Part shown: positions 1 to 64,000 of the stretch, piece after piece
How positions within the stretch are numbered: the stretch's first letter is position 1
Layout: each line of letters begins with the position of its first letter
DNA from: an uncultured Thermoleophilia bacterium
GTDB lineage: Bacteria; Actinomycetota; Thermoleophilia; UBA2241
Length of the DNA stretch: 64,000 nt
Assembly (NCBI GenBank): GCA_963790185.1
Contig: CAWBNR010000007.1
Location: 14,832 to 78,831 of the forward strand
Direction of reading: 5' to 3'
The notes under the pieces: generated by a model
Told to the model about the DNA's origin: nothing
What the model saw: the letters and a program-made list of their open reading frames with translations, nothing else
Database searches by the model: none
Position numbers and translations under genes: made by a program

Positions 1-25
1 CGAACACGCAAGGTTCGTGTCAAAC

Positions 26-515
26 ATGACGGGCGAAGTAGCTGGGATGCTCAATGGATTTCAGCGGGCCCACAGGGAAATGTCCGTCAAAACCAAGCGA
101 GACAACGTCAAATTCGTGACCGATCTGTCAACGGAAGTGTCCGGAGTGCTCACAGGCTTTCACCGGGCCCAGGCAGAGATGGCTGCGAATATGCAGGAGA
201 GAGAACCAAGCGTTCGTGGCCAACACGGCAAGGGCCGTCTCAGGGCTGCTGAACGGATTTCACGATGCACGTTCCCAGATGGCCAGGACATCCCAATCTG
301 AACGAAATCAGTTTGTCACTGGCCTGAAGAAGTCGGTCAAAGGGATGAGACAGGAAGTCGCCGAGGATTTGGCCGGTGCACGGCAGGCCTGGAATGGCCC
401 ATCGCCGGCGATGCAGAAGGCCAAACAGGAAGAGGAACGAAAAGCCAGTGTGGTCGCAGAACAAAAGGCCAAGGCTGACAGCCGAACTGAAGGCGAGGGC
501 GGAAGCGGAGCATAA
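26..515 (+). CDS. 33-residue-repeat protein, GvpC-like gas-vesicle surface protein (split into ORFs 17-301 and 216-515 by an apparent 1-nt indel near 206)
   Basis: Three tandem ~33-aa repeats with motif V-x-G-x-L-N/T-G-F-x-x-A-x-x-x-M...F-V-T/A. The repeats continue in register only if the reading frame shifts at ~206. Sits at the head of a gvp cluster where gvpC is found in Serratia/cyanobacterial-type clusters. Confidence 0.4.
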
Positions 516-636
516 GGCAAGGGCCGAAGCCGAGTTCAGAGCAAAGGAAGCCTCGGAAAGAGAAAAGCAGGAACAAAGCAAGAAGAAGACACAAAGGTGA
601 CACCAAAAGCGAGTGAGCGCAAATCAGAGGTCGACG

Positions 637-988
637 ATGACTGACATGACGGTCGGGCATGCAGAAGTGACAGAGCTAACGTGCTCTTTCTGTGGCGGCA
701 CGGGAAAAGATCCGTTCGGGATAATGTCTTGGATCTCATCGTGCTGCGTATGTGGTGGCAAGGGTACGGTGAGAATTCGGAGACCCTACACCAGGTGCGC
801 TCACTGTCAGGGGACGGGAGCGATCAAGACCTTCACCTGTACAGCCTGCAAGGGCACAGGTTACGTCCCGCTTCCGTCACACCCGACCTCTACTTGCCCG
901 GAATGCCACGGGTCTGGGGACGACGGTTCCAATTCCTGCAATGACGTGTCTCAAGTGCAAGGGAAGGGGATTCGTTGCTCAGATTTGA
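637..988 (+). CDS. DnaJ-type zinc-finger protein (six CxxCxGxG repeats, no J-domain); apparent frameshift near 925
   Basis: Repeats CSFCGGTGKD, CCVCGGKGTV, CAHCQGTGAI, CTACKGTGYV, CPECHGSG, and in the shifted frame CLKCKGRGFV ending at 986-988. AGAGG ribosome-binding site before the ATG at 637. Confidence 0.55.
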
Positions 989-1246
989 ATATGCTGAAGC
1001 GCCTTGCGAATGACGATCATGTTCAATAGCGCTTCAGGATCAATGGACCAAAAGGTTGCATCATAACGAGACATTGTCGGAAAACCCCGGGCATCAGATG
1101 GTGCGCTGACGCGGTCATCTTCATTCACGTTCAGTATAACCCTGGACTCGGTGGGCAGGATAGCCCGACTGGCCGGCTCAGCAGGTCATCGGCGTTATCC
1201 CGTGTGTCGAGTGACCACACATCAACCAAAGGAAACGGAACAAACC

Positions 1247-2225
1247 ATGAGCGGCAGCAAATCGAATACTGCAACTGTGGCTCCAGAGATGATCCGGCCA
1301 GAGGGTGACGACGTAGAGCCCGTGCCGAGTGAACAGTTTGTGTGCACCCCACATGTAAAAGACTTGGCTGACCGAGCAATGGCTTACCTGGCGGTGGGTT
1401 ATTCGGTGCATTTTGCGGGAGCAGCAGGGACCGGCAAGACCACTCTCGCTTTTCACGTGGCGGCCAAGTTGGCGCGGCCCGTTATTCTCATCCACGGGGA
1501 TGATGAGTTCGGGAGTTCCGATCTGGTAGGGCGGGATTCAGGGTACCGCAAATCCAAGCTGGTGGACAATTTCATTCATTCTGTGGTCAGGACAGAAGAG
1601 GAGATGCGAAGTTTCTGGGTAGACAATCGTCTCACCACCGCGTGCCGCGATGGTTACACCCTCATTTATGATGAGTTCACTCGCTCCAGACCGGAGGCGA
1701 ACAACGTGCTTCTGAGCATTCTGGAGGAAGGGATTCTGAATCTTGCCCAGTCTGCGCAGGACGGGCGAAGGCTACCTTGAGGTTCATCCGTCGTTCAGGG
1801 CCATTTTCACGTCCAATCCCGAAGAGTACGCCGGGGTCCATAAAACCCAGGACGCCCTGCTGGATCGTATTATCACCATCAATGTGGATCATTATGACCG
1901 CGAGTCCGAAGTGCAAATTACGATGGCAAAGTCGGGTCTTCCCAGGTCTGATGCGGAAGTGATCGTGGACATCATCAGGGAGTTGCGTCTTGTGGGGGTA
2001 AACAACCACAGGCCCACGGTACGGGCGTGTATAGCCATAGGGAAGGTGCTGGCGCATCTCGGTGGCACATCTCAGGCTAACGATGAGATCTTCAAATGGA
2101 TCTGCCGAGATGTCCTTACCCGGGACACGGTAAAGGTCACCAGGGGCGGCGAACCGCTCATGCCAAAGAAGGTGGACGAAGTCATCCACAGAGTGTGCAA
2201 GCAGAAGATGGATCGTCGCCTTTAG
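1247..2225 (+). CDS. gvpN: Gas vesicle protein GvpN, AAA+ ATPase (CbbQ/NirQ family); 1-nt frameshift near 1745
   Basis: Walker [10 protein letters not shown], then [14 protein letters not shown] followed in the +1 frame by [29 protein letters not shown], which is typical of GvpN. AAGGAAA ribosome-binding site before the ATG at 1247. Confidence 0.85.
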
Positions 2226-2241
2226 TCGAAGGGGAAAAACG

Positions 2242-2574
2242 ATGAGCATTCGAACCAAATCAAACCTGCGAGGCCTAAGAGATATTCGCACCCGATCGGG
2301 GAGAGTAGATCGCTCTGACGTGCCCTATATGGCGTACATGAAAATCAGCTGCCTCGAAATGGAGAGGGCCAGACGAGACCAAGAGAAGTTCAGCGCACAA
2401 GCGAGAATCAGAAACCTTGATAAGCGGCTGGAAGAAATTGACCTGGAAAAAGGCGACCTTTTGGTGCGCCTTGGGGAGCGTCCTTCCTCCCGTCCCTTAA
2501 GGTCAACCGGTGGCTCGCACCAACCCGTCCGAGCCAGAGGCGAATCCAAACCTGGATTCACGATCAAGTACTGA
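2242..2574 (+). CDS. Hypothetical coiled-coil protein inside gvp cluster
   Basis: ORF with GGGGAAAA ribosome-binding site; charged, coiled-coil-like sequence (EMERARRDQEKFSAQARIRNLDKRLEEIDLEKGDL). Confidence 0.35.
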   Translation: MSIRTKSNLRGLRDIRTRSGRVDRSDVPYMAYMKISCLEMERARRDQEKFSAQARIRNLDKRLEEIDLEKGDLLVRLGERPSSRPLRSTGGSHQPVRARGESKPGFTIKY

Positions 2575-2761
2575 GATTCTTGGAAAGGGCCTAGGTGTGG
2601 AGCATGTCAGCGGTGAAAGGTTTCAAACAACTACGAACAAGCAGCAGTATCAAGGGGTTCCGGTCATGCCGGCACTCGACTGCAGTCCCCTTGGAACTCC
2701 TCGATAGAGGGAGAATTCGGGCGAGCGAAACAAGGCGGCTCTGGGAAGGGGTCCGGCAGTC

Positions 2762-3097
2762 GTGGCTTCACTGCAAGGCAGACGTTCCCGGAAGTATCCG
2801 GCACAAATGAGTTCCCAGGTCAGGGAGTCAATCGACCGTCAAAAAGAGAGTGCGACAGGGAGGTTAGCCGTGAAAGTCAATTGTATATCTTGCGGCCACA
2901 GTATTTCGCTCGACGAAGCGTACGACGACTTCTCGGGATATGTAAAATGCTACGTCTGCGGGGGAATGCTGGAAATCAAGACTGCAGACGGAAAGCTTAG
3001 CTCTGTCAACTTGGCAGGGGTTGCGCTGTCGGGGCAGAGCAACCAAGCGGCTCCGTCGATGTCAAGTCGACAGTCAGGGCAGGGGCACCTGACCTGA
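2762..3097 (+). CDS. Zinc-ribbon hypothetical protein inside gvp cluster
   Basis: CISCGH...CYVCGG: two CxxC pairs ~20 aa apart. An alternative start M lies at 2807. Confidence 0.4.
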   Translation: MASLQGRRSRKYPAQMSSQVRESIDRQKESATGRLAVKVNCISCGHSISLDEAYDDFSGYVKCYVCGGMLEIKTADGKLSSVNLAGVALSGQSNQAAPSMSSRQSGQGHLT

Positions 3098-3183
3098 GAG
3101 AGTCCCCTACTCAAGGGAAAAACACCAGAGCACGAACACGTCATGTGCCGAACTCCGGGCAATGAGAGCGCTGCGTCACAATA

Positions 3184-4002
3184 ATGGTTCAGAGGACCCA
3201 CGGTGCAACTTCCGACAAACGAATGGGATGTGCCATGCAAAAGTCAGGCAAAAGCCCACACGGCTTAACAGGTCGATATCTGTACGCCATTGTTCCCGGA
3301 TCCGATGCAAAGTCATACGGTAGCCTTGGTATCAACGGTGGCAGGGTCTATACGATTGCGGACGGTGACGTCGCGGCGGTGGTCAGTGACGTCATCAACC
3401 AGAAGATTCGGCCGGAGAGGCGTCATTTTGCGGCCCACCAGGGAGTGTTGAAGAAGCTCATGGAGGACACCGACCTTCTGCCCATGTCCTTCGGCATCAT
3501 TTCAGCAGGACCTAAGGCTGTTCGTGGACTTCTGGAGCGCAATCGCGACACGATATCCACAGAACTCAAACGGGTCTCCGGCAAAGTGGAAATGGGACTC
3601 AAGGTATCGTGGGATGTTCCCAACATCTTCGAATACATGGTCAGCACCCATACCGAATTGCTGGAAGCCCGGGATCGATTGCTCAGCAGCCAACGCAAGT
3701 CTACGCAGGATGAAAAGATCGCGATCGGCCAACTGTTTGAAGATCTGCTCAACGCTGACAGGGAACGCCACACCGGCGTGGTAGAGGAAGTAATCGGCCC
3801 CAAGTGCTTCGAAGTCAAGCGAAACAAATGCCGCGATGAACGGAATGTCATGACTTTGGCTTGTCTCGTTGGCCGCAGCTTTCTTTCGGATTTTGAAAGC
3901 GTGGTACTCGAGGCTGCAAGCCTTTTTGATGACAATTTTGCGTTTGATTACAACGGGCCCTGGGCACCTCACAACTTTGTCCAGGTTGAGGTGGAAGTGT
4001 AG
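3184..4002 (+). CDS. gvpF: Gas vesicle protein GvpF/GvpL family
   Basis: YLYAIVP motif near the N-terminus and a C-terminal GPWAPHNF; length and position between gvpN and gvpG. Possible internal starts at 3223 and 3235. Confidence 0.8.
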   Translation: MVQRTHGATSDKRMGCAMQKSGKSPHGLTGRYLYAIVPGSDAKSYGSLGINGGRVYTIADGDVAAVVSDVINQKIRPERRHFAAHQGVLKKLMEDTDLLPMSFGIISAGPKAVRGLLERNRDTISTELKRVSGKVEMGLKVSWDVPNIFEYMVSTHTELLEARDRLLSSQRKSTQDEKIAIGQLFEDLLNADRERHTGVVEEVIGPKCFEVKRNKCRDERNVMTLACLVGRSFLSDFESVVLEAASLFDDNFAFDYNGPWAPHNFVQVEVEV

Positions 4003-4057
4003 GCGGCTGTTGCCTCACGCAACAGGCTCCTGGGACCACGCGAGGGTGGAGCACACG

Positions 4058-4315
4058 ATGCTATTAGTAGACGATATTCTGCTGTTTCCCTTCAAGGGCC
4101 TGCTGTGGGTTTTTGAAGAAATTTACGAGGCCGCGGAACAAGACCGCCGTGAGGAAGGCGAGAGGATCACCCATGAACTCCAGGACCTCTACGCGATGTT
4201 GGAACGCGGCGAGATAGATGATACGGAATTCGATCGACGAGAGGTTGAACTTCTGGACCGGCTTGATCGATTCCAAGAGAGTTTATCCCCTGCTGAAGAG
4301 GATGAAGAGGATTAA
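4058..4315 (+). CDS. gvpG: Gas vesicle protein GvpG
   Basis: MLLVDDILLFPFKGLLWVFEEI matches the GvpG N-terminal signature; acidic C-terminal tail. Confidence 0.7.
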   Translation: MLLVDDILLFPFKGLLWVFEEIYEAAEQDRREEGERITHELQDLYAMLERGEIDDTEFDRREVELLDRLDRFQESLSPAEEDEED

Positions 4316-4469
4316 GAGGATTCAGAGGGATATGACCACTGAGTCTCTTCGATTGAAGCGAGGGGCGATCGACGCATCATGAATCTGAATCTGAGTTTGT
4401 GGTTTGTGGCATGAGCCATGACGGTTCAAGAGGTATGGAGTGCTATTCATATAGACCGCGGAGAAGGTC

Positions 4470-4691
4470 ATGCGAGATCTGGAACTGGACGACGTTGAAC
4501 ATGTCACCTTATGCGAGGCTCTCGATCGGGTCCTGAACAAGGGAGCTGTCGTGGTTGGCGAAGTGACGATTTCCGTCGCGAATGTGGATCTGATCTACTT
4601 GGGCCTGCAGCTGGTCCTTACGTCTATAGACACATCTGAAACGATGAAGATGTCGTCGCGTCAAGCTGAAGCGCCTTGTGAAGGATTGTAA
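4470..4691 (+). CDS. GvpA/GvpJ/GvpM-family small hydrophobic gas vesicle protein
   Basis: LCEALDRVLNKGAVVVGEVTISVANVDLIYLGLQLVLTSIDT follows the GvpA-fold pattern (LDRxLDKG...I(S/A)SVET). Confidence 0.65.
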   Translation: MRDLELDDVEHVTLCEALDRVLNKGAVVVGEVTISVANVDLIYLGLQLVLTSIDTSETMKMSSRQAEAPCEGL

Positions 4692-4763
4692 TTCTGAAGA
4701 GCGTTCGTGGGCAATCGACCAAAAGATTGCAACATGACGACACGTTGTTGGAAAGAAGCGGCC

Positions 4764-5204
4764 ATGGGGTCACGCTCTGACAAGTTTATTTCCCGCAACG
4801 CCAGCGTCCTATCATCAGCACTTGTTGCCGGAGAAGACATGCAACGCATGCACGTTCGCAAAATCGATTCTGACTCCCTTGATGAATTCGCGAGGGTGAT
4901 GAGAGGCCAGGGGAACGGGAGTGTCGGCCGAGCGCGGCAGTCCGGGCGGCTGGAGCTCGATCAGAAAAGCGTCAAGAACGGCTTGGGGCAACTCGTCTTG
5001 ACTCTGGTCAGACTGCTCCATGAGCTACTGGAACGTCAAGCCATTCGACGCATGGAGTCCGGTTCGTTGTCCGACGCTGAACTGGAGCGGCTTGGCACAA
5101 CTTTGATGTTGCAAGCGCAGGAAATTGAGCGACTCCGCAAGGAATTCGGCTTGGAGGAAGAAGACCTGAATCTCGATCTAGGCCCCCTCGGAAAGCTCGT
5201 GTGA
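4764..5204 (+). CDS. gvpK: Gas vesicle protein GvpK
   Basis: LVLTLVRLLHELLERQAIRRME is the GvpK signature. The ORF opens at 4707; the start is chosen at the internal M. Confidence 0.75.
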   Translation: MGSRSDKFISRNASVLSSALVAGEDMQRMHVRKIDSDSLDEFARVMRGQGNGSVGRARQSGRLELDQKSVKNGLGQLVLTLVRLLHELLERQAIRRMESGSLSDAELERLGTTLMLQAQEIERLRKEFGLEEEDLNLDLGPLGKLV

Positions 5205-5216
5205 GGAGACCCCAAA

Positions 5217-5483
5217 ATGCCTATGCAAAGGTCCACTCGTCATTCGATAGAGAGCACGAATCTCGCTGATCTGCTTGAGCGAATACTGGACAAGGGAATT
5301 GTCATCGCCGGAGACATCAAAATCAGACTTGTCGACGTGGAACTCCTCACTATTCAGATAAGGCTGGTGGTGTGTTCCGTAGACAAGGCCAAGGAAATGG
5401 GCATGGATTGGTGGGTCAATAATCCGGCATTCCAGAGGCAAAAAATTGAGGCCGTGGCACCGCAACCGACCGGTGCTGCCTGA
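5217..5483 (+). CDS. GvpA/GvpJ-family gas vesicle structural protein (GvpJ-like, C-terminal DWW)
   Basis: LADLLERILDKGIVIAGDIKIRLVDVELLTIQIRLVVCSVDKAKEMGMDWW. Confidence 0.7.
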   Translation: MPMQRSTRHSIESTNLADLLERILDKGIVIAGDIKIRLVDVELLTIQIRLVVCSVDKAKEMGMDWWVNNPAFQRQKIEAVAPQPTGAA

Positions 5484-6120
5484 TACATGATGGCCGGCCC
5501 GCGAGGACGAGGTGATTGTGGTGATGGCACCAGGGGAGGAGCGCTTTCACCCGTGTGATCCTGTAATCTGGGATCTCCTGCACGCGCGTCCGGGCGGGCA
5601 TTCTCATCTCCGCGACGGCCAGGAGGCTGTTGCGCAAGGGGTTGCAGCCTGGAAGCACGGTTTCAGGTGAGGCGTCTTCCTTGTGGAGCCACGAAGCGAC
5701 GATGACCTCATCGATGCCATCTCACGCCACGTTCTCGAGAAAGCCCCACAGACACACGGAAGATTGGGCGACCGCCTCCCAGCCGGTAACCAATGCAAGA
5801 AGAATCGACATAACCGGGGACGCTGAATCCACATTCACGGTCATGAGACTGCTACTGTTGGCGCGTGGAGGACATCGCACGGGCGATTTTCTCGCTTTGC
5901 TAGGGGCCTGTCGCGAGACTCCAAACGTGGGGGCAATCGTGCTATTCAGGGTCTCTCACCGCCATCTCTGACTCACCGTCCGGCTCCTAGGAGTCTGACA
6001 TACTAGGCTTTTCCGTTTGGGATTTCGAGTACACATCAAAACTTCGACCCGAGCCTGCTACGTTGTCGGGGAGAGCATTGCGTTACGCAACAGACTCCTA
6101 GGGTGCTTCAGGATGAGACA

Positions 6121-7099
6121 ATGACCAAAGAAGACTTGCCAGGGTTCGATTCTCTTGACGAACCAGACACCCCGCAGCATCAGCTGACAGGTGCGGCCAC
6201 ATCGACAGAGACGATTGACCTGAGCAGTCTGTTTTCCCAGGATGTCTACTCTTCCGGCACGTTTGATTTGAGCAGCGTAGGGTCCACTTCATTTGGACGT
6301 CTTTTGGATGCATTGCCTGTGCCCGCGATTCTCATCGATCAGTGGCACCATGTGGGGTTCGCCAATCGGTCTTGCAGGAAGCTGAGTCCCGGTTACGAAA
6401 GGATGCGCGGGGTCCCGTTCCTGGACTTTCTCCCTCGCCCCACGGATGCAGAGCGGGAGCGAGTACCTGGTTGACAAGACAACTGCTCTTCTAGAAAAAG
6501 TATTTGAGACCAGAAAGCCACAAGTCGCAGAAACCATCCTGGAAATCCACAAAACCAGAATTTGGGCTCGCATGCATTTGAGGGCGGTTCGCATTGCGTC
6601 GGATCGACACCTGCTGGTTCTCATTGAGGATCTGACCAATGAGAAAAAGCAAATCGAATTGAGTCGGAGACAGGAAAACGCGTTCCGGGAAATGCGCCGT
6701 GACTTGATGGCGCGCCTGGACGAGGCGAATTCAGAGCTCTATCGAACAGGGCAACGCTGCAAACGCGAGGCAGAGGAACATTTGCGAACTCGGAAAGCAT
6801 TACGGATTGAAGAACAAAAATCCAAGATGCTCTCAGAACTGGGATGCTTCGCCACTGCCGTGGTCGCATCGACGGGGACTTTCCAATACATCGACCGCAG
6901 ATTCCGAGACATGTTTGGCTTCGAGCTGACCGATCTCCCCAACTTCGGCCACTGGATCATATGGATGGGGTCTGACGCCAATCCTTTGGATCGTATGTGG
7001 GAGGATTCACTTGAAACGCTGAACCAACCGGACGAGGAGAGAATGGCCCCTGCTCATTGTACCGTGCTGTGCCAGGACATGAACCAGAAAAGAGGTTAA
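6121..7099 (+). CDS. PAS-domain sensor protein (no kinase domain); apparent frameshift near 6460 joining ORFs 6103-6474 and 6446-7099
   Basis: LLDALPVPAILIDQWHHVGFANRSCRKL is a PAS core; the downstream frame continues protein-like sequence. Confidence 0.5.
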
Positions 7100-7238
7100 C
7101 ATCAACGGGTTGAAACTTGCTGACGGGCACTATTTCATCATCTGTGAAGAAGCCGAAGGACACAGAGGCGAATAACGAAAGTCAAGGTCTTCGAAGCGAC
7201 GTTTCCCCCGGAGCCGAGGGCGTGTAAGGGCTCCATCT

Positions 7239-7616
7239 TCATGGCAAGAAGCCGTGAAGCATCCGGATCACATCCTCATGCCGAAATGGTTTGGAAATGA
7301 AACCCGATACAGATCCTTCGTCCATGGCCCTCCGAATATTGACGTCATCTTTGTAATAGTATCCGGAAATCATTACTATATGTATCGAAGGGTCCATAGA
7401 TTTGATTCGCCTGGCCAGATCTAACCCATCCATATCATTTAGCTTAACGTCTAGGAGCGCAATGGTGAACCGGGTGGACTCCACTAATTTAAGGGCAGCC
7501 TCACCGCTCTGAGCGGTCCTAAGTGCAAAGCCCTTTTCTGCCAACAGGTTTTCCAGAACCCAGCACATGCCGGGTTCGTCATCGACGATAAGCACAACAG
7601 GATTGGATGACTCCAT
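7239..7616 (-). CDS. Single-domain response regulator (CheY-like receiver)
   Basis: VVLIVDDEPG ... LLDVKLNDMDGLDL ... MISGY. The ATG at 7616 follows the histidine kinase gene. Confidence 0.8.
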   Translation of the reverse strand: MESSNPVVLIVDDEPGMCWVLENLLAEKGFALRTAQSGEAALKLVESTRFTIALLDVKLNDMDGLDLARRIKSMDPSIHIVMISGYYYKDDVNIRRAMDEGSVSGFISKPFRHEDVIRMLHGFLP

Positions 7617-7633
7617 ATGACTCGCCTCGCGTG

Positions 7634-9177
7634 TTACAAGAGTGGTAGTTGAACGGAAAAGATCGTTCCCTTGCCTTCCATGCTCTGAACCTGTACATTT
7701 CCCAGATGCTGCCTTACGATGGAATAGCATATCGAGAGACCCAAGCCCGTGCCCTTGCCCACAGGGGACACGGTAAAAAATGGGTCGAATATTTTTTCGA
7801 GATGCTTAGTCGAAATGCCGAAGCCGGTGTCTTCGACGCCTACCAGAGCCCAGTTCTCAGACCTGCGTGCAGAAACGATGAGCCTGCCACCGTCGGGCAT
7901 GGCGTTGATGGCATTCAAGAAGAAATTCAGAAACATTTGCTGAAGAAGGTTTGCATTACCGTGCACGAACATCTCTTGGTCAGGCAGATCCACAGACACG
8001 GAAATCTTTTCGATCTTTGCCTGGTTCGATACCAACTGTAGGGAATCATGGATCACATCCAGCAGATTGACCGCTGCCATCTCTATGCTTGAAGATGGCC
8101 GAGCGAACCGTAGCAGATTTTCAATTATGGAAGAGGCCTTTTCTATTCCCGCGAGCAGTCTACCGATGCATTCCTCACGAAGCTCAGGTTTGATATCTCG
8201 GTCCGTCAGGAATTGTGCTGCTGAAGAGCACACAGCGAGAGGGTTCCGAATTTCGTGAGCTATGCCGCCCGCCATCACGCCGAGTGCCGCAAGTTTTTGC
8301 GACTGCAGGAGCTGCATTTCCAGTTTTCGATGTTCGCTCAGGTCTCTGCCCACGGCCACGACACCCACGGACGCGGGGACGCTCATCTTTCATGGCAGAG
8401 AAGACCCAACTGATCGGTATTTCGCGACCATCCTTGGTGATGAGCCCCCATTCTCCGGTCTGAGACGTATCTCTGACCTTCAAATCGCTGAAGACTTTCC
8501 TCAGTTCCTCCTTTTCCGAGACGCATCGTTCAAAAAAAGAGCAGCCTTTCACTTCCCATGATCGGTAGCCCGGTAAGTTTCTCCGCGGCAGTGTTCCAAG
8601 TCAAAATCAGTCCCTCGGAATCGGTTGAGAGAACCACGTCTCTCGCGCTTTCCACTACGCTCGCCAAATGGCGTTCAACCCGCCGAACCTCTTCGCTCAA
8701 CCTCACCTGTTCGGTGACATCGTCCATCAGCAGGATGACTCTCTCCACCTCTCCGTGCCACGCGAACGGAAGAATACGGTAATAATAGGTGCGGATGGGA
8801 ATACCCGGAGCACGGTAGGTCATCCGGTCGCCTCTGATCGCGAGATTCTTGCCAAAGACTTCGCGGACCTTGCCGGTTATGTCGATGTGTTCGATGATGG
8901 CTTCGGGTAGCACCTGTTCGAGCTTCTGGCCTATCACTTCCTGTTGAGTCCTGCGGCTCTTGGTAATGAAGTTCCTGTTTGCAAAGACCACCTTCAGGTC
9001 TCTGCTCACAAAGAGGACCGATGAAGGGATGGATTCGAGAAACATCCCGAACATATCTCGGTACCGATGCGGATCGTCTTGTCCCCATTGTTCCAATCCG
9101 GTCAGATCCATGGTGGCGTCCACCTCCGTTTTCACGACGAATTGGGCTGTCAATCTGGTAAGCAAACAGTGTGCCAC
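7634..9177 (-). CDS. PAS/PAS sensor histidine kinase (HisKA + HATPase_c); two apparent frameshifts (~8390 and ~8540)
   Basis: H-box AHEIRNPLAV, and N/G boxes (NAINAM, GTGLGLSI). The upstream ORFs 8184-8552 and 8530-9177 encode PAS segments in other frames. An alternative start lies at 9111. Confidence 0.8.
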
Positions 9178-9383
9178 CTTCGATCGCGCAAACCACGTCC
9201 CGGGTTATAGCTGTGGCCAAAGTTTCTGAGCTCATGGCTCGACTGTGGCGGTACACCACATGCAAAGCTACCTGAGACAGAAATTCGGGCAGCCTTGGGA
9301 AGAGCGACCAACCGGCACTCCACAGGTCGCGTCTCCCGAAACGCGCTGCGGCATCGGTCACGAAGCAGTCACGAGGCCGAGAC

Positions 9384-10312
9384 TCTAGAAGTTAACCTGG
9401 TCCATACCCTTGAGCCCAAGAATTCTCCTTGCATCTGCCGGGGTAGCCACCTCGCGGTTGAGCATGTCCGCGAGATGAACGATCTTTTGCTACGAGTTCC
9501 GCGTTACTTTTCGCAAGTCGGCCCTTTTGGATGTAGATGTTGTCTTCCAGGCCCACCCTCACGTGACCGCCCATGTGGATTGCCATGGTGGAGAGGTTGA
9601 TCTCGGCTGCACCCACACCGATGACAGACCACGTGAAGTTGTCCCTGCCGAAGAGGGTTTCAGCCTTGGTGGTCAAATACGTGAGATCTTCCGGTGTTCC
9701 TCTGATAGCTCCGAGAACTCCCATAACGAACTGAAGGTGCAGTGGTGGCTTCATCAGGCCTTCAGTGACAATGTGGTCAAGATTGTACAAATGCCCTACG
9801 TCGTAGATTTCCAGCTCCGGCTTGGTGCGATTCTCTTGAGTTACTTTGCAGAGATATTCGAAGTCCTTGAAAGTATTTTTGAATACGAAATCCTTGCTCA
9901 TTTCGAGATAGGCTTTTTCCCAGGGATACTTGAATTCCGTGATGTACTTCAAAGCAGGGTGCAGGGCAAAATTGATCGACCCCATGTTGAAGGAACACAT
10001 CTCCGGCTTGAAAAGGGGAACAACTTGAGCACGCTCCTCCACGGTCATGAGCACCGAACCGCCGGTGGTGACGCAAATCACCACGTCGGATTGTTCTTTG
10101 ATGCGGCCGAGGATTTCACGAAAATGGTTCGGGTCCGACGACGGAAAACCGTCTTCGGGCCTGCGCGCGTGGATGTGCACAATTGCAGCGCCAGCTCGAG
10201 CAGCTTCAATGGCCGAATCTGCAATCTGTCGCGGTGTGAGGGGCAGATAGGGCGTCAACGACGGAATGGTTGCGGCGCCACTAATGGCAGCAGTGATGAT
10301 GAGCTTTTCCAT
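9384..10312 (-). CDS. kce: 3-keto-5-aminohexanoate cleavage enzyme (Kce, BKACE/DUF849 family); 1-nt frameshift near 9487
   Basis: MEKLIITAAISGA... is the typical BKACE N-terminus. The C-terminus continues as IVHLADMLNREVATPADARRILGL in the +1 frame down to a stop at 9384. Confidence 0.75.
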
Positions 10313-10380
10313 AATGAACTCCTCTGGGTGAGATGGCATTCTCCCTAGGCGAAGAGGCCTCAGTGCGCTTTGACCAATGG

Positions 10381-11354
10381 TTATCGCGAGGTGCGCGGTC
10401 TGCCCCTGGAACCAAAGAACTCGATGATCCCGTCAGGCATGAATATGATTACCACGATAAACAGGCAACCGTAAATGATGCGCGCCCACTCTGCTTTCAC
10501 GAACGTGGATAAGCCTTCGTTTATCACTGAAAGCGCCACCGCTCCCACCACGGGGCCCAGCCATGATTTGCCTCCACCGAACAGGGACATCAGCACGATG
10601 AGGATCGAGATGTTCACGTCAAAAACAATTTGCGGATCAATATAGCTCAGGTAATACGCGTAAATTCCACCAACCATTCCCGGAAAAAAGGCGGAAAGCG
10701 CGAATGCTTGAATTTTGAGCAAAGGAGCATTGATGGCCATGGTTTGGGCGACTTCTTCGTCTTCTTTGATGGCCTCTGAGTCCCGCGCCGAATCTGGAAC
10801 CGGCAATGCGGGCGCTGATCAAGACCGTGATGACCGTCAGCCCGAGCATCACCTCAAACAGAATGGACCGACTCAAGCCGATGGGCAAATCCATAGACTT
10901 GAGCCAGAGTCCGTCCGCACCTCCCAGGATGTCCAGATTCTTCACGGTCAACTGGACCACGAATGCGAAACAAAGTGTAATAACGGCGAAATAGGGTCCT
11001 CGTAATCTGAGGCACGGATATCCCACGAAGACTGCCACCACGGACGCTACGCCTCCGGCCGGGATGGCAGACAGATATCGTCCATACCGCAGAAAGGCCG
11101 AAATGCTTTTCCAGCATCGCGGTGGTATACGCACCAATTCCGAAAAAGGCCACGTGACCGAAAGAAAGGTATCCCGCATATCCTCCTATCAGATTCCACG
11201 ATGTGGCCAGCGTCACGTACATGAACACGTTGAAGAGGAGGGATATGAAGTAAATTGGCGGTGCGAGCAGGGGAAACGCAGCCAGACACGCAGTGAGTGC
11301 GATTGTCGTTCCCACAAACGCGCGTGCGGAGCCGGTGTGCTTCAGCCATATCAA
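10381..11354 (-). CDS. livM: Branched-chain amino acid ABC transporter permease LivM; two apparent frameshifts
   Basis: Three overlapping ORFs (10381-10806, 10637-11179, 10854-11354) together give a LivM-like membrane protein. Confidence 0.8.
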
Positions 11355-12227
11355 ACCTCACTCTGGAAGAGACCCTGAGGTCGCAGCACGAGAACGACCA
11401 TCAAGAGCCCGAAGGTGAGCAGGTTGACCCATTGATACGGCAAGAAAGCCAAAGACAGTCCTGTGATCACGCCAATAAGCAATCCGGCTGCTGCGGTTCC
11501 CAGCACATTGCCCACTCCGCCCACAATGACCACGAGAAAGAGATAGACCAACCAGAGGTTGTGCGCATACGGTTCGAAGGCATACAAAAGTGCCATAGCT
11601 ACGCCACCTGCTCCCGCAGACGCCACCGCAATGCCAAAGGTGATCATGCTGATCCGCTTCAGGTTCACGCCACACAACTGAGCAGCATCGGGTTGCTGCC
11701 AGGCCGCTCTCACCGCTTTGCCGGTGAAGGTCTTTTTCAGGAACAGATGGATGAGCAGAACCCCGAGTCCTGCCATCGCGAAACCAATGATACGTGGATA
11801 CTGAAAATATAAGCGGGCCCACCACTAGTACTCTGCTGGTGTAGTCCGTGGTGAGGAGCCGTGGATCCGGTCCCCACACCAGAAGCAAGAGGTTCTCAAG
11901 GATAATGGCAATCCCGAATGTCAGGATCATGGAAGAGACAATAACCTCCTTGGCCCGGGTGACGGGCACGATAAGGAAGCGATACACCACGCAGGCGACC
12001 AGAAACAGAAGAGGGACCGTCACCGAGAGCGAGAGAATCGGATCCACCCCCCAGTGTTTGAAGAGAGCGTACGCAATGAACGCACCCGCCAGACCGAAAG
12101 TGGCGTGGGAAATATTGATGACCTTCATGACGCCCCAGGTGAGGGAGAAGCCGACACCCAGCAGCGCATATACTGCTCCCATCATGATGCCGCTTATGAG
12201 TGATTGAATGACGAGGACCGTGTTCAT
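11351..12227 (-). CDS. livH: Branched-chain amino acid ABC transporter permease LivH; apparent frameshift near 11780-11810
   Basis: MNTVLVIQSLISGIMMGAVYALLGVGFSL... then, in another frame, ISMITFGIAVASAGAGGVAMALL. Confidence 0.8.
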
Positions 12228-12440
12228 GCCATTTTCCGATGTCGTTCGTATCCTTACCGGAGCGACTCCGATCGCTCGACCGTTCGTCCGACCATTGTCG
12301 CTCTCCCGCGGGGAATTCCCCACGCTCAGGCGAAGGGGAAGCCCTTTTTGAAGCAAAGGGCCTCCCGCAGGCTTTCACTCAGTGTTCTGTGGCGCAAATA
12401 CGGGTGCGTATTTATGGGAATGTCATCACCCAAGTCGTCA

Positions 12441-12502
12441 CCCCGGCGAAGGCCGGGGTCCAGAGAATTCTGAGAAGACTGGATTCCGGCCTCCGCCGGA
12501 AT
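12441..12502 (-). promoter_or_regulatory. Two intercistronic GC-rich hairpins between livK and livH (CCCCGGC-GAAG-GCCGGGG and TTCCGGC-CTCC-GCCGGAA)
   Basis: Perfect 7-bp stems at 12441-12458 and 12485-12502 in the 330-nt livK-livH spacer. No U-tract follows, so a stabiliser or partial attenuator is more likely than a full terminator. Confidence 0.3.
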
Positions 12503-12555
12503 GACGAACCCATTACGTCACCGCAATTCCGCCATCGAGCACTCAGCCCCGTTCG

Positions 12556-13758
12556 CTATTTCCATGGTGGCTTGGGATAGACCGGATTCGCCGTCCGGAC
12601 GTTAAGAGGCCACACCAGTTCGACTCGGCCATTGACGATCTGGGTACACAGATTTGTGGGTGCCGGGAGTCCTTTTGCATCGAATTTCATGGGGCCGGCG
12701 ATGGTATTGACCGTGTTGGCTTTAAGCCAATCCCGGATCTTGGTCTGGTCCAGACTCTTGGCGCCTTCCACGGCCTGAGCGAGCGTCTGCATCCAACAAT
12801 ACCCGAAACCGAAATACAAGGGATATCCGTCCAGGTTGTAGGTTTTCTTCACGTATGCGTTCACCGTGTCGTTTCCCGGAAAATTGAGCCGGTTATGCAA
12901 CGAGGTACCGGAAAAGACGTAATTTCCATCGGGTCCCAATTCTTTGAGCCATGCGGGCACTACGGAACCGATAGCCTGAACAATGGCTTTGGGATTGTAG
13001 TCCAGAGCTTTTGCCGCTCGCACCGTCATGACACCGTCGTCAAAGAATCCGTTGGAGAACAGGATGTCGCAGTTGAGTTGCTTGGCCTTGAGTATCAGCG
13101 GGGTCGCGTCAGGTAGGGGAAGATTGTACTTCTCTTGCACGGCCACCTCTATCCCCAGCTTTTTCGCCCATTGGGATATCGAATCGGCAACCGACACGCC
13201 GATAGGGTTGTTCATGGTATACACCGCAGCCTTCTTGGGCCGCTGATCCGGAGGGAGCGTTTCCAACCACTGAAAGAAACCTTCGTACCACCATTCACCC
13301 ATGAGAGGGGGTGCGCCGAAGCAGTACGTGTACCCCTGCTCGAAGCTTTTCATGTGGCCGCCCATGGAGACGTACACATACTTGTGCTTGTCTGCCAAAG
13401 GCATCACTGCACGGGCAGCAGTCCCCGGATATCCTCCGAACAGGAGGTTTACCTTATCGACGGTGATGGCCTTTTCCGCAAAAGTTACCGCCTTGCTCGC
13501 GTTGGACTCGTCATCGTAAATCTTGAATACCACGGGTCTTCCCATGAGCCCGCCCTTGGCGTTGATTTCCTCTGCCCAGAATTTCATGCCGCGCTCTATC
13601 CACACTGCAGTTTCGGCAAACTGGCCTGTGAGAGGCAAAGACCCGCCAATGACGATGGGGTTTTCAGCCGCCCTCGCTGCGCTCACCAAACCCGTGACCG
13701 CCATGAGCCCCAGACAGAAGGCCAGGAAGGGGATTGTGCTACAGAAGATCTTTTTCAT
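12556..13758 (-). CDS. livK: Branched-chain amino acid ABC transporter substrate-binding protein (LivK/LivJ family), intact
   Basis: Signal peptide, then an intact 400-aa periplasmic binding protein (type I) fold. Confidence 0.85.
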   Translation of the reverse strand: MKKIFCSTIPFLAFCLGLMAVTGLVSAARAAENPIVIGGSLPLTGQFAETAVWIERGMKFWAEEINAKGGLMGRPVVFKIYDDESNASKAVTFAEKAITVDKVNLLFGGYPGTAARAVMPLADKHKYVYVSMGGHMKSFEQGYTYCFGAPPLMGEWWYEGFFQWLETLPPDQRPKKAAVYTMNNPIGVSVADSISQWAKKLGIEVAVQEKYNLPLPDATPLILKAKQLNCDILFSNGFFDDGVMTVRAAKALDYNPKAIVQAIGSVVPAWLKELGPDGNYVFSGTSLHNRLNFPGNDTVNAYVKKTYNLDGYPLYFGFGYCWMQTLAQAVEGAKSLDQTKIRDWLKANTVNTIAGPMKFDAKGLPAPTNLCTQIVNGRVELVWPLNVRTANPVYPKPPWK

Positions 13759-13803
13759 GGTTCTCTCCTTATCTTGCTGATGACTGCGGTTGAGTTGCCA
13801 GGA

Positions 13804-14508
13804 TCAAAGGCCCAAATATGAAGACTTGACTCGCGGATCACGCAGCAGTTTATCTGCCGAGCCAGACAGCGCCACTTCTCCGTTTTCCAGGAGATAGCCG
13901 TGTTTCGCAATGGACAAGGTGTGCAAGACCTCTTGGGACACGAGAAGCACTGCCAGGCCTTGATGGTTGAGCTCCTCGACGATGCGAAAGATTTCCTTTG
14001 CTGCAATGGGCGCAAGCCCCAGGGAAGGCTCGTCCAACATGAGTAATTTCGGAAGCCCCATGAGGGCTCGCGCGAGGGCCAGCATTTGCTGCTCGCCGCC
14101 ACTCAAACTTCCTGCACGCTGCTTTCTGCGTTCCTCCAGCCGTGGGAACAGGCCGAACATCTGCCGCTTAGTTTCCAATGTCCTCGCGCGTGCGGCGGGC
14201 ACATACGCGCCCATTTCCAGATTTTCCTCCACCGTCATGGCGGAAAAAAGCTTTCTGCCTTCGGGTACTTGAATGATTCCCAGGCGACAGATCTCGTCGG
14301 GCGAAAGTCCTGTTACGGAACGGCCTTGCCACAGAATCCGCCCTCCGGAACAAGGCAACAGCCCCGAGACCGCATTGAGGAGTGTGGTCTTTCCCGCTCC
14401 ATTTGATCCAATGAGCGCCACCAGGTCACCCTCGCCAACCTCGAGAGACACGCCCTGCAAGGCCCTTAGTTCCTGATAGCTTATCCGGATGTCCTCAAGT
14501 TGCAGCAT
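13804..14508 (-). CDS. livF: Branched-chain amino acid ABC transporter ATP-binding protein LivF
   Basis: Walker A GSNGAGKTT, ABC signature LSGGEQQ, Walker B LLMLDEPS. Confidence 0.85.
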   Translation of the reverse strand: MLQLEDIRISYQELRALQGVSLEVGEGDLVALIGSNGAGKTTLLNAVSGLLPCSGGRILWQGRSVTGLSPDEICRLGIIQVPEGRKLFSAMTVEENLEMGAYVPAARARTLETKRQMFGLFPRLEERRKQRAGSLSGGEQQMLALARALMGLPKLLMLDEPSLGLAPIAAKEIFRIVEELNHQGLAVLLVSQEVLHTLSIAKHGYLLENGEVALSGSADKLLRDPRVKSSYLGL

Positions 14509-15226
14509 ACTCGGCTCCCAAATAGGCCGTGATGACCTCACGATGATTGGTAACTTCGCTCGGGGACCCGTCTGCGATCTTGACGCCATGCTGGAGAGCG
14601 ATCACGCGCGAGCAGGTTTCCATAATCGCCTTCATGACATGCTCGATCATAAAGATAGTAGTGCCGAATTGGTCTTTGATGCGGAAGGTGAGTTCTATGG
14701 CTCCCTTGATTTCCGAGGGATTAAGGCCGGCGAAGACTTCGTCCAACAGCAACAGTTTAGGGGAGGAACCGAGAGCTCTGGCCACCTCCAGGCGCTTGCG
14801 GTCCTCCAGAGCCAGCTGGCCGGGATATTGATCGGCTTTGGCCTTCAGGCCGGTGAACGCGAGAATTTCGAGGGCCTTTTCTTGAGCCAGTTTCATGGTC
14901 TCAATTCCTTGGCTGCCGTAAAGTACCGCGGTGGCAACGTTTTGGCAAAGGCTCGAATCCATGAGAGGCCGCACGATCTGGAACGTCCTACCGACACCCA
15001 TGGCTGCAATCTTGTGCGGCGGGAGCCCGCTAATGCGCCGACCTTCAAAGGTGATTGTGCCCGCGTCAGGCGCGTACAAACCTGATATCACGTTAAACAG
15101 GGTGGTCTTGCCTGACCCGTTCGGCCCTATAAGCCCAACGATTTCACCTCGGTTGACGCGAAAATCCACTGCGGACAGCGCCATAACCCCGCCGAAACGT
15201 TTTGTTACTTGCGTTCCTTCCAGCAT
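14495..15226 (-). CDS. livG: Branched-chain amino acid ABC transporter ATP-binding protein LivG
   Basis: GPNGSGKTT Walker A; overlaps the livF start. Confidence 0.85.
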   Translation of the reverse strand: MLEGTQVTKRFGGVMALSAVDFRVNRGEIVGLIGPNGSGKTTLFNVISGLYAPDAGTITFEGRRISGLPPHKIAAMGVGRTFQIVRPLMDSSLCQNVATAVLYGSQGIETMKLAQEKALEILAFTGLKAKADQYPGQLALEDRKRLEVARALGSSPKLLLLDEVFAGLNPSEIKGAIELTFRIKDQFGTTIFMIEHVMKAIMETCSRVIALQHGVKIADGSPSEVTNHREVITAYLGAEYAAT

Positions 15227-15304
15227 GGTCCTCTCTGAACTTCAGGCGTGGAGGCTTCAAAAGGCCGCTCCTATTCTACGCACTGTCATCCCGCTCACTT
15301 GCTC

Positions 15305-16090
15305 TCATGTCTCATCCACGATGGCCACCGGTCTCACCCAACCGGCGCTGGCTCCTTTGACTTTTACGGGAAAGCAGCACACCGTGAATCCACTGGACCG
15401 ACCAATGGCCGAGAGGTTCGCCATTTTTTCCATGTGACAGTACCCGATCTCAATTCCTGCGAAATGGGCCTCCCATATGACCTTGGGGTCACCGGTCTCT
15501 CGGAATTCCTCTGCCAGGAAGGGCAACGGACGATCCCAGCTCCACGCATCGATTCCCGTCACCTTGACCCCTTTCTCCGTGAGAAAAAGCGTGCTCTCCC
15601 TGTCCATGCCGGCCCCCTTTGTGAGATATTCGGGGGTCCCCCAGGCTGCGTCAGCGCCAGTTTGAATAAGCACAATGTCCAATGGCTCAATTTCGTACCC
15701 AATGCGTTGGAGTTCCTTCTGAAGGTCTTTACTCGTGATTCGCTCTCCGTCTTGCTTATGGCGGAAATCCAGCACAACGCCACGGTTGAAACACCATTCC
15801 AAGGGCACTTCGTCAATGGTAAGCGCAGGAGCCGTGCGATCCATAAACGGGTGATAGTGATAGGGCGCATCCATATGAGTGCCACTGTGGGTGGTGAGCG
15901 TGAGAAGCTCCACGGACCAGCCCAGGCCTCTGGGGAGCTGTTCGGATTGGAGGCCTGGAAAGAACTCCTTCATTTGCTGTGCGCCCACCGCGTGATCGAA
16001 GTACTGTATCTTCGGGACCATGAAGGGGGGATCGCTGGGAAGATCGGTCTCGATAGCGATGCTGAGGTCTATGAAACGCTTACGTCCCAC
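15305..16090 (-). CDS. Cyclase-family protein (arylformamidase / kynurenine formamidase-like)
   Basis: HSGTHMDAPYH matches the HxGTHxDxPxH motif of the cyclase family. Confidence 0.7.
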   Translation of the reverse strand: MGRKRFIDLSIAIETDLPSDPPFMVPKIQYFDHAVGAQQMKEFFPGLQSEQLPRGLGWSVELLTLTTHSGTHMDAPYHYHPFMDRTAPALTIDEVPLEWCFNRGVVLDFRHKQDGERITSKDLQKELQRIGYEIEPLDIVLIQTGADAAWGTPEYLTKGAGMDRESTLFLTEKGVKVTGIDAWSWDRPLPFLAEEFRETGDPKVIWEAHFAGIEIGYCHMEKMANLSAIGRSSGFTVCCFPVKVKGASAGWVRPVAIVDET

Positions 16091-16286
16091 TGAAAAATCC
16101 TCCTCTATCCATTGCGGAATGCGTTCTCATGTGATCGGCAGTGCCGCCACTGCGGACCTGCGGTGCAGAGCGAGGAAATTGAGCTCGGCTATTTGTACCG
16201 GGCTGCCAAACTCGCCCACTCCTCACAAGGCCCACGGCACTCCCCCAAGGCACGCTGGAGCGCCTCACGGCGTTCCGTGGTCACCC

Positions 16287-18382
16287 TTACACCCTATATC
16301 GTTCGATTAGTTCCTTGAGCTGACCACCGACGTCGGCCAGTTTTCGCGCGGAGGTTTCCAGCTGCACCGTGCCTCCGACGTTTTGCCGCATGGCCTGTTC
16401 GATATTGACCATGGCCTGTGCCACCTGACCAACTCCCACGAGCTGCTGGTCGCTGGATGCCTCGATCACCTGTGCGGCCTGCGCGGACTCCCCGACGCTG
16501 CCACCGAGCACCCGGATGGCTTTTTCTGCCTCGCTGGATTCTTCGACCCCTGCATCTACGGCTTTCACGCCCTGTTCAGTGGCCATGACCACCGCACTGA
16601 CCCATCTGCGGGTTTCATCGAGAATGGACCGGACCTGTTCGGTGGCCGCTTTGGACTGGTCCGCGAGGCTCTTGATTTCTTGCGCCACTACGGCAAAGCC
16701 CTTGCCCTGGTCGCCCGCGCGGGCTGCCTCGATGGACGCGTTCACCGCCAGGAGATTGGACTGATCCGCGAGGTCCTGCACCGCGGAGATGATGGCCGCG
16801 ATCTGATCGCCGGATTCACTGAGTTTCTCAACCGTTTCGCCAATCGATTCCATTTGTTGCTTGATGTGGCGCATGCGATTTGTGGTGTCCGTGGTGGCCT
16901 TTTCTCCCCCTACCGAGACCTGGACCATCTTTTGAGCCGCTTGGGCCACGTTCCTGGCTTGTTCGTTCGACACGATGGCGGACTGCTTCACCTGTTCCAC
17001 GGTAACGGAGGTTTGTGTTACCGCAGACGAAGTTTTGGCAGTGGAGGTAGATAATTGCGCAACCGTGGTGGAGATTTCTGAGGCCGAAGAGGCGAGAATG
17101 TTCACCGCTTCAAGAGTGTCCCGAGTCTGACTTCTCAAGCTTTCCACCATTGCATTAAGAGCAGCGCACAACCTGCCCACTTCGTCACGAGACTTGGTTT
17201 TCACGTTCCTGGTGAGGTCGCCTTCTCTGATGGCTTCCGCGAGGCCTACCGCAGCCAATATCGGTCTGGTAATTGCGCCGGAAAGCACATACGATATGAA
17301 GAAGGCCGCAATAATGGTTATGATGGTGCCGAACAGGAGTACGCCGTAGGCCTTTGCTTCGGTTCCTTGAGCAGCTTTGGTACGCATTTCCAATATGGTC
17401 TGCTCCTGTGCCTTAAACGTCTCCATGAGGCTCCGCAAGTTGTCGAACAGTTTCTTGCCTCCGCCTCTGGAAACCTCCTGATTCACATCCATCATGGTTT
17501 TGGACCGGGCAATCTGACCCCGCAGGGCGATTTCCGGTTCGACCACGTCTTTGATCCATGCCTTCATGCGGTCTTCGATTTGTCCGAGAAGCATCACCTG
17601 TTCAGGGTTATCGATAACGGCTATTTCTCAGAAGATCGGTCTTCTGAAAGAATTGCACTCTTCCGACACGATAGGGTTCGAGGAATTCATCCTTTCCCGT
17701 GAGAAGGTACCCTCGAAGCCCAGTTTCGATGTCCACTGCGGCTCCGCTGAGCCTGAGTGCGTCCTTGACCACCTCGTTTTCACTATTCACCCACTGGACA
17801 GTCTGGCGCAGCTTTTCCGGGTCCATTTCCGCGTTTTGCGCATCAATTCGCTTGGCCAGGAGCGTTTCCTCATTCCCGACGAATGTCTGGATCATCTGGC
17901 GGAGCACATCAAAGGATTGTTTGCCTTGGCTTTGGGACACGAGGCCTGCCATGTGGTTCATGTCCTTGCCCTCGCCCACCTCGCGGCGTAGGGCTATTTC
18001 CGGTTCTGCAACCTGGCTCTTCCATTCTTTGAGCACCGTTCCTATTTGGTCCAGCAGGCCCTGCCTGGGATTGCGTTGTCAATTTTTTCGTTAATTCAGT
18101 CACATCGGTGAGGATGGTCTTTTCCGCGGCTTTGTACGGTTCCAGAAACTCTTCCTTGCCCGTGAGCAGATACCCATGAAGGCCTGTTTCCATGTCTACT
18201 GCGAACTTCTCGATGGTTTCAGCCTGCTGTACGATGCGATACGTCTGATCCTTTGTCGCGATGCTCTGGCTCATGGAACCGATGCTCAGCCACGCTACAG
18301 TGGACAGGATCACCACCAGAGCCACAGGCACGATTCCGCCGGTCATGGTTTTGGTTCTGATGCCAAGGTCTCTAAATCTCAT
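16287..18382 (-). CDS. Methyl-accepting chemotaxis protein with two CHASE3-like N-terminal modules and HAMP; two apparent frameshifts (~17600, ~18040)
   Basis: C-terminal signalling domain ([34 protein letters not shown]). The motif [17 protein letters not shown] / [17 protein letters not shown] occurs twice, in ORFs 17608-18036 and 17909-18406. Confidence 0.8.
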
Positions 18383-19195
18383 GTGGTCTTCCTTTTTCGT
18401 CGGCATCCGCTGCCACTGGAGCTACATGGGGCTCGGTCGCTCGTGCCGTCATACGAAGGTTCCTTCTTGGCTCCTTCCATGATCCCTGCGCCCATCAGGG
18501 CCATAGACCCCTCGCACGAGCTCATTCACCAGGGAAGCTACTTTTGACCCCAACTGTGGCCGCTGGAAGACGTTTCCCAAGGACAGATACTCTTCCTGGG
18601 AAGTCTCCTGGCTCTCTTTCAAAAATTCTTGTCCGCGTCGTCTCTGCGGTGTGGTTCCGAGTGGTCGAAACAATACCCTGCCGCGGCAGCGTCACACATC
18701 GTGGTGACCTGAGAAGTAGCCGTTTTCCGGAAAACGGTCTGTCGCTCGACAGCATCCTGGATTCCGAACCCTCGCGTCAACGAGTAAGGAAACCCTCACA
18801 GCGGTATGTGACCGAGCCCGCTGGCGTTGAGAATTTGGTGCACGACAGTCGCTCTTGCGCACTACGAATTCGGCCCACCGAACTCGTTCCCCGACACACG
18901 TGGGACAATATATGCAAGCTCACGCTGGGCGGAGGACCGCCTGTGTGGTTACCTTATACCACAAACGGATCCTCCGTCAAACACTGTGTGAGCCCATAGA
19001 ATGGCCTGTACATGCTGTCTTGGGCTGTCAGAGCCACCTTGTAAGACTGCAATTTCCTCGGGCGGTTGCTGGGGACAGGAGCTGGTTGCGGAGTGCCGCG
19101 TTACACGAACCGCTCTTGGAAAGGTGGCAGGAACGCGTCAGTTCGTATCAGGCGTGGTGTGTTGCAGTAGGTTCCGAAGGGTGGTGCGAAAGTTT

Positions 19196-19933
19196 TCACC
19201 ACGCCCTTTCGTTCACGAGGGAGGCAAATCGCTTCAATATGTCAGCCCCATAGGGAGTGTCCGCGCTCTTGGCAATCAGTGCAGCGGGATCCTGGCCTTC
19301 TTTCGACAGCTCTTCTCTATGCGAACTAATGTATTCTCGGACAATCATGGCATCGAACTCGGGGTGAAATTGTAATCCCCATGCGCAGTCTCCCACTACA
19401 AAAGCCTGGTTACTGTCTCGCTCGCTGTACGCCAGCCGCCTTGCCTGGGCGGGCAGGGTGCAGAACCGACTGAGTATGGCTCAGGTGTACCGTGATTGGC
19501 GTCGGCAATCCGCGTAACAAGGCGTCCTCTTGCGCTCTTTCCTCCAGGTTGACTTCAACGGTGCCAAATTCCAGGCCTTTCGGATTGTCTCCCACCTTAC
19601 CCCCCAATGCATAGGCCAGGAGCTGATGCCCGTAGCAGATTCCGAGCATCGGAATCCCTTTCTCCACACCAGCGGCCAGCCACTCTGCCGTTCGTTCACT
19701 CCAGTCTTGGTGTTCGGTCACCATGGAATGCGACCCTGTGACCACAACGCCCGCGGTGGCATCATAGGAGGGTAGGGCTGACCCTTTACACGAAGTCTAC
19801 GACGAGTGTGCCTTCATCGGGGATCTGCAATCCGCTCTGAATCCAGTTTTCAAAGTCGCCCTTTTGTGAGGCAAGGGAGGGCATTGTACTTCCGACCTTT
19901 GCGATGACAATCTTGCGCATCGGTGTATCCATG
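19196..19933 (-). pseudogene. Class I glutamine amidotransferase (GMP-synthase-like GATase1), disrupted by at least two frameshifts
   Basis: GICYGHQLL catalytic Cys motif (19410-19745) and LQFHPEF (19196-19396). The N-terminus MDTPMRKIVIAKVGS starts at 19933 in a third frame. Confidence 0.5.
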
Positions 19934-19971
19934 GCCCCTTCCTTTATATTCAGTGACCCCTTGCCACGTTT

Positions 19972-22900
19972 TCACGTCGTGGAGCGTGATGCCTGTCTTG
20001 CGCCGTGAGGAGCCACGGGAACGACGTCTGCGGGGTGCATCCTGCCGCGAGTCGAACGGAAGAAGGACGTGCGATTGAGCACCTTTTCTTGGAATTCTTC
20101 CAGGTACAAATAGATCACCGGCGTGATGTACAGCGTGATGAACTGGGACACCACAAGTCCCCCGACGACCACCAGCCCGAGCGGCCGACGAGAGGCTGCA
20201 TCAGCTCCGAACCCCACGGCAATGGGAATCGCTCCGATGACCGCGGCCAGGGTCGTCATGATGATGGGGCGGAACCGGTCCATGCTCGCGTCGTGAATGG
20301 CCTTTTCGGCCGATTCGCCAGCCTCGACCCGCTGGCGAGCGAAGTCAACGATCATGATCCCATTCTTCTTGACGATTCCCATGAGCATGAACATGCCCAC
20401 AAATGCGTAGAGCGACGCCTGCTCTCCGAACAGAAACAGCGTCAAGAGACCCCCCACCAGCGCCGTGGGAAGGGTCGAAAGCACGGTGAGCGGATGCACG
20501 TAGCTCTCATACAGGATGGCCAGAATCACGTACATCACGAACACGGCCAACGCCATCAGGATCGTCAGATCTCTGACCGTGTCGCGGAACGTAAGGGCCT
20601 CGCCCTGGAGATCTGCACGCATGGTCGACGGCACGATTTCTGCCGCTGTCTTGGTGATGAAGTCAGTGGCATCGCCCATGGCCACGCCAGGCTTGAGGTT
20701 GAAGTAAAACGTCACGCTCGGGAACTGGTTGAGGTGATTCACGCTCTGAGGCCCCAGCGTGGTCTTCCACGAGACCAGAGCGTTGAGCGGCACAAGGTTC
20801 TTCCCGTCGTCGGACTTGATGTACAGAAGCGACAGGTCGTCGGGTTTGGAGCGGTCCGCGTCTTTGGCTTCCAGAATCACCTGGTACTGATCCTCGGGCT
20901 TCTTGATGAGGTACAGGTAATTCTGCGAGTACGCATTTCTCAGGAGATTGAGTATCCGCGTCTCCGATACCCCGTACGTCCTGGCCTGGTCGCGGCGGAT
21001 ATCGATGTCGAGGTTGGGCGTGTGGTCGAAATAGTCGGAGGAAATGGTCAGAAATCCCGGATACGGTCTCAGCTTTCCCATGAGTTTCGAGGATACTTCG
21101 TAGACCTGGTCAGGGTTCACTCCGGAGACGGAGAAGGCATATTGCCCCTGATTTCGGTTTGTCGCACCCGTGCTGATCTCCAGCACCGGGAAAGGCCGCA
21201 AGAACGGGAAAATGCCGGGAATGGACATCAGTTTGCCCATCAATCCGCCTGCCACAGCCTGGATGGGGGCTCGCTCTTCAGGTGGCTTGAGGAACACGAG
21301 CAGCAGACCCTGGTTCGACGACAGAAACGTGCTGTTTCCCGTCATGGTGAAGGTTGCGTTGACACCGGGATCTTGCTGAATCATTTCGTCGGCTCGGTCC
21401 TGAAACACTCGCATCTGCTCGGGAGATGAGCCTTCTCGGGCGATCATGACGCCCCAGATGAAGCTGCTGTCGCCCGTGGGAAGAAAGGTCTTGGGAATAG
21501 CCATGAAGAGCCCTATCGTGCCGACGAGGCACACGACCCAGATCAACGCCGAGATCCATCGCCTCCGCAGGAACCACCACAAGCGATGCCCCATACGCGG
21601 CCAGCACCCGCTTCTCCAGGCCACCGACCACCCGTTCCATCCACGTTTGCTTGGACCCGTTACCACGGTCCTTGAGCAGTCTCGCGCACATGAGGGGCGT
21701 GAGTGTCAGCGAGACAATGCCGGAAGCGAAGATCGCAACCACGATGGTGATGGCGAACTCGCGGAAGACCCGGCCCATCAGCCCGGACATGAAGACCAGG
21801 GGGATGAACACCGCGGCCAGGGAGATGGTCATGGAAAGAATGGTGAAGCTGATCTCCTTGGCGCTATTGATGGCAGCCTGCAGACGCCTTTTCCCCGTGC
21901 TCCATCCGCCGAACGGTGTTCTCCAGAAATACGATCGCGTCATCGACGAGGAATCCGATGGCCAGCGCAAGCGCCATGAGCGACAGGTTGTCCAGACTGT
22001 ACCCCAGCACATACATTGCCACGAACGTGAGCAGGAGCGACAGCGGGAGAGCCACGACCGGGATCAGCGTGTCCGTGGCTCGGCCCAGAAAGACGAAAAT
22101 GACGATCACCACCAGGACAAAGGCCATGAAGAGCGTCCACTGCACGTCATCGACGGAGTTGACGATGGTCCGAGACCGGTCATAAATCGGCGTCACGCGC
22201 ACCGACCCGGGAAGTTCTGCACTGATGACCGGCAGCAGATTCCGAACGCTCTGCGCCACGTCCACCGCGTTGGACCCGGCCTGGCGGAAAACGGCCACGA
22301 CCACGGTGGCAGACGGCAACGGGTAGCCCCTGAGCCAGAACCGCATGTTGATCCGTTCGTCCTGAACCGAGTCCTTCACCTGGGCCACGTCGCGCAGGAA
22401 CACCGGAGCGCCGTTCCTGGTGGCAACAATGAGATTCCCATACGCCTCGGCATTTTCCAGTTGGCCCTTCGGCCGGAGCAACGCGGTCCCGGAAGCACTG
22501 TCGAACTGGCCAGCTCCGGTGTAGCTCGTGCCGTTCTTGATGGCCGCGGCCAAGTCATCCATGGATATGTTGCGAGCCCACATCTTGGACGGATCGGCCT
22601 TGATGCGCACAGCAGACTTGGTGCCATACACATTCACGCGGCTCACACCCGGCAGAATGCTGATCCGCTCGCCGACCTGCGTATTGCCGTAATCGTAGAG
22701 CTGACCACGCGTGACCGAATCGCTCGTGAGCGCAATGTACAGGATCGGCTGGTCGTTCGGGTTGGTCTTGGAGAAAGTCGGCGGCGAAGGAAGATCAATC
22801 GGGAGGCTGCCGGTGGCCTGGGTGATGGCCGTCTGCACGTCCGTGGCGGCCGCGTCGATGCTCTTTTCCAGAACGAACTGAAGCGTGAGGCTCGTGTGCC

Positions 22901-23160
22901 CTTGCGTGCTCTTGGAAGTCACGAGTTCCAGGCCGTTGATCTGCATGAATTGCCGCTCCAAAGGCGTGGCAATGTTGTTGGCCATCGTGTCGGGACTCGC
23001 TCCCGGATAATTCACGTCGACCTGGATGACCGGATAGTCCACTGCCGGCAGGTCATTTACCGGCAGCCGCAGGTAGCTGAGCACCCCAAAGACGATCACG
23101 GAAACCGTCAGGACCGCGGTCATTACCGGCCGGCGGATGAAAGGTTCCGGAGAGATTCAT
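19972..23160 (-). CDS. RND multidrug efflux permease (HAE1/AcrB family); three apparent frameshifts including one at the extreme 5' end
   Basis: ~1050 aa in total across ORFs 19972-21666, 21278-22012 and 21864-23123. The N-terminal FIRRPVMTAVLT and C-terminal VVGGLVVSQFITLYITPVIY are AcrB-like. Confidence 0.85.
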
Positions 23161-24304
23161 GATCTTTGCTCCTTGCCGGTCGGCGCTGGATGGTCCGCTG
23201 AGCCAGGCTCCTCGACCCGGACCTTGCCTCCGGGCATGACTGCGAGTTGACCGTTGGTGACCACCCGCTCACCCGGCCTGAGCCCTTGATCGACCACGAC
23301 CAATTCTCCTTGCCTCTGTCCGAGCTTCACCGGCCGCAATTCCGCGGTTGAATCCTCTTTGATCACGTACACGAATGAGCCTTTGGCAGACATCTGAGGA
23401 GCGGCAGCGGGAATGAGCACGGCACCTTGGATCGTACTCAACACAAGGCGTACCTTGACGAAACGGCCCGGCCAGAAGTGATGGTCGCTGTTGGGGATCG
23501 TGGCACGCAGCTTGACTGTGCCGACTCCTTCTTGAACCGCATTGTCCAGGAATGTGAGCTTACCGAATCTCGCCTGGTCTCAGCTTGTCAGGCAAACTTA
23601 CCTCGACCTTGAGCGTACCCGCCTGCATGTTTTGCTGCACGGCTGAAAGCTCTTCCTCGGGGATCGTGAAATCCGCGTAGATCGGGTCCAACCGCTGAAT
23701 GACCAAGAGCGAGCCGGTATTTGCGGCCACCACGTTCCCGATGTCCACGAGCCGTTGGCCGGTCCTGCCATCTATGGGCGAGCGAATGGAGCAGTATTCG
23801 AGATTTAGCCGAGCGGTCTCCACCTGAGCCTGACTCTCCTGCACTTGGGCATCAGCTATGTCGAGGGTGTTCTTCCTCTGATCGTAGTCGGACTGGGAAA
23901 CGGACTTTGTCTCCAGGAGGCCAGCGTAACGGTTGAATTGGATTTTGGCCAATTCCGACATCGCCTTCTTCTCTGCAAGGGTAGCCTCTGCCAAATGGAG
24001 CTGCGCCTCGTACGGACGCGGATCAATGGTGAAGAGCAGGTCGCCTTTCTTCACATCCGCGCCGTCCGTAAAATGAATCTCGGTGATGCGGCCCGAGACC
24101 TGGGGTTGAATGGAAACTACCTCAATCGCGACTGACTTGCCGATGCTGTCGAGGTACACGGGCACGTCCTGCGAAATGGCTGCAAGCTACGGTTACCGTT
24201 GGCAGCGGCCGGGTCATGCCGACTGAGCGTTGCTTTTCGCAGCCGGCCAGCATCGTGGCCAGGAGACAGATCACACAAGCGCTTCAATAGAGGCCTGTTC
24301 GCAT
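23157..24304 (-). CDS. RND efflux membrane fusion protein (AcrA/HlyD family) lipoprotein; at least two apparent frameshifts
   Basis: Lipobox LLATMLAGC near 24250. Beta-barrel and lipoyl-like segments in ORFs 23560-24165 and 23157-23444. Confidence 0.7.
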
Positions 24305-24406
24305 GCCAAGTCTCTCCGTGGATACTGCGAAAGCTGTCAGCGACGGGGGCTTTCGCTGGTTCGATTCAGCTTTCTCTTCATGAGGTCCACTGCTTGACGG
24401 TATGTC

Positions 24407-25012
24407 CTAAGACCGAATCTTGTTGCCCATCTTTCGCTCCTCGACTTGCTCTGCTTGATTCCGAATACCCGACCAGAGAACGTTTGCCATCTGCTTCAAG
24501 CAGTCAGACAAGGGTTTCGACGGATCCAACGACCACAAAACCGTCGTGCCGAAGAGAGCCCGTTGGAACTGAAATGCCAATTCCATCGGCGAGAAATCGT
24601 CCCGAATCTCACCGCGGTCTTGTCTTGCAGCCATTAGCTCTGCAAGCACACGGCGATCCTCAAAGAAATCATTCGCCATCTGTTGCCGTGCGGATTCATT
24701 GGAAAAGAATGCGGCAAGAATGCTTTGCATCAACGCAGGGGAATGTCCAAACTCCTCGATGAGTATCAAAGCGAGATCATAAAGCACCCGATCCATGGAT
24801 TCCGAGGAGTGTAGCGATCTTGCAACGAATTCACGGATTTTCCCCATCTGCAACTGGCAAAGATGCACGAGAATGTCTTCTTTATTGGGGAAATAATTGA
24901 AGAAAGTGCCTTTGCCTACATCAGCCTCATTGGTGATATCTTCCACGGTAGTCGCGGTAACCCCGCGTTCGGAGAAAAGGCGGAGTGCTGCGCGAATGAT
25001 CCGCTCGCGCAT
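24407..25012 (-). CDS. TetR/AcrR-family transcriptional regulator (likely regulator of the downstream RND operon)
   Basis: N-terminal HTH ALRLFSERGVTATTVEDITNEADVGKGTFFNYF; first gene of the tetR-mfp-rnd arrangement. Confidence 0.8.
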   Translation of the reverse strand: MRERIIRAALRLFSERGVTATTVEDITNEADVGKGTFFNYFPNKEDILVHLCQLQMGKIREFVARSLHSSESMDRVLYDLALILIEEFGHSPALMQSILAAFFSNESARQQMANDFFEDRRVLAELMAARQDRGEIRDDFSPMELAFQFQRALFGTTVLWSLDPSKPLSDCLKQMANVLWSGIRNQAEQVEERKMGNKIRS

Positions 25013-25227
25013 TTCGGCCCGACGACGTTCTCGCCTATTGGGTGCTTTTGCACAGCTCTGGGTGGCTCTGTGCTTGTTTCATGAATCGCGTCGTCCATAG
25101 CCGTCTCCGAGAATTGTCCAGGAGTCTTATGCGACTTTAAGTCATCTCTGGTTGAGAGTCAAGGCGTGGCGCCGGGGCTACCTGAAAGTCTTTGCTAAGC
25201 TGCTGTTTTTGTGGTACACGGTATATC

Positions 25228-27123
25228 ATGCGGTTTCTATCGATGGGATGGGAGGGAGAGATGGGAAGACTAGTCTGTATTGCGTTGTCGGTCGTATTCA
25301 CTGTCCTATTCTCGGTTGCCGGCCTGGGGTGGGCCCAAGGGGGCACCGCAGAAGCTGGTACACAAACAGCCCTAACGCACGCCGACCAGCTTGACGCCAA
25401 GGACACCAGAAAACTCACCAAAATCAGAAAGCTCGAAGACCTCAGGAAGGAACTCGCGGGATCCACCCAGTTGGGGCCTGAAGCTTTTCGGAGAATGGAA
25501 GAGAGTCTGACGGCATTCCTGAATGATCCCGAGAGCGATGATCTCCCACGGTATGACCTGCTGGTTCAACTGGGTGATCTTCACATGAGACGGCAAGAAA
25601 AAGGCAGCCGACTCAACGCGATTCAGTACTTGCACCTTGCCGCCATCGAGGATCCCGGACGGGTCGAGGCGTACCTGAGGTTGGCCCAACTCTACTCTGA
25701 CCTTGGTGAATCTCAGGAACAGATCAAATATCTGAATTTGGCTCATGACATTGTCGCATCCGCGGCTCGATACAGCCAACTGGCAAACATATCCCGCAAA
25801 CAGGGCGATGAGCAGAAGTACGCACGGTACAAGCGCCACGCGCAGGAAGTTCCCAAGTCCTTCGAAGCATGGTACCTTCTCGCACAGTACTACATGGAGC
25901 GAAGCAATTATTATGCAGTCTTGACGGCATTGCGTCCCGTAGCTTTTGACAGAAATTCGTATTACCGCGACGATCCATACATGATTAATCAAATGTACCG
26001 CGCCGCGACGCTCGACATGAACACCTTTCGCTATTGGGCGCCACCTCTTTATGCCACCATGATCGGACTGACTCCGCTCCAGCTCGAAAAGCGCATTGAA
26101 AGCAAGTTCGGAAATTTTCCCGATGTGGATCTTGCCAAGAAGGTTCTCGCGTACTTGTTTTCCGAAGATCTGCTGTCCTACTTGAGAAGCGCTATTGACG
26201 TGACTGCATACCATGAGGTGGAAGACAAGGACTCAGGTCGACCGGTCTTCAAATTGAAACCGGTGACTCTCGGATGGGGCTCGCCCAAATCTCCCTTGAA
26301 ATTCGATAAAGACCTCGGGAAATTGCTGCCCGAGTTTTTTGTGCGCGCCTCCGTGTCTCCCGCTCCCACGGATACTGCCGAAGAAAAGAACAAGAAGGAA
26401 GAACAGCTCAAGATACTCAAGCAACGTATTTCGGACCTCAAGAAGACTGCGACGGAGAAATTCGGCAACATCAAGGACCCGGAGCAAAAGGCGAGGGCCC
26501 TATTCGAGTGGCTCAAGCAGGATGTGCTCAAGAACTATGCTCTGGTAGAAGGAATTCCCGCGGAAAATGTGCTTGATCCTGAGAAGAAGAAGTATCTCTG
26601 CCTCACGGGCGCGATCATGTACACGTTTCTCGGTCGCCACCTCGGGCTGGATGTGGTAGGCTGCTTGGCCCCGGGACATGCGTATTGTCGTTTCAATCAC
26701 AACGGCAGATCGATTATCGTGGAGACCACCGAAATTGCCGGTTTTGATATTCCAGAGAGTCAGCTTTACAAAGGAAAAGGAAAGCACGGCGGTATATTGT
26801 TCCCAGAGAGACCGGAAGGTCCGGTAAGTCCGTGGGAGCTGGTAAGTTGTCAATTCCTGAATGTCGCCTATGTCCAGCCGCGACTTCTCATCTATGAGAA
26901 AGCGCAGTACAAGGATCTAGCCTTGAAGGCCTTTGAGAAACTGCCACAGCCGGCGGTGAACGAAATCAAGAAGGTCAGGGAGAACTTTGAGAAGAAAGAA
27001 CGCAAGGACGACAAATTCAAATGGGAGGGCACGTTCGCTGCCAAGGACTGTCTGGAGACGTGGTGTCTCACCCCGCTAGGAACCGTGCGGCAACTCGGAG
27101 TGGACAGCGGGACAACTCATTGA
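25228..27123 (+). CDS. Large secreted hypothetical protein with a helical-repeat region and a C-terminal transglutaminase-like Cys-protease core
   Basis: Signal-peptide-like N-terminus (LVCIALSVVFTVLFSVAGLGWAQG). The C-terminal CLTGAIMYTFLGRHLGLDVVGCLAPGHAYCRFNHNGRSIIVETTE fits a Cys-His-Asp/Glu transglutaminase-like core. Confidence 0.45.
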   Translation: MRFLSMGWEGEMGRLVCIALSVVFTVLFSVAGLGWAQGGTAEAGTQTALTHADQLDAKDTRKLTKIRKLEDLRKELAGSTQLGPEAFRRMEESLTAFLNDPESDDLPRYDLLVQLGDLHMRRQEKGSRLNAIQYLHLAAIEDPGRVEAYLRLAQLYSDLGESQEQIKYLNLAHDIVASAARYSQLANISRKQGDEQKYARYKRHAQEVPKSFEAWYLLAQYYMERSNYYAVLTALRPVAFDRNSYYRDDPYMINQMYRAATLDMNTFRYWAPPLYATMIGLTPLQLEKRIESKFGNFPDVDLAKKVLAYLFSEDLLSYLRSAIDVTAYHEVEDKDSGRPVFKLKPVTLGWGSPKSPLKFDKDLGKLLPEFFVRASVSPAPTDTAEEKNKKEEQLKILKQRISDLKKTATEKFGNIKDPEQKARALFEWLKQDVLKNYALVEGIPAENVLDPEKKKYLCLTGAIMYTFLGRHLGLDVVGCLAPGHAYCRFNHNGRSIIVETTEIAGFDIPESQLYKGKGKHGGILFPERPEGPVSPWELVSCQFLNVAYVQPRLLIYEKAQYKDLALKAFEKLPQPAVNEIKKVRENFEKKERKDDKFKWEGTFAAKDCLETWCLTPLGTVRQLGVDSGTTH

Positions 27124-27142
27124 ACTGAAGCTGATTCGCTCA

Positions 27143-27774
27143 ATGATAGAATTGGATCCGGAGTTTCATAAGGAGGTTCTTGCAAAGTACGAGGAAGGCC
27201 TCGAAGTGCTGGCCAGAGCCCTACAGATGGAACCGTTCAGCGCCAAATTCAGGCGTGGGTATGTGGGCATGCTGCAGCTTGCTCAAGCCGTGGACGTGGG
27301 ACCGCAGACAACCAAATTGAAAGAGTCGATCATCGAGCTCAGCAAGGCTAAAAAGGAGCTTGCAGAGGCTATTCAGAATTTTAAGAAAGCGGCTACGACT
27401 GGCCAGGAAGAAAAGTCGGGGGGACGACGCCTGGCGGGACCCAGTCAGAAACCCGGACGCGGGCAGAGGCCAAAATCGAGAAATACTTTGCCGTTGGCGA
27501 GGCCGCAGCGCGAGATGCCGTGGAATTTGGGAACCCCCTCATCAGTTCTCTCGAGAGAAGGAGGGCAGCAATGAAATACTGTCCGCCGATTCCGGAACTT
27601 CGGCAAGAGTATCTCAGGTCTGTCAACTCTCTGTATCGACATTTGGCAAGTGTGGAGGCCTTTTGTGACAGCTTGTTGAAATTGCCTGGTGCGCCGGAGA
27701 ATATTACCCGCACCAAAGCCGACGTGTCAGCCCTGAGAGACAAGGTCGGCGCTCTTGCTTGGGGAATGGATTGA
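27143..27774 (+). CDS. Hypothetical protein; apparent frameshift in a GGGGGG run near 27415 joining ORFs 27143-27574 and 27520-27774
   Basis: Protein-like sequence continues across the homopolymer in the +2 frame (AEAKIEKYFAVGEAAARDAVEFGNP). Confidence 0.35.
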
Positions 27775-27973
27775 TGAAGGGCCGGTCCTGTGAGGGGAGG
27801 CCGGCGGTCGCAATAACGGGACTGCAATTCGCCGCAAAGAACGCCTTTGGCGATACGCATGATGGTGGTCCGGGGCGGCCGCCGGTTTCCGATAAAATGG
27901 TGAAACCCACGCGCCCCTCAGGATCGGAGGCGCTCTTGACGTCATGCCTTACAAAATCGGATAAGAGCGGAGA

Positions 27974-30156
27974 TTGATGATTCACGACGACCACTCCAAG
28001 AATAGGCCAGCCCTGGGGCTGGACTCCTCTAGTCAGGAACTGTGGAATTGCGGGGAGACCCTGAGGGCGCTCCTGGACGCAGCAGAGGACGCGGCGTTTC
28101 TCCTGGACCAACAGGGAAGATTTCTCGCACTCAACCGAGCTATGGCAGAAAGATTCAGTGCGAGGGCTGACGACCTTCTCGGCAAGTCTATTCTTGATTT
28201 CTTTCCGGCTGATCAAGCCGCGGAAAGACAGGAGCTCCTCAATCGAGTGTATCGTGAGGGAAAGCCGGGGCGTCACGAGTACGAGACGTCGGGGCAGGTC
28301 TTTCGACACGAGGCTGTACCCGATTTTCGGCAAGGACGGACAGGTGGTGGCTGTTGCGGCATTCTCCCGGGACGTGACAGACCAGAAGATGGCCGAGAAT
28401 GCCTTGCTTCTCAGTGAGATGAGGTTTCGGGAGATCTACGACAACTCGCCGGTGATGATGCACTCCATCAACGTGACGGCGTGATCCTCAACGTGAACAA
28501 GAAATGGCTCGAGGTGCTCGGGTACACGCGAGAGGAAGTGATCAACCGTCGGCTCGATCTCATCATGACGCCCGAGTCGGCTCGGAGGGCATTTTCGGAC
28601 ATTCTCCCCGGTTACTGGGCAGCGGGGAAAATAGCTGACGTATCTTATCAGTACGTAAGAAAAGACCGCACGGTTATTGATGTCCTCTTGGATTCGACCG
28701 TGATGAACGACCCGGACTGGGGATCAGTCAGCCTGTCGGTGATTCGCGATGTCACGGCCCAGAAGCGGGCCGAACAAGCCCTGAGAAGGAGCGAGGAGCG
28801 GTTTCGGGCAATTTTCGAGGGTGTCCGGGATTGCATCTTCATCAAAGACCGCCATCTTCGGCTCAGCCATGTCAATCCTGCCGATGGAAAAACTCCTGGG
28901 ACGTGTCGCGTCGGAGCTGATCGGACTCACTGCCGATGAAATTTATGGGGAAGAAGCGGGACGGCATATCAGAGAAGTGGAGCTTCGCGTCCTGAAAGGA
29001 GAATCCGTCGAGGAAGAGCATACGAGGCCGGTCGGCGACTCGAAGATGACGTTCCACGACATCATAGCCCCACTGCGGAGCGGGACCGGACAGATTATCG
29101 GCATATGCGGGATTTCGCGAAACATCACCGAAAGGAAGAAGATGGAATCGGATCCCGCAATTATCACCGCGGAGTATCCGTCAAAGGCCATGAGGGAAAC
29201 CTTGGCAAAGGCTCGGTATGCCGCGGCCAAGGACAGCATTGTATTGCTCCTTGGAGAAAGCGGTAGCGGAAAAGACTACCTGGCGCGATGGATTCACGCC
29301 CATTCCCGTCGTTGCAACGGACCCTATTTTTCTATCAATTGCGCGGCAGTTCCTCATGAGCTGGCCGAGTCCGAGCTGTTTGGTCACGAGGCTGGCGCTT
29401 TCACCGGCGCTCGCGGCAGGAAGAGAGGACTTCTCGAATTGGCCGAAGGCGGGACGCTTTTGCTCAACGAAATCGGAGAACTGTCGCTGAGTCTCCAATC
29501 CAAATTGCTTACGTTCCTTGATACGAAGTCCTTCTTGCGAGTTGGCGGCGAGAGAAGCGTGCATGTCAACGCGAGGCTCATGGCCGCGACCCATCGAGAC
29601 TTGGAAGAGGAAGTCAAGTCAGGACGTTTCTTGCAGCCGTTGTTTTATCGACTCAACGTCTTCAGTATAGAGCTTCCGCCCCTCCGAAGACGGTCCGAAG
29701 ATATCCCGATACTCGTGAAAGAGATGCTGGCTCGGTTGGCCACGGAAATGCACCTGACCGAAATACCGATCCTAGAATGCCGAGGCCTTGAATACGCTCG
29801 CACAGTACCGTTGGCCCGGAAACGTCAGAGAACTCAGGAATGTCCTTGAACGCTCTTTGATGGTGACTTCCGGAAGGTCCCTTCGTGTCGCGCTTCCCCG
29901 TCCAGCCACGGAATCGGAGGACTGGTGGCACAAGGTACGATTCCCGGAGGGCACGAGCCTGCATCACGTGACAGAAGAGGTAATCACCTCTCTATGTAAG
30001 GAAGCGCTCAGGCGCTCCGGCGGCGCGAGAAACAGAGCCGCCGAGCTGCTTGGGATATCAAGGGATTCGCTCTACCGTTACATGAAACGTTTCGATGGTC
30101 CGGAAGAGGTGATTCAGGCTTCTCAATCGTCTGACGGGCAGAAGAACAAGGTTTGA
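27974..30156 (+). CDS. Sigma-54-dependent transcriptional activator with three PAS domains (PAS-PAS-PAS-AAA+-HTH); about four apparent frameshifts
   Basis: Walker A GESGSGKDY, sigma-54 contact motif GAFTGA, Fis-type HTH AAELLGISRDSLYRYMKRF. Five consecutive ORFs in alternating frames. Confidence 0.8.
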
Positions 30157-30349
30157 CACCAAGTCTCATGGCTGTCCGTGCTTCTGTGTGTGACGTCGGG
30201 AGTTCACTCGCGGCAGGCAGGTTGCCGCAATCGTATGGGATTTCTGGAGAGGGCCGGAGGGAGTGCCGTGGCAAGGGAAGACTCGCTCTGGCACATGCAT
30301 TCCACCTGGAGCGTCCGCTCACTGTCTCTCGTCCTCTGAGGGAGTTCCT

Positions 30350-30647
30350 ATGGAAGACAAAGTCAAAACCACGGAAGAACTCCTGACCGAAGGGTCTCTC
30401 CTACGCGAGCAAGGTGCCGAGTTCGATGGACGTGACGCGGACTTACTGCCGCTTGAAGCAAAGGGCACAGGCTTGGAGCGACATACGAGTGAGGTCGCTC
30501 CCGAAGATAGGAGCAGGGTTGAAGAACCACCACAGGCTGGAAAAGACCACCCGGCTTCTCCAGGCAATGAACGCTGCTCAGAATCGCTTCATAAGCAACG
30601 GCGATCCGAGACAGCTTTTCGACGGGTTGTTGGGTCCGGGTCGGTAG
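30350..30647 (+). CDS. Small acidic hypothetical protein; its stop codon (30645-30647) coincides with the GC-content junction
   Basis: GGAGT-type ribosome-binding site. The long ORF 30263-31021 reads through into the antisense of a high-GC gene and is not credible beyond 30647. Confidence 0.3.
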
Positions 30648-30650
30648 TCG

Positions 30651-31252
30651 CGGTCAAAGACGCGTACTTCAGAGGGGGCGTCGACGCGCTCGAAGAGGTG
30701 TCCGGTCGCCTCCTCGGCGAGCACGAAGGCGGGCACGCGCAGCATCTCCGCGGCGTTGAACGCCTCGACGGTCAGGGAGAACATCTCAGCGACGGACCAA
30801 GGGGCGAACGCCACCACTTGGTAGTCGCCGTGGCTGCCGTACTTGACGGTCATCACGTCGCCGCCGCCGACCTTCGTCGCCTGTCCGGTGCTGGGTCCCG
30901 CCCGCTGGACGTCGACGACCACGAGCGGGGTCTCGGTGAAGGCCGCGTACCCCAGGCACTCCTGCATGAGGCTCAGGCCCGGTCCGGACGTGGCGGTCAT
31001 GGCCTTCACGCCGGACCATGAGGCGCCGGCCACGGCCGCGATGGAGCCGATCTCGTCCTCCATCTGGATGAACGCCCCGTCGTGGGCCGGCAGCAGCCGG
31101 GCCAGGTTCTCCATGATCTCCGACGAGGGCGTGATGGGGTAGCCGGCGTAGAAACGGCAGCCGGCCGCGATCGCCGCCTCGGCGGCGGCCTCGTTACCCG
31201 ACATGTAGCGGGGGCCGGCGGGGATGCCGGTGGGTGTCGTGGAATACGGCAT
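30651..31252 (-). pseudogene. 2-oxoacid:ferredoxin oxidoreductase alpha-subunit (KorA/PorA-like) N-terminal fragment, truncated at the composition junction
   Basis: GNEAAAEAAIAAGCRFYAGYPITPSSEIMENL is the TPP-enzyme N-terminal module. Only ~200 aa are present where ~370-600 are expected; homology stops where GC drops. Confidence 0.55.
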
Positions 31253-31261
31253 GTTCTTCGC

Positions 31262-31504
31262 CTAGCCCCCCTGTACCGGCGGGACCAGCGTGATCGCGTC
31301 GCCGTCCTTGGGGACGTAGTCAAGGGCGATCAGCTTTCCGTTCGCGGACGCGGCGGCCACGCGGCCCGGCGGCATGCCGATGGACTCCAGGATCCGGCGC
31401 AGCGTCTCCCCGTCGCGCGCCTCGATCTTGCGGGTGTAGGCGTCCGCGTCGGGCTTGAGGTACTCCGTCAACAGCCCGCCCGCCTTGATCATAACCGTGA
31501 CCAT
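31262..31504 (-). CDS. MoaD/ThiS-family sulfur-carrier protein (C-terminal GG)
   Basis: MVTVMIKAGG...ITLVPPVQGG; ATGA start/stop overlap with the upstream AOR gene. Confidence 0.6.
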   Translation of the reverse strand: MVTVMIKAGGLLTEYLKPDADAYTRKIEARDGETLRRILESIGMPPGRVAAASANGKLIALDYVPKDGDAITLVPPVQGG

Positions 31505-33420
31505 CAGAACGCCTTCGGCTTGTAGCGCTCGCCGCGCACGGGCGGCAGCGGCGACGTGAGGTCCCCGATGAGGCCCTCCCTCTCCAGGTTGGCGACGCAC
31601 TCATCCAGGCCCAAGTCGAGCAGCACCTCGCGCGAGGGGTTGCCGTCCTTCCCCCAGCCGCGCGCCACGTAGTACTCGTCGAGCATGAGGTCGAGGTCCT
31701 CCAGCGTCAGCCGCGCCCCCTGCCGACGGACCCGAGGGCACCGCCTCTTCGTAGAACCGGGCGTTGGGGTAGTCGTGCTTGCGCCCGGGGCCGCCGTTAC
31801 GCTCGAGGTAGTGGGCGCGATTGAGGTTCCAGATGCTGCTCGGAAAGGCGCAGCGCCTCCTCCAGCGTGAAGTCGCTCCAGCCGGTCATCATGCGGATCG
31901 CCGTCGATGTGCTCCTCGTCGGAGACGTCGACCTCGCCCCAGAAGAGGCGGCAGCACGAGACGGTGTCGAAGAACGGTCGGATGTGCTGGAGGTAGACGA
32001 CGACCTTGGCCTTGCCGGCGAGGACGTTCTTGCCGAGGTCCTCGTCCATGGTGATCGTCCAGGAGCGGTTGTGATGGGCACCGATGTCGGCGGTCATGTA
32101 GGAGAGCAGCATCGCCGGCGCGCCGCGCCCGTCGTAGCCGCTCATGCCCTGTCCCTTGACCTGACAGGCGAGACGCTCGGCGCCTCCCCCGATCTGCTGC
32201 CGCGGCGTCGGCGTACCCGCGCGCGAACGCGTCGCCGATCCCGCGCCGGTGGACGATCATGTCGACGAAGTGCTCGAAGTCCTCGATCGATCCCCAGCGC
32301 ATCTCGTGACCCTCGAGTCTGATCGCGCGTGATGAGACCCTTCTCGTAGCACTCCATGGCGAAGGCGGCCATGCCGCCGCCGGTCATCGTGTCGATGCCG
32401 GCCATGGTCGAAGAGCCAGTTGACGTAGGCGACCTGCTCGATCTGGTCGAAGCCGCAGTTGCCGCCGCACAGCGACCCGGTCTCGTACTCGGGGCCCTCG
32501 ACGTAGACGGTGTCCCGGCCCGGGAGCGACACCTTGGAGTACTTGCCGCAGTTCATCCAGCAGCCGAAGCACGCCTTGTCGGAGACGAGGAGGCGGTCGA
32601 CCAGGACCTGCCCGTCGATCCCTGCGTAGGGCTCGAAGTAGGTGGTCTGGAAGTTGTGCGTCGGGTACACGCCGTGCTCGTTCGACCAGCCGACGAACAT
32701 GGCCGTGCCGTACTTCTGCCACGGCGCCATGTTCGGATGCTGCGCCGTGCGCTTGATGATCTCCAGGGTGCTCGCCTTGAGCGCCGGCAGGTCGTGGACG
32801 GGCAGCGTCTTCGTGCCGCGCACGGCGATCGCCTTGAGCCTCTTCGAGCCCATCACGGCGCCGATGCCGCAGCGCCCCGCCTGGCGGCCGTAGTCGTGGC
32901 CGATGCACGAGAACGTCACGAGGTTCTCGCCGGCCGGTCCGATGCAGGCGATCTCGAAGTCCTCGCCGAGGTCCTTCTTGAGCATCCGCTCCGCGTCCAT
33001 GGTGCCCTGCCCCAGTACTTCGACGCGTCGCGAAGCTCGACCCTGGTCGTCGTCGATGAAGAGGTACGTGGGGGATGCCGCGATGCCCTCGAACACGAGC
33101 AGGTCGTAGCCGGCGAACTTGAGCTCGGGTCCGAAGTGGCCGCCGACCGTGGAGTCGCCGTGGCCGTTGGAGAGCGGGCTGACCGCGCCGAAGCAGCACT
33201 TGGCGCCCGACGGGGCGAAGTGGCCCGACATGACCCCGGGGGTGACGACGAGCCGGTTCTCGGGCCCGAGCGGATCGGCGCCGCGGGGGACCTCGTCGTA
33301 GAGGATCTTGGCGACGAAGCCGCGGCCGCCCAGCCATGCGCGGGCGAACGCCGGATCGAGGGGCGCGCTGGCGATCGCGCCCGTGTTCAGGTCGATGCGA
33401 AGCGTGTTGCCGCCGAAGCC
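31504..33420 (-). pseudogene. Tungsten-containing aldehyde:ferredoxin oxidoreductase (AOR family), split by at least 5 apparent frameshifts
   Basis: MVPGFGGNTLRIDLNTG N-terminus, ...CGKYSKV..., C-terminal LDLMLDEYYVARGWGKDGNPSREVL; pieces lie in ORFs 32257-33798, 32142-32405, 31889-32302, 31797-32081 and 31504-32145. Confidence 0.7.
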
Positions 33421-33425
33421 TGGGA

Positions 33426-33869
33426 CCATGCCGGCTCTCCCTACTCCGCCCGCACCAGGGCGCCGGTGTTGCAGACCTCCGTGCAGGCCCAGCAGAAGTC
33501 GCACTTGAAGGGCACGCTCGTCGTCACCCTTCATGAGGACCTCCTCCGGGCACGCGTCGAAGCACGCGCCGCACTGCTGCAGAGTTCGCCGTCGACGACA
33601 TACACGCCGTCGTCCCTCTGCGAGATCGCCTCCGTCGGACACGCGTCGGCACAGTCTCCGCACTGGTCGCACACGTGCGGCACGTACTTGCCGGGCGAGG
33701 GGAACAGGGCCTCGATGCGGAGCCGGGAGCGCCGCGGATTGGTGTCGCCGAACTTCTCGATGGCGCAGATCTGCCGGCAGAGCCGGCAGCCCGTACACGC
33801 CTCAGGAGTGACCTGGATCCTCACCGGCAGCCTCGCCGTCCAAGCTTGGACACTGTCTCCGGAAATCAT
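33426..33869 (-). CDS. 4Fe-4S ferredoxin / polyferredoxin (AOR electron-transfer subunit, AorA-like); one apparent frameshift
   Basis: CTGCRLCRQICAI, CDQCGDCADACP, CQQCGACFDACP, CDFCWACTEVC cluster motifs; immediately upstream of AOR. Confidence 0.6.
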
Positions 33870-34096
33870 AGTGCAAGCCAGTGACGTCGCCAAGCGGGTT
33901 CGCGGCGACCACTTTCCTGCCCGGCCGATATTCCCCTTGGCTGACGGAGAGGTACATAATGCTGCCGCGACCAGTGGCACGGAGGGGCGCGCGACTCGTT
34001 CTCCCGTTTCGGCGTGCTACGGCCGCGATGGAGCCCTTTCGCGCCGTGAGCTCTGAATGGGTCGAAGGGGGCGATCACCCGCACTGGAGGATGTCC

Positions 34097-35404
34097 ATGC
34101 GCAAGGTCGGAATCCGCAGAGAGGACAAGGACGCCTGGGAGGCCCGTGTCCCCCTTGTCCCCGACGACGTGAAGGGTCTCGTCGCTGGCGGTGAGACGAC
34201 GGTCTGCGTACAGTCGTCGGCGCAGCGCGCGTTCGCCGACGACGCCTACGAAGCCGCCGGCGCCGCGGTCACCGAGGACCTCGACGAATGCGACATCGTG
34301 CTCGCCGTCAAGGAGATCCCGGAGACCCAGTTTCGGCCCGGCAAGACCTACGTGTTCTTCTCGCACACCATCAAGGGGCAGCCGTACAACATGGACATGC
34401 TGCGCCGCATGATGGAACTCGGCTGCCAGCTCCTGGACTACGAGCGCATCGTCGACGAGCACAACGTGCGGCTGATCTCGTTCTCGCGCTTCGCCGGCAT
34501 CGCCGGCGTCGTCGACACGCTCTGGGCTCTGGGCCGCCGGCTCGAGTGGGAAGGACTCTCGCCCAACCCGTTCGCCGGCCTTCGTCAGACCCATGCGTAC
34601 GGCGACGTCGGGGCGGCGCTTCGCGCTGTGGCCGAGTGCGGGGAGCGCCTCGCGGCCGAAGGCGTCCCCGAGGCGCTCCATCCGCTGGTGATAGGCGTGA
34701 CCGGCTACGGCCGGGTCTCGCGCGGCGCGCAGGAGGCGATCGACGCGCTCGACCCGGTGACGGTCACGCCCGACGGTCTCGAGGCGCTGGTCGCCGACCC
34801 ACCGCCGGAGCAGCGCGCGTACAAGGTCGTCTTCCGCGAGGAGGACACGGTCACGCCGAAGGAGGTCAGCGGCGCCTTCGACTTGGACGACTTCTGCCGC
34901 CACCCGGACAAGTACCGGGGGACGTTCGCTCGCTTCCTGCCCTTGCTGAACGTCCTGGTCAACGCCGTCTACTGGGAGGAGCGCTACCCGCGTCTGGTCA
35001 CGAAGGCGGACATACGCGAGCTGTGGGCGCGGGACGAGCGGCCGCGCCTGACTGTGATCGGCGACGTCACCTGCGACATCGGCGGCTCGGTCGAGTGCAC
35101 AGTCAAGGACACGCACGTCGACGAGCCGGTCTACGTCTACGACCCGGTCGACGATGTCATCCGGGACGGCGCGGCCGGCAGGGGGGTGGTGGTGATGGCT
35201 GTCGGCAACCTGCCCTGCGAGCTGTCGCGCGACGCCTCGGAGGCGTTCAGCCACGTGCTCGCGACCTTCATGCCGGCGCTCGCCGCCGCCGACTTCTCGG
35301 TGTCCTTCGACGAGCTCGCCCTGCCGGGCGAGCTCAAGCGGGCGTTGATCCTGCATCACGGCGAACTGACGCCGGACTACGAGTACCTGAGGAGCTTCCT
35401 GTGA
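34097..35404 (+). CDS. Lysine-ketoglutarate reductase-type saccharopine dehydrogenase (AlaDH/PNT-fold, L-lysine-forming, LKR)
   Basis: Lys1/LKR-like AlaDH-fold N-terminus (LAVKEIPETQFRPGKTYVFFSHTIKGQPYNMDMLRRM). GGAGG ribosome-binding site before the ATG at 34097. GTGA overlap with the next gene. Confidence 0.7.
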   Translation: MRKVGIRREDKDAWEARVPLVPDDVKGLVAGGETTVCVQSSAQRAFADDAYEAAGAAVTEDLDECDIVLAVKEIPETQFRPGKTYVFFSHTIKGQPYNMDMLRRMMELGCQLLDYERIVDEHNVRLISFSRFAGIAGVVDTLWALGRRLEWEGLSPNPFAGLRQTHAYGDVGAALRAVAECGERLAAEGVPEALHPLVIGVTGYGRVSRGAQEAIDALDPVTVTPDGLEALVADPPPEQRAYKVVFREEDTVTPKEVSGAFDLDDFCRHPDKYRGTFARFLPLLNVLVNAVYWEERYPRLVTKADIRELWARDERPRLTVIGDVTCDIGGSVECTVKDTHVDEPVYVYDPVDDVIRDGAAGRGVVVMAVGNLPCELSRDASEAFSHVLATFMPALAAADFSVSFDELALPGELKRALILHHGELTPDYEYLRSFL

Positions 35405-36735
35405 AGAAGATACTGGTCCTCGGCGCGGGCATGGTCTCGGGCCCGCTGGTGCGCTATCTGCTCGATCGTCCCGACCTCGAAGTGACCGTCGCCGACGTCG
35501 AGGCCGAACGCGCGAGGGCCGCCGTCGCGGGATCCGCTCGAGGGAAGGGGCTGGAGGTCGACGTCGGCGACCGGGCCGTCGTCGGCGGCCTGATCGACGG
35601 GTGCGATCTGGTCGTCAGCCTGCTGCCCCCCGACATGCACGTCGCCGTCGCCAAGCATGCCTTGGAGGCGAAGCGGCACTTCGTCACCACGTCCTACGTC
35701 AGCGAAGAGATGAAGGCGCTCGATGGGGACGTGCGCAGGGCCGGGCTGATCTTCCTCAACGAGGTCGGCCTCGACCCCGGCATCGATCACATGTCGGCGC
35801 TGCGCATCATCCACGGCATCGAGGGTCGCGGCGGCACGGTGACCTCGTTCCACTCGTACTGTGGGGCGCTGCCGGCCCCGGAGGCCGACACGAACCCCTG
35901 GGGCTACAAGTTCTCCTGGAGTCCGCGGGGCGTGATCCTCGCCGGGCGCAACAGCGCGCGGTATCTCGAGGACGGCGAGGAGAAGCTGCTGCCCGGCGAG
36001 CGACTCTTCTCGCGGCACTGGCTCGTCGACGTCAAGGGCTTCGGTGAGTTCGAGGCCTACTACAACCGCGACTCCATCCCGTACGTCGAGGCCTACGGGC
36101 TCACCGGCGTGCGCGACATGTTCAGGGCCACGCTCAGGTATCCCGGGTGGAGCTATACCATGCAGAAGCTGGCCGACCTCGGCTACTTCGACCTCGGCGA
36201 CCTCACGCCGTCTCCCGCGACCTACGCCGACCTCACCGCCGCCCTTGCGCAGGTCCCGGCAGGTGGCGGCCTCGCCGCCCGGGTCGCGGAGATCCTCGAC
36301 ATCGACGTGGCGTCGGACACCATCGCGCGCATGGAGTGGCTCGGCCTGTTCGCCGATGACCCGATCCCGTGGGACGACGTCCCGACGCGGTCGCCGCTCG
36401 ACGCGCTCGCCTCGCGGATGCTCCTGCTGATGCCGCTCGTGAAAGGCGAGCGCGACCTCTGCATCATGCAGCACGAGATCGTCGGGGAGTATGCGTCAGG
36501 GACGCGCGAGGCGATCACGTCGACGCTCGTCGCCTTCGGCGAGCCCGGCGGCGATTCGGCCATCGCACGGACCGTCGGCCTGCCTGCCGCCATCGCCGCG
36601 ACGATGGTCCTCGACGGGCGCATCGCCGACCGGGGCGTCCTCGTCCCGGTGCTGCCGAGCATCTACGTCCCGATCCTCGACGAGCTTGCCGCCTCGGCGG
36701 GCGTGGTGTTCAACGAGCGGACCAGCGTCGTGTAA
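35401..36735 (+). CDS. Saccharopine dehydrogenase (NADP-binding Sacchrp_dh family, SDH)
   Basis: KKILVLGAGMVSGPLVRYL Rossmann N-terminus; GTG start overlapping the LKR stop. The long ORF 34288-36735 is spurious upstream of 35401. Confidence 0.7.
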   Translation: MKKILVLGAGMVSGPLVRYLLDRPDLEVTVADVEAERARAAVAGSARGKGLEVDVGDRAVVGGLIDGCDLVVSLLPPDMHVAVAKHALEAKRHFVTTSYVSEEMKALDGDVRRAGLIFLNEVGLDPGIDHMSALRIIHGIEGRGGTVTSFHSYCGALPAPEADTNPWGYKFSWSPRGVILAGRNSARYLEDGEEKLLPGERLFSRHWLVDVKGFGEFEAYYNRDSIPYVEAYGLTGVRDMFRATLRYPGWSYTMQKLADLGYFDLGDLTPSPATYADLTAALAQVPAGGGLAARVAEILDIDVASDTIARMEWLGLFADDPIPWDDVPTRSPLDALASRMLLLMPLVKGERDLCIMQHEIVGEYASGTREAITSTLVAFGEPGGDSAIARTVGLPAAIAATMVLDGRIADRGVLVPVLPSIYVPILDELAASAGVVFNERTSVV

Positions 36736-36864
36736 GGCACGGTCGAGGAGGGGCGCGGGGGGAGGAGCGCCGACGGCCGCTCCCCATCGACGGCAAGGGG
36801 CTTGTCGCGAAGCCGCATCGAGCCACAGTCGGCGCTTGCCGACTCGGATCGTGCGTCGCTCCTC

Positions 36865-36896
36865 TTGCGGTCGGCTCTGGGGCGCAGTGGTACAAT
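36865..36896 (+). promoter_or_regulatory. Putative promoter for tRNA-Gln/glmU: TTGCGG (-35-like, 20-nt spacer) and extended -10 TGGTACAAT
   Basis: TGnTACAAT at 36888-36896, ~55 nt upstream of the tRNA 5' end. The -35 spacing is suboptimal. Confidence 0.3.
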
Positions 36897-36949
36897 CATC
36901 TGCCCCTCGCGAGGCGGCCTCCGGCTGCCGCGCGACGGCCGCGCCACGA

Positions 36950-37024
36950 TGGGGCGTAGCCAAGTGGTAAGGCACCGGGTTTTGGTCCCGGCATTCGGAG
37001 GTTCGAATCCTCCCGCCCCAGCCA
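36950..37024 (+). tRNA. tRNA-Gln (anticodon TTG)
   Basis: TGGGGCGTAGCCAAGTGGTAAGGCACCGGGTTTTGGTCCCGGCATTCGGAGGTTCGAATCCTCCCGCCCCAGCCA. The cloverleaf is closely similar to E. coli tRNA-Gln; anticodon loop UUUUGGU, 3' CCA encoded. Confidence 0.85.
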
Positions 37025-37068
37025 CCGACCTCGCCGCGCGACCACCGGATGACGACACGGGTGGACAC

Positions 37069-38541
37069 ATGACCGGGAAAGCCACGAGGAAGACCGAGCC
37101 GCTCGCCGTGGTGATCCTCGCCGCGGGGCTGGGCACGCGGATGAAATCGGACGTGCCCAAGGTCCTGCACGAGGTGTGCGGGCGCCCCATGCTGTCGTAC
37201 GTGATCGACGCCGCCTTCGGCGTGTCGGCCGCGCGCATCGTGGTCGTGACCGGCCCCGATCAGGACACGATCGCGGCGGCCTTGCCGGTGGGCTGCGAGC
37301 GCGCGCTGCAACTGGAGCGGCGCGGTACCGGCGACGCCGTACGCGCCGGCCTCGAGCCGCTCGGGGGCTTCGAGGGCGACGTGGTCGTGCTGGTCGGCGA
37401 CGCGCCGCTCGTGGGCGGGCGGTTCCTGCAGGAGCTCGTCGCCGCTCATCGCGCCGCTGCCTCTCGGGCGACCGTCGCCACGGCCGTGCTTGCCGAACCC
37501 GCTCACTACGGGCGTGTCCTGCGCGATCAGGCGGGCGGCGTGACTCGTATCGTCGAGGCGCGCGACGCCGCCGGCGACGAGCTGCGCGTGTGCGAAGTGA
37601 ACACCGGCTTCTACGTGTTCGACGCCGCGCTGTTGCGCGACGTGCTGCCCCGCCTCGAGCCGGTCAACGCCCAGGGCGAGCTCTACCTCACCGACGCCGT
37701 GCACATCGCCCTCTCCGACGGGGTCCAGGTGAACGCCCACGTCGTCGCCGAGCCCGAGGTGATGCTCGCCATCAACTCACGCGTCGAGCTGGCCGAGGTC
37801 AACGCGATCATGCGCCGCCGGCTCCTCGAGCGCCTGATGCTTGCGGGGGTGACCGTCGAAGACCCGGCGACGACTTACGTGGACTGGGGCGTCGAGGTCG
37901 GCCGCGACTCCGTGCTGCGCGCGAGCACGCACCTGATCGGGCGCACCACCATCGGCGCGGCCTCCGAGATCGGCCCGGGCTGCTACCTCCGCAACACGTA
38001 CGTGGGCGACCGGGCGCGCGTCGTCGCCTCGCATCTCTGTGACTGCGTCGTCGACTCCCGCTGCTCGGTGGGCCCCTACGCCTACATCCGGCCCAACACG
38101 GTACTCGCGGAGGGCGCGCGTGCCGGGACCTTCGTCGAGATCAAGAACAGCACGATCGGCGAGGGCAGCAAGGTCCCGCACCTGAGCTACGTGGGCGACG
38201 CGATCATCGGCCGCGGCACCAACATCGGTGCCGGCAACATCACGGCGAACTACGACGGCGAGCTGAAGCACCCGACTCACATCGGCAACGGCGTCCGGAC
38301 CGGCAGCGACACGACGTTCGTGGCGCCGGTCACCGTCGGCGACGGCGCCTACACGGCGGCCGGCTCGGTGGTCACTCACGACGTGCCGCCCGGCGCGCTC
38401 GCCGTCGCCCGTGCTCGTCAGCAGTCGATCCCGGGCTACATCGAGCGGCGCGCGGCTCGGCGCCTGCGCGAGCAGGCGGCCGACGGGGCCGTCGCCGAGG
38501 GCCAGCCGGCCGACGACGCCGGCTCGCCGCCGCAACCGTGA
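37069..38541 (+). CDS. glmU: Bifunctional UDP-N-acetylglucosamine pyrophosphorylase / glucosamine-1-phosphate N-acetyltransferase
   Basis: LAVVILAAGLGTRMKS N-terminus, C-terminal left-handed beta-helix hexapeptide repeats; intact. Confidence 0.9.
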   Translation: MTGKATRKTEPLAVVILAAGLGTRMKSDVPKVLHEVCGRPMLSYVIDAAFGVSAARIVVVTGPDQDTIAAALPVGCERALQLERRGTGDAVRAGLEPLGGFEGDVVVLVGDAPLVGGRFLQELVAAHRAAASRATVATAVLAEPAHYGRVLRDQAGGVTRIVEARDAAGDELRVCEVNTGFYVFDAALLRDVLPRLEPVNAQGELYLTDAVHIALSDGVQVNAHVVAEPEVMLAINSRVELAEVNAIMRRRLLERLMLAGVTVEDPATTYVDWGVEVGRDSVLRASTHLIGRTTIGAASEIGPGCYLRNTYVGDRARVVASHLCDCVVDSRCSVGPYAYIRPNTVLAEGARAGTFVEIKNSTIGEGSKVPHLSYVGDAIIGRGTNIGAGNITANYDGELKHPTHIGNGVRTGSDTTFVAPVTVGDGAYTAAGSVVTHDVPPGALAVARARQQSIPGYIERRAARRLREQAADGAVAEGQPADDAGSPPQP

Positions 38542-38598
38542 CCCGGCCGCTCTGGTAAAATCAGCGTTCGGCCGAGGGCTACCGAAAGAAGGACACGC

Positions 38599-39600
38599 GT
38601 GGCGGACACGACCTACTGCATGTACACGACGCAGAAGCGTCTCATGGTCTTCGCCGGGCGCAGCAACCCCCCGCTGGGCCTTCGTATCGCCGAGAAGCTC
38701 GGCATCAAGCTCGGCGGCGTCCTGCTCAAGACCTTCGCCAACGGTGAGTCGTACGCGCGCTTCGACGAGAGCATCCGGGGCGCCGACGTCTTCATCGTGC
38801 AGTCGCCGTCCGGCGTCGGCCGCCTCAACGACGAGGTCGTCGAGCTGCTCATCATGATCCAGGCGGCCAAGCTCGCCTCGGCACGCCGGGTGACGGCGGT
38901 CGTGCCGTACTATCCGTACGCGCGACAGGACAAGAAGAGCGCCGCTCGCGAGCCCATCACAGCGCGCCTCATGGCCACGCTGCTCGAGGGGGCCGGCGCC
39001 GACCGCGTCCTCTCCATGGATCTTCACCAGGGCCAGATCCAGGGCTTCTTCCAGATCCCCGTCGACCACATGACCGCAGTCCCGATGCTCGCCGACTACT
39101 TCAAGTACAAGGACTTCGGCGGGCGTCCGATCGTCGGTGTCTCCGCCGACGCCGGCGGCGTCAAGCTGGTCAAGCGCTTCACCAACCACCTGCCGGGGGC
39201 GGGTCTCGCCGTGCTGACCAAAGCTCGTCCCGAGCACAACAAGGCCGAGACGATGCACTTCATCGGCGACGTCGACGACAAGATCGCCGTGGTCGTCGAC
39301 GACATGATCGACACGGCCGGCTCCGTCACGAGCGCGGTCGACACCCTCTACGCGCAGGGTGCCCGCGAGGTCTACGTGACCGCGACCCACGGCATCTTCT
39401 CCGGTCCGGCCCGCGAGCGCATCCGCGAGTCGCCGGTCAAGGAGATCGTGGTCACCGACACGCTCGACATCCAGCTCGAACCGGAGGACACGAAGATCAC
39501 CATCCTGAGCGTGGCCGACACACTGGCCAACACCATCAAGAACGTGTTCGAGGACGAGTCGGTGAGCGAGTTGTTCGCCGGCGAGAACCAGCTCTTCTAG
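38599..39600 (+). CDS. prs: Ribose-phosphate pyrophosphokinase
   Basis: LMVFAGRSNPPLGLRIAEKLG, PRPP-binding VVDDMIDTAGS; intact. Confidence 0.9.
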   Translation: MADTTYCMYTTQKRLMVFAGRSNPPLGLRIAEKLGIKLGGVLLKTFANGESYARFDESIRGADVFIVQSPSGVGRLNDEVVELLIMIQAAKLASARRVTAVVPYYPYARQDKKSAAREPITARLMATLLEGAGADRVLSMDLHQGQIQGFFQIPVDHMTAVPMLADYFKYKDFGGRPIVGVSADAGGVKLVKRFTNHLPGAGLAVLTKARPEHNKAETMHFIGDVDDKIAVVVDDMIDTAGSVTSAVDTLYAQGAREVYVTATHGIFSGPARERIRESPVKEIVVTDTLDIQLEPEDTKITILSVADTLANTIKNVFEDESVSELFAGENQLF

Positions 39601-39611
39601 CAGGAGATCCC

Positions 39612-40286
39612 ATGGACAACGTCAGACTTCCCACGCACCCACGTCAAGAGACGGGCACGCGCGCGGCCAAGCGCCTTCGCAAACAGGGGTTCATCCCCGG
39701 CGTCCTGTACGGCCACGGCAAGCCGGCCGTCATGTTCAGCGTCGAGCCCGCCTGCCTGCGCGAGGCGATGTCGAGCGAGGCCGGGCGTCACGCCGTCCTC
39801 GAGGTGGCCCTCGAGGGCCAGAAGCGCACGCATCACGCGATCATCAAGGAGTTGAAGCTCGACCCGGTCAGGCACATCGTCACGCACATCGACCTGCAGG
39901 AGATCCGCCTCGACGAGGTGATCGAGGCGAAGGTCACGGTGCGGTTCGAGGGCACGTCCGAGGGCGAGAAGATGGGCGGCATGCTCGACGAGACGACGCG
40001 CGAGGTGACGGTCAAGGGCAAGGTGACCGAGATCCCCGAGCATCTGTTCATCGACATCTCGGCGCTGACCATCGGCGATGCCCTGTACCTCAAGGACCTG
40101 TCCGTGCCCGAAGGTATCGAAGTGCTGGACGACCTGGAGCAGGTGCTCTGCAGCGTGCTCATGCCGCGCAAGGTCGTTGAGCCGGAGGCCGGGGAGGAAG
40201 AGGAGGCCGCGGCGATTCTCGAGGCCGAGGAGGCCGCCGAGCCCGAGATCATCGGCAAGGGTCACAAGGACGAGGCCGAGGAGTAG
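39612..40286 (+). CDS. rplY: 50S ribosomal protein L25 / general stress protein Ctc
   Basis: RLRKQGFIPGVLYGHG N-terminus, acidic C-terminal extension; AGGAGA ribosome-binding site. Confidence 0.85.
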   Translation: MDNVRLPTHPRQETGTRAAKRLRKQGFIPGVLYGHGKPAVMFSVEPACLREAMSSEAGRHAVLEVALEGQKRTHHAIIKELKLDPVRHIVTHIDLQEIRLDEVIEAKVTVRFEGTSEGEKMGGMLDETTREVTVKGKVTEIPEHLFIDISALTIGDALYLKDLSVPEGIEVLDDLEQVLCSVLMPRKVVEPEAGEEEEAAAILEAEEAAEPEIIGKGHKDEAEE

Positions 40287-40304
40287 GCTGCGGTCTGACG
40301 GTCG

Positions 40305-40907
40305 GTGCGCCTGCGCTCACAGCCGGTCGCGGTCGAGGCGCTCGTCGTCGGCCTCGGCAACCCCGGCCGCCCATACGAGGGCACTCCGCACAACGTCGGC
40401 TACGCGGTCGTCGAACGGCTGGCGCGGCGGCACGGCTTCTCGCGCGCGAAGCGCGCGTACGACGGCCGTGCCGCCGCGGGCCGCATCGCCGGCGTCGACG
40501 TGCTCCTGCTCCAGCCGACCACCTTCATGAACCTCTCCGGTCGCAGCGTCGCGGCTGCAGTGCGGGCCACCCGCGTCGCGCCCGAACGCCTGCTCGTGGT
40601 GCACGACCACATCGATCTGCCGTTCGGGCGTCTGCGCCTGGCGGCCGGCGGCGGCAGCGGCGGCCACAACGGGCTGAAGAGCATCAGCGGGCTGATCGGC
40701 CCTGAGTACGCGCGCCTGCGTGTCGGTGTCGATCGCCCGCCGAGCACCGACCCCGACGTCGTGGCCGACTACGTGCTGAGCCCGTTCTCAGAGACGCGCG
40801 CCGAGGTCGAGGCGCTGGTCGAGCGCGCGGCCGACGCGGTCGAGCTCTGGGTCGAGTTCGGTCTCGATGAGGTCGCGAACCGGCTGAGCGAGCCGCCGGC
40901 GGGCTGA
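40305..40907 (+). CDS. pth: Peptidyl-tRNA hydrolase
   Basis: LVVGLGNPGRPYEGTPHNVG, HNGLKS motifs. Confidence 0.85.
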   Translation: MRLRSQPVAVEALVVGLGNPGRPYEGTPHNVGYAVVERLARRHGFSRAKRAYDGRAAAGRIAGVDVLLLQPTTFMNLSGRSVAAAVRATRVAPERLLVVHDHIDLPFGRLRLAAGGGSGGHNGLKSISGLIGPEYARLRVGVDRPPSTDPDVVADYVLSPFSETRAEVEALVERAADAVELWVEFGLDEVANRLSEPPAG

Positions 40908-40937
40908 GCGGGGCGCTCGGCCGCGGCAGCCCCGCTC
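40906..40937. terminator. GC-rich 9-bp-stem hairpin between convergent pth and dacB (bidirectional terminator candidate)
   Basis: GAGCGGGGC-(14 nt)-GCCCCGCTC starting at the pth stop. No U-tract, as is common in high-GC genomes. Confidence 0.35.
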
Positions 40938-40959
40938 GACCGCGGCTGCCCGCGGTCCC

Positions 40960-42276
40960 TCAGAGATGCGCGTTGGCGAGCGCGACCGCGATCTGGTCCT
41001 GCGCCCGCCGGGCGCGGTAGACGTCGACGGGGTCGCCGTTCATCAGTGTCGAGACCAGCACCTGGTGGCCGTCGGCCGTCTGCACGACGCCCGAGAGGCA
41101 GCAGGCGATGCGCAGCGTCCCCGTCTTGCCGCGGAAGTTGCCGGCCGCCGCGGTCCCGCGCATGCGTGTGGCCAGCGTCCCGTCGCGGCCGGCGATCGCC
41201 AGCGAGGCCCTGAACGTCGACCAGTCGTCTCTCCGGCGCATGGCGCGCAGCAGGCGCACGACGCCGCGCGCGCTCAGCCGGTCCAGGTAGCAGAGCCCGG
41301 AGCCGTCGTACAGACGGTAGGCATCGTCCGGCACCCCGAGCGCGGCGAGCGTGTTGCGCGCCACCCGCAGGCCGGCGGCGGTCGTGCCTTCGCCGTACAC
41401 GTCGCGGCCGAGACCCTTCAACAGCATCTCGGCGAAGAAGTTGTCGCTGTCCTTGTTCACGACCTTGAGCAGCGTGGAGAGGGGCGCCGAGTACACCGTG
41501 TGCATGCACCGAGACCCTGCCGGCACGCGGCCGGCGCGGGCCTCGCCGACGACGTCGATGCCGTTGCGCTCGAGGATCGTCTTGAAGCGCCGCGCCACGT
41601 ACAGGGGCGGGTCGCTCACCCGCTCGCCGTCGTACCAGTTCTCGTTGAGCGACAAGGCCGACAGGGGCCCGCACTCCACCCAGAGGTGAGGACTCCAGCT
41701 CGAGACCACCCGCAGCGCGTCGAACCAGGTGGCGTCGCCGTAGACCCGTCCTCGGATGGTCCTGATGCCCAGGCTCTTGAGGTAGTCGACGAACTCCTCG
41801 ATAGAGCCGGTCCTGATGCCCAGCGCCTTCTGCTGGTAGGTCACGGTCGAGAACGCCGGGTCGCCGTACCCCTTGAGGTAGACGTCGCCGTACAGCGTGC
41901 GCTGCCCCGGCTTGAGGGGGAGGGTGAAGAAGAGCGACGTGCGGAAACGATGATCCGCCGGCCAGCGGACGAGCGCGGTCGAGCTCGTGACCAGCTTCAT
42001 GTTGGAAGCCGGCGCGAAGCGCGTCGCGCTGTTCCATCCGTAGAGGGTCTCGCCGGCCGTGCGGTCGTACACGAAGACCCCGGTGCGCGCGCCGGCCACG
42101 CCGTTGTCGCGCAGGATGCCGGTGATGCGGCTCTGGATGGTCGCCGCACCGGCTGCGGGCAGTGGCGCGACGGCCAGGGCGGTGAGGAAGACGACGAGAG
42201 CGAGGAGCAGCGCCGGCCACGCCGCGGCGGCGCCTCGCCGGCGGGCGCCCAGTCTCGCTGCCGCGATGTCGCTCAC
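40960..42276 (-). CDS. dacB: D-alanyl-D-alanine carboxypeptidase/endopeptidase (PBP4, peptidase S13)
   Basis: ASNMKL (SxxK), signal/TM N-terminus, KTGTL motif; intact 438 aa. Confidence 0.75.
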   Translation of the reverse strand: MSDIAAARLGARRRGAAAAWPALLLALVVFLTALAVAPLPAAGAATIQSRITGILRDNGVAGARTGVFVYDRTAGETLYGWNSATRFAPASNMKLVTSSTALVRWPADHRFRTSLFFTLPLKPGQRTLYGDVYLKGYGDPAFSTVTYQQKALGIRTGSIEEFVDYLKSLGIRTIRGRVYGDATWFDALRVVSSWSPHLWVECGPLSALSLNENWYDGERVSDPPLYVARRFKTILERNGIDVVGEARAGRVPAGSRCMHTVYSAPLSTLLKVVNKDSDNFFAEMLLKGLGRDVYGEGTTAAGLRVARNTLAALGVPDDAYRLYDGSGLCYLDRLSARGVVRLLRAMRRRDDWSTFRASLAIAGRDGTLATRMRGTAAAGNFRGKTGTLRIACCLSGVVQTADGHQVLVSTLMNGDPVDVYRARRAQDQIAVALANAHL

Positions 42277-42434
42277 GCAGTCACCTCCCGGCAGGACTAT
42301 CGGCCAGAGGCGCTCGGCCCTGAAGTCGCGGTGCGCGGGAGCCGAAGCGTCTGTCGCGCGCCGTGATCCGCTCGCGAACGCGCCGCCGCGGGTGACGGCC
42401 CCGGGGCGCGGACGCGAAGCAGCGGGTACAATGG

Positions 42435-45400
42435 GTGCGCGACCCCGCGGCCTACCGGCTGCGGGGCTCTTCGCGTGCCGTCATGCTGCTCCAGGACCTG
42501 CTGCAGAACGAGCGTCTCGTCGAGGCCGCGCCGCGGCTGCGCCGCGGCGCGGCCGTGTACGCGCCCACCTTCTTCGCTCCCTACGTCCTTGCCGGCCTGA
42601 TCGCCGGCGATGACGGTGGGCGGCTGATCGTCGCCCCGGACGGCGAGGCGGCGGCGGCGCTCGCCGCCGAGCTCGGGACCTACCTCGATCGCACCGTGCC
42701 CGTACTGCCGGCGCGCGGCGTGTTGTACGGCGCCGACGTGGCGCCGGCGCCGCACGTCGTCGGGCAGCGCCAGCAAGCGCTGATCGCCCTCGCCGCCGGC
42801 GAGGTGGTCGTCACCGAGGCGACCGCCGCGCTCGAGCGCTTCCTCCCGCTCGAGCTGCAGCCGGAGCCGCTCCGGCTCACCGTGGGCGAGGAGACCCCGT
42901 TCGACCTGGCGGTCGAACGGCTCGCCGCGCTCGGCTACGAGCGGGTCGAGCAGGTGCGCGGCCGTGGCGAGTTCGCGGTGCGTGGCGGCTTGATCGACGT
43001 GTACCCCTCGATCGGCGAGCCGCTCCGCGTCGAGTTCTGGGGCGACGACGTCGAGCGCATGCGCGCCTTCTCCGTCTACTCGCAGCGCACCGCGACCGCC
43101 GTGGAGAGCGCGACGGTGTACGCCGCCTTCGAGGCGGACACGCGGCGGCCCGAGTTCCAGGCGGCCGTTCAGCAGGTCCTGTCGGCTTGGGAGGACGCGG
43201 GCCGGGAGGAGGCGCCGGACGACGTCTATCGGCGGGCCGAGATGCGCTCCCTCGCCGGTCTCGCCGGCCGCTTCACGACGCTCGAGGAGTGCGCCGGCGC
43301 CGCCGGCCTCCGGCTGGCCGTCGTGCGGCCGGACGAGACGCGAGTGGCCCTCGCCGACTTCGCCGCCGAGCTCGACGTCGTGTTCGGGCCGTCCGGCGCG
43401 CGGACCGCCGCGCCAGGCGCCGTGCCGGGCGCCGAGCCCGGCACAGGGGCAGCCGCCGCGATCGGCGCCGCGTCCGCCCGGTCGCGCGACCGGCTGTACG
43501 TCCCGCTTGCCGAGGCGCGCGCGCTGCTCGGGCGCGGCCTGCAGCTCGAGGTCGTGAGACGCGAGCAGCCGGTGCAGTTCGCCGCGAGCCGCCCGCAGTT
43601 CGCCGCTCGCGACCTCGCGGGCGCCGAGCGCGACCTCTCGCGCCTCGTGCGGGACGGCTACCGCGTCTACATCGTCTTCCGCCACCACGGCGAGACCCAG
43701 CGCGCCGCGTACCGTCTGCGTCACCTGTCGGCCGAGGTGCTCGAGGCGGGCGAGGCCGGGCGGGCGGAGCCGGCCGCGCCCGGCCTCTACTTCCTCGCCG
43801 CGCCGTTGCGCGAAGGCTTCGTGTCGGCCGAGCTGAAGCTCGCCGTCATCCCGGAGCGCTCGCTGCTGCGCGGGGCCTCGCGCGAGCGTCGCTTCGTCGG
43901 CGGCACGCGGCTCGCGAGCTTCTTCGACGTGCGTCCGGGTGACTACGTGGTGCACGAAGACCATGGCATCGCTCGCTTCGCCGGCGTCGAGACGCGCACC
44001 GTCGCCGACGTCACGCGCGACTACCTCCTGCTGCAGTTCAAGGGCGACGACCGCGTCTTCGTGCCGCACGAGCAGATCGGCAAGGTCAGCCGTTACATCG
44101 GCGCCGGCGCCGGCGCGCCGGCGCTCAACAAGCTCGGTGGCACGGCGTGGCAGGCGGTCAAGACGAGGGCGCGCACCGCCGTCGTCGAGATGGCCGGCGA
44201 GCTGCTCCAGCTCTACGCCACGCGGCAGACCGTGCCGGGGTTCGCCTATCCCCCGGACGGCGACCTCACCCGGCGCCTCGAGGACTCGTTTCCCTTCGAG
44301 GAGACCGAGGACCAAGCCGAGGCCATCGACGAGGTCAAGAACGACATGGAGGCGCCGCACCCGATGGACCGTCTCGTCTGCGGTGACGTCGGCTACGGCA
44401 AGACCGAGGTCGCGCTGCGGGCCGCCTTCAAAGCGGCCGAGGGCGGCCGGCAGAGCCTCGTTCTGGTGCCGACCACGATCTTGGCGCAGCAGCACGCGGT
44501 GACCTTCGCGGAGCGCTACGGCGAGTTGCCCGTCACCGTCGACATGGTGTCGCGCTTCCGCACGCGCGCCGAGCAGCAGAGCGTCCTCGCGCGCTTCGAG
44601 AAGGGCGAGGTCGACGTGCTCATCGGCACTCACAGGCTGCTCTCGACCGACGTGCGACCCAAGGAACTCGGCCTCGTCATCGTCGACGAGGAGCAGCGCT
44701 TCGGCGTGCGCCAGAAGGAGTTGCTCCGCCATCTCAAGCTGCAGACCGACGTGCTCAGCATGAGCGCGACGCCTATCCCGCGCACGCTGCAGATGTCGCT
44801 CTCGGGCATCCGCGACATCTCGGTCATCGAGACGCCGCCGCGGGGTCGCCACGAGGTGCGCACCTACATCGGCGAGTACCGAGACGATCTCGTCCGCGCG
44901 GCCATCGAGAAGGAGCTCGCCCGCGGGGGTCAGGTGTTCTACCTCCACAACCGGGTCGAGACCATCGAGCAGGCGGCCGAGCACGTTCAGGAGCTGGCGC
45001 CGCGCGCCCGTGTTCTCGTCGCGCACGGCCAGCTGCACGAGCGCAGCCTCGAGAAGGTGATGCTCGCCTTCCTGGCCGGCGAGGCGGACGTCCTGGTCAC
45101 CACCTCCATCATCGAGAGCGGCATCGACATCCCCAGCGCCAACACCCTGATCGTCGAGCGCGCCGACATGCTGGGGCTGGCGCAGCTCTATCAGATCCGT
45201 GGCCGGATCGGCCGCAGCGACGCCTACGCCTACGCCTACCTGCTCTATCCGAGCGAGGAGCTGCTGACGAGCGACGCGGCGGTGCGCCTCACGACGCTGA
45301 GCGACCACACCGAACTCGGCGCCGGCTTTCGCATCGCGATGGCCGATCTGGAGATCAGAGGCGCGGGGAACCTCCTCGGCGACGAACAGTCGGGGCACGT

Positions 45401-45998
45401 CGCCGCGGTCGGTTTCGAGATGTACGCGCAGATGCTCGAGGAGGCCGTGAACGAGCTGCGCGGCGAGCAGATCGCGGTGGTGGCGCCGGTGCGCATCGAC
45501 GTGCCGGTGACCGCCTACGTGCCGCCCGGCTACATCGCCTACGAGGCCGCCAAGGTCGACGCGCACCGGCGGATCGCACGGGCCGTGACGTTGCGCGAGC
45601 TCGGCGACGTGCGCGCCGAGCTCGCCGACCGCTTCGGCGTGCCGCCCGGTCCGGTGGAGAACCTGCTCTCGCTGCAGGCGCTGCGCGTCAAGGCGGGCGA
45701 ACTGGGCGCGCGCGCCGTCACGCTGCGCGGCGATCGTCTCCAGCTCGACGGTCTTGAGCTCGACGCGGACGGCGCGGCGCGCGTGCGCGCGGCGCTGCCG
45801 CGCGCCGCCTACTTCGCTCAGCGCACCAGCCTGACGGTGCACCGTGACGGGGGGCCGCTGTCGCCCGCCGCCGACGACGACGACGACCTGAACGAACGTT
45901 CACAGACCCTGATGTGGGTCGAGCAGACCCTCGATGCTATACTGGACACTCGCGTGTCCGTCGACCTGTCGTCTGACCCTGGGAGCCAGAACCCATGA
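42435..45998 (+). CDS. mfd: Transcription-repair coupling factor
   Basis: 1187-aa intact ORF with UvrB-homology, TRG and DEAD/helicase C-terminal motifs ([24 protein letters not shown]). Start may be at an internal M (~42486). Confidence 0.9.
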
Positions 45999-47047
45999 GA
46001 AGAACGCTGTTTGCTGCCTTACTGGTGGCGCTCGCAATGCTGGTGCCGCTGCTCGCGGCCTGCGCCAAGGAGGTCCCCGAGGGGGCGATCGCGGCCGTGG
46101 GCGACGATGTCGTCACCCAGGCGCAGTTCGACGAGATCATGGGGCAAGCCAAGGCCCAGTACGGCGCCCAGGATGGTGCCCAGGCCTTCCCTGAGGAGGG
46201 CTCGGCCCAGTACGACCAACTCGTGTCGAGCATCGTCACGTACCTGGTGCAGAACGCCATCGTCGAGCAGCACTCCGACGAGCTCGGGGTCTCCGTGACC
46301 CAGGAGGATATCGACCAGCGGTACACCGAGATCGAGGCGCAGGTCGGCAGCAAGAAGAAGCTCGAGAAGCTCCTCAAGGAGCAGAACGTCACCGAAGAGC
46401 AGCTCCGCCAGCAGCTCAACGCGCAGATGCTCCTCGACGCCGCCCGCACGAAGGTCTACGAGGACATCACGATCAGCGACGCGCAGGCCCTGGAGTACTT
46501 CGAAGACCCCGACAACAAGGGGCAGTTCGAGCAGGCCGAGACGCGCGACATGCGCCACATCCTGACCGAGACCAAGGCCGAGGCCGTGAAGGCGCGCGCC
46601 GCACTCAAGGCCGACCCGATGTCCGACAAGCTGTGGAAGGCCGTCGCCAAGAAGTACTCGACCGACCCGGGTACCAAGAATGCGGGTGGGGTGCTCGGCG
46701 CCTGGCCGACGGGCCGCATGGTGCCCGAGTTCGACGAGGTCGCCTTCGCGCTCGAGGTCGACGAGCTCTCGGAGCCCGTCAAGAGCCCCTTCGGATGGCA
46801 CATCATCCAGATCACGGCCGTGACTCCCGGCACGAACCAGACCTTCGACGAAGCCAAGGAGCTCATCACGCAGACGCTGCTCTACCAGAAGCAGGCCACC
46901 GTCTGGGACGAGTGGCTGAAGAAAGCCACGGAGGAGGCCGAGGTCGTGTACGCGCCGGGCTTCGACCCAGCGCAGCTCACGGCTTCGCCCGTTCCCGAAG
47001 AGACCGCGCCGGCCGAGTCGCCGACGCCCGCCGCCACCGAGAAGTGA
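45995..47047 (+). CDS. Parvulin-type peptidyl-prolyl cis-trans isomerase lipoprotein (PrsA/SurA-like foldase)
   Basis: Lipobox LLAACA; parvulin core GGVLGAWPTGRMVPEFDEVAFALEVDELSEPVKSPFGWHIIQI. Confidence 0.7.
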   Translation: MRRTLFAALLVALAMLVPLLAACAKEVPEGAIAAVGDDVVTQAQFDEIMGQAKAQYGAQDGAQAFPEEGSAQYDQLVSSIVTYLVQNAIVEQHSDELGVSVTQEDIDQRYTEIEAQVGSKKKLEKLLKEQNVTEEQLRQQLNAQMLLDAARTKVYEDITISDAQALEYFEDPDNKGQFEQAETRDMRHILTETKAEAVKARAALKADPMSDKLWKAVAKKYSTDPGTKNAGGVLGAWPTGRMVPEFDEVAFALEVDELSEPVKSPFGWHIIQITAVTPGTNQTFDEAKELITQTLLYQKQATVWDEWLKKATEEAEVVYAPGFDPAQLTASPVPEETAPAESPTPAATEK

Positions 47048-47084
47048 GGCGCCGCCGGCCCCTGCGCGCGCGACGGCGCGGGCC

Positions 47085-48281
47085 GTGGGCCTGACTCTCG
47101 TGTATGTCGGCGCCGCCGCCGGTGCCGTGCCCGCAGCCTCGCTGCGGGCACTCGCCGGCGGCGGCGCCGTCTTCGTCCCGGCAGGCCTTGACGCCGAGCT
47201 GCGCACCGCGGTCGGCGAGGCGGTCGACCCCGGTGCGGGCCGTCTTGTCGAGATCGACGCGACCGACCCGGCCGCCCTCGACGAGGTCGTGTCCGCGGCC
47301 AACGCGGGTCCGGTCGTCGTCGCCCTCGCCGGCCCCCAGGCGCCTTGGCTCGCCCGCGCCCTGTCGGCGCGCGCCGCGCCGCCGGCCCTCGAGACGGCGA
47401 CCGTCCCGGTCGCCCCGGTGTTTGACGACCTCCTGCTCGGCCAGGAGCTGGTCTCGCTCAAGCGCATCGTCGATGTGCTGCGCGTGGAGTGCCCCTGGGA
47501 TCGCGAGCAGACCGCCGGTGACATCGTCTCCTACACGCTCGAGGAGACCTACGAGCTGGTCGACGCCGTCGCTCGCAACGACCTCGGCGAGGTGCACGGC
47601 GAGCTGGGCGACGTGCTGTTGCAGGTCGTGATCCTCGCCATGATGCAGGCCGAGCGCAAGGCCGGCGATCTGGGCAGCATCACGCACGACATCGTCGCGA
47701 AACTGATCCGTCGGCACCCGCATATCTTCGCCGATGGTGAGGCGCACACGGCGGCCGAGGTCAAGGGCCGCTGGGAGCAGATCAAGCGCGAGCAGGAGGG
47801 CCGCGAGGGCGTCTTTCACGACGTGCCCGCGTCGCTGCCGGCGCTGTTGCGGGCGCACAAGCTCCAGCAGCGGGCGGCCGCCGTCGGTTTTGACTGGCCG
47901 TCCGCGACGGCCGCCTTCCCCAAGGTCGCCGAAGAGCACGACGAGCTGGCGGCGCTGTTCGCCGAGGCGGCCGGCGCGACCGACGGAGTCGCCGGCCAGG
48001 CCGGCGACGCGGATCGTCGCGATCCCAGCCGGCACGACCCCAGGGTGCCGCACGAGGTGGGCGACCTGTTGTTCTCAGTGGTCAACGTGGCGCGCCTGCT
48101 GCACGTCGACCCCGAACTCGCGCTGCGCGCCGCGGCCGACCGCTTCGAGCGCCGCGTCACGACGGCGGTCGCCTTGGCGGCCGCCGAAGGCATCGACTGG
48201 TCTGCGGTAGGATTGGACGAGCAAGAGGCCTACTACCAGCGCGCCAAGGCGGCGGAGTCCGGCGACGAACACGCCGGCTGA
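47085..48281 (+). CDS. mazG: Nucleoside triphosphate pyrophosphohydrolase MazG with ~100-aa N-terminal extension
   Basis: Two MazG EExxE repeats (LEETYELVDAV; EVGDLLFSVVNVARLL). Confidence 0.75.
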   Translation: MGLTLVYVGAAAGAVPAASLRALAGGGAVFVPAGLDAELRTAVGEAVDPGAGRLVEIDATDPAALDEVVSAANAGPVVVALAGPQAPWLARALSARAAPPALETATVPVAPVFDDLLLGQELVSLKRIVDVLRVECPWDREQTAGDIVSYTLEETYELVDAVARNDLGEVHGELGDVLLQVVILAMMQAERKAGDLGSITHDIVAKLIRRHPHIFADGEAHTAAEVKGRWEQIKREQEGREGVFHDVPASLPALLRAHKLQQRAAAVGFDWPSATAAFPKVAEEHDELAALFAEAAGATDGVAGQAGDADRRDPSRHDPRVPHEVGDLLFSVVNVARLLHVDPELALRAAADRFERRVTTAVALAAAEGIDWSAVGLDEQEAYYQRAKAAESGDEHAG

Positions 48282-48314
48282 AACCCGCACGGCGCTCTCG
48301 GACCGGGAGGGACC

Positions 48315-49612
<1,298 letters not shown>

Positions 49613-49747
49613 ACCGGCGGTGGGAGAACGACTCCGACGCGTCGGGTGGACTTTGCCGGGAGCGCGACCCACACTGTGAGCATGAGTCGCGGCGCGGTCG
49701 GGTCCATCTGATCCGCGCCGGATCGACGGACGAAAGGAATCGGGCGG

Positions 49748-50524
49748 ATGTACTGTCCTGAGTGCGGTCACGAAGCGGCGAACGCCAAGTTCTGCCCCGA
49801 GTGCGGGGCCGATCTCGCCGCGGTGCGCGGGGCTCTCAAGGGTCCGAAGCCCGCCGGAGAGGGCGGCGGACGCGGCGCGGGAGCAGTGCGCAAGGGGGCC
49901 GCTCCGGCTCCGTCCGGCGGCCTGTCGCCGCGCGTCCTCTGGGCGGTGATCGCCGTCGTGGCCGTCGCCGTCGTCGTGATAGTCGCCGTGGCGTCGGGCG
50001 GCGGCGAGCAGCCGGCGGGGGACACTCCCGCCGACGGCATGCCGACGACCGCGGCCACTCCCGTCCCCGTCGACCTCAGCGGCAGCTACCGCGAGCTCGT
50101 CCAGCGCGCCCACGACCTCTACGACCGCGGTGACGAGCTCTTCACCGCCCAGGACATCGAGCAGGGCGTCGAGTACTTCGCGGCCGCGGCTCAGGTCTAC
50201 GCGGCGGCCTGGAAGAAGGAGCCCGGCGACCCCAACGTCGGCACCGACTGGGCGACCTCGCTCTTCTACAGCGGCGACTTCGACGGCGCCGTCGAACGCG
50301 TCCGGACCGTGCTCAAGAAGAACCCGGACTTCCAGGCCGGCTGGTTCAACCTCGGCAACTACCTTTCGCACCAGGCGCGGATGGCCGAGAGCGGCGACGA
50401 CCAGACGGAGACGGCGCGCCTCTACGGTGAGGCGAGCGAGGCTTACATGAAGGCGGCCGCCATCGATCCCGAGTCCGACACCGGCCTGGAGGCGGCCGCG
50501 CGCGCCGCCGAGCTCGCGCAGTAG
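49748..50524 (+). CDS. Membrane protein with N-terminal zinc-ribbon (CPECGH...CPECG), one TM helix and TPR-like C-terminal domain
   Basis: Intact 258-aa ORF between eno and pyk. Confidence 0.4.
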   Translation: MYCPECGHEAANAKFCPECGADLAAVRGALKGPKPAGEGGGRGAGAVRKGAAPAPSGGLSPRVLWAVIAVVAVAVVVIVAVASGGGEQPAGDTPADGMPTTAATPVPVDLSGSYRELVQRAHDLYDRGDELFTAQDIEQGVEYFAAAAQVYAAAWKKEPGDPNVGTDWATSLFYSGDFDGAVERVRTVLKKNPDFQAGWFNLGNYLSHQARMAESGDDQTETARLYGEASEAYMKAAAIDPESDTGLEAAARAAELAQ

Positions 50525-50542
50525 CCGGTCGCTGAGCCGACC

Positions 50543-51996
50543 GTGAGCCCACCGACGGACCTCCTCGCGCAGCAGCGGCGCACCAAGATCGTCGCGACCC
50601 TCGGTCCCGCCACCGCCGACGAGGCGACGATCGAGGCGCTCGTGCGCGCCGGCATGAACGTGGCGCGGGTCAATCTCTCGCACGGCACGCCCGAGGAGCA
50701 CGCGGCCGCGATCGCGGCCGTCAGAAGCGTGGCCGACCGGCTCGACGTGCCGGTCGGCATCATGGCTGACCTGCCGGGCCCCAAGCTCAGGGTCGGCGAC
50801 CTCGCCGAGCCTGTCGTGGTCGCCGCCGGCGATCGTGTCACTCTCGGCGTCGAAGCCGACCTTCACGTCAACTTCCCGGAGCTGCTGCGGCACTTCGCGG
50901 TGGCGAGACCGGATCCTCGTCGACGACGGCGCCGTCGCCTTGCGGGTGACGGCCATCGAACGTGCGACGCGCGGCGGCGCCCGCGTCGTGCTCGCGGCCC
51001 AGAACGACGGGCGTCATCGAGTCGCGCAAGGGCGTGAACCTGCCCGACACGCGGCTGCCGATCCCCGCTCTCACGGCCGCCGACCGCGAGCTGCTCGCCT
51101 GGGGCGTTCGGATCAGGACGTCGACTACGTGGCGCTCTCGTTCGTGCGCTCCGCCGCCGACGTGCGCGAGCTCAAGGAGCTCATCGCCGCAGCCGGCGGC
51201 GACCAGCTCGTCGTCGCCAAGATCGAGAAGAAGGAGGCGCTGGCCGCGCTCGAGGAGATCGTCGCCGCCGCCGACGCGCGTCATGGTCGCGCGCGGCGAC
51301 CTCGGGGTGGAGATCGACCCGCCGAGGTGCCCGATCTGGCAGAAGCGCATCATCCACGCCGCCAACGTCGCCGGCAAGACCGGTGATCACGGCGACGCAG
51401 ATGCTGCAGTCGATGGTTCGACCCCCGCGGCCGACGCGCGCCGAGGCGAGCGACGTCGCCAACGCGATCTACGACTGCGACCAGCGCCGTGATGCTCTCC
51501 GGCGAGACCGCCGTCGGCGCGTACCCCGTGGAGGCGGTGCGCACCATGGCCGAGATCGCGCGCGTCGTCGAGGCCGACATCGAGCGCGAGCGGCCGCGCG
51601 CCGCAGCCGTGGGCGCAGGGCCGCACCGACGTCTCCAACGCCATCAGCTACGGCGCCTGCGAGGTCGCCCAGCGAGTCGGCGCGGCGGCCATCGTCAGCG
51701 CCGACCGTTCACGGGGGCGACGGCGCGCGCCGTGGCCCGCAACCTGTCCCTCGCAGCCCGCATCGTCGCGGTGAGCCCCAACCAGCGCGTCGTCAGCCAG
51801 CTCACGCTCTGCGTGGGGCGTGCTCCCGCTGCTGCGCGGCGAGGCCGCCGACGCTGAGGCGGTGATCGCCGGCAGCAACGACCTGGTGCTGGCCAGTCGG
51901 CTTGGGCGAGCCCGGAGAGGTGGTCGTCATCACCGCCGGCGTGCAGACGAACAGTCCGGCAAGACGAACCTGATCAAGGCGCACGTGCTCCAGTAG
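50543..51996 (+). pseudogene. pyk: Pyruvate kinase, fragmented by at least 6 apparent frameshifts
   Basis: [58 protein letters not shown] segments scattered across ORFs 50543-51037, 50835-51386, 50962-51492, 51383-51865, 51489-51857; stop at 51994-51996. Confidence 0.8.
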
Positions 51997-52166
51997 CCGA
52001 GGCGCGCTGCCTCCCGCGATCACCGGCGAGCCGCACGGCACGCGAGCAGGGAAGGCCGCGCAGCGCGCGAATCAGTCGGGACAGGGTGCCGACGGTCGGC
52101 GTGCGGTCCGGATGGCCCGTCACATCGCGACCCCGGTGGCGAGCCGAAGGGATGGGGCGAGCAGTC

Positions 52167-52577
52167 ATGGCAGCGACACGTCGCAAGGCGCGGAGGGCGA
52201 CTGCGCGGCCACGGCTGCGCTGGGGCCGCTTCCTGGTCCTGGCGCTCGTCCTCGTCGCGGCCGCGCTCTACGCCGAGCCTCTGCGCGCCTTCTTCGTGCA
52301 GCAGGACCGCTACGAGAAGGCATCGACCGCGCTCGCGAGCGCGCAGGCCGACAATCGGGTGCTGCACGCCGAGATCGAGCGCCTCGGGACCGACTCGTAC
52401 GTCGCGGAGCGGGCGCTCTCCGACCTGCAGATGGTGCCGCGCGGCATGCAGGCGTTCGTGGTCAAGGGCCTGCCCGGCGAGTCCGCGGCGGCGGGCGGCG
52501 GCGGGCAGGCCGTCGTGAAGGACACGCTCTCCCCGCTTGACCGTCTCACCGATCTCTGGCGGACGCTCTCCGAGTAG
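52167..52577 (+). CDS. Septum formation initiator (FtsB/DivIC-like)
   Basis: Basic N-terminus, single TM helix, then coiled coil (ASAQADNRVLHAEIERL). Position after eno matches the conserved actinobacterial arrangement. Confidence 0.55.
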   Translation: MAATRRKARRATARPRLRWGRFLVLALVLVAAALYAEPLRAFFVQQDRYEKASTALASAQADNRVLHAEIERLGTDSYVAERALSDLQMVPRGMQAFVVKGLPGESAAAGGGGQAVVKDTLSPLDRLTDLWRTLSE

Positions 52578-52610
52578 CTCTCGCGCGGCGCGAACCAGAC
52601 GCTCGCGCAC

Positions 52611-53234
52611 GTGCTCTGCATCCGCGCGCCGCATGACGCGCTCGCGCACGGCGTGTACGCTGGCGCCATGGTCGAAGACCTCCCGTCTGATCCGCTCTCC
52701 CGCGTGGGTATCGCGGACGGTGACGAGCGCGTCGTCAGGGGCCAGATCGGTCGCCGGCCGAGGCCGATGAGCGCGGTGGCGGCCCGTTGCCCGCACGGAT
52801 CCCCGGCCGCCGTCGAGGTCCTCCCGGCCGACGAGCGCGGCCGTCCGTTCCCGACCCTGTACTACTTGACGTGTCCGACGGCCGTCGCCGCACTGTCGCG
52901 GCTGGAGAGCGCCGGTGGTGTCGAGCTCTTCCAGCGGGCCGTCGACGGTGACGATGGCCTGCGGGTGTCGCTTGCGCAGGCGGTGCAGGAGACATGCGAG
53001 CGGCGCGCCGAGCTGGCGCGCACGCTTGGGCTCACGGCCCTCGACGGCGGCGCCTCGCTTAGGACCGGCATCGGAGGTGTCGCCGACGCGTCACGCCTCA
53101 AGTGCCTGCACGCGCACGCGGCCCACGGGCTGGCGCGGCCTCCGTATCGCCTGGGCGCCGAGGTCATCGCCGCGGCGGCCGGGCTCTGGTGTGACGACCG
53201 CCGTTGTGCGGCCTACGCTGAGGACGTCCCGTGA
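52611..53234 (+). CDS. DUF501-family protein
   Basis: FPTLYYLTCP ... KCLHAH motifs; conserved partner upstream of ppx in Actinobacteria. An alternative start lies at 52668. Confidence 0.6.
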   Translation: MLCIRAPHDALAHGVYAGAMVEDLPSDPLSRVGIADGDERVVRGQIGRRPRPMSAVAARCPHGSPAAVEVLPADERGRPFPTLYYLTCPTAVAALSRLESAGGVELFQRAVDGDDGLRVSLAQAVQETCERRAELARTLGLTALDGGASLRTGIGGVADASRLKCLHAHAAHGLARPPYRLGAEVIAAAAGLWCDDRRCAAYAEDVP

Positions 53235-54178
53235 AGGTCGCTGTCGTCGACCTCGGCACGAACACGTGCAGGCTGCTGCTCGCCGACGTCGTCGACGGGC
53301 GGATCGCGGCCGTTGCGTCGCGCGAGACCCAGGTGGTCCGGCTCGGGCAGGGGGTCGACGGCCGCGGGCGCCTCGCGCCCGCGGCCGTCGACCGCACCCT
53401 CGCCTGCCTGGCGGGCTACACGGCCGCGGCCGCGGCGTACCGCCCCGAGCGCTCGCTGCTCTTCGCCACGAGCGCCCTGCGTGACGCGGCCGACGGCGAG
53501 CGGTTCCTCCGCCGGGCGGAGGCCGAGCACGGCTGGCCGTGCGAGGTCATCGAGGGCGACCTCGAGGGCCGGCTCGCTTTTCGCGGCGCGGTCGCCGGTC
53601 TCGCGCGCCCGGCGCCGGGGCGTCTGCTGGTCGTCGACATCGGCGGCGGCAGCACCGAAGTCATCGTCGGCGACGGCGTCTCCGGCGAGGCGGTCGCCGT
53701 GCGCAGCGTCGACGTCGGCGCCGTGCGCCTGACCGAGCGCTGCTTCGCCGACGATCCGCCGAGCGACGCGCAGTGGGCGGCGGCGAGCGCGCTCGTCCGG
53801 AGCGCGCTCGCCGCCGCCTCCGCCGAGGTCGTCGCCGCGGCCGGCGCGCCCGCCGTCGGGATCGGCGTCGCCGGCACGTTCACCACCCTTGTCGCCTACG
53901 TGCTCGGCCTGCGCGAGTTCCGGCGCGAGCTCGTCGACGGCTACGAGCTGAGCCGCGAGACGATCCGCGCCGCGATCGACCGCTTCCGGCGGCTCACGAG
54001 CGCCCAACGGGCCGAGCTGCCCGGCATTCGGCCCGGCCGCGAAGACGTGATACCGGCCGGCGCCCTGATCGCCGCCGAGGCGTGTCGCGCCTTCGGTCTC
54101 GACGCTCTGCGCGTCTCCACCTCGGGTATCCTCGAGGGCGCCGGCCTCTGGGTGGCCGAGTGCCCCGAGTCCGGCTGA
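53231..54178 (+). CDS. ppx: Ppx/GppA-family exopolyphosphatase
   Basis: VAVVDLGTNTCRLLLA (actin-like ATPase N-terminus), VVDIGGGSTE; GTGA overlap with the DUF501 stop. Confidence 0.75.
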   Translation: MKVAVVDLGTNTCRLLLADVVDGRIAAVASRETQVVRLGQGVDGRGRLAPAAVDRTLACLAGYTAAAAAYRPERSLLFATSALRDAADGERFLRRAEAEHGWPCEVIEGDLEGRLAFRGAVAGLARPAPGRLLVVDIGGGSTEVIVGDGVSGEAVAVRSVDVGAVRLTERCFADDPPSDAQWAAASALVRSALAAASAEVVAAAGAPAVGIGVAGTFTTLVAYVLGLREFRRELVDGYELSRETIRAAIDRFRRLTSAQRAELPGIRPGREDVIPAGALIAAEACRAFGLDALRVSTSGILEGAGLWVAECPESG

Positions 54179-54226
54179 GCCCCGAGTCCCGGCGACGGTC
54201 GCCGCCCGCGTATACTCTGCGCTGAT

Positions 54227-54265
54227 GCCGGAGTGGCGGAACTGGTAGACGCCGGGGACTTGAAA
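54227..54265 (+). repeat. 39-nt direct repeat identical to the 5' half (acceptor/D-arm/5' anticodon stem) of the tRNA at 56669; putative att site / tRNA fragment
   Basis: GCCGGAGTGGCGGAACTGGTAGACGCCGGGGACTTGAAA is identical at both sites. The sequence diverges afterwards and no complementary 3' acceptor strand follows. Confidence 0.6.
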
Positions 54266-54695
54266 TGCGTCAGGCTGGTCCCAATGGGTTCTATTGCAGC
54301 CCGTCTCAGGCTCGCCCTCATCAGGCTCGTGACACTGCGTCAGTCGCTGTCCCACCGTCTTCCGACGACCACGTTTGCACTCTGGTTTGCAGCAATCGGT
54401 CAGCTGCGCTGATGGCGATACGAGGGCATTGGACCCGGCTGCCCAGTGATTGATTTACGCCGGTCCGCACTTGGGGAACACTCTGAAACGGAAGCTGAGG
54501 GAGGGCCGCTACCTCCCTGATGTGAGAGCCAGATTCGAGCAGATGCTCCTTGAGCTGGGAGGCCGGCGCGCGTCAGTTACTCGCGAGAGCCGGAAAGTCA
54601 AGTCCTAGCCGCCCTCCTTGTTCGTCATCCCCGAAGAGAGTGATACTGAAGAAGGCGGGACAAGGGGCGCTTCGCCAGGACAGGAGGGAGCCGTC

Positions 54696-55724
54696 ATGGG
54701 CGGAATCACCATCACCATCAACTTCGGTCCACACTGGACTGAGTCGTTCGGCGGTTCCCTTGAGTCTGAGCCTCCAGAGAGTGACTGGGTCGCAATCGAC
54801 TTCGAGACGGCAACGGGACAGCGGGACAGCGCATGCGCGGTGGGGTTGGCTCATGTTCGTCAGGGCAAGGTCGTGGCGGTCGAGAGGGCCTTGATACAGC
54901 CGCCGGGGAACGACTACTTTGGCTACAACATCATGGTACATGGCATCGAGCCAACGATGACCGAGACTGCGCCGACGTTCGAGGACATCTGGCCCTTGCT
55001 GTTCCAGCGAATCCACTCCAAGCCCGTGGTCGCTCACAACGCCAGCTTCGACTTCAGCGTGCTGCGACATTGCCTTGATATGGCGGACATCGAGTACCCA
55101 GAGCTGGACTACTACTGCACGCGGGTCTTCTCCCTGATGCGCTGGCCAGAGCTGCCAAGCCACGCGCTTGAACTGGTCGCCGACCGCTGTGCCGTCGAGT
55201 TTGGCCACCACGATCCCGGTGAGGACGCACGGGCCTGCGCTGAGATTGCTCTCCACATCGCGCGGGAGTGCAGCGCGGGCTGTCTTGAGGAAATCGCCGC
55301 CGCCTGCGGGGTCCGGACCGGAAGGCTTCATCCCGGCAGGTACGACGCTTGCAGCTACAGCAGCCATGGCTCCCGCCAGCAGCGCCGTGAGAGTTCCAGA
55401 CTGACAGAAGCGGATGTGGCTTCACTGGAGTGCGGCGAGTTCGATGAGGCTCATCCGTTCTACTGCGCCGAGGTCATCTTCACAGGCACGCTGCAGAGCA
55501 TGGAGCGTGGAGCCGCGCAGCGGCTGGTCGAGAACGTGGGCGGGTGTGCGCCAGACCGTGGGGTCACAAAGCACGCTGATTATCTGGTCGTCGGAGACGT
55601 TGATATGCGGAAGCTGCGGGCTGCTGAAGCGGTGACCAAGAAGATGGAGAGGGCGATGCAGTTGCGGGCAGCGGGCAAGGACATCGAGATTATCGGCGAG
55701 CGAGAGTTCCTCGAACTGCTCTGA
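54696..55724 (+). CDS. DnaQ-like DEDDh 3'-5' exonuclease fused to a C-terminal BRCT domain
   Basis: Exo I AIDFETATG, Exo II AHNASFDFSVL, Exo III HHDPGEDARACAEI. BRCT AEVIFTGTL...VTKHADYLVVGD. AGGAGGGA ribosome-binding site. Confidence 0.75.
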   Translation: MGGITITINFGPHWTESFGGSLESEPPESDWVAIDFETATGQRDSACAVGLAHVRQGKVVAVERALIQPPGNDYFGYNIMVHGIEPTMTETAPTFEDIWPLLFQRIHSKPVVAHNASFDFSVLRHCLDMADIEYPELDYYCTRVFSLMRWPELPSHALELVADRCAVEFGHHDPGEDARACAEIALHIARECSAGCLEEIAAACGVRTGRLHPGRYDACSYSSHGSRQQRRESSRLTEADVASLECGEFDEAHPFYCAEVIFTGTLQSMERGAAQRLVENVGGCAPDRGVTKHADYLVVGDVDMRKLRAAEAVTKKMERAMQLRAAGKDIEIIGEREFLELL

Positions 55725-55747
55725 GAGGGTCGGGAGGTCAGCGGCAT

Positions 55748-56512
55748 ATGGACTGGCAGTTTGGCTACAACTGCACGCACTTCGTCCCCTGTCTGGACAA
55801 GTGCCGTGTGAAGATAGACCGCTACAACAAGCGGTCGGATTTGCTTGCGGACAGGTGGTTGCTGACTCGCGAAGTCCTCATGTACACGGGCTGGTCCTCA
55901 GAGGAACTTGTCGAGCGCGTAGAGCGGGGCGAAGTAGCGGCCAAGAAGGTGGACAAGCCCATCAACCCGGAGCGGGACGGCTATCTGAGGTCGTGCTTGC
56001 CTTGCTCATGGGAGTGGGACGACTGCAGCATGGCCATCACCGGCGGCGTCTGTGAGTGGTATGAACCGCACGGCCAGGCGCACATAGGCTGCATAGCCGA
56101 CCTTCGGAACTGGCCCGAAGAGCATCCCAACACGGCCTACAGTCCCTCAGTCGAGGACTGGAGGTTGATAGAAGACCGGCTGTGCTGGCGGTCTGTGGGC
56201 GTTGCCGGTCCAACAGACGGTCCCCTAGTCATTGGTGGCGTGAACGTGTGGAGTCGCCGCCCGTGGCGTCCTCGTCGCTCCGGTCGTCCTCCAGAACCCG
56301 TGCTGGCTGTGATAGCCGACTCCTCTGGCCAGCGAAGCCAGATGCCTATCTTCGTCATCTCGGTGCGAGATGAAGCAAGCGACCGGACTCGCAAGGTCAC
56401 GTTCGCTGCCGACGAGGCTTCCCATGACACTTGGGAGTTCTACGTGCCACGCGGCGCGGAACTCAGCATTGGAGACGAAGAGGACCGTGTTGCCAAGGAC
56501 CGGAACGAGTAG
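55748..56512 (+). CDS. Cysteine-rich hypothetical protein (9 Cys in the first 140 aa), no recognisable family
   Basis: GGGAGG ribosome-binding site. Follows the exonuclease gene by 23 nt with the same lower GC. Confidence 0.4.
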   Translation: MDWQFGYNCTHFVPCLDKCRVKIDRYNKRSDLLADRWLLTREVLMYTGWSSEELVERVERGEVAAKKVDKPINPERDGYLRSCLPCSWEWDDCSMAITGGVCEWYEPHGQAHIGCIADLRNWPEEHPNTAYSPSVEDWRLIEDRLCWRSVGVAGPTDGPLVIGGVNVWSRRPWRPRRSGRPPEPVLAVIADSSGQRSQMPIFVISVRDEASDRTRKVTFAADEASHDTWEFYVPRGAELSIGDEEDRVAKDRNE

Positions 56513-56668
56513 CTCAGAGCGTCCTCCTTCCGGCTGCCCAAAGCCTGCGGACTTGCGCAGAAGGAGCGCGTGTTTCAAAGACGCCATTGGTCGTGTGGTC
56601 CCGGTACGCGTTTGCAGTCTGTCTGCAGATGAGCGGCTTTGGTCTACTCCAGCGTATGATTCGATCGT

Positions 56669-56758
56669 GCCGGAGTGGCGGAACTGGTAGACGCCGGGGA
56701 CTTGAAAATCGCCAGTCCCGCAAGGGACGTCCGGGTTCGACTCCCGGCTCCGGCACCA
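56669..56758 (+). tRNA. Type-II tRNA (long variable arm, Leu-like D-arm). Anticodon loop reads CU-UGA-AA (Ser-UGA in the canonical register), but the anticodon stem has two mispairs, so identity is uncertain
   Basis: Acceptor GCCGGAG/CTCCGGC, T-arm CCGGG-TTCGACT-CCCGG, variable arm GTCCC-GCAA-GGGAC, encoded CCA. Confidence 0.65.
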
Positions 56759-56909
56759 TGCGTCGTCCGCGATCTCGCCACCGCCCATCCGCGCCTTCCG
56801 TACCTTCGCGTCTTCCGCCCGCCCCTCTCGCGCACTATCATGGTGTTAGCGGCAGCGAGGAGGGGGCTCGACGCGATGTCCGCGTCGCCGGGTGGCTGCC
56901 GGGACAAGC

Positions 56910-57824
56910 ATGAAAGGGGACACCGTGGGCTACATGATCGCGCTCGTTGTCATCATCATCGTCATCGCGCTTCTGGTGGCGGGCATCCGTATCGTGCGCC
57001 CCACGAGCCGTGGTCTCGTCGAGCGGCTGGGCAAGTACAACCGCTTCGCCGGCCCGGGCTTGCACATCATCATCCCGCTGATCGAGCAGATGTACCGTGT
57101 CGACATCCGCGAGGCGCTCGTCGACGCGCAGCCGCAGACCATCATCACGAACGACAACCTGAACGCCCGCGTCGACGCGCAGGTCTACCTCAAGGTCAAG
57201 GCCGACGAGGAGAACGTCAAGGCGTCGCAGTACAACGTCGCCCAGTACGAGCGCCAGATCGTGAACCTGGCCCGCACCACGCTCCGTAACATCATCGGCA
57301 CCATGAGCCTGAAGTCGGCGAACAGCGAGCGCGGCCGGATCAACGAGGAGCTGCGCTCGACGCTCAAGGTCGAGACCGGGAGCTGGGGCATCGAGATCCT
57401 CCGCACTGAGCTCAAAGAGATCGACCCGCCGGCCGACGTGCAGGAGACGATGAACAAGGTCGTCAAGGCCGAGAACGAGAAGATCGCGGCGATCGACTAC
57501 GCCACGGCGCGCGAGACGCAGGCCGACGGCGAGCGGCGCGCCTCGATCCAGCAGGCGGAGGGTATCAAGCGGGCGCGCGTGCTGGCGGCCGAGGGTGAGG
57601 CCGAGGCGATCAAGCTGGTGAACGAGGCCGCCGACCACTACTTCGTCGGCAACGCACAGGCGCTGCGGCGCATCGAGGCCGTCGAGCGCGCCCTCTGGCA
57701 GAACGCCAAGGTGGTGCTGCCGAGCGACGCCGAGCTGGTCAACGTGATCGGCGACCTCGGCGGCCTGACGCCGATGCCGAAGGCCGGCGCGCCGTCACCG
57801 CCGCCGCCCACGAAGAAGAAGTGA
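56910..57824 (+). CDS. SPFH/band-7 (stomatin/prohibitin-like) membrane protein with Pro/Lys-rich tail
   Basis: N-terminal TM helix, then an SPFH core (RGLVERLGKYNRFAGPGLHIIIPLIEQMYRVDIRE...). Confidence 0.75.
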   Translation: MKGDTVGYMIALVVIIIVIALLVAGIRIVRPTSRGLVERLGKYNRFAGPGLHIIIPLIEQMYRVDIREALVDAQPQTIITNDNLNARVDAQVYLKVKADEENVKASQYNVAQYERQIVNLARTTLRNIIGTMSLKSANSERGRINEELRSTLKVETGSWGIEILRTELKEIDPPADVQETMNKVVKAENEKIAAIDYATARETQADGERRASIQQAEGIKRARVLAAEGEAEAIKLVNEAADHYFVGNAQALRRIEAVERALWQNAKVVLPSDAELVNVIGDLGGLTPMPKAGAPSPPPPTKKK

Positions 57825-57843
57825 CGCCTGCCGCCGCGCCCAC

Positions 57844-58692
57844 TCAGGCGGTCCGCCGGCCGAGCCGGCGCCAGGCCAGCCCGCGGCGCGGCGCGAAGAA
57901 GAACGCCACGACGAACAGGGCGGTCGCGGTCAGCACGATGGCGGCGCCCGAGGCGACGTCGAGGTAGTAGCTGAGGTAGAGGCCGACGATGCTCGAGACC
58001 ACGCCGACGAGCGCGGCGGTGAGCATCATCGTCGGCAGCCGCCGCGTCAGGAGCGACGCCGTCGCCCCCGGCGTCACGAGCAGCGCCGCGACGAGACCCA
58101 CGCCGACGGTCTGCAGCGACACCACGATGGTGAGCGCCAGGAGCACGAGCAGCGCCAACAGCACGAGGTTCGGTCTCCGGCCCAGCATGTGCGCGAGCAC
58201 GGGGTCGAACGAGGCCAGGAGCAGCTCGCGATAGAGCGCGGCGACCGCTGCCAGCACCGCCACGGCCAGCCCAGCCGTCAGCCACACGTCGGTCGTCGAC
58301 ACCCCGAGCACGTCCCCGAAGAGGATGTGCGTCAGGTCGGTCGCGTACGAACCCGTCGTGCTGATGAGGAGGACCCCCAGGGAGAGGGCCGCCGCGAAGA
58401 GGATGCCGATGGCCGTGTCCTCGCGCACGGCGCCGTGTCGGGAGAGGAAGCCGATGCCGAGCGCGACGAGCAGCGCCGCGACCAGGGCGCCGGCCAGCAG
58501 GTTCACGCCGGCCAGATAGGCGAGGGCGATGCCGGGGAGTACGGCGTGGGCCAGGGCGTCGCCGAGGAACGCCATCGAGCGCAGCACGACGTAGCAGCCG
58601 AGCACGGAGCAGACGAGCCCCACGAAGACCGCCGCCACGAGCGCGCGCTGCATGAAGGCGAGGGCGAAGGGCTCGGTCAGCCAGTCGATCAC
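57844..58692 (-). CDS. znuB: Metal (Zn/Mn) ABC transporter permease (ZnuB/MntB family)
   Basis: Multi-TM ABC-3 family sequence; GTG start chosen just after the znuC stop. Confidence 0.7.
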   Translation of the reverse strand: MIDWLTEPFALAFMQRALVAAVFVGLVCSVLGCYVVLRSMAFLGDALAHAVLPGIALAYLAGVNLLAGALVAALLVALGIGFLSRHGAVREDTAIGILFAAALSLGVLLISTTGSYATDLTHILFGDVLGVSTTDVWLTAGLAVAVLAAVAALYRELLLASFDPVLAHMLGRRPNLVLLALLVLLALTIVVSLQTVGVGLVAALLVTPGATASLLTRRLPTMMLTAALVGVVSSIVGLYLSYYLDVASGAAIVLTATALFVVAFFFAPRRGLAWRRLGRRTA

Positions 58693-58711
58693 GGCGTCCT
58701 CCGCGTGCTTG

Positions 58712-59526
<815 letters not shown>

Positions 59527-59530
<4 letters not shown>

Positions 59531-60495
59531 CGCAGCGCCTCAACGATGCGCAGCGTGTCGTGGCGGAGCAGCTCGATGAACGTCGCCGCTCCGCCGCCCG
59601 GCTCGCTCAGGGAGTGGACGCGGAGGTCGTCGACGACGCGGATCCCCGTCTCGCGCGCGATCTGGCGGCTGAGCCGGGGGTTCTCGCCGATGTCGACGAA
59701 GACGGCCTTCACGCCGGTCGCGCGCACGGTGGCGATCAGCTCGGCCAGGTCGCGCGCGCTCGGGGTGTCGCCGCTGCTGACGCTGGGGATCACGGCGCCG
59801 ACGATGCGGAGCCCATAGCGGTCGGCGTAGTACCCGTGGCTGACGTGGTTCATGACGAGCTGCCGGTCGGCCGGCGGGATGGTCTCGATCTGCTCGGCGA
59901 TCCAGCGGTCGAGCTCGTCGAGCTCCGCGATGTACTGGTCGGTGTTGCGCCGGTACTCGCCGGCGCCGGCCGGGTCGAGCTCGATGAGCGCGTCGCGGAT
60001 GTTCTCCACGTAGCGCATCGCGAGGGTCGGGTCGAGCCAGAAGTGCGGGTCGACCTGGGCCTCATGGCCGTCGTTGGCCGCGTCGTCCTCGTGCGTGGGC
60101 TCATCGGGCTGCGGTGTGCGCGGGGCGATGCCCGCGGCGGCCTCGACGATCGGCACGTCGCCGCCCGCCTCGCGCACCATGTCGGCGAGGCGCCCTTCGA
60201 GCCCGGCCCCGTTCAGGATCACGAGATCGGCCTCGAGCACCGCGCGCAGGTCCGCGGGGGTCGCCTCGAAGGCGTGCGGGTCAGTGTCCGGCGGGATCAG
60301 CGCCGAGACGGCGACGCGATCTCCGGCCACGTTGCGCGTCAGGTCGGCGAGGAAGCCCGCGCTCGTCACGACTTGGAGGCGCTCGTCGCCGGCGACCTCG
60401 GCGGCGCCGCACGCGGAGTTCAGGCCGCCGAGCGTGACGAGCACGAGCGCCACGAGGGTCGAGGTGAGCGCCGCGCGCCGCGCGGCCGCATTCAC
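59527..60495 (-). CDS. znuA: Metal ABC transporter substrate-binding lipoprotein (ZnuA/TroA family)
   Basis: Lipobox LNSAC, an acidic/His-rich loop (PTHEDDAANDGHE), and a TroA-like fold. GTG start overlapping the zur stop (GTGA). Confidence 0.7.
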
Positions 60496-60977
60496 CGCCG
60501 CGCTCCCGTTGGTGTCGCCGGGCGCGCGGCAGCGCCGCCCCGGCTCCGGTCTCGCTCCTGACACGCCGCGCAGACGCCGCTCAGCTGCAGGAGGTGCTGC
60601 TCGATCGAGAAGCCGGTCTCCCGGGTCGCCGCCACGATCAAGCCGGAGACATCACAGTCGGTGAACTCGGCGACTCTGCCGCATCTGTCGCAGACCACGC
60701 TGTGACCGTGGTGCGTCTCGGCGGGGACGAAGGTCTCGCAGTGGCCGTCGCCGTGCACTCTCCTGATGGCCCCGAGGTCACTCAACAGGTCGAGCGTGCG
60801 GTAGACGGTGGTCAGCCCGAGGTCGGGACACCGCGCCCGGCTGGCGTCGAACACCTGCAGCGCGCTGAGGGCCCCGCTCGCGTGGGCCAGCGCCTCGACC
60901 ACGGCGCGGCGCTGGCGCGTCAGGCGAAGGCCGCGAGCGCCGAGGCGGGTGGCGATGTCCGTCTCGTCGAGTCTCAA
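60492..60977 (-). CDS. zur: Fur-family zinc uptake regulator (Zur)
   Basis: Winged-helix N-terminus, HHGH..CDRCG..C..C metal sites; heads the zur-znuACB operon. Confidence 0.75.
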   Translation of the reverse strand: MRLDETDIATRLGARGLRLTRQRRAVVEALAHASGALSALQVFDASRARCPDLGLTTVYRTLDLLSDLGAIRRVHGDGHCETFVPAETHHGHSVVCDRCGRVAEFTDCDVSGLIVAATRETGFSIEQHLLQLSGVCAACQERDRSRGGAAARPATPTGARR

Positions 60978-61100
60978 CCGAGCCTCCTCTGCAAGTGAAA
61001 ACCATTTTCAGTAGAGACGCAGACTATACCTCGACCGGCGTCCCCGCAAGGGATGGGGTCCCGAGCAAGGGTGGGGTCCCGGGTCTCGGCGCAGCCGACG

Positions 61101-61778
61101 TCAGGGCTGCGACAGCGGGCAGGCGGCGAAGCAGATGCCGCAGACGCTCTCGGGCAGATCGCCGTACGTCGTCATGTGGTGGCGGCAAGCGTCGGCGTCG
61201 AAGAGCCTCGAGCGCGGCATGCCCGCGCGCCAGCGTACGTCGCGGCCGCATCCGGCAGGGCAGGCGTCGACGCACGCACGGCACCCACCACAGTGTCCTT
61301 CGACGATCGGGGCGCCCACAGGCAGCGAGAGGTCGGTGAACACGGTGGCGAGGCGGACGGCCGGGCCGAAGGCCGTCGAGACGAAGAGCGCGGTCTTGCC
61401 GATCCACCCGAGACCGGCTTGCGTGGCAGCGGTCTTGTGCGGGAACGGTGCGCGGTCGTTGTGGCCGGCCTCGTCCGCGGAGGTCGCGGGGATCGCAACG
61501 GCCTGCTGACCGTGATCCCTCAGGGCGCACGCGAGGGTGGCGGTCGCGCCTTCGAGGGCGGCGTTCACGCGATGGTACTCGTCGCGGTACTCGGCGGTGG
61601 GGCCGTGTCGCAGCCCGCGGACGACCCCTGGCTCGAGACGCATGAGGAGCGAGACGGCGATCGGCAGCTCCGGCGCCAGCGGATCGAGCCCTGGGTCGTT
61701 TGCGGCGACGCCCCATGCCGCCACGTCCCTGCTCCTCAGGAGTCGTCCGATCGTGTGCCGGTCGAGCACGTGCAGCAT
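61101..61778 (-). CDS. 4Fe-4S cluster protein, QueG-like (epoxyqueuosine-reductase family C-terminal module)
   Basis: CGGCRACVDACPAG and CGICFAACP ferredoxin motifs; start at ATG 61778. Confidence 0.4.
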   Translation of the reverse strand: MLHVLDRHTIGRLLRSRDVAAWGVAANDPGLDPLAPELPIAVSLLMRLEPGVVRGLRHGPTAEYRDEYHRVNAALEGATATLACALRDHGQQAVAIPATSADEAGHNDRAPFPHKTAATQAGLGWIGKTALFVSTAFGPAVRLATVFTDLSLPVGAPIVEGHCGGCRACVDACPAGCGRDVRWRAGMPRSRLFDADACRHHMTTYGDLPESVCGICFAACPLSQP

Positions 61779-62112
61779 GGGTCTGCCCCTCTCGACGGTG
61801 CGCCGGGTGGACCGGCACGGCAGGTCACCTAGATGGTGGCATCCCGGTTCGAGGAGTCGCAATGGACGGCCGCACCGACTTGGCCCTTCCACTTGTCCCT
61901 TCTGGACAGTCCCGCCGCCGTTCCGGATGACCTCGTGCGACGCAGGGACATCGGTCGTTTCGGAACGCCGCCCTGCGCCCGCTCCCGGAGGGGAAGGTTT
62001 GCGAACCTCGCCATCGCACCACACTAGGACCAGTCCAGTCCGATATATCGAGGAGGTTGTCCTGAAGGGGACGGTCTGCGGTGGCGGATCGTCCCCTTCG
62101 CCTGGGCTGGGG

Positions 62113-64000
62113 TCACTGCGGGCGGAAACGTCGCAGTCTGAGGCTGTTGCTGACGACCGTGACGCTGGACAGCCCCATGGCCGCCGCCGCGAAGATGGGG
62201 TCGAGCAGGATTCCGAAGACGGGGTAGAAGACGCCGGCCGCGAGCGGGATGAGGGCCACGTTGTAGGCGAAGGCCCAGAAGAGGTTCTGCTTGACGACCG
62301 CTATGGTGCGTCGCGACAGGCTGATGGCGGCGGCGACACCGCGCAGGTCCCCCGAGATGAGAGTGACGTCGCCGGCTTCGACGGCGACGTCGGCGCCCGT
62401 GCCGAGCGCGACGCCGACGTCGGCCTGCGCCAGCGCCGGCGCGTCATTGATCCCGTCGCCGACCATGGCCACCCGGCGTCCTTCCGCCTGCAGGCGCTGG
62501 ATCTCGCCGGCCTTCTCGTGCGGAAGCACCTCGGCGCGCACGTCGTCGAGGCCGACCTCGCGCGCGATCGCCGCCGCGGTGCGGCGGTCGTCGCCGGTCA
62601 GCATGATCACATCGAGACCCAACTCCCGGAGCCGACGCACGCCCTCGGCCGATCCCTCTTTGACCCGGTCGGCGATGGCCAGCGCGCCCGCGGGCCGGCC
62701 GTCGACGCGTGCGAAGACCAGGGTCGCGCCCGTCTCGCGCCGCGCCGCGCCGCGCCGCTCGAGTTCGTCGAAGCCGCCTTTCTCGGCGGCGAAACGAGCG
62801 CTGCCGACCTCGACGAGGCGGCCGTCCACGCGCGCCCGGACGCCGTGGCCGGCGAGCGCCTCGAAATCGCTGAAGGCCGACGGCTCCAGTCCGCGCTCCT
62901 CAGCGGCCTCGAGCACCGCTCGCGCGAGCGGGTGGTCGCTGCCGCGTTCGGCGCCGGCGACGAGACGGAGCAGCTCGGCGGCGCTCAGGCCACCGGCTGC
63001 GCTCGTGCCGTCGCCCTCCGTGCCGCCGTCACCGTCGGCGACAAGCACCTCGACCACGGCCGGCCGGCCCTCCGTGATCGTCCCCGTCTTGTCGAGCACG
63101 ATCGTGTCGAGCTTCTGTGCCGTCTCGAGGGCGGCGCCGTCGCGGATGAGGATGCCCTGCTCGGCGCCCTTGCCCGTCCCGACCATGATGGCCGTGGGGG
63201 TCGCGAGGCCGAGGGCGCACGGGCACGCGATGACGAGCACCGCGATGAAGTTGAGCAGCGCGTAGGTGAAGGCCGGCTCGGGGCCGGCGAGCAGCCAGAC
63301 GACCAGGGTGACGAGCGCGATCGCGATCACGATCGGCACGAAGTAGCCGGCCACCACGTCGGCGAGGCGGGCGATCGGCGGCTTCGAGCCCTGCGCCCGT
63401 TCGACGAGCTGCACGATCTGGGCGAGGGCGGTCTCGCTGCCGACCTTGGTCGCCCTGAAGGTGAAGGAGCCGCTCGTGTTGACGGTCGCCCCGATCACCT
63501 CGTCGCCCGGCCCTTTGCCGACGGGCAGCGGCTCGCCGGTCAGCATCGACTCGTCGACCGAGGACGAACCCTCGAGCACGAGTCCGTCGACCGGCACGCG
63601 TTCTCCGGCGCGTACGAGGACGACGTCGCCCGGCACCACGTCGGCGACGGCGATGTCGTACTCGCGGCCGTCACGGACGACGCGGGCCTGGTCGGGCTGG
63701 AGCCTGATGAGGGCCCGCACGGCCTCGCCCGTCTGGCTCTTGGCGCGCGCCTCGAGCAGGCGGCCGAGCAGCACCAGGGTGATGATGATGGCCGCCGAGT
63801 CGAAGTAGACCGCGCCGGTCAGGCCGCGGGCCTCGAACAGCGCGGGGGCGAGGACCACGAGCACGCTGTAGAAGTAGGCGGCCGAGGCCCCCATCGCGAT
63901 GAGCGTGTTCATGTCGGCGGCGCGGTGACGGAGGGCCGCCCAGGCGCCGCGATAGAAGCGCGCGCCGACCCAGAACTGCACCGGGGTCGTGAGCGCCCAG
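62113..64000 (-). CDS. Heavy-metal (Cu+/Ag+-type, CPC motif) translocating P1B-type ATPase, N-terminus beyond window end
   Basis: [29 protein letters not shown] motifs; the ORF runs off the 3' edge of the window. Confidence 0.85.

Follow-up and report, generated by a model that had tools for sequence, protein, structure and literature searches.

Single-base frameshifts, very probably consensus errors, in a sequence window that joins fragments of two bacterial phyla

The window considered here, meaning the whole 64,000-nt stretch of DNA that was analysed, is a chimera in which a Desulfomonilaceae-like fragment abuts a Thermoleophilia fragment. It carries 60 single-base frame events, which are very probably technical consensus errors left by a metagenome assembly of low accuracy, most likely built from long reads, while the organisms themselves would be unmutated. 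The low-GC half holds 28 events (0.91 per kb) and the high-GC half 32 (0.96 per kb), and both halves are dominated by insertions. A lesion type and a mean rate common to two phyla point to the data being at fault and not the cells. The first-pass annotation had already preferred uncorrected long-read-type indel errors as the explanation, a view now strengthened by the full-length restoration of broken genes, the retained signature of selection, the match between two organisms and the behavior of public long-read loci. It had missed the chimera, the two phyla meeting at positions 30,633–30,635.

Two phyla within one window

The left segment (1–30,632) has a GC content of about 55% and is Desulfomonilaceae-like. 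It encodes a gas-vesicle cluster, HK/RR, a kce-liv ABC transporter region, MCP, GATase, RND/MFP, TetR, a 796-aa protein, a sigma-54 activator and the start of a GAF-PAS kinase. The best homologs carry the names Desulfomonile or Desulfomonilaceae, the loci L167/L168 and L166 are syntenic relatives, and the segment is collinear with Desulfomonilaceae-like chromosomal contigs for more than 11 kb. The right segment (30,636–64,000), with about 70% GC, belongs to the Thermoleophilia. Its gene order runs from a KorA fragment through ThiS, AOR, Fer4, LKR, SDH, tRNA-Gln, glmU, prs, rplY, pth, dacB and mfd to a surA-like gene, and continues with mazG, eno, TPR, pyk, ftsB/DUF501, ppx, an island, a tRNA, SPFH, znuABC/zur and a P-type ATPase. 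Mfd is 72–74% identical to its counterparts in Thermoleophilia MAGs, and synteny is conserved.

Between the segments, positions 30,633–30,635 form a non-native junction, either a chimeric join or concatenated contig ends. GC content steps from 0.56 to 0.70 within about 100–150 nt (approximately 30,600–30,750). On the left, the alignment to L166 reaches 30,632 and then runs on into the 834-aa kinase gene of that locus; in the window the GAF-PAS kinase is cut at the junction after residue ~94 of 834. On the right, the alignment to L164 starts at 30,636, while L164 itself extends 380 nt further into KorA, and the Pfam POR_N domain of the window's KorA ends at model position 171 of 231, at the junction. 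JGI metagenome contigs contain no match to a 50-mer that bridges the junction. The arrangement would result from two unrelated fragments being joined head to tail, through an assembly mis-join or a concatenation of contig ends. Chimeric contigs and contaminated bins (the GUNC-type problem, as cited in PMC12313526) show a similarly abrupt change of composition and taxonomy, with genes truncated where the parts meet and either part in collinear order with its own relatives; the difference is that the join in the window may stem either from the assembler or from contig ends joined when the window was constructed.

Could the junction nevertheless be native, for example as the edge of a large horizontally acquired island inserted in korA of a Thermoleophilia genome? 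The halves abut directly, without an N spacer, and their common error profile speaks for a single data set. Such an origin is highly improbable all the same, given a 15-point GC step within about 100 nt, two flanking genes that are both cut mid-gene and continue each in its own relatives, a boundary without integrase, tRNA, repeat or IS, and the long chromosomal collinearity of the left part. The system to which the sigma-54 activator of the left part belongs is not known in Actinomycetota, which also counts against a native junction.

Single-base events and the genes they interrupt

The 60 events were obtained by combining a codon-usage Viterbi frame map with frameshift-aware protein-to-DNA alignments, using 2–8 references per gene and 5–8 for most. 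They are corroborated at the DNA level by alignments with close relatives, in which the lesions appear directly as single extra bases. An earlier estimate of roughly 40 frame changes was thus right in treating the frameshifts as real features of the sequence, but the total is about 60; its per-gene counts were each reached or surpassed. The genes it had listed as intact (mfd, glmU, prs, rplY, pth, livK, livF, livG, LKR and SDH) indeed contain zero internal events.

In the low-GC half the events lie in the gvpC-like gene (194, 479, 588), the DnaJ-ZnF gene (931), gvpN (1,743), the PAS protein gene (6,467 and 7,080), the histidine kinase gene (8,379 and 8,568), kce (9,488), livM (10,774 and 11,075), livH (11,813), the MCP gene (17,621 and 18,065), the GATase gene (19,459 and 19,790), RND (21,583, 21,884, 23,148), MFP (23,580), the gene for the 796-aa protein (27,106 and 27,415), the sigma-54 activator gene (28,286, 28,474, 28,883, 29,778) and the truncated kinase gene (30,509). 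A uniform rate is compatible with this distribution (dispersion 1.21, p=0.23). The high-GC half is strongly clustered, with a dispersion index of 5.5 that was matched by 0 of 20,000 simulations, a clean gap of 14.9 kb, and all events restricted to three blocks at 31.7–33.6, 48.5–49.2 and 50.9–52.0 kb. The distribution had been described as very uneven, which is highly significant for the high-GC half but does not apply to the low-GC half. The two look so different along the window because it is a chimera of two phyla.

The broken genes align full-length to homologs after single-base corrections, as the first-pass annotation had suggested checking. Corrected proteins recover the Pfam spans of BKACE (1–274 of 274), BPD_transp_2 (2–269 of 269) and ACR_tran (6–1020 of 1021), and AFOR_N and AFOR_C are complete. 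The corrected sigma-54 activator reaches 89–90% identity over residues 1–724 of 725, and identities are given by kce (80–86%), livH (76–83%), HK (77–91%), gvpN (95%) and MCP (72% over 697 aa) as well. Once the indels are removed, zero in-frame stops are left in AOR, Fer4, the sigma-54 activator, gvpN, the PAS protein and HK. Substitutions are biased toward the third codon position in the frameshifted AOR (5.9/2.7/14.7%) as in KorA (3.9/2.4/17.6%), and codon-position profiles are alike in frameshifted genes and their intact neighbors, in a test that is blind to very recent inactivation. This comparison supports the view that the frameshifted genes keep a signature of purifying selection.

Dense blocks and clean stretches in the high-GC half

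The first block (31,723–33,576, minus strand) covers a Fer4 protein and an aldehyde:ferredoxin oxidoreductase (AOR) and comprises 9 extra and 2 missing bases. Two events fall in Fer4 (33,576 and 33,518), one in the Fer4–AOR intergenic spacer (33,436) and eight in AOR (33,044, 33,010, 32,404, 32,318, 32,196, 31,903, 31,837, 31,723). Every gap is mapped by DNA alignment to L164 at ~90% identity, and the corrected AOR matches the reference P0001 at 586 of 638 positions across residues 1–639 (92%). The second block (48,510–49,225, plus strand) lies in the enolase gene and consists of 8 single-base insertions within 716 nt (48,510, 48,658, 48,737, 48,843, 48,916, 48,956, 49,212, 49,225). Six references place these sites to about 6 nt of one another, although in two the pair 49,212 and 49,225 is merged as a single 2-nt event. 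The inspected sequence contexts of the eno events are not homopolymers. The corrected enolase is 77–82% identical to its homologs, with intact catalytic motifs. The third block (50,888–51,963, plus strand) affects the C-terminal two thirds of pyruvate kinase, with ~12 insertions (50,888, 50,982, 51,103, 51,119, 51,279, 51,379, 51,476, 51,573, 51,697, 51,707, 51,810, 51,898) and one doubtful deletion (51,963) in 1.08 kb; most sites are agreed on by six references.

Inside the three blocks the error density is ~1 per 90–170 nt. Substitution density is equal in the first block and its flanks, as measured against L164, and rises only mildly in the eno block, which makes the blocks unlike raw single reads.

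A 14.4-kb stretch (34,083–48,509; LKR, SDH, glmU, prs, rplY, pth, dacB, mfd, surA-like, mazG) serves as a clean control: when the same reference loci are used, frameshift-aware alignments return zero internal frame events, and no coding gaps are found against L164. LKR and SDH give full-length Pfam matches. A few event calls made by single references, near N-termini or in dacB, were set aside as alignment artefacts. A second stretch of 12 kb (52,000–64,000) likewise has no frame event. Its frame changes are ordinary gene boundaries, Viterbi segments match ORF starts and ends, and ppx and SPFH align event-free.

What distinguishes the blocks from their surroundings? The likely causes are read support that was poor locally, polishing that did not succeed, or patches for which few reads were available. 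A more specific proposal, to which we give about even chances, is that the high-GC contig was mostly corrected, through good coverage or short-read polishing, and that in the blocks this correction did not work or very few reads supplied the sequence. Possible triggers are reads that map ambiguously where co-occurring relatives share conserved genes, or local drops in coverage. The sharp block edges, the adjoining long error-free stretches and blocks of similar type in the related public loci L070 and L008 argue for it, and so does the observation, in the Polypolish paper (PMC8812927), that short-read polishing leaves errors where read alignment is unreliable. On the other hand, the sequence of the blocks is itself unmarked, with GC that is not extreme and no repeat; other conserved genes such as prs and rplY are clean; and among relatives eno is not a more frequent target than glmU, prs or pyk.

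The origin of the extra bases

The spectrum is strikingly one-sided: 55 extra bases stand against 5 missing ones, about 11:1, and every event is 1 nt (binomial p=1e-11). Homopolymers are not enriched, a run of at least 4 lying within 4 nt of 6 of the 60 events versus 9–13% of random positions. An association with homopolymer runs had been suggested, and the cited G6 run in the gene of the 796-aa protein (27,415–27,420, plus strand) is indeed a real one-base loss, the three-frame translation passing there from frame 1 to frame 0 with a stop at ~27,770; yet it is the sole clear case, and overall the association is at chance level.

Further evidence comes from public loci of relatives. In Flye-style long-read MAGs 13 of 140 genes are split across frames, compared with 1 of 93 where the MAGs are built from short reads (Fisher p=0.0098). 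In L070, 1 kb of eno contains 10 events beside a clean 3.4-kb mfd, the dense block of L008 resembles it, and L166 also contains extra-base errors. Nanopore/Flye MAG loci of relatives show patchy blocks as in the window, whereas short-read loci are free of them, and the Nanopore/Flye/Medaka loci L070, L008, L009 and L166 present the same picture of residual indels.

Small-indel frameshifts are a recognized problem of long-read (meta)genomics. The residual errors treated in the proovframe preprint (10.1101/2021.08.23.457338), by Sereika et al. 2022 (PMC9262707) and in Polypolish (PMC8812927) likewise break conserved genes into neighboring ORFs, persist in patches after polishing and, once corrected, give way to full-length homology. 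In PMC8812927 and PMC9262707 these errors are usually described as homopolymer-length errors, the classic Nanopore/454/HiFi signature, while those in the window are ~11:1 insertions and show no such concentration. Because both properties differ from the textbook Nanopore profile, we infer the platform, which appears to have been of long-read type, and the software is uncertain as well. Single spurious bases would have been left behind at consensus building regardless of homopolymers, scattered at ~0.9 per kb in the left fragment, with the right fragment nearly all correct except for the three short blocks.

Real gene decay, by which eno, pyk, AOR and others would be true pseudogenes created by many one-base insertions, at least in the Thermoleophilia organism, might seem attractive. 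The high-GC lesions are concentrated in few genes, the two closest relatives lack pyk at the corresponding position, where it might be dispensable, and decaying genomes such as Mycobacterium leprae or recent symbionts also have many frameshift-interrupted genes. In those genomes, however, lesions are of several kinds (stops, deletions, IS elements) and biased toward deletion, and selection is relaxed. The window shows none of these: all 60 lesions are 1 nt, without nonsense codons, larger deletions or IS elements. Decay would further require 8–12 independent insertions in 0.7–1.1 kb of genes whose products still share ~80% (eno) and 92% (AOR) identity with orthologs, and enolase is encoded by a core gene of glycolysis present in single copy. 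An 11:1 excess of insertions away from repeats also runs opposite to the natural bacterial indel spectrum, which Mira, Ochman and Moran reportedly found in 2001 to be deletion-biased. Lesions of matching type and rate in the unrelated left fragment, and the presence of the pattern in relatives' long-read but not short-read MAGs, argue in the same direction. The alternative raised at first pass, that eno, pyk, AOR and the amidotransferase are truly decaying, is not borne out given the unchanged codon-position bias and the missing in-frame stops, and we consider it very unlikely.

It is harder still to believe that the extra bases are real in both organisms, through an unknown insertion-biased, patchy mutation process or as tolerated, bypassed +1 sites, and that, separately, the 30.6-kb junction is a true inter-phylum join. 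Least credible of all, with a next to negligible chance, is recoding by programmed +1 ribosomal frameshifting or transcriptional slippage, which the single direction of nearly all events (+1) might recall, since the sites have no common or slippery motif and no homopolymer, relatives' orthologs are uninterrupted at the corresponding positions, one event is intergenic (33,436) and a single gene carries as many as 12 sites.

Consensus error thus being the preferred reading, the value of these observations lies in quality control: the feature would be an artefact of sequencing and assembly and not biology. Public long-read MAGs contain patchy, insertion-dominated frameshift blocks outside homopolymers, which homopolymer-focused correction would miss; their removal calls for accurate-read polishing or for frameshift correction guided by homology. 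Anyone relying on the window would call genes wrongly, miscount pseudogenes, misjudge completeness and infer wrong pathways. Left uncorrected, it would seem to be without enolase, pyruvate kinase and AOR, and inferences that reach across 30.6 kb would tie together genes of two phyla.

Frame events and how they were located

A six-frame map of the window, drawn with a Viterbi model and self-trained codon usage, shows many switches of frame within the same strand. When its segments were spliced into corrected pseudo-proteins and compared to Pfam models, the matches ran across the frame junctions practically from end to end: BKACE (1–274 of 274), BPD_transp_2 (2–269 of 269), AAA_5 (4–138 of 139), ACR_tran (6–1020 of 1021), Sigma54_activat (5–168 of 168), AFOR_N (2–199 of 199) and AFOR_C (5–385 of 385). 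The frame changes thus break single genes and do not mark boundaries between different ones.

Individual events were placed with our own protein-to-DNA aligner, which permits frame moves of 1 and 2 nt, using two to eight, mostly five to eight, reference proteins per gene from syntenic loci or homolog searches. It superseded blastx against stop-to-stop ORFs of related loci, where spurious matches from the antisense ORFs of GC-rich DNA created too much noise. The sites are concordant among references to a few bases, and where relatives are 85–90% identical the one-base gaps are directly visible in DNA alignments. The curated list comprises 60 events affecting about 19 genes, 28 in the left half of the window and 32 in the right. 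They fall on gvpC-like (3), the zinc-finger gene (1), gvpN (1), kce (1), livM (2), livH (1), MCP (2), RND (3), the sigma-54 activator (4), the aldehyde:ferredoxin oxidoreductase gene AOR (8), eno (8) and pyk (about 12), among others. All per-gene counts of the first-pass annotation, which had proposed some 40 frameshifts, are equalled or surpassed, and the genes it had named as intact show zero internal events with the same references.

Several candidates were set aside. Five events suggested by L166, a relative of the left half (20,338; 20,634; 23,794; 27,190; 27,377), were dropped, as the frame of the window is continuous there and it is the L166 genes that are split or out of frame. Possible events at both ends of TetR (~25,070 and ~24,450), and one at 24,184 in the N-terminal part of MFP, were too uncertain to include. 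A hidden fusion or frameshift in LKR/SDH was dismissed as well; these are two overlapping genes, and the short-read contig L164 has them alike.

Two genomes joined at 30.6 kb

GC content is about 55% from position 1 to ~30.6 kb and about 70% onward to 64 kb, with the shift spanning ~150 nt. On the right, the intact Mfd (42,435–45,998) is 72–74% identical to Mfd in uncultured Thermoleophilia MAGs, which keep the window order glmU-prs-rplY-pth-dacB-mfd-surA-mazG-eno. On the left, Desulfomonile and Desulfomonilaceae provide the best named homologs for the sigma-54 activator and the histidine kinase, and the DNA is collinear with two long contigs from one relative, L167 (contig_13497) for 1–9.2 kb and L166 (ERZ25039495 contig_52606) for 19.2–30.6 kb. 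Exact searches with four intact proteins of the window, among them the livK-like protein, Mfd and the cyclase, had no match, and neither the source nor any near-identical population turned up in public data; the best relatives, L164 and L167, are ~90% identical in DNA.

At the boundary the leftward-reading KorA ends at position 171 of 231 of the POR_N model. L164, which shares the gene order LKR/Fer4-AOR-ThiS-KorA, follows the window at ~90% identity from 35,534 to 30,636 and then continues with 380 nt more of KorA. From the other side the L166 alignment reaches 30,632, beyond which L166 encodes the rest of a GAF-PAS kinase of 834 aa; the window holds only its first 94 residues. The truncation of KorA and the two relatives running past the boundary place the join at 30,633–30,635, where a gene is cut on either side and two phyla are connected. 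No integrase, tRNA or repeat was found at the junction, and a 50-mer spanning it has zero matches in JGI metagenome contigs. This is a mis-join or contig-end concatenation, not a native structure. Neither the GC jump nor the chimera appeared in the first-pass annotation.

The two parts differ in how their frame events are spread. At 0.91 events per kb, the left half is compatible with uniform scatter (a dispersion index of 1.21, p=0.23), and its longest clean gap measures 5.8 kb (p=0.08). In the right half the mean is nearly equal, 0.96 per kb, but all events lie within three blocks, 31,723–33,576 (AOR and the adjacent ferredoxin-type gene Fer4), 48,510–49,225 (eno) and 50,888–51,963 (pyk), and none in 34.1–48.5 kb or 52.0–64.0 kb. 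Its dispersion index of 5.5 and its longest gap of 14.9 kb were each reached in 0 of 20,000 simulations. The very uneven distribution described earlier therefore holds for the Thermoleophilia fragment but not for the uniform-compatible left half; seen window-wide, it is the mixture of two different sequences.

The gene content of both parts offers further observations. The gas-vesicle cluster at 1–5,480 (gvpC-like repeat protein, DnaJ-type zinc-finger protein, gvpN, two small ORFs, gvpF/L, gvpG, gvpA, gvpK, gvpA) keeps its order in two Desulfomonilaceae/Thermodesulfobacteriota relatives, L167 and L168; after it come a PAS protein gene and a response regulator/histidine kinase pair in divergent orientation. 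The Fer4-AOR-ThiS-like cassette at 31,265–33,824 shows 83–92% protein identity to cassettes on four GC-rich contigs (L161, L162, L163, L165), whose neighbours LptF/G, OEP and MacB suggest Gram-negative hosts and which have ThiF next, in place of KorA; such a cassette may have spread laterally. The pyk gene (50,490–51,990) lies between a TPR protein and ftsB/DUF501, as in the more distant Solirubrobacterales/Gaiellales loci L054, L068 and L063; L001 and L004, the two nearest Thermoleophilia loci, lack it there.

A 2.4-kb stretch of lower GC (~63%) at 54,226–56,758, with genes for an RNase_T-type exonuclease and a hypothetical protein, is not present in the relatives L001, L003 and L004. On both sides it is bordered by a 48-nt direct repeat (54,226–54,273 and 56,668–56,715, 94% identical) corresponding to the 5' half of the adjoining tRNA, which ARAGORN calls Ser(tga) as against Leu(taa) at the same place in relatives. 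By its layout the stretch looks like a small tRNA-associated island, and a second join at 54.2–56.9 kb was dismissed in favour of this tRNA-flanked arrangement.

The nature of the lesions

The lesions are strongly one-sided, with 55 extra single bases versus 5 missing ones (binomial p=1e-11). Typical contexts of the insertions are ctg[C]aag and cac[G]acg in eno, and GACC[A]GGG and ATCAG[A]CTC in AOR. No homopolymer enrichment was found: only 6 of the 60 events have a run of at least four within 4 nt, compared with 9–13% of random positions. The G6 at 27,415, cited earlier as one of several homopolymer cases, is a genuine one-base loss, yet it is exceptional among the events. One extra base (33,436) sits in the Fer4-AOR spacer, so the process is indifferent to coding.

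At two places, 33,010/33,044 and 33,518/33,576, a missing and an extra base 34 and 58 nt apart, respectively, compensate each other, so that the frame of AOR or Fer4 is lost only briefly. In the AOR block (31,723–33,518, coding strand minus) the inserted base is A in 5–6 of 9 cases within a region of ~68% GC; elsewhere there is no obvious preference.

Apart from the frame, the affected genes are undamaged. Their differences from relatives still concentrate at third codon positions, as in intact genes, and projecting the window onto the frames of relatives reveals no premature stops in AOR, Fer4, the sigma-54 activator, gvpN, the PAS protein or the histidine kinase. A reading of the dense blocks as raw-read-like patches enriched in substitutions is unsupported for AOR, where substitution density relative to L164 is equal within the block and in the clean flanks, and only weakly supported for eno. 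There the window deviates at 15 of 162 ortholog-invariant columns, and in the flanks at 5 of 146, a difference close to that expected from eight misplaced codons.

Other assemblies and the origin of the events

Eighty Thermoleophilia-type loci were fetched via Mfd, many from the Microflora Danica long-read catalogue, which its authors checked for Nanopore-associated errors (PMC12313526). Among complete copies of eno, pyk, glmU, prs and mfd, long-read loci have 13 of 140 split over frames and short-read loci 1 of 93 (Fisher p=0.0098). In L070, 1 kb of eno contains ten events and the neighbouring 3.4-kb mfd none; in L008, eight fall within 0.7 kb of another gene; insertions exceed deletions in this comparison as well (10 to 4 in eno). 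These counts and loci identify the pattern of the window as a recurring property of long-read assemblies of such kind. A special hot spot in eno was dismissed, this gene being split among relatives no oftener than glmU, prs and pyk. The Flye-style contig L166, which together with L167 represents the nearest public relative of the left half, itself carries frameshift errors in RND (883+77+98 aa), MFP (210+191) and an aminotransferase (294+117), and a 796-aa ORF out of frame beyond residue ~644; the histidine kinase in this relative is called as 433 aa rather than 492. It is well documented that gene calling in long-read (meta)genomes suffers from small indels, and that errors survive polishing in patches (10.1101/2021.08.23.457338, PMC9262707, PMC8812927).

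We are highly confident that the frameshifts are technical consensus errors of a low-accuracy assembly, on a chimeric sequence. Uncorrected indel errors of the long-read type, the explanation already preferred in the first-pass annotation, are supported by the full-length restored matches, the lack of stops and the similar long-read loci. Real decay of the affected genes, its alternative, is very unlikely, for several reasons. Natural indels in bacteria are deletion-biased and repeat-associated. The lesions here are one-sided and stop-free, the signatures of selection are unimpaired, and decay would have to place eight to twelve independent events in a gene alongside 80–92% protein identity, strike enolase, a core gene, and proceed by the same lesion type and rate in two unrelated organisms. 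Recoding at the extra bases is excluded for practical purposes, as the sites have no motif, orthologs do not share them, and one of the events falls between genes.

Within the technical reading, the three blocks may reflect a local failure of correction where read support was poor or ambiguous. The platform would be that of the public Nanopore/Flye MAGs, judging by the likeness to them. This reading does not account for the near-exclusive insertions away from homopolymers, nor for what sets the three blocks apart. As an artefact the finding adds no new biology; it serves mainly as a warning for annotation and as an example of insertion-biased, non-homopolymer error blocks.

Follow-up and report, generated by a model that had tools for sequence, protein, structure and literature searches.

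The gas-vesicle (gvp) gene cluster at the beginning of the window (the whole 64-kb stretch of DNA analysed here) encodes a stand-alone DnaJ-type cysteine-rich zinc-finger protein of 116 aa, designated ZnF, which is tightly linked, across phylum boundaries, to gvp clusters and to gvpN. Together with three other tiny proteins, ZnF belongs to the conserved but undescribed components of a gas-vesicle cluster type that is widespread in bacteria; a full-text literature search found no paper that describes a protein of this kind for gvp clusters. From this linkage we infer, with a probability of about one in two, that ZnF is a J-less chaperone or adaptor of the DnaJ zinc-finger type, dedicated to gas vesicles and acting together with GvpN. 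The relevant features of the window are the following:

1-615, + strand: 3′ part of the gene that occupies the GvpC position; truncated at the beginning of the window and broken by indels near 194, 480 and 588
637-988, + strand: ZnF gene, encoding 116 aa with six CxxCxGxG motifs once a 1-base insertion near 931 is removed
682-705, 742-765, 796-819, 838-861 and 895-918, + strand: ZnF motifs in frame 1
947-970, + strand: ZnF motif in frame 2
925-940, + strand: single-base insertion in the ZnF gene relative to the closest relative, L001 (BLAST gap at 931)
1247-2225, + strand: gvpN (MoxR-type AAA+, AAA_5; TIGR02640), interrupted by a single inserted base at about 1743
2242-2574, + strand: cc110, 110 aa, with N-terminal DIRTxSGRV and C-terminal GFKI[KR]Y, both conserved
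2604-2810, + strand: p70, conserved basic ORF of 68 aa, motif [IV][KR]GFRSC[RK]HSTAVP...LDRGR...RRLW
2870-3097, + strand: zr75, zinc ribbon of 75 aa, (M/V)KxNCxSCGH...DDAYDDFxGxVKCYVCGxxLEIKT, then a variable tail
3184-4002, + strand: gvpF/L (PF06386; Pfam, 210 bits), exact start uncertain
4061-4315, + strand: gvpG (Pfam)
4470-4691, + strand: gene of a GvpA-family protein (GvpJ/S-like; Pfam)
4707-5204, + strand: gvpK (Pfam), start probably downstream of 4707
5217-5483, + strand: gene of a GvpA-family protein (GvpJ-like; Pfam)

Three-frame translation of 613-1030 revealed the motifs CSFCGGTG, CCVCGGKG, CAHCQGTG, CTACKGTG and CPECHGSG in frame 1 and the sixth, CLKCKGRG, in frame 2. Six of the eight CxxCxGxG matches present in all six frames of the window fall within 682-970, and the mean for shuffled sequence is 1.1 matches per window. 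Translation is likely to start at the ATG at 637, which is preceded 6 nt upstream by AGAGG, and not at the GTG at 613; the stop codon occupies 986-988. The corrected length of 116 aa is the modal length of the ZnF family, whose close homologues (n = 193, 54-83% identity) typically comprise 104-140 aa; clustering at 50% gives 376 representatives with E ≤ 1e-10. The family retains all 12 cysteines and a loop specific to it, DPFG[IV]MS, after motif 1 (giving the signature CxFCxGxGxDPFG[IV]MS); a GDD loop follows motif 5. All six motifs were conserved in 28 aligned homologues, except for one sequence devoid of motif 2. Approximately 15 residues lie ahead of the first motif, and the C-terminus is located 5-10 residues past motif 6.

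ZnF passes the Pfam cut-off for DnaJ_CXXCXGXG (PF00684; 43.1 bits, cut-off 32.7), its only other Pfam matches being to the motif-level families DUF5351 and Anti-TRAP. The entry PF27659, which is listed for some homologues, is CHP02642; the match is faint and unrelated, and the family is not one of gvp proteins. Compared with the PDB, the family profile matched the cysteine-rich (CR) domain of E. coli DnaJ (1EXK, E = 8e-7), colinearly over motifs 1-4. The CxxCxGxG repeats are common to DnaJ and ZnF; however, the CR domain of DnaJ has four motifs and ZnF six, so that, judging from its sequence, ZnF probably has three zinc sites and binds three zinc ions. In contrast to type I J-domain proteins, the whole of ZnF amounts to 116 aa, with no G/F region, no C-terminal client-binding domains I and II, and no J-domain (PF00226) match in the Pfam search, and its gene belongs to gvp clusters instead of adjoining dnaK. 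The DnaJ equivalog models of NCBIfam gave 12-41 bits against cut-offs of 338-585. In the AF2 model of ZnF (pLDDT 86.8), predicted short beta-hairpins flank the motifs, as expected for the CR fold. The Foldseek matches of this model in the PDB are all DnaJ-type zinc fingers, namely BSD2, the CR domains of DnaJ and DnaJA3 (including DnaJA2 assemblies) and anti-TRAP; they are local (E ≥ 0.2, TM about 0.2-0.5), and the three-site architecture occurs in no solved structure. The first-pass annotation had described a six-motif CxxCxGxG protein without a J-domain, which resembles the zinc-finger module of DnaJ. Translation and the Pfam search bear out the first part of this description, and the profile (PF00684, 1EXK) and local fold (AF2/Foldseek) matches the second.

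The same annotation had also likened the protein to BSD2. BSD2 (6EKB/6EKC) is, like ZnF, a stand-alone, J-less DnaJ-type zinc finger tied to the assembly of one large structure, and 6EKB is the top Foldseek PDB match of the ZnF model (E = 0.2, TM 0.20/0.36). By its Pfam score ZnF is not a member of the BSD2 family, since the BSD2_CRD model (PF25436), whose cut-off is 27 bits, gives it 13.6 (E = 0.081). BSD2 differs further from ZnF in its chloroplast location, its four motifs, its client (RbcL) and the absence of an AAA+ partner. It provides the best analogy for the putative mode of action of ZnF. Anti-TRAP/RtpA (2BX9, 3LCZ) and YuiA/DUF5351 proteins resemble ZnF in being small and in consisting only of CxxCxGxG motifs around zinc (predicted in the case of ZnF). 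Anti-TRAP-type structures superpose locally on the ZnF model with 0.5-1.7 Å over 27-32 residues, and DUF5351 matches the ZnF sequence with 40.4 bits (cut-off 27), which, for a 29-position profile, is a motif-level match. Anti-TRAP, however, is a regulator of TRAP with a single zinc site and a length of 53 aa, whereas ZnF has six motifs in 116 aa, and neither of these families has a known link with gas vesicles. One ZnF homologue bears the NCBI name "YuiA family protein".

Relatives of ZnF are encoded in the genomes of at least 226 species, the hosts including Thermodesulfobacteriota, Acidobacteriota, Methylococcales, Brocadiaceae, Calditrichota, Nitrospinia and Verrucomicrobiota. Counting outward from the ZnF-bearing loci, the best 80 of these genome loci all lie in gvp clusters (80/80), and in 68 of 72 the gene that follows ZnF on the same strand is gvpN, as it is in the window, where the first-pass annotation had already placed the zinc-finger gene directly upstream of gvpN. 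In a distant ZnF clade (40-50% identity to its query, which was built from 6 sequences), a metagenome scan found gvp neighbours at 69 of 80 loci, and ZnF adjoins GvpN in 53 of 59. The stop and start codons of ZnF and the following AAA_5 or ArsA gene overlap at four loci (L087, L088, L089 and L091), and at L058 ZnF is found with a GvpN-like gene and an ORF of 106 aa although no other gvp gene lies within 5-10 kb. The neighbourhood analysis proposed earlier therefore revealed anything but a random distribution of the homologues with respect to gvp genes, and the small genes downstream of gvpN are also conserved: of 60 loci, 55 have the helix protein cc110 after gvpN and 52 have the zinc ribbon zr75. 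Since ZnF is conserved in gvp clusters and almost always adjoins gvpN, it is probably a dedicated assembly helper; the adjacency argues for a shared function, not for a particular mechanism. No ZnF-like protein is known from the well-studied, vesicle-producing clusters of Halobacterium, Anabaena and B. megaterium, so ZnF would not be universally required.

The widespread cluster type to which ZnF belongs may be called "proteobacterial-type". It carries genes for a sigma-54 activator, GvpH/sHSP, a CDC48-like AAA+ protein and GvpF/L, followed by genes for GvpA, a GvpC-like protein, ZnF, GvpN, cc110, p70, zr75, GvpF, GvpG, GvpJ, GvpK and GvpJ. The gene in the GvpC position is located immediately upstream of ZnF in 60 of 72 loci. 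It matches no Pfam family, and its counterpart in L001 encodes a 263-aa repeat-rich protein (repeats of the type xVSGLLNGFHxAxxxM). The two ORFs of the split gvpN cover positions 1-141 and 140-260 of TIGR02640. Between its two conserved motifs, cc110 has one long helix (residues 29-76) and then a variable linker. A tblastn search detected p70 at about 63 of the 80 genome loci; where cc110 and either the zinc ribbon or ZnF2 were both mapped, p70 always lies between them. In Desulfobacca acetoxidans it is an annotated gene of 67 aa. The homologues of zr75 (n = 62) comprise 57-81 aa where the ORF is cleanly read and all begin with MK[IV]NC. In the window zr75 starts at the GTG at 2870, the ORF from 2762 carrying a spurious N-terminal extension, and its Pfam zinc-ribbon matches are all sub-threshold. 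The first-pass annotation had recorded a zinc ribbon and a coiled coil between gvpN and gvpF; both are there, but the interval holds three conserved small genes, p70 having been overlooked, and the ribbon begins at 2870. A scan of positions 1-6200 for sigma-54 and sigma-70 promoters and terminators found none above chance, which is weakly compatible with one long operon.

None of ZnF, cc110, p70 and zr75 matches a Gvp family of Pfam or NCBIfam (p70 matches no Pfam family at all), whereas gvpN, gvpF, gvpG, gvpK and the GvpA-family genes of the same window do match Gvp models. In this sense the earlier view that these are not canonical Gvp proteins is correct, except that the coiled-coil protein cc110 is probably the counterpart of GvpV of Serratia, an assignment made by position and from the literature (PMC4982088), not by sequence. 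The cluster of Serratia sp. ATCC 39006 has the organization gvpA1-C-N-V-F1-G-W-A2-K-X-A3-Y / gvrA-gvpH-Z-F2-F3-gvrB-gvrC (Tashiro et al. 2016, PMC4982088). It is of the same type as that of the window, with a sigma-54 activator, GvpH, the CDC48-like GvpZ, three GvpF/L and three GvpA-family proteins, and gvpN followed by a small gene. In a comparison by gene lists and descriptions, gvpC is followed directly by gvpN in the Serratia list, and none of the named Serratia proteins is described as a zinc finger; Ser39006_001280 is unannotated (PMC10344784). A homologue search with ZnF of Methylococcales gave 38 matches, none of which carries a name or comes from Serratia, and a search of a plasmid collection yielded only chance DnaJ-like matches and no gvp match. 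One Methylococcales locus shares the gene order of Serratia; there cc110 occupies the GvpV position and ZnF the GvpY position. Tashiro et al. reported a GvpV homologue in delta-proteobacteria and included Desulfomonile tiedjei in their comparison (PMC4982088); the ZnF homologue of this species shows 65% identity.

ZnF-bearing clusters also encode an sHSP (GvpH), a CDC48-like AAA+ protein and often an ArsA/Get3-like ATPase. In the distant (sister) clade, 20 loci contain a GvpF/L protein with a C-terminal J-domain and HPD motif (PF00226, 38 bits against a cut-off of 27.8 in the one protein checked in Pfam), and in 10 of these 20 the ZnF gene is immediately upstream of the J-domain GvpF/L gene. 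A full-length Hsp70 is encoded within the cluster at L089/L094 and L102. The position of the sister-clade ZnF beside J-domain GvpF/L, sometimes with Hsp70, suggests a DnaJ split among Gvp proteins. Clusters of the window's own clade contain no J-domain or Hsp70, and for this clade the picture of a split DnaJ is therefore borrowed from the sister clade.

ZnF would most likely be an ATP-independent client-binding (holdase or adaptor) module. The first-pass annotation had put the accessory proteins forward as possible assembly chaperones or nucleation factors. The client, the assembly step and the partnership with GvpN that we infer are these: (i) ZnF would hold the very hydrophobic shell proteins of the GvpA family, or some other Gvp client, in a state competent for assembly, (ii) it would present the client to the MoxR-type AAA+ ATPase GvpN as the shell grows from a bicone to a cylinder, on the model of the DnaJ zinc-finger domain for DnaK and of BSD2 for Rubisco, and (iii) cc110 (probably GvpV), p70 and zr75 may be co-conserved small partners in the same step. 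GvpN and GvpV are required for the bicone to cylinder step in Serratia (PMC4982088), and it has been proposed that GvpF is a chaperone of GvpA2 and that GvpN readies GvpA2 for insertion (PMC11445434). A wider scheme, which we put forward tentatively and consider less likely than not, is that the clusters encode a dispersed Hsp70 co-chaperone machinery, in which GvpF/L carries the J-domain and the free ZnF (one or more) represents the zinc finger of DnaJ, some clusters adding a private Hsp70, sHSP, CDC48-like unfoldase and Get3/ArsA-like ATPase. ZnF might then be the zinc-dependent module that captures new GvpA-family proteins and passes them to GvpN for insertion; in the window's clade, devoid of the J-domain, it might work directly with GvpN, the GvpV-like cc110, p70 and the zinc ribbon.

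ZnF could instead be a regulatory antagonist which, like anti-TRAP, modulates the GvrA-like sigma-54 activator or the GvrB-like histidine kinase and so tunes gvp expression rather than assembly. This is unlikely. Anti-TRAP is among the best matches of ZnF (NCBIfam RtpA, 51.5 bits; Foldseek 3ld0, rmsd 1.7 Å over 32 residues), but the cut-offs are missed in both NCBIfam (51.5 against 65) and Pfam (28.7 against 32). ZnF is fused in frame to a PAS-HisKA-HATPase-receiver protein at L085, lies immediately upstream of a gvrA-like gene at L048, and at L155 and L164 has no gvp gene in its vicinity, its sole neighbours being a sigma-54 activator and histidine kinases. The fusion is, however, a single case, regulator-only contexts make up 2 of 80, and the neighbour at the great majority of loci (the 68/72 and 53/59 given above) is gvpN, which forms part of the structural operon, and not a regulator.

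It is also quite unlikely that ZnF and the zinc ribbon are minor structural or nucleating components, built into the vesicle (e.g. at the tips of the cones or at the seam where the polarity reverses) as a scaffold stabilised by zinc and not acting as transient chaperones. The co-conservation of ZnF with structural genes, between the GvpA/GvpC-like genes and gvpN, is consistent with such a role, for which the C-terminal zinc-finger motif reported in haloarchaeal GvpC provides a precedent of zinc modules on the shell (PMC9501494). ZnF, however, has no similarity to any shell protein; its homology is to chaperone-type zinc fingers, and it recurs beside J-domain, Hsp70, sHSP and AAA+ genes.

The frameshift in the ZnF gene, which the first-pass annotation had placed at about 925 and marked for verification, is present in the sequence, near 931, where the window has one extra base relative to L001 (83-90% nucleotide identity). 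It is most likely an assembly error and not biology, as at least 8 single-base indels break the coding sequence in the first 9.2 kb (compared with L001) and the out-of-frame parts are under purifying selection. The frameshifts affect the genes of ZnF, gvpN, the GvpC-like protein, a PAS protein and a histidine kinase, and could in principle be real mutations of a decaying gvp cluster, of which ZnF would be a true pseudogene; gas-vesicle loss is common in cultured strains. We consider such decay distinctly unlikely, given that (i) dN/dS of gvpN relative to L001 is 0.07 before and 0.04 after its frameshift, (ii) the out-of-frame sixth ZnF motif encodes the same amino acids as in L001 despite 5 nucleotide differences, all synonymous, (iii) the indels strike regulators as well as gvp genes at approximately 1 per kb, which fits uncorrected long-read assembly error, and (iv) the relatives are all intact. 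Programmed frameshifting near 931 was rejected: the 80 genome loci show one continuous frame (tblastn over residues 1-116 or nearly so), the ZnF genes called in L001 and Desulfobacca acetoxidans each form one uninterrupted ORF, and comparable indels, at least 8 in number, occur in unrelated genes of the window.

Plant LQY1 and CYO1, which are DnaJ-like zinc-finger proteins, provide a model for ZnF as a thiol-disulfide oxidoreductase or redox/zinc sensor whose CxxC pairs would couple vesicle formation to oxygen. This is very unlikely, for although ZnF has twelve conserved cysteines in CxxC pairs and gas-vesicle production in Serratia responds to oxygen (PMC4982088), the protein is cytoplasmic, each of its cysteines stands in a canonical zinc-binding CxxCxGxG context, few or no cysteines are available as targets in the Gvp shell proteins here, and the cluster contains no thioredoxin-like partner.

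Only 5 of 15 mined gas-vesicle clusters expressed in E. coli or mammalian cells, most of them failing (PMC10344784), and ZnF, p70 and zr75 are small unannotated ORFs of the kind that can easily be lost in the refactoring of clusters as acoustic reporter genes. Current models of how the extremely hydrophobic GvpA stays soluble and enters the growing gas vesicle give GvpF a chaperone-like and GvpN an energy-dependent role (PMC11445434). ZnF, locked to gvpN across many phyla, is a concrete and testable candidate for a helper of these two proteins, and the J-domain GvpF/L proteins and cluster-encoded Hsp70 of the sister clade are further candidates.

The region 613-3097 lies within a gvp cluster at the beginning of the window, which comprises the following genes (gvp genes assigned with Pfam and NCBIfam models):

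637-988, ZnF, a stand-alone six-motif CxxCxGxG zinc-finger protein
1247-2225, gvpN (AAA_5; TIGR02640)
2242-2574, cc110, a long-helix protein encoded between gvpN and gvpF
2604-2810, p70, a basic 68-aa ORF
2870 (GTG start codon), zr75, a four-Cys zinc ribbon
3184-4002, gvpF/L (PF06386)
4061-4315, gvpG
4470-4691, a GvpA-family gene
end at 5204, gvpK
5217-5483, a GvpA-family gene

Translation of positions 613-1030 in three frames revealed that five of the CxxCxGxG motifs of ZnF share one frame, while the sixth (CLKCKGRG) is located in the +1 frame, with a stop codon (986-988) seven codons after it. The six frames of the 64-kb window contain eight such motifs, six of which fall within 682-970, against an expectation of 1.1 per window for shuffled sequence; the ZnF observation is thus real and far above chance.

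The G+C content of the window changes from ~55% (1-30.6 kb) to ~70% (30.8-64 kb) at about 30,650-30,750, within ~150 bp, and GC3 reaches up to 0.9 in the high-G+C part. The window may consist of two sequences of differing origin (through concatenation of MAG contigs, an assembly chimera or a foreign island). The sigma-54 promoter consensus is matched perfectly by TGGCACACTGTTTGCT at 9161-9176 on the minus strand, 5′ of histidine kinase and response regulator genes on that strand; over the whole window, such matches are no more numerous than expected by chance.

The closest relative found (L001/L006), from a 305-kb contig in the MAG of an uncultured "delta proteobacterium", shows 83-91% DNA identity and carries an intact ZnF gene. 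Comparison with this relative revealed one surplus base near position 931, which agrees with the frameshift (~925) noticed in the first-pass annotation. Its removal yields a protein of 116 aa, the commonest length in the family. The insertion is one of at least eight single-base indels found in coding sequence within 9.2 kb (near 194, 931, 1743, 6467, 7080, 8379, 8568 and 8954), which break the genes of a GvpC-like protein, ZnF, GvpN, a PAS protein and a histidine kinase; the regulators and gvp genes of L001 are intact. The insertion at ~1743 cuts gvpN into two ORFs, matching positions 1-141 and 140-260 of TIGR02640 in different frames. The simplest reading of these frameshifts is assembly error, of a kind typical of uncorrected long-read MAGs, although a very recent real mutation is conceivable. 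It is possible that ZnF is a true pseudogene in this genome, but this explanation is disfavoured by the dN/dS of gvpN relative to L001 (0.07 on the 5′ side and 0.04 on the 3′ side of its frameshift; dS ~0.4-0.5), as well as by the sixth motif of ZnF, which, though out of frame, differs from that of L001 by five synonymous substitutions and is identical in amino acids. Programmed frameshifting is unsupported, because the homologues examined encode ZnF in one continuous frame.

The corrected ZnF passes the cut-off of the Pfam DnaJ_CXXCXGXG model (43.1 vs 32.7 bits) and that of the short DUF5351/YuiA model. It falls below the cut-offs of the Anti-TRAP models (Pfam, 28.7 vs 32; NCBIfam, 51.5 vs 65), of BSD2_CRD (13.6 vs 27) and of all NCBIfam DnaJ equivalog models. 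A profile built from 28 family members matches the cysteine-rich domain of E. coli DnaJ (1EXK) with an E-value of 8e-7, motifs 1-4 being colinear. Of the similarities initially proposed from the sequence alone, that to the zinc-finger module of DnaJ is therefore upheld, while that to BSD2 is not reflected in the model score; the predicted lack of a J-domain was confirmed by the Pfam/NCBIfam scan.

The AlphaFold2 model of ZnF, generated from the family alignment (pLDDT 86.8, pTM 0.76), shows motifs flanked by short strands. All 12 Foldseek matches of this model in the PDB are DnaJ-type zinc fingers (BSD2, the cysteine-rich domain of DnaJ/DnaJA3, DnaJA2 assemblies and anti-TRAP), with E-values of at least 0.2; good superposition was obtained with anti-TRAP only, and was local (0.5-1.7 Å over 27-32 residues). 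The six-motif architecture is absent from solved structures. By homology, ZnF is predicted to carry three zinc sites, in which the motifs would be paired either in the manner of DnaJ (1+4, 2+3, 5+6) or sequentially. Besides the cysteines, the signature of the family comprises an invariant CxFCxGxGxDPFG[IV]MS at and after motif 1, whose DPF element is retained even in the remotest relatives, and GDD behind motif 5.

A word-indexed search identified 193 close homologues of ZnF (54-83% identity), most of them unnamed and the remainder annotated as "DnaJ-class molecular chaperone", "YuiA family protein" or "CR-type domain-containing protein". An exhaustive profile search yielded 376 representatives (50% clusters) with E ≤ 1e-10, including 24 with E ≤ 1e-30. 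Scanning of one genome per GTDB species revealed relatives in at least 226 genomes, and the best 80 of these loci were mapped by tblastn with 16 proteins of L001. In all 80, ZnF is located in a gvp cluster, and 68 of the 72 loci with sufficient downstream sequence have gvpN as the following gene, in the same orientation. The hosts are Thermodesulfobacteriota (Desulfomonilaceae, Syntrophaceae, Syntrophobacteraceae and Desulfobaccales, including the isolates Desulfomonile tiedjei and Desulfobacca acetoxidans), Acidobacteriota, Methylococcales/Crenothrix, Marinobacter, Brocadiaceae, Calditrichota, Nitrospinia, Verrucomicrobiota and others. Identity among these hosts is only 55-70%, which fits horizontal transfer of the gvp cluster as a whole.

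Directly 5′ of ZnF, 60 of the 72 loci contain a gene for a repeat protein at the GvpC position. Its product in the window (1-615) and in L001 (9189-9980) is composed of xVSGLLNGFHxAxxxM repeats and a K/E-rich tail, without a Pfam family; it may be a GvpC analogue.

Five distant representatives of ZnF (E = 1e-17 to 1e-26) were also inspected, one of them on a contig too short for judgement. The neighbouring gene in the other four encodes an AAA_5 protein (three cases) or ArsA (one case), with overlapping stop and start codons in three of the four. When this distant clade served as the seed of a metagenome scan, 80 more loci were obtained, 69 with gvp-type neighbours; nine of the other 11 are contigs of ≤ 2.4 kb. 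GvpN adjoins ZnF in 53 of 59 distant-clade loci, and two to five copies of ZnF are present in 24 of the metagenome loci, with up to five in tandem in some clusters. Since most of the ZnF loci, including the distant ones, adjoin gvp genes or gvpN, the gene-neighbourhood analysis suggested in the first-pass annotation rejects both a random distribution of the homologues with respect to gvp genes and a lack of conservation of the ORFs.

Several exceptional loci bear on the alternative that ZnF plays a regulatory, anti-TRAP-like role. In L048 (Methylococcales), whose gene order is exactly that of Serratia, ZnF is placed behind the last GvpA-family gene, directly 5′ of a sigma-54 activator. The locus L085 (Alcaligenaceae MAG) contains a more divergent ZnF (118 aa) between gvpK and gvpJ, and a second ZnF that forms an in-frame fusion with a PAS-HisKA-HATPase-receiver hybrid kinase (9941-11905; 654 aa). 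In L155 (9974-10390) and L164 (about 6028), the ZnF relatives are flanked solely by a sigma-54-dependent response regulator and several PAS/histidine kinases, gvp genes being absent within 6-10 kb. Such a role is nevertheless unlikely, as this evidence is outweighed by the adjacency to gvpN. A structural or nucleating function of ZnF is quite unlikely and a redox role highly improbable, the positive evidence for both consisting of the cysteines. Two further loci depart from the usual arrangement: L058 (3402-5300; Acidobacteria MAG) contains a GvpN-like AAA_5 gene, a 106-aa ORF and ZnF behind two signalling genes, with other gvp genes absent within 5-10 kb, and L064, a rearranged cluster, is the fourth exception to the ZnF-gvpN order.

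Between gvpN and gvpF, the zinc ribbon and coiled-coil proteins described in the first-pass annotation are both present, but the conserved small genes number three, p70 having been missed. The 65 homologues of cc110 lack a Pfam family and are annotated as "hypothetical" throughout. They share an N-terminal DIRTxSGRV...PYxAYxKISCLEMEKARR and a C-terminal GFKI[KR]Y, joined by a variable linker; AlphaFold2 predicts a single long helix (residues 29-76, pLDDT > 90) in an otherwise disordered protein. The gene that follows gvpN in Serratia is gvpV, whose deletion, like that of gvpN, results in small bicones only (PMC4982088). Tashiro et al. (PMC4982088) describe GvpV as conserved among the clusters of beta-, gamma- and delta-proteobacteria, that of D. 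tiedjei being among those compared. As 55 of 60 loci place cc110 after gvpN and GvpV is reported from delta-proteobacterial clusters, we infer, from position and this published statement, that cc110 is probably the GvpV counterpart.

By tblastn, p70 was matched in ~63 of the 80 genome loci; where cc110 and the zinc ribbon were both mapped, it lies between them. The counterpart in Desulfobacca is annotated as a 67-aa gene, and p70 is also related to a 72-aa ORF 5′ of ZnF in the distant cluster L089. The 62 homologues of zr75 (mostly 57-81 aa) all begin with MK[IV]NCxSCGH, corresponding to GTG 2870, so a start at 2762, which overlaps p70, is spurious. The cysteines of zr75 are C5, C8, C27 and C30 (the second CxxC is replaced by CLC in a few homologues), its tail is variable, and its matches to Pfam ribbon models are sub-threshold only. 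Ten of 60 loci additionally encode, between cc110/p70 and the ribbon, a six-motif paralogue of 120-150 aa, termed ZnF2 (e.g. L030 11946-12314, L067 11934-12386 and L084 4715-5176); L102 and L140 are also among the loci with additional ZnF genes. In Tashiro et al. (PMC4982088), conservation with the D. tiedjei cluster is reported for GvpV and GvpZ only; this speaks against Serratia GvpX, GvpY or Ser39006_001280 belonging to the ZnF, p70 or zr75 families.

Chaperone-like genes are abundant in clusters of this type: they encode an sHSP (GvpH), a CDC48-like double AAA+ protein and the MoxR-type GvpN. In 27 loci (e.g. L003/L004 13702-15663) gvpG is separated from the GvpA-family genes by a gene for a duplicated ArsA/Get3-like ATPase of ~640-660 aa; the window and L001 lack this gene, and gvpJ there follows gvpG after 155 bp. 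Within the distant clade, a GvpF/L protein of 20 metagenomic loci bears a J-domain with canonical HPD at its C terminus (L092 4864-5919, PF00226 38.1 bits vs cut-off 27.8; L094, L096, L099-L102, L117, L121, L122, L125, L127, L141, L145, L152, L156, L158, L165 and L167-L169), and a ZnF gene is located directly 5′ of the gene for this protein in 10 of the 20. A full-length Hsp70 is encoded in the cluster at two loci, L089 5032-6750 (= L094 7032) and L102 (about 1922). That of L089 is DnaK-like (572 aa, 583 bits); the same cluster encodes a GvpF/L protein with a J-domain and an sHSP-like protein, and its ZnF gene overlaps that of an ArsA-like ATPase. The two domains that mark a type I DnaJ (J-domain and CR zinc finger) are thus carried by separate gvp-cluster proteins, which are often encoded side by side. 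In the window's own clade, J-domain and Hsp70 are absent from the cluster.

The DnaJ-type zinc-finger domain and J-less assembly factors containing it (BSD2 and relatives) are already known. Full-text literature searches and the publications consulted (PMC9501494, PMC4982088, PMC10344784 and PMC11445434) yielded no description of the six-motif ZnF family as a gas-vesicle component, nor of the ZnF-gvpN coupling, p70, zr75 or the GvpF/L-J-domain fusions.

From interaction work, GvpF has been proposed as a chaperone of the hydrophobic GvpA2, and GvpN as an ATPase readying GvpA2 for insertion during elongation (PMC11445434). Taken with the division of the DnaJ domains among gvp-cluster proteins, these roles point to the best-supported reading, based on homology and conserved linkage, that ZnF is probably a client-binding module of the DnaJ type that lacks a J-domain and specifically serves the assembly of gas vesicles, for which BSD2 is the closest functional analogy. 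ZnF would act together with GvpN and, in some lineages, would also work with the GvpF/L-J protein and Hsp70.

Follow-up and report, generated by a model that had tools for sequence, protein, structure and literature searches.

In a stretch of 64,000 nucleotides attributed to an uncultured Thermoleophilia bacterium (referred to here, at its full length, as the window), the base composition changes abruptly inside korA, a gene encoding the alpha subunit of a 2-oxoacid:ferredoxin oxidoreductase. Does the sequence record the entry of a large block of foreign DNA into an actinobacterial chromosome, or were the genomes of two unrelated organisms joined in the course of assembly? An earlier note, which took the contig to be chimeric, ranked a real 30-kb insertion into korA as the less likely alternative.

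In bins of 1 kb the GC content ranges from 0.50 to 0.61 across positions 1-30,000 and from 0.62 to 0.77 across positions 31,001-64,000, and at a resolution of 100 nt it climbs between about 30,600 and 30,700. In a two-segment scan, the likelihood of a change point was highest at 30,673, and the 2-lnL support interval was 30,594-30,702. The jump from about 52% to about 70% described in the earlier note is real, the first of these figures being slightly low, as the two segments have overall GC contents of 55.3% (1-30,634) and 70.3% (30,635-64,000). Worked out from the bin and segment figures, the z value of this step is approximately 39, which is far beyond chance.

The tetranucleotide signatures of the two halves, whose comparison the note had also proposed, differ as well. 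After normalisation for GC content, the correlation among six 5-kb chunks of the left half has a mean of 0.77 (minimum 0.70) and that among six chunks of the right half a mean of 0.88 (minimum 0.82), while between left and right chunks the mean is 0.39 and the maximum 0.57. The left half correlates at r=0.92-0.97 with its relative L004, and the right half at r=0.95-0.99 with its relatives L041 and L042, the lowest value in each case being that for the sequence of the relatives past the breakpoint, which has no counterpart in the window; correlations across the two lineages are 0.42-0.51. In this comparison with the relatives of both lineages, neither half shows any sign of compositional amelioration.

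The left segment is seen only from the start of the window, which makes it at least 30.6 kb long, and its far end lies beyond the window. The 719-kb contig L004 (contig_52606) is collinear with window positions 13,106-30,632, over at least 17.5 kb, at 81-87% nucleotide identity, or 77-87% if the less similar last 294-nt piece of the alignment is included. The named matches of the rlmI gene of L004 are Desulfomonile tiedjei, Desulfomonilaceae and Thermodesulfobacteriota MAGs, at 65-70% identity, and among these named matches its product is closest to Desulfomonile tiedjei and Desulfomonilaceae MAGs. In L004, genes for a TetR regulator, a TPR protein, a small ORF, a PAS-PAS sigma-54-dependent activator (725 aa) and a GAF/PAS sensor (834 aa) are followed by those for an aminotransferase, an alcohol dehydrogenase, rlmI and serS. 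The same order is found in a related JGI contig as far as that contig reaches, and the window keeps it up to the sensor gene.

The sigma-54-dependent activator is identified by Pfam matches to Sigma54_activat (5.4e-61), PAS, AAA_lid_14 and HTH_8 on consecutive ORFs, and it aligns in three frames to the intact 725-aa gene of L004. The DNA of the adjacent sensor stump aligns to L004 from position 15,693 onward, and residues 54-94 of the L004 sensor, which carries GAF_2 and PAS domains, match window positions 30,510-30,632 at 85% (tblastn). Other products recognised by Pfam among 25 ORFs of the left half include a PAS histidine kinase, a BKACE enzyme, a branched-chain amino-acid ABC transporter, a CHASE3-HAMP-MCP chemoreceptor, an AcrB/MFP (RND) efflux pump with a TetR regulator, and a TPR/transglutaminase-like protein. 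The gene content of the left half is that of an ordinary chromosome. The note had assigned gvp genes and sigma-54-dependent activators to this side; the former were recovered as GvpL/F, GvpK and a GvpN-like AAA_5 protein, while for the latter a single activator was verified. Several ORFs around the gvp genes, in the cluster at 1,151-5,204, look fragmented. Both the window and the related JGI contig have the chemoreceptor gene (16,183-19,221, split in the window at about 17.6-17.9 kb), which L004 lacks; this is an indel polymorphism within the lineage of the left half.

The right segment belongs to a different phylum. A contig of 1.04 Mb (contig_93; L041 and L042) is collinear with it over 30,635-54,264 and 56,668-59,491 at 94-95% nucleotide identity, and the Thermoleophilia MAGs MFD02979.bin.2.124 and MFD00032.bin.2.201 are about 91% identical to it. 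Five related contigs (L001, L002, L003/L019, L006 and L041, of which L001 and L002 are two assemblies of one strain) align for 5-6 kb rightward from the join at 91-94% identity, and the 90% clusters to which the right-half proteins belong have members that are also named Thermoleophilia. In L001, L002, L003 and L041, the genes pth, L25, prs and glmU are followed by two saccharopine-dehydrogenase-type genes and then by Fer4, aldehyde:ferredoxin oxidoreductase (AOR), ThiS-like and korA genes, the Fer4 and ThiS-like genes being uncalled in L003; beyond korA lie korB, korC, a gltD-like gene and another Fer4 gene. The window keeps this order up to codon 206 of korA. Its Fer4-AOR-ThiS-like genes, identified by the Pfam domains AFOR_N, AFOR_C and ThiS, constitute the native context of the korA operon. 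The actinobacterial synteny that the note had recognised on this side was found in both of its parts, as glmU-prs-L25-pth and as mfd-mazG-eno-(pyk)-DivIC-DUF501-ppx, and the gene content of the right half is housekeeping. When the two halves are classified separately, as the note had proposed, the relative of the left half is thus Desulfomonilaceae-like and those of the right half are Thermoleophilia.

The relatives of each side also fix the position of the join. On the left, blastn homology to L004 stops at 30,632, the DNA alignment holding to 30,632-30,634 and failing thereafter. On the right, it begins at 30,635 in L001, L002, L006 and L041, and at 30,636 in L003/L019. Set in this way by the homology of each side, the breakpoint carries an uncertainty of 1-2 nt and falls between 30,634 and 30,635, 13 nt to the left of position 30,648, where the note had put it. 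The comparison shows that such a join can be pinned to the nucleotide without recourse to reads. There are no unaligned bases between the two homologies and hence no room for an adapter remnant, and no N bases or linker occur anywhere in the window. At the join itself, no direct or inverted repeat was found, microhomology does not exceed 1 nt, and no tRNA gene is present; the only tRNA genes of the window are at 36,950 and 56,669, the nearest being 6.3 kb away, and an Rfam scan of the window returned tRNA-Gln only. The native continuations of the two sides, namely L004 past position 15,974 and L001 and L041 past korA codon 206, have no similarity to the sequences that replace them in the window. 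The one independent contig of the same population, a Logan contig of 1,033 bp (L005, run ERR12035932), ends at window position 31,044 and misses the breakpoint by about 400 nt.

Table 1. Features of the window on either side of the breakpoint, with coordinates counted from its first nucleotide
Feature	Position	Strand	Description
Left segment	1-30,634	none	Chromosomal DNA of a Desulfomonilaceae-like (Thermodesulfobacteriota) bacterium, GC 55.3%
GvpN-like AAA_5 protein	1,151-1,780		Gas-vesicle cluster, left half
GvpL/F	3,184-4,002		Gas-vesicle cluster, left half
GvpK	4,707-5,204		Gas-vesicle cluster, left half
PAS-PAS sigma-54-dependent activator (AAA+, HTH_8)	27,974-30,156	+	Split over four reading frames as a result of 1-nt indels
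GAF/PAS sensor, 5' stump	30,350-30,634	+	About 94 codons with one internal frameshift; 834 aa in L004
18-codon tail and stop of the called 224-aa 'korA' ORF	30,578-30,634	-	Antisense of the sensor gene
Breakpoint	30,634/30,635	none	Blunt; at most 1 nt shared; no filler
korA, 5' part	30,635-31,252	-	2-oxoacid:ferredoxin oxidoreductase alpha subunit, residues 1-206 of 381
Fer4 - aldehyde:ferredoxin oxidoreductase - ThiS-like	31,265-33,830	-	Upstream of korA
Right segment	30,635-64,000	none	Chromosomal DNA of a Thermoleophilia (Actinomycetota) bacterium, GC 70.3%

The genes that meet at the breakpoint are convergent, and in both of them the 3' part is gone. The korA-like ORF matches positions 1-176 of the 231 of Pfam POR_N and nothing else, while its best relatives are proteins of 381 aa that contain both POR_N and PFOR_II. 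Its best match (P0001) is 96% identical to the stump across residues 1-206 and ends there; the note had accordingly been right in describing a gene read on the minus strand from 31,252 that retains about 200 of 370 or more residues. The stump resembles a KorAB/OFOR operon in this identity and in its location behind the same Fer4-AOR-ThiS genes, and departs from it in that the window does not contain the rest of POR_N, PFOR_II, korB, korC or the genes that follow, whereas a complete KorA combines POR_N and PFOR_II in about 380 aa and is followed by korB. What remains is a piece of a true KorA gene and not a functional member of the family.

The called ORF is longer than the stump, extending over 30,578-31,252 and ending with the residues ...DYRPG followed by PNNPSKSCLGSPLLMKRF. 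On the plus strand, an ORF of 77 aa (30,414-30,647) ends with a TAG at 30,645-30,647. This triplet is the antisense of korA codons (..GAC TAC CG.., Asp-Tyr-Arg), which makes the stop accidental. The low-GC ORF with a terminal TAG reported in the note does exist, but as an incomplete gene, the 5' stump of the 834-aa GAF/PAS sensor, which runs on into antisense korA. Both the 224-aa 'korA' ORF and the 77-aa ORF are by-products of the join. The two converging genes are cut mid-domain, so that neither could yield a working product, and both are complete, in uninterrupted neighbourhoods, in all of the relatives compared.

A real lateral transfer would require that a Thermoleophilia cell took up at least 30.6 kb of a Desulfomonilaceae-like chromosome and that this DNA was inserted very recently, by illegitimate end joining, at a double-strand break in korA. 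A blunt join free of homology is also a product of non-homologous end joining in the cell, the presence of the junction in a deposited contig implies that at least one read path supported it, and relatives of both lineages occur in neighbouring ENA accessions, so that donor and recipient plausibly share habitats. However, the incoming DNA is plain core chromosome. It stays collinear with its relative over the 17.5 kb or more that precede the join, and it breaks off partway through a sensor gene. It shows none of the amelioration looked for above, and the five related Thermoleophilia contigs keep korA intact. The left half encodes an RND/MFP efflux pump, a type of transporter typical of diderm bacteria, together with the sigma-54-dependent activator. 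Actinobacteria are without a sigma-54 system (PMC3162934). In the absence of sigma-54 such activator cargo should be useless, and the argument that the note had drawn from the lack of rpoN in Actinobacteria holds as background.

The incoming DNA also carries no mobility genes, integrase, transposase, recombinase, conjugation and phage genes being absent, as judged by Pfam, from the 25 ORFs examined in the 30.6 kb of the left half that fall within the window. Att-type direct repeats, terminal inverted repeats and tRNA genes are lacking at 30,634/30,635, the other boundary of the block being outside the window. A possible origin of the left half from a plasmid or phage was considered for its last 8 kb and found no support, as the plasmid matches listed are short patches covering 2-4% of the query and no phage match was obtained; several of these plasmid matches fall under sigma-54-type regulators, in AAA+ patches. 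The locus is like a genomic island or integrative element in that a large block of foreign composition adjoins host DNA and interrupts a host gene. It is unlike one in the lack of an integrase or transposase, of an att-type direct repeat and of a tRNA at the boundary seen here, and in that the block consists of collinear core chromosome of another phylum that itself ends in a cut gene.

The window contains an internal control for this comparison. The collinear L042 lacks a 2.4-kb insertion of lower GC content (62-64%) that the window carries at 54,267-56,667. On either side of this insertion stands a copy of a 40-nt direct repeat (54,226-54,266 and 56,668-56,708) that corresponds to the 5' half of a tRNA-Ser(tga) gene (56,669-56,758), and the insertion carries an RNase_T-like exonuclease gene (54,618-55,724) and a 254-aa ORF with no Pfam match, with no integrase among its genes. 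This segment is probably a small insertion that was genuinely targeted to the tRNA gene, or what remains of one. Nothing comparable to its tRNA-Ser repeat exists at the 30,635 junction. With the prior odds strongly in favour of misassembly in data of this kind, a transfer in the cell is highly unlikely, and the order in which the note had ranked it is supported by the lack of mobility genes and of amelioration and by the intact korA of the relatives. If true, the join would be a snapshot of raw inter-phylum transfer before selection or amelioration and with no mobile element, the cargo of more than 30 kb comprising a gas-vesicle cluster, an RND pump and a sigma-54 activator from a Desulfomonilaceae-like deltaproteobacterium.

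The public record bears on the stage at which the join arose. Fourteen proteins of the window, five from the left half and nine from the right half, are each on record with a single NCBI/ENA contig of 482,782 bp. The left-half TPR protein is 100% identical to P0121 on this contig, and the nine right-half proteins include the 224-aa ORF reading across the join (P0159). The occurrence of this ORF and of proteins of both halves on one deposited contig indicates that the join was already present when genes were called for the deposit, and the lack of any N in the window shows that it is not an N-gapped scaffold join. An artificial concatenation, which had also been suggested in the note, was therefore set aside. 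Two contigs pasted end to end at binning, scaffolding, submission or window construction would give the clean abutment observed, at which both genes are cut just as they would be where one contig end meets another. However, the window has neither Ns nor a linker, the join-spanning ORF and 13 other proteins share one public contig, and independent contigs would have had to end exactly mid-gene on both sides; the chance that the join arose in this way is very slight indeed. As to representation elsewhere, exact copies in Logan assemblies were found for three of the nine right-half proteins (one traced to ERR12035932) and for none of the five left-half proteins, numbers that are too small to use and that possibly reflect unequal abundance of the two organisms.

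Indels of 1 nt break genes on both sides of the join, including those for the sigma-54 activator, AcrB, the TPR protein, AOR, enolase and pyruvate kinase. The AOR and Fer4 genes show the same 11 window-specific 1-nt indels against three or four different relatives. Contig L005, which represents practically the same population (8 mismatches), lacks the three of them that it covers. The window-specific indels are clustered, with 11 in AOR and Fer4 (31,722-33,578), 12 in enolase (48,478-49,222) and about 25 in pyruvate kinase (50,904-51,951), and none were found in the korA stump, ThiS, glmU, prs, L25, pth, mfd or mazG. Most of the clustered frameshifting changes are 1-nt insertions outside homopolymers, and closely spaced indels compensate one another, which makes the counting of frames by tblastn an unreliable measure of frameshifts. 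The clusters look like damage to the consensus, or from polishing, that arises when conserved genes attract cross-mapping reads from related taxa. The use of indel density as a proxy for coverage was considered and dropped, as the errors cluster in three conserved genes, two of which are far from the join.

The records of the close relatives, for the left half as for the right, are of the 'contig_N' type and have neighbouring ENA ERZ accessions, and L006 and L019 are Microflora Danica (MFD) isolates. The MAGs of Microflora Danica were obtained from Nanopore reads only, with Flye --meta --nano-hq and a single round of Medaka (PMC12313526). From the error pattern and from these relatives, we infer that the window was itself assembled by a Nanopore/Flye or similar pipeline.

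Within such a pipeline, the two genomes might have been misjoined in the assembly graph through the collapse of a repeat, that is, at a sequence common to both, which would be a sub-variant of the chimera reading. The consensus damage of conserved genes elsewhere in the window, suggestive of cross-mapping reads, would fit this mechanism, but the two sides have at most 1 nt in common and their native continuations do not resemble the replacing sequences, and there is next to no likelihood that the genomes were fused by this route.

Taken together, the sequence comparisons make it very probable that the join at 30,634/30,635 is an inter-phylum assembly chimera from a noisy long-read metagenome and not a product of biology. 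Three marks of a chimeric contig are found here, namely an abrupt change in composition and k-mer signature, a switch of taxonomy at the level of genes, and collinearity with relatives of each lineage that continue differently. The chimeric reading of the earlier note is upheld by the collinearity of each half with a different phylum to the same nucleotide and by the truncation of both genes mid-domain, as well as by the composition of each half, which is that of its own lineage, and by the lack of any signature of a mobile element or of recombination.

In this case, one contig would have been made from the DNA of two bacteria that occur together in soil or sediment but are not related. One of them is a Desulfomonilaceae-like member of Thermodesulfobacteriota and a relative of sulfate reducers, the other a Thermoleophilia actinobacterium. 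The blunt join between sides that share no sequence makes one or a few chimeric reads the likeliest origin, as opposed to the collapse of a shared repeat. Such reads could have arisen from the ligation of two molecules in library preparation, or from two reads that the basecaller left unsplit, and the assembler may have followed them where coverage was too low for the chimera to be recognised. Genuine read support across 30,634/30,635 is accordingly expected to be absent.

Inter-phylum chimeric contigs of this kind are known to be produced by metaFlye and other long-read assemblers, and are marked by sudden shifts in GC content and gene taxonomy (bioRxiv 10.1101/2025.04.22.649783). Like the chimeras reported there by Trigodet et al., the present one joins two phyla with a sudden shift of GC content and taxonomy at a single point, and metaFlye is among the assemblers studied in that work, while the assemblies of the relatives of the window were made with Flye --meta. 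The chimeras of Trigodet et al. were shown by 100% read clipping and by coverage steps, whereas the present case is built on comparative genomics and composition.

The junction is biologically uninformative about either organism, and its practical use is as a warning on the quality of a public MAG, in which a contig of 482,782 bp deposited at NCBI/ENA appears to fuse two phyla. Users of this record might credit Thermoleophilia with gas vesicles, sigma-54 regulation and RND efflux, or a relative of Desulfomonilaceae with actinobacterial housekeeping genes. They might also infer a spectacular inter-phylum transfer, or call the cut korA a pseudogene.

Outside Thermoleophilia, the nearest relatives of korA are found in Desulfarculaceae, Desulfarculus and other Thermodesulfobacteriota MAGs, at 65-74% amino acid identity (loci L007-L018, L035 and L036), followed by Spirochaetota at approximately 46-49%. 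This distribution is a hint that these phyla exchanged the kor operon long ago, in an event that has no bearing on the junction.

Follow-up and report, generated by a model that had tools for sequence, protein, structure and literature searches.

Genomic islands that occupy tRNA genes (tDNAs), as compiled by the island finder Islander, are stretches of foreign DNA with an entire tRNA gene at one border and an end fragment of that gene, in the same orientation, at the other, and their att sites lie most commonly at the anticodon (2,083 of 3,919 islands; PMC4383910). The configuration in which a 5' fragment lies upstream of the tDNA, with identity ending at the anticodon loop and the island regenerating the gene, is rare but already known, representing 159 of the 3,919 islands (PMC4383910). 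CIMEs (cis-mobilizable elements), in turn, derive from ICEs/IMEs and keep attL and attR but have lost the genes for integration and transfer (PMC6323972).

An insertion sharing traits of both is present at a tRNA-Leu(UAA) locus in the window, i.e. the whole 64-kb stretch of DNA from a soil Thermoleophilia bacterium analyzed here. The features of this islet and its borders are the following (+, forward strand; the arms carry no strand):

54211-54216 (+): native tRNA-Leu -10-like box TATACT, now cut off from its gene, ahead of the displaced 5' fragment and directed into the islet; located by alignment to the related loci L002 and L004, with a putative promoter function.
54226-54265 (+): left 40-nt repeat (attL-type junction), the displaced 5' fragment of the native tRNA-Leu, ending after GAAA of the anticodon loop; from repeat comparison.
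54266-54695: 430-nt left arm of the islet, in which no gene was recognised (no Pfam, PHROG or Rfam match); TGCGTCAG adjoins the presumed crossover.
54696-55724 (+): 342-aa 3'-5' exonuclease of the DEDDh (DnaQ-like) group, with a probable BRCT of the LigA/RFC1 type at its C-terminus; from Pfam, NCBIfam and PDB matches and motifs.
55748-56512 (+): Cys/His-rich protein with a probable excisionase-like winged HTH core, 254 aa; from family alignment, profile and fold matches.
55748-56185 (+): conserved domain of this protein (residues 1-146); from family alignment.
56186-56512 (+): its 108-aa C-terminal extension, unique to this copy, with a weak coding signal and no covering homolog.
56513-56667: right arm of the islet, with the element-borne -10-like box TATGAT (56655-56660); from alignment to relatives.
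56668-56707 (+): right 40-nt repeat (attR-type junction), the 5' half of the full tRNA gene; from repeat comparison.
56669-56758 (+): ortholog of tRNA-Leu(UAA) whose anticodon loop has 8 nt (CUUGAAAA, the additional G being at 56704) and whose anticodon stem contains a G.G mismatch (56698/56711); from ARAGORN, Rfam and orthologs.

The original prediction had placed an exact 39-nt duplication of the tRNA start at 54,227. This duplication is real and slightly longer, with one further base upstream, so that the 40 identical nucleotides correspond to positions -1 to +39 of the tRNA gene. The identity block stops in the anticodon loop and 5 of the next 8 nt still agree between the copies, which fits an anticodon-centred att site. 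With up to three mismatches allowed, the 39-mer occurred exactly twice in the window (0 expected from 100 shuffles), and the 3' half of the tRNA once. As in the 5' class of Islander, the fragment (tRNA nucleotides 1-39, 54227-54265) lies upstream of the full tDNA and is co-oriented with it. The 2,442 bp between the repeats fall at the bottom of the 2-200 kb island size range, and both an empty site in relatives and base composition point to a foreign origin. GC content was 61.5% in the insert vs. 70-75% in the genome (54267-56667, 61.5%; 52000-54225, 75.0%; 56759-59000, 69.9%), bearing out the low-GC character first attributed to the islet, and GC3 was 0.73-0.76 in the two cargo genes vs. 0.94 in ppx and SPFH. 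An independent short-read assembly reproduced the islet exactly, its Logan contig L032 (2,463 bp) being 100% identical to window positions 54232-56694. The left arm alone had 61.3% GC; it contains a putative coding ORF of 52 aa (54450-54608) whose codon-position GC pattern resembles that of the cargo genes. No Pfam or PHROG match (ORFs of at least 25 aa) and no Rfam match was obtained for this arm.

The site is empty in relatives. Two Thermoleophilia MAG relatives, L003 and L005, show the order ppx-tRNA-SPFH-ABC uninterrupted, and in L004 the tRNA directly follows ppx, again with no insert. Neither cargo gene is encoded in any of L001-L010, so that none of these loci carries the same genes at the same place in the absence of a repeat, and the arms of the islet showed no similarity to any fetched locus. 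Together with the end of the repeat in the anticodon loop, the empty sites in L003 and L005 support the crossover within the 5' part or anticodon region that had been proposed from the sequence. Moreover, the counterparts in L004 of window positions 54205-54266 (732-793) and 56668-56758 (753-842) overlap each other, as expected from target duplication. The nearest relative available has about 85% Ppx identity, which makes the insertion undatable. The spacer between the tRNA and SPFH varies widely among relatives.

The two copies differ in their upstream sequences. Positions 54202-54266 align at 97-98% identity to the tRNA upstream region plus 5' half of L002 and L004, where they directly precede an intact tRNA; a consensus scan called no sigma-70 site at the native -10-like box included in this segment. 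On the right side, the alignment to close relatives begins only at 56668, while that to the more distant Thermoleophilia loci L006, L007 and L010 begins at 56652-56653; what precedes the full tRNA is thus matched only by tRNA-Leu promoters of more distant Thermoleophilia. The TATGAT box, a candidate promoter element, lies 8 nt upstream of the full tRNA start, and L006 shares this TATGAT-N8 geometry. Since the sequence upstream of the left half-copy is the one matching the tRNA upstream region of relatives, it was the element that gave the full tRNA its promoter and 5' half. A tandem duplication of the tRNA was rejected, as what precedes the full tRNA is not the native upstream sequence. No tRNA fragments were found downstream of the tRNA in relatives.

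When both copies were analyzed with ARAGORN and Rfam, a tRNA was called only at 56669-56758. For this reason, and because it folds no better than shuffles when extended by 50 nt (z = 0.27), the left copy was rejected as a functional second gene and is not a tRNA. The tRNA gene first read at 56,669 stands, while its identity is corrected here to a tRNA-Leu(UAA) ortholog in which the loop is expanded and one stem pair is broken. The label given by ARAGORN, Ser(TGA), was rejected because a 7-nt loop would form only 3 of 5 stem pairs, Rfam flags all five as non-standard, the orthologs are all Leu(taa) and the discriminator is an A. A73 is a Leu identity element, and Ser tRNAs carry G73. The full sequence is 94-96% identical to tRNA-Leu(taa) of L002-L005 at the same locus and has a CCA end, in agreement with the type-II cloverleaf and Leu-type D-arm expected of tRNA-Leu(UAA); in place of the 7-nt loop on a fully paired stem typical of tRNA-Leu(UAA), it shows the 8-nt loop and the G.G mismatch. 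Its Rfam score was 39 bits, vs. 53-57 for orthologs with a 7-nt loop and 47 for the insert-free L005, which has the same extra G. Its minimum-energy fold is not a cloverleaf, unlike those of L003 and L005. Because both att sites carry the G, the target tRNA already had it, following the logic of strand exchange by tyrosine recombinases, and the extra G was rejected as a product of integration. The rebuilt tRNA looks impaired. Such an outcome is unusual for a mechanism meant to restore its target gene.

UUA accounts for 1 of 8,598 codons in the host. The target is a predicted UUA-reading tRNA in a very GC-rich actinobacterial genome where UUA is almost unused, as is bldA (tRNA-Leu-UAA) of Streptomyces, a comparison that serves as an analogy for dispensability only. 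The +1 frameshift-suppressor tRNAs SufB2 and SufJ have 8-nt anticodon loops (PMC4238358, bioRxiv 10.1101/2020.12.31.424971), and the loop of the window tRNA likewise has one extra nucleotide.

No integrase or recombinase domain was found in the two cargo genes or in arm ORFs of at least 25 aa (Pfam and PHROGs), in line with the lost integrase that had been assumed, and the only PHROG matches in the islet were to exonuclease and ligase-BRCT families. Searches for integrase remnants in the arms returned tblastx noise only, and 20 larger ORFs in the first 37 kb of the window showed housekeeping-type domains only. In the reconstructed attP, arm-type repeats were limited to one 11-nt repeat (CCGGCTGCCCA) and to TCAGGCTCG present twice, both within chance. 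The earlier idea of a satellite-like element found no support: the islet lacks the integrase, replication and packaging genes of phage satellites (PICI/P4-like) and has no relatives in IMG/VR, nor did the islet, its arms or the attL junction turn up a second time. A pattern built from the tRNA half with the G allele returned nothing in one viral scan and a single, unrelated tRNA in one metagenome scan.

Given that neither an integrase nor a remnant of one was detected, the islet is best described as a CIME-like remnant or hitchhiker. As in CIMEs (PMC6323972), identical repeats of putative att function are kept at both ends, genes for integration and transfer are missing and the cargo is small (two genes only). 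The islet differs in that no cognate ICE/IME or tandem accretion partner is visible, and in that known CIMEs are mostly from Firmicutes and located at the 3' ends of genes. With respect to the islands of Islander (PMC4383910), which requires an integrase inside the island, the differences are the lack of such a gene, the small size and the aberrant anticodon arm of the regenerated tRNA.

Taken as a whole, the locus is probably best explained by a circular foreign DNA of 2,442 bp that integrated site-specifically at the 5' side of tRNA-Leu(UAA), with the integrase now absent and the cargo forming one module. Since no integrase was found, it is from the anatomy of the locus only that we infer site-specific recombination. 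The circle would have recombined with the chromosomal gene in or next to the anticodon loop, by means of an att site carrying the first 39 nt of the tRNA and a tRNA-type -10 box. Integration would thereby rebuild a full tRNA at the right end, composed of element promoter, 5' half and chromosomal 3' half, and would strand the native promoter at the left end together with its 5' half, now a dead fragment. Compared with the 3'-side integration usual at tRNA genes, this arrangement is a mirror image. The predicted attP junction of the circle reads ...GATTCGATCG/TGCCGG...CTTGAAA/TGCGTCAGG, and that of the empty attB ...TATACTCTGCGCTGA/TGCCGG...CTTGAAA/ATCGCCAG. A tyrosine integrase with specificity for the anticodon loop would have catalysed the reaction, its gene either deleted later, leaving a remnant, or provided by another element to a CIME-like hitchhiker. 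The stranded native tRNA promoter, co-oriented with both cargo genes, may read into them.

A live non-autonomous version of the hitchhiker (CIME- or satellite-like), still moved by an anticodon-loop tyrosine integrase encoded elsewhere in the genome or on a helper element and with the HTH_17-like protein as a possible directionality factor, seems unlikely. It would account for the perfect identity of the repeats and the non-ameliorated composition, conforms to the CIME definition in that attL and attR are kept and integration and transfer genes lost (PMC6323972), and would give a role to the excisionase-type HTH core of the second gene product. However, this protein travels with the exonuclease in contexts devoid of tRNAs and so is not an islet-specific excisionase, no integrase was present among the window ORFs scanned elsewhere, and neither the arms nor the junction were found in another copy. 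The ends of Logan contig L032 overlap by 21 nt and would close to a circle of exactly 2,442 bp, yet they are equally explained by a contig break at a 40-nt repeat longer than the assembler k-mer, which we take to be 31.

RecA-dependent (Campbell-type) homologous recombination of the tRNA gene with foreign DNA, circular from the start or circularised, that happened to bear a tRNA-Leu 5' half, with no integrase ever involved, would be compatible with 40 nt of perfect identity, with the lack of an integrase and with an element-borne tRNA promoter that resembles those of other Thermoleophilia, as expected of a fragment from a related genome. We regard it as very unlikely, given that identity ends precisely in the anticodon loop, a classical crossover site of integrases, and that the partial similarity over 8 further nt points to a binding site of the core type more than to a breakpoint placed at random; moreover, 40 nt is a poor RecA substrate. 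An artefact of assembly or binning, i.e. a chimeric join of two Thermoleophilia populations through the conserved tRNA, has in its favour that the window, which comes from a metagenome-assembled contig, has 50-61% GC over its first 30.6 kb, a region that stops abruptly within a POR_N ORF, and that tRNA genes are conserved repeats where assemblers can switch genomes, but it is hardly credible, as two switches would be needed in addition to a genome with a tRNA 5' half followed by non-tRNA sequence, L032 takes in the attL junction on its P' side and the attR junction on its P side at 100% identity, and both chromosomal flanks are collinear with relatives. The abrupt GC break at about 30.65 kb in the window calls for general caution on the assembly.

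The first cargo gene, preceded by an AGGAGG ribosome-binding site 7 nt upstream, encodes the DnaQ-like DEDDh exonuclease, joined to a probable BRCT, that had been read from the translation. Pfam RNase_T (PF00929) matched residues 32-184 (9.9e-11; 42.9 bits vs. a cut-off of 24), the motifs DFE (in AIDFE), NASFD (in HNASFD) and H-x4-D (in HDPGED) correspond to Exo I, II and III, and the PolC exonuclease 2p1j was matched among PDB structures (1.2e-10). Pfam BRCT (PF00533) gave no match for the window protein at E <= 0.1, while many homologs have a precomputed match to this family; the BRCT is indicated by the LigA model TIGR00575 (positions 572-641 on residues 242-312; 1.3e-7), the RFC1 BRCT 2k6g (residues 261-310; 0.005) and PHROG ligase families (residues 249-342). 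To judge from these matches the BRCT would be of the DNA-binding class (LigA/RFC1 type), and it probably holds the exonuclease on DNA ends or nicks. NCBIfam NF004844 (PRK06195) aligned over its full length (positions 2-305 of 309; E = 5.9e-79) with 265.7 bits, below the curated equivalog cut-off of 373, so that the protein is a relative, not an equivalog, of the exonuclease-BRCT proteins named 'DNA polymerase III subunit epsilon'. What sets it apart from them is a further stretch of about 30 aa at the N-terminus (ITINFGPHW), which recurs in the subtype-I sequences compared. Only the exonuclease domain matched PDC-S48, a candidate defence system in PADLOC (residues 31-215 on profile positions 6-195 of 411), and a literature search on bacterial exonuclease-BRCT proteins in defence yielded nothing specific. 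In temperate phages of Streptococcus, a full-length exonuclease-BRCT homolog is located in the lysogeny module, beside the integrase gene. In those of S. pneumoniae (for example IPP43, KY065483.1), RNase_T and BRCT align over 91% of the length at 30-31% identity, and the gene is att-proximal on an integrative element, as in the islet; the phage genes, however, lack a Cys/HTH partner, and the phages retain their integrase.

The protein encoded by the second gene, initially described as having no recognisable family, belongs to a small conserved one (28 clusters at 90% identity, 59 representatives at 50%) with a probable HTH_17/excisionase-like core. The nine N-terminal cysteines originally counted are present within residues 1-146, although only four to five are conserved in the family: C9, C19, C93 and C102 are invariant, as is H126-P127, and C115 is nearly so. 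GC3 was 0.64 in the C-terminal extension vs. 0.80 in the conserved domain. Positions 31-68 of the family profile match a protein of HTH_17 repeats, and HTH_17 (PF12728) itself was matched, weakly (0.011), by 2 of 27 members, the window protein having no Pfam match. The suggested fold analysis provided an AF2 model (pLDDT 71.5) with local Foldseek matches to phage excisionases (rmsd 1.6-2.2 A, but E-values of about 1). No match was found for the protein in PADLOC, nor for the family in IMG/VR, phage GenBank records or PLSDB plasmids.

The gene pair is conserved as an operon in at least 12 other contigs, in none of which it adjoins a tRNA. In all contexts that were examined, an exonuclease gene lies immediately ahead of the Cys gene. 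The exonucleases belong to two subtypes, which share only 26-29% identity with the window enzyme. Since the Cys gene always follows an exonuclease-BRCT gene, the two genes constitute one module rather than random cargo. When the same cassette was looked for elsewhere, as first suggested, neither an integrase nor a tRNA adjoined it in the other contexts examined, and ten ORFs of the L011 context, considered as a possible prophage, had no PHROG match; the link to mobility therefore comes from this locus alone. The Cys/HTH protein, presumably metal-binding (four Cys, plus Cys/His), most likely gives the nuclease a DNA target or regulates it. The role in DNA-repair hijacking or anti-defence once proposed for the cargo is speculation.

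The locus offers a clean, precisely bounded case of rare 5'-side tRNA integration in a poorly studied phylum, in which the element replaces the tRNA promoter and the native one is left pointing into the cargo. Island finders that require an integrase, such as Islander, would miss it by design. Current concepts remain unchanged unless the module or the tRNA allele proves functional. At its furthest, and with chances that we rate as low, the evidence would describe an undescribed two-gene DNA-targeting system (exonuclease-BRCT plus 4-Cys/HTH_17; for defence, anti-defence or maintenance) moving as a compact cassette, delivered by a minimal integrase-less element to the 5' side of tRNA-Leu(UAA), which it would re-promote, with an att site matched to a +1 allele that persists in several Thermoleophilia lineages and is perhaps functional and not decaying. 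The 8-nt-loop tRNA-Leu(UAA) allele is common to two genomes and to the att site of the element, and could represent either the decay of a nearly unused tRNA or a natural tRNA with an expanded loop. The uncharacterised Cys/HTH family, with four cysteines and an excisionase-like HTH, is strictly linked to exonuclease-BRCT genes and thus provides a concrete pair for biochemistry.

The islet is a 2.44-kb insertion with precise boundaries, located in the anticodon loop of a tRNA-Leu(UAA) gene, integrase-less and in the rare 5'-fragment configuration. It lies between exact repeat copies at 54226-54265 and 56668-56707, each comprising one base 5' of the tRNA plus tRNA nt 1-39. The duplication of the tRNA 5' half was thus as predicted, except that its length is 40 nt and not 39, and five of the next eight positions were also identical between copies. 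The 39-mer occurred exactly twice in the 64-kb window with three mismatches permitted, and in none of 100 shuffles; the tRNA 3' half had a single occurrence in the window. GC content between the repeats (61.5% over 2,401 bp) was below that of the left (75.0%) and right (69.9%) flanks, in line with the original prediction, and the two cargo genes had GC3 values of 0.76 and 0.73 vs. 0.94 in the flanking genes ppx and SPFH. The features concerned are:

54696-55724: cargo gene 1, exonuclease-BRCT, 342 aa
55748-56512: cargo gene 2, Cys/HTH protein, 254 aa
56669-56758: tRNA-Leu(UAA) ortholog, called by ARAGORN (labelled Ser(TGA)) and Rfam

Both programs called a tRNA only at 56669-56758, and the left copy, taken together with the sequence 3' of it, folded no better than shuffled sequence (z = 0.27), which argues against a functional second tRNA; Rfam matched nothing else in the islet. 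A Logan short-read contig of 2,463 bp (L032, run ERR12035932) was 100% identical to window 54232-56694, so that an independent assembly reproduces the islet along with the inner side of each junction. Joining the contig ends through their 21-nt overlap would yield a circle of 2,442 bp exactly; the same overlap would result if a contig broke at a 40-nt repeat.

The empty site was found in relatives. A Ppx protein search yielded ten loci from Thermoleophilia MAGs (84-86% identity for L001-L005, 50-59% for L006-L010), and every locus reaching past ppx had a tRNA within ~40-420 nt 3' of that gene. In L003 and L005 the order was the same as in the window (ppx, tRNA, SPFH, ABC transporter), with ppx-tRNA-SPFH uninterrupted. 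Neither cargo gene was found in any of the ten loci, and the same genes at the same locus without the repeat, an arrangement that would speak against integration, were therefore not seen among them. When compared with L004, window 54205-54266 mapped to 732-793 and window 56668-56758 to 753-842; the 41-nt overlap corresponds to the duplicated segment, and these overlapping coordinates identify the 2,442 bp as an insertion relative to these relatives. Between tRNA and SPFH the window has 134 nt; in L003 and L005 the spacer measured ~650-720 nt, L004 and L006-L010 had 2.9-7 kb, and in L002 the SPFH gene was absent within 10 kb of the tRNA. From this spread, the 3' side of tRNA-Leu also looks like a variable spot; repeats of tRNA fragments were not detectable 3' of tRNA-Leu in the L002-L010 spacers.

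The sequence 5' of the left half-copy (CGCGTATACTCTGCGCTGA) aligned with the tRNA upstream sequence of relatives, whereas that 5' of the full tRNA (CAGCGTATGATTCGATCG) was unmatched in close relatives, whose alignments began exactly at 56668. More distant Thermoleophilia tRNA-Leu upstream regions (L006, L007 and L010) aligned from 56652-56653, and the TATGAT-N8 geometry upstream of the tRNA was the same in L006 as in the window. These matches indicate that the element supplied a tRNA-type -10 box and 5' half, displacing the native promoter and 5' half to the left. A local tandem duplication was excluded, since the upstream sequences of the two copies differ. Both cargo genes are co-oriented with the stranded native promoter, no convincing terminator was detected between them (the sole match lies inside the second gene), and it is plausible that transcription from the tRNA promoter would run on into the cargo.

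The tDNA-fragment signature is described in the Islander paper (PMC4383910), where the filter accepts 5' fragments only upstream of the tDNA; 5' fragments are reported for 159 islands and 3' fragments for 3,760, and the att site is anticodon-centred in 2,083. The islet shares the fragment configuration of the 5'-fragment islands but differs from them in having no integrase; the kind of integration event is already known, here in its minority form. The repeat stops after GAAA of the anticodon loop, with partial similarity just beyond (TGCGTCAG vs. ATCGCCAG), a pattern to be expected if a tyrosine integrase had made the crossover in the anticodon loop; this agrees with the predicted crossover in the anticodon region. 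The proposed absence of an integrase also held, as no recombinase domain was found in the two genes or in ORFs of at least 25 aa from the 430-nt left and 155-nt right arms, and the best label is consequently CIME-like (cis-mobilizable element), be it a dead remnant or an element that may still be moved in trans. An active hitchhiker whose integrase is supplied in trans is possible but unlikely, and no positive evidence for it was obtained. More doubtful still is a RecA-mediated insertion of the Campbell type, in which the incoming fragment would have borne the tRNA half; it accounts for the repeat but leaves unexplained its end exactly at the canonical crossover site. Both the junction logic and the independent contig L032 make an assembly artefact very improbable, even if an abrupt GC break at ~30.65 kb in the same window invites general caution.

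As to that break, positions 1-30650 had 50-61% GC vs. 65-77% in the remaining window, and the switch (~30600-30700) falls inside a truncated POR_N ORF (30578-31252, minus strand). This block codes for a sigma-54 activator, an AcrB transporter split between two ORFs, an MCP, GvpL/F, BKACE and an amino-acid ABC transporter; the scanned ORFs included no integrase. Either the block is a very large foreign segment, or the MAG contig was joined chimerically here.

The ARAGORN label of the tRNA was set aside because the orthologous genes at eight loci are tRNA-Leu(taa); the window tRNA has a Leu-type D-arm, a long variable arm and an A discriminator. Its anticodon loop has 8 nt (CUUGAAAA, window 56701-56708) vs. 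CUUAAAA in the orthologs, with an extra G at 56704, and its anticodon stem (GGGGA/TCGCC) carries a central G.G mismatch (56698/56711). The tRNAs compared were:

L002, L003, L004 and L006 (relatives): 7-nt anticodon loop, Rfam 53-57 bits
L005 (relative), 11066-11073: 8-nt loop CUUGAAAA, same extra G, Rfam 47 bits
Window: 8-nt loop and stem mismatch, Rfam 39 bits
L023 (metagenome contig), 2309-2395, minus strand: Leu-type, A73, 7-nt loop CUUGAAA, anticodon UGA

The minimum-energy fold of the window tRNA was not a cloverleaf, while those of L003 and L005 were perfect ones. L005 is insert-free and has the same extra G in an otherwise intact tRNA, although single-base differences in these MAGs, this G included, need caution: ppx, ABC permease and ATPase in L005 and ABC permease in L003 each aligned in two frame-shifted pieces, which suggests indel errors in the assemblies of L003, L005 and other MFD-named loci. 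In tyrosine-recombinase exchange, the attP overlap region is inherited at one junction and the attB overlap at the other. The extra G is present in both repeat copies; if it were outside the overlap, it would be part of the chromosomal right arm. In both cases the target had the G before integration, and the att site of the element matches the allele. One further contig, L023, emerged when metagenome data were scanned for the tRNA half bearing the G allele. The genome hardly uses UUA, which represented 1 of 8,598 codons in high-GC3 host ORFs and was absent from the cargo. The simplest reading is decay under relaxed selection, the tRNA being bldA-like and nearly dispensable; it may instead be a functional expanded-loop decoder.

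Cargo gene 1 encodes, as predicted, a DnaQ-like DEDDh exonuclease, fused to a probable BRCT domain. Pfam RNase_T matched residues 32-184 (9.9e-11), the Exo I/II/III motifs (DFE, NASFD, H-x4-D) are intact in the translation, and among solved structures the PolC exonuclease domain (2p1j) and S. aureus DinG are its nearest relatives. The C-terminal ~80 residues matched the LigA-model BRCT region, ligase PHROGs and the RFC1 BRCT domain, and we take this BRCT to be of the DNA-end-binding, not the phosphopeptide-binding, subclass. NCBIfam PRK06195 ('DNA polymerase III subunit epsilon') matched end to end (5.9e-79), with a score of 265.7 bits below the cut-off of 373, which makes the protein a relative but no equivalog. 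The exonuclease family comprised 874 proteins at E <= 1e-20; PADLOC matches (PDC-S48, Cas-associated DEDDh model) span the exonuclease domain only. Full-length homologs (30-31% identity) in S. pneumoniae temperate phages directly adjoin the integrase in the lysogeny module, showing that this architecture rides at the att-proximal end of integrative elements.

The product of cargo gene 2 was unmatched in Pfam, PHROGs, NCBIfam and PADLOC. The original prediction of a nine-cysteine ORF of no recognisable family held with respect to these databases, but rare homologs exist (28 clusters in 5.8 billion proteins; 59 representatives in 1.84 billion) and only four to five cysteines are conserved. C9, C19, C93, C102 and H126-P127 are invariant and C115 nearly so, a conservation that fits a putative metal site. 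The homologs (~145-185 aa) span residues 1-146 only; the C-terminal 108 residues (56186-56512) extend past the end of all 26 homologs, are homolog-free and unique to the window copy, and show a weak codon-position GC signal (GC3 0.64 vs. 0.80), probably reflecting stop-codon loss or read-through into former non-coding DNA. A predicted excisionase/MerR-type winged HTH at residues ~31-85 is supported by weak HTH_17 matches in two family members, by a match of family profile positions 31-68 to a protein built of HTH_17 repeats, and by an AlphaFold model (pLDDT 71.5 overall, above 85 at residues 30-90) with local matches at 1.6-3 A to phage excisionases, PrtN, BldC and Mu repressor; no global fold match was found for the model.

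The exonuclease gene was immediately 5' of the Cys/HTH gene in every context examined (L011, L012-L015, L016-L018, L019/L020, L021, L022 and the window), with a spacing of 12-30 nt or an overlap, except in L021 (~90 nt). The cassette exonucleases, with 26-29% full-length identity to the window enzyme, form two subtypes:

Subtype I: 334-350 aa, includes the window protein
Subtype II: 286-300 aa

This divergence indicates that the linkage is old, and it is presumably functional. The converse fails, as the closest subtype-I exonucleases (L024-L030) have no Cys/HTH partner. The cassette was not recovered beside integrases elsewhere: no tRNA, tRNA fragment or integrase lay within reach at the other cassette loci, so it is not intrinsically tied to islet-type elements. 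In L022 (131-2969), three consecutive genes encode a 407-aa RNase_T+BRCT protein, a 286-aa subtype-II exonuclease-BRCT and then the Cys/HTH protein, hence exonuclease-BRCT paralogs can be stacked. Two of the closest exonuclease relatives (L029, 6880-17909; L030, 7612-16384) have a different upstream partner, not the Cys/HTH protein, and lie among UvrD-like helicase, HEPN_LA2681, Fic and HsdM genes, with a PD-(D/E)XK (Cas4-like) nuclease and a second divergent RNase_T-like gene (~290 aa), a layout that resembles a defence island.

What is new is modest: a minimal-size islet that swaps the tRNA promoter and has no integrase, an 8-nt-loop tRNA-Leu allele common to two genomes and the att site of the element, and a protein family that lacks annotation and is strictly tied to exonuclease-BRCT genes. 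In the proposed mechanism, a 5'-phosphorylated nick or recessed end would be where the BRCT docks the DEDDh nuclease, and the metal-stabilised HTH partner would target or restrain it, with repair, defence, anti-defence and element maintenance as candidate outcomes of the module.
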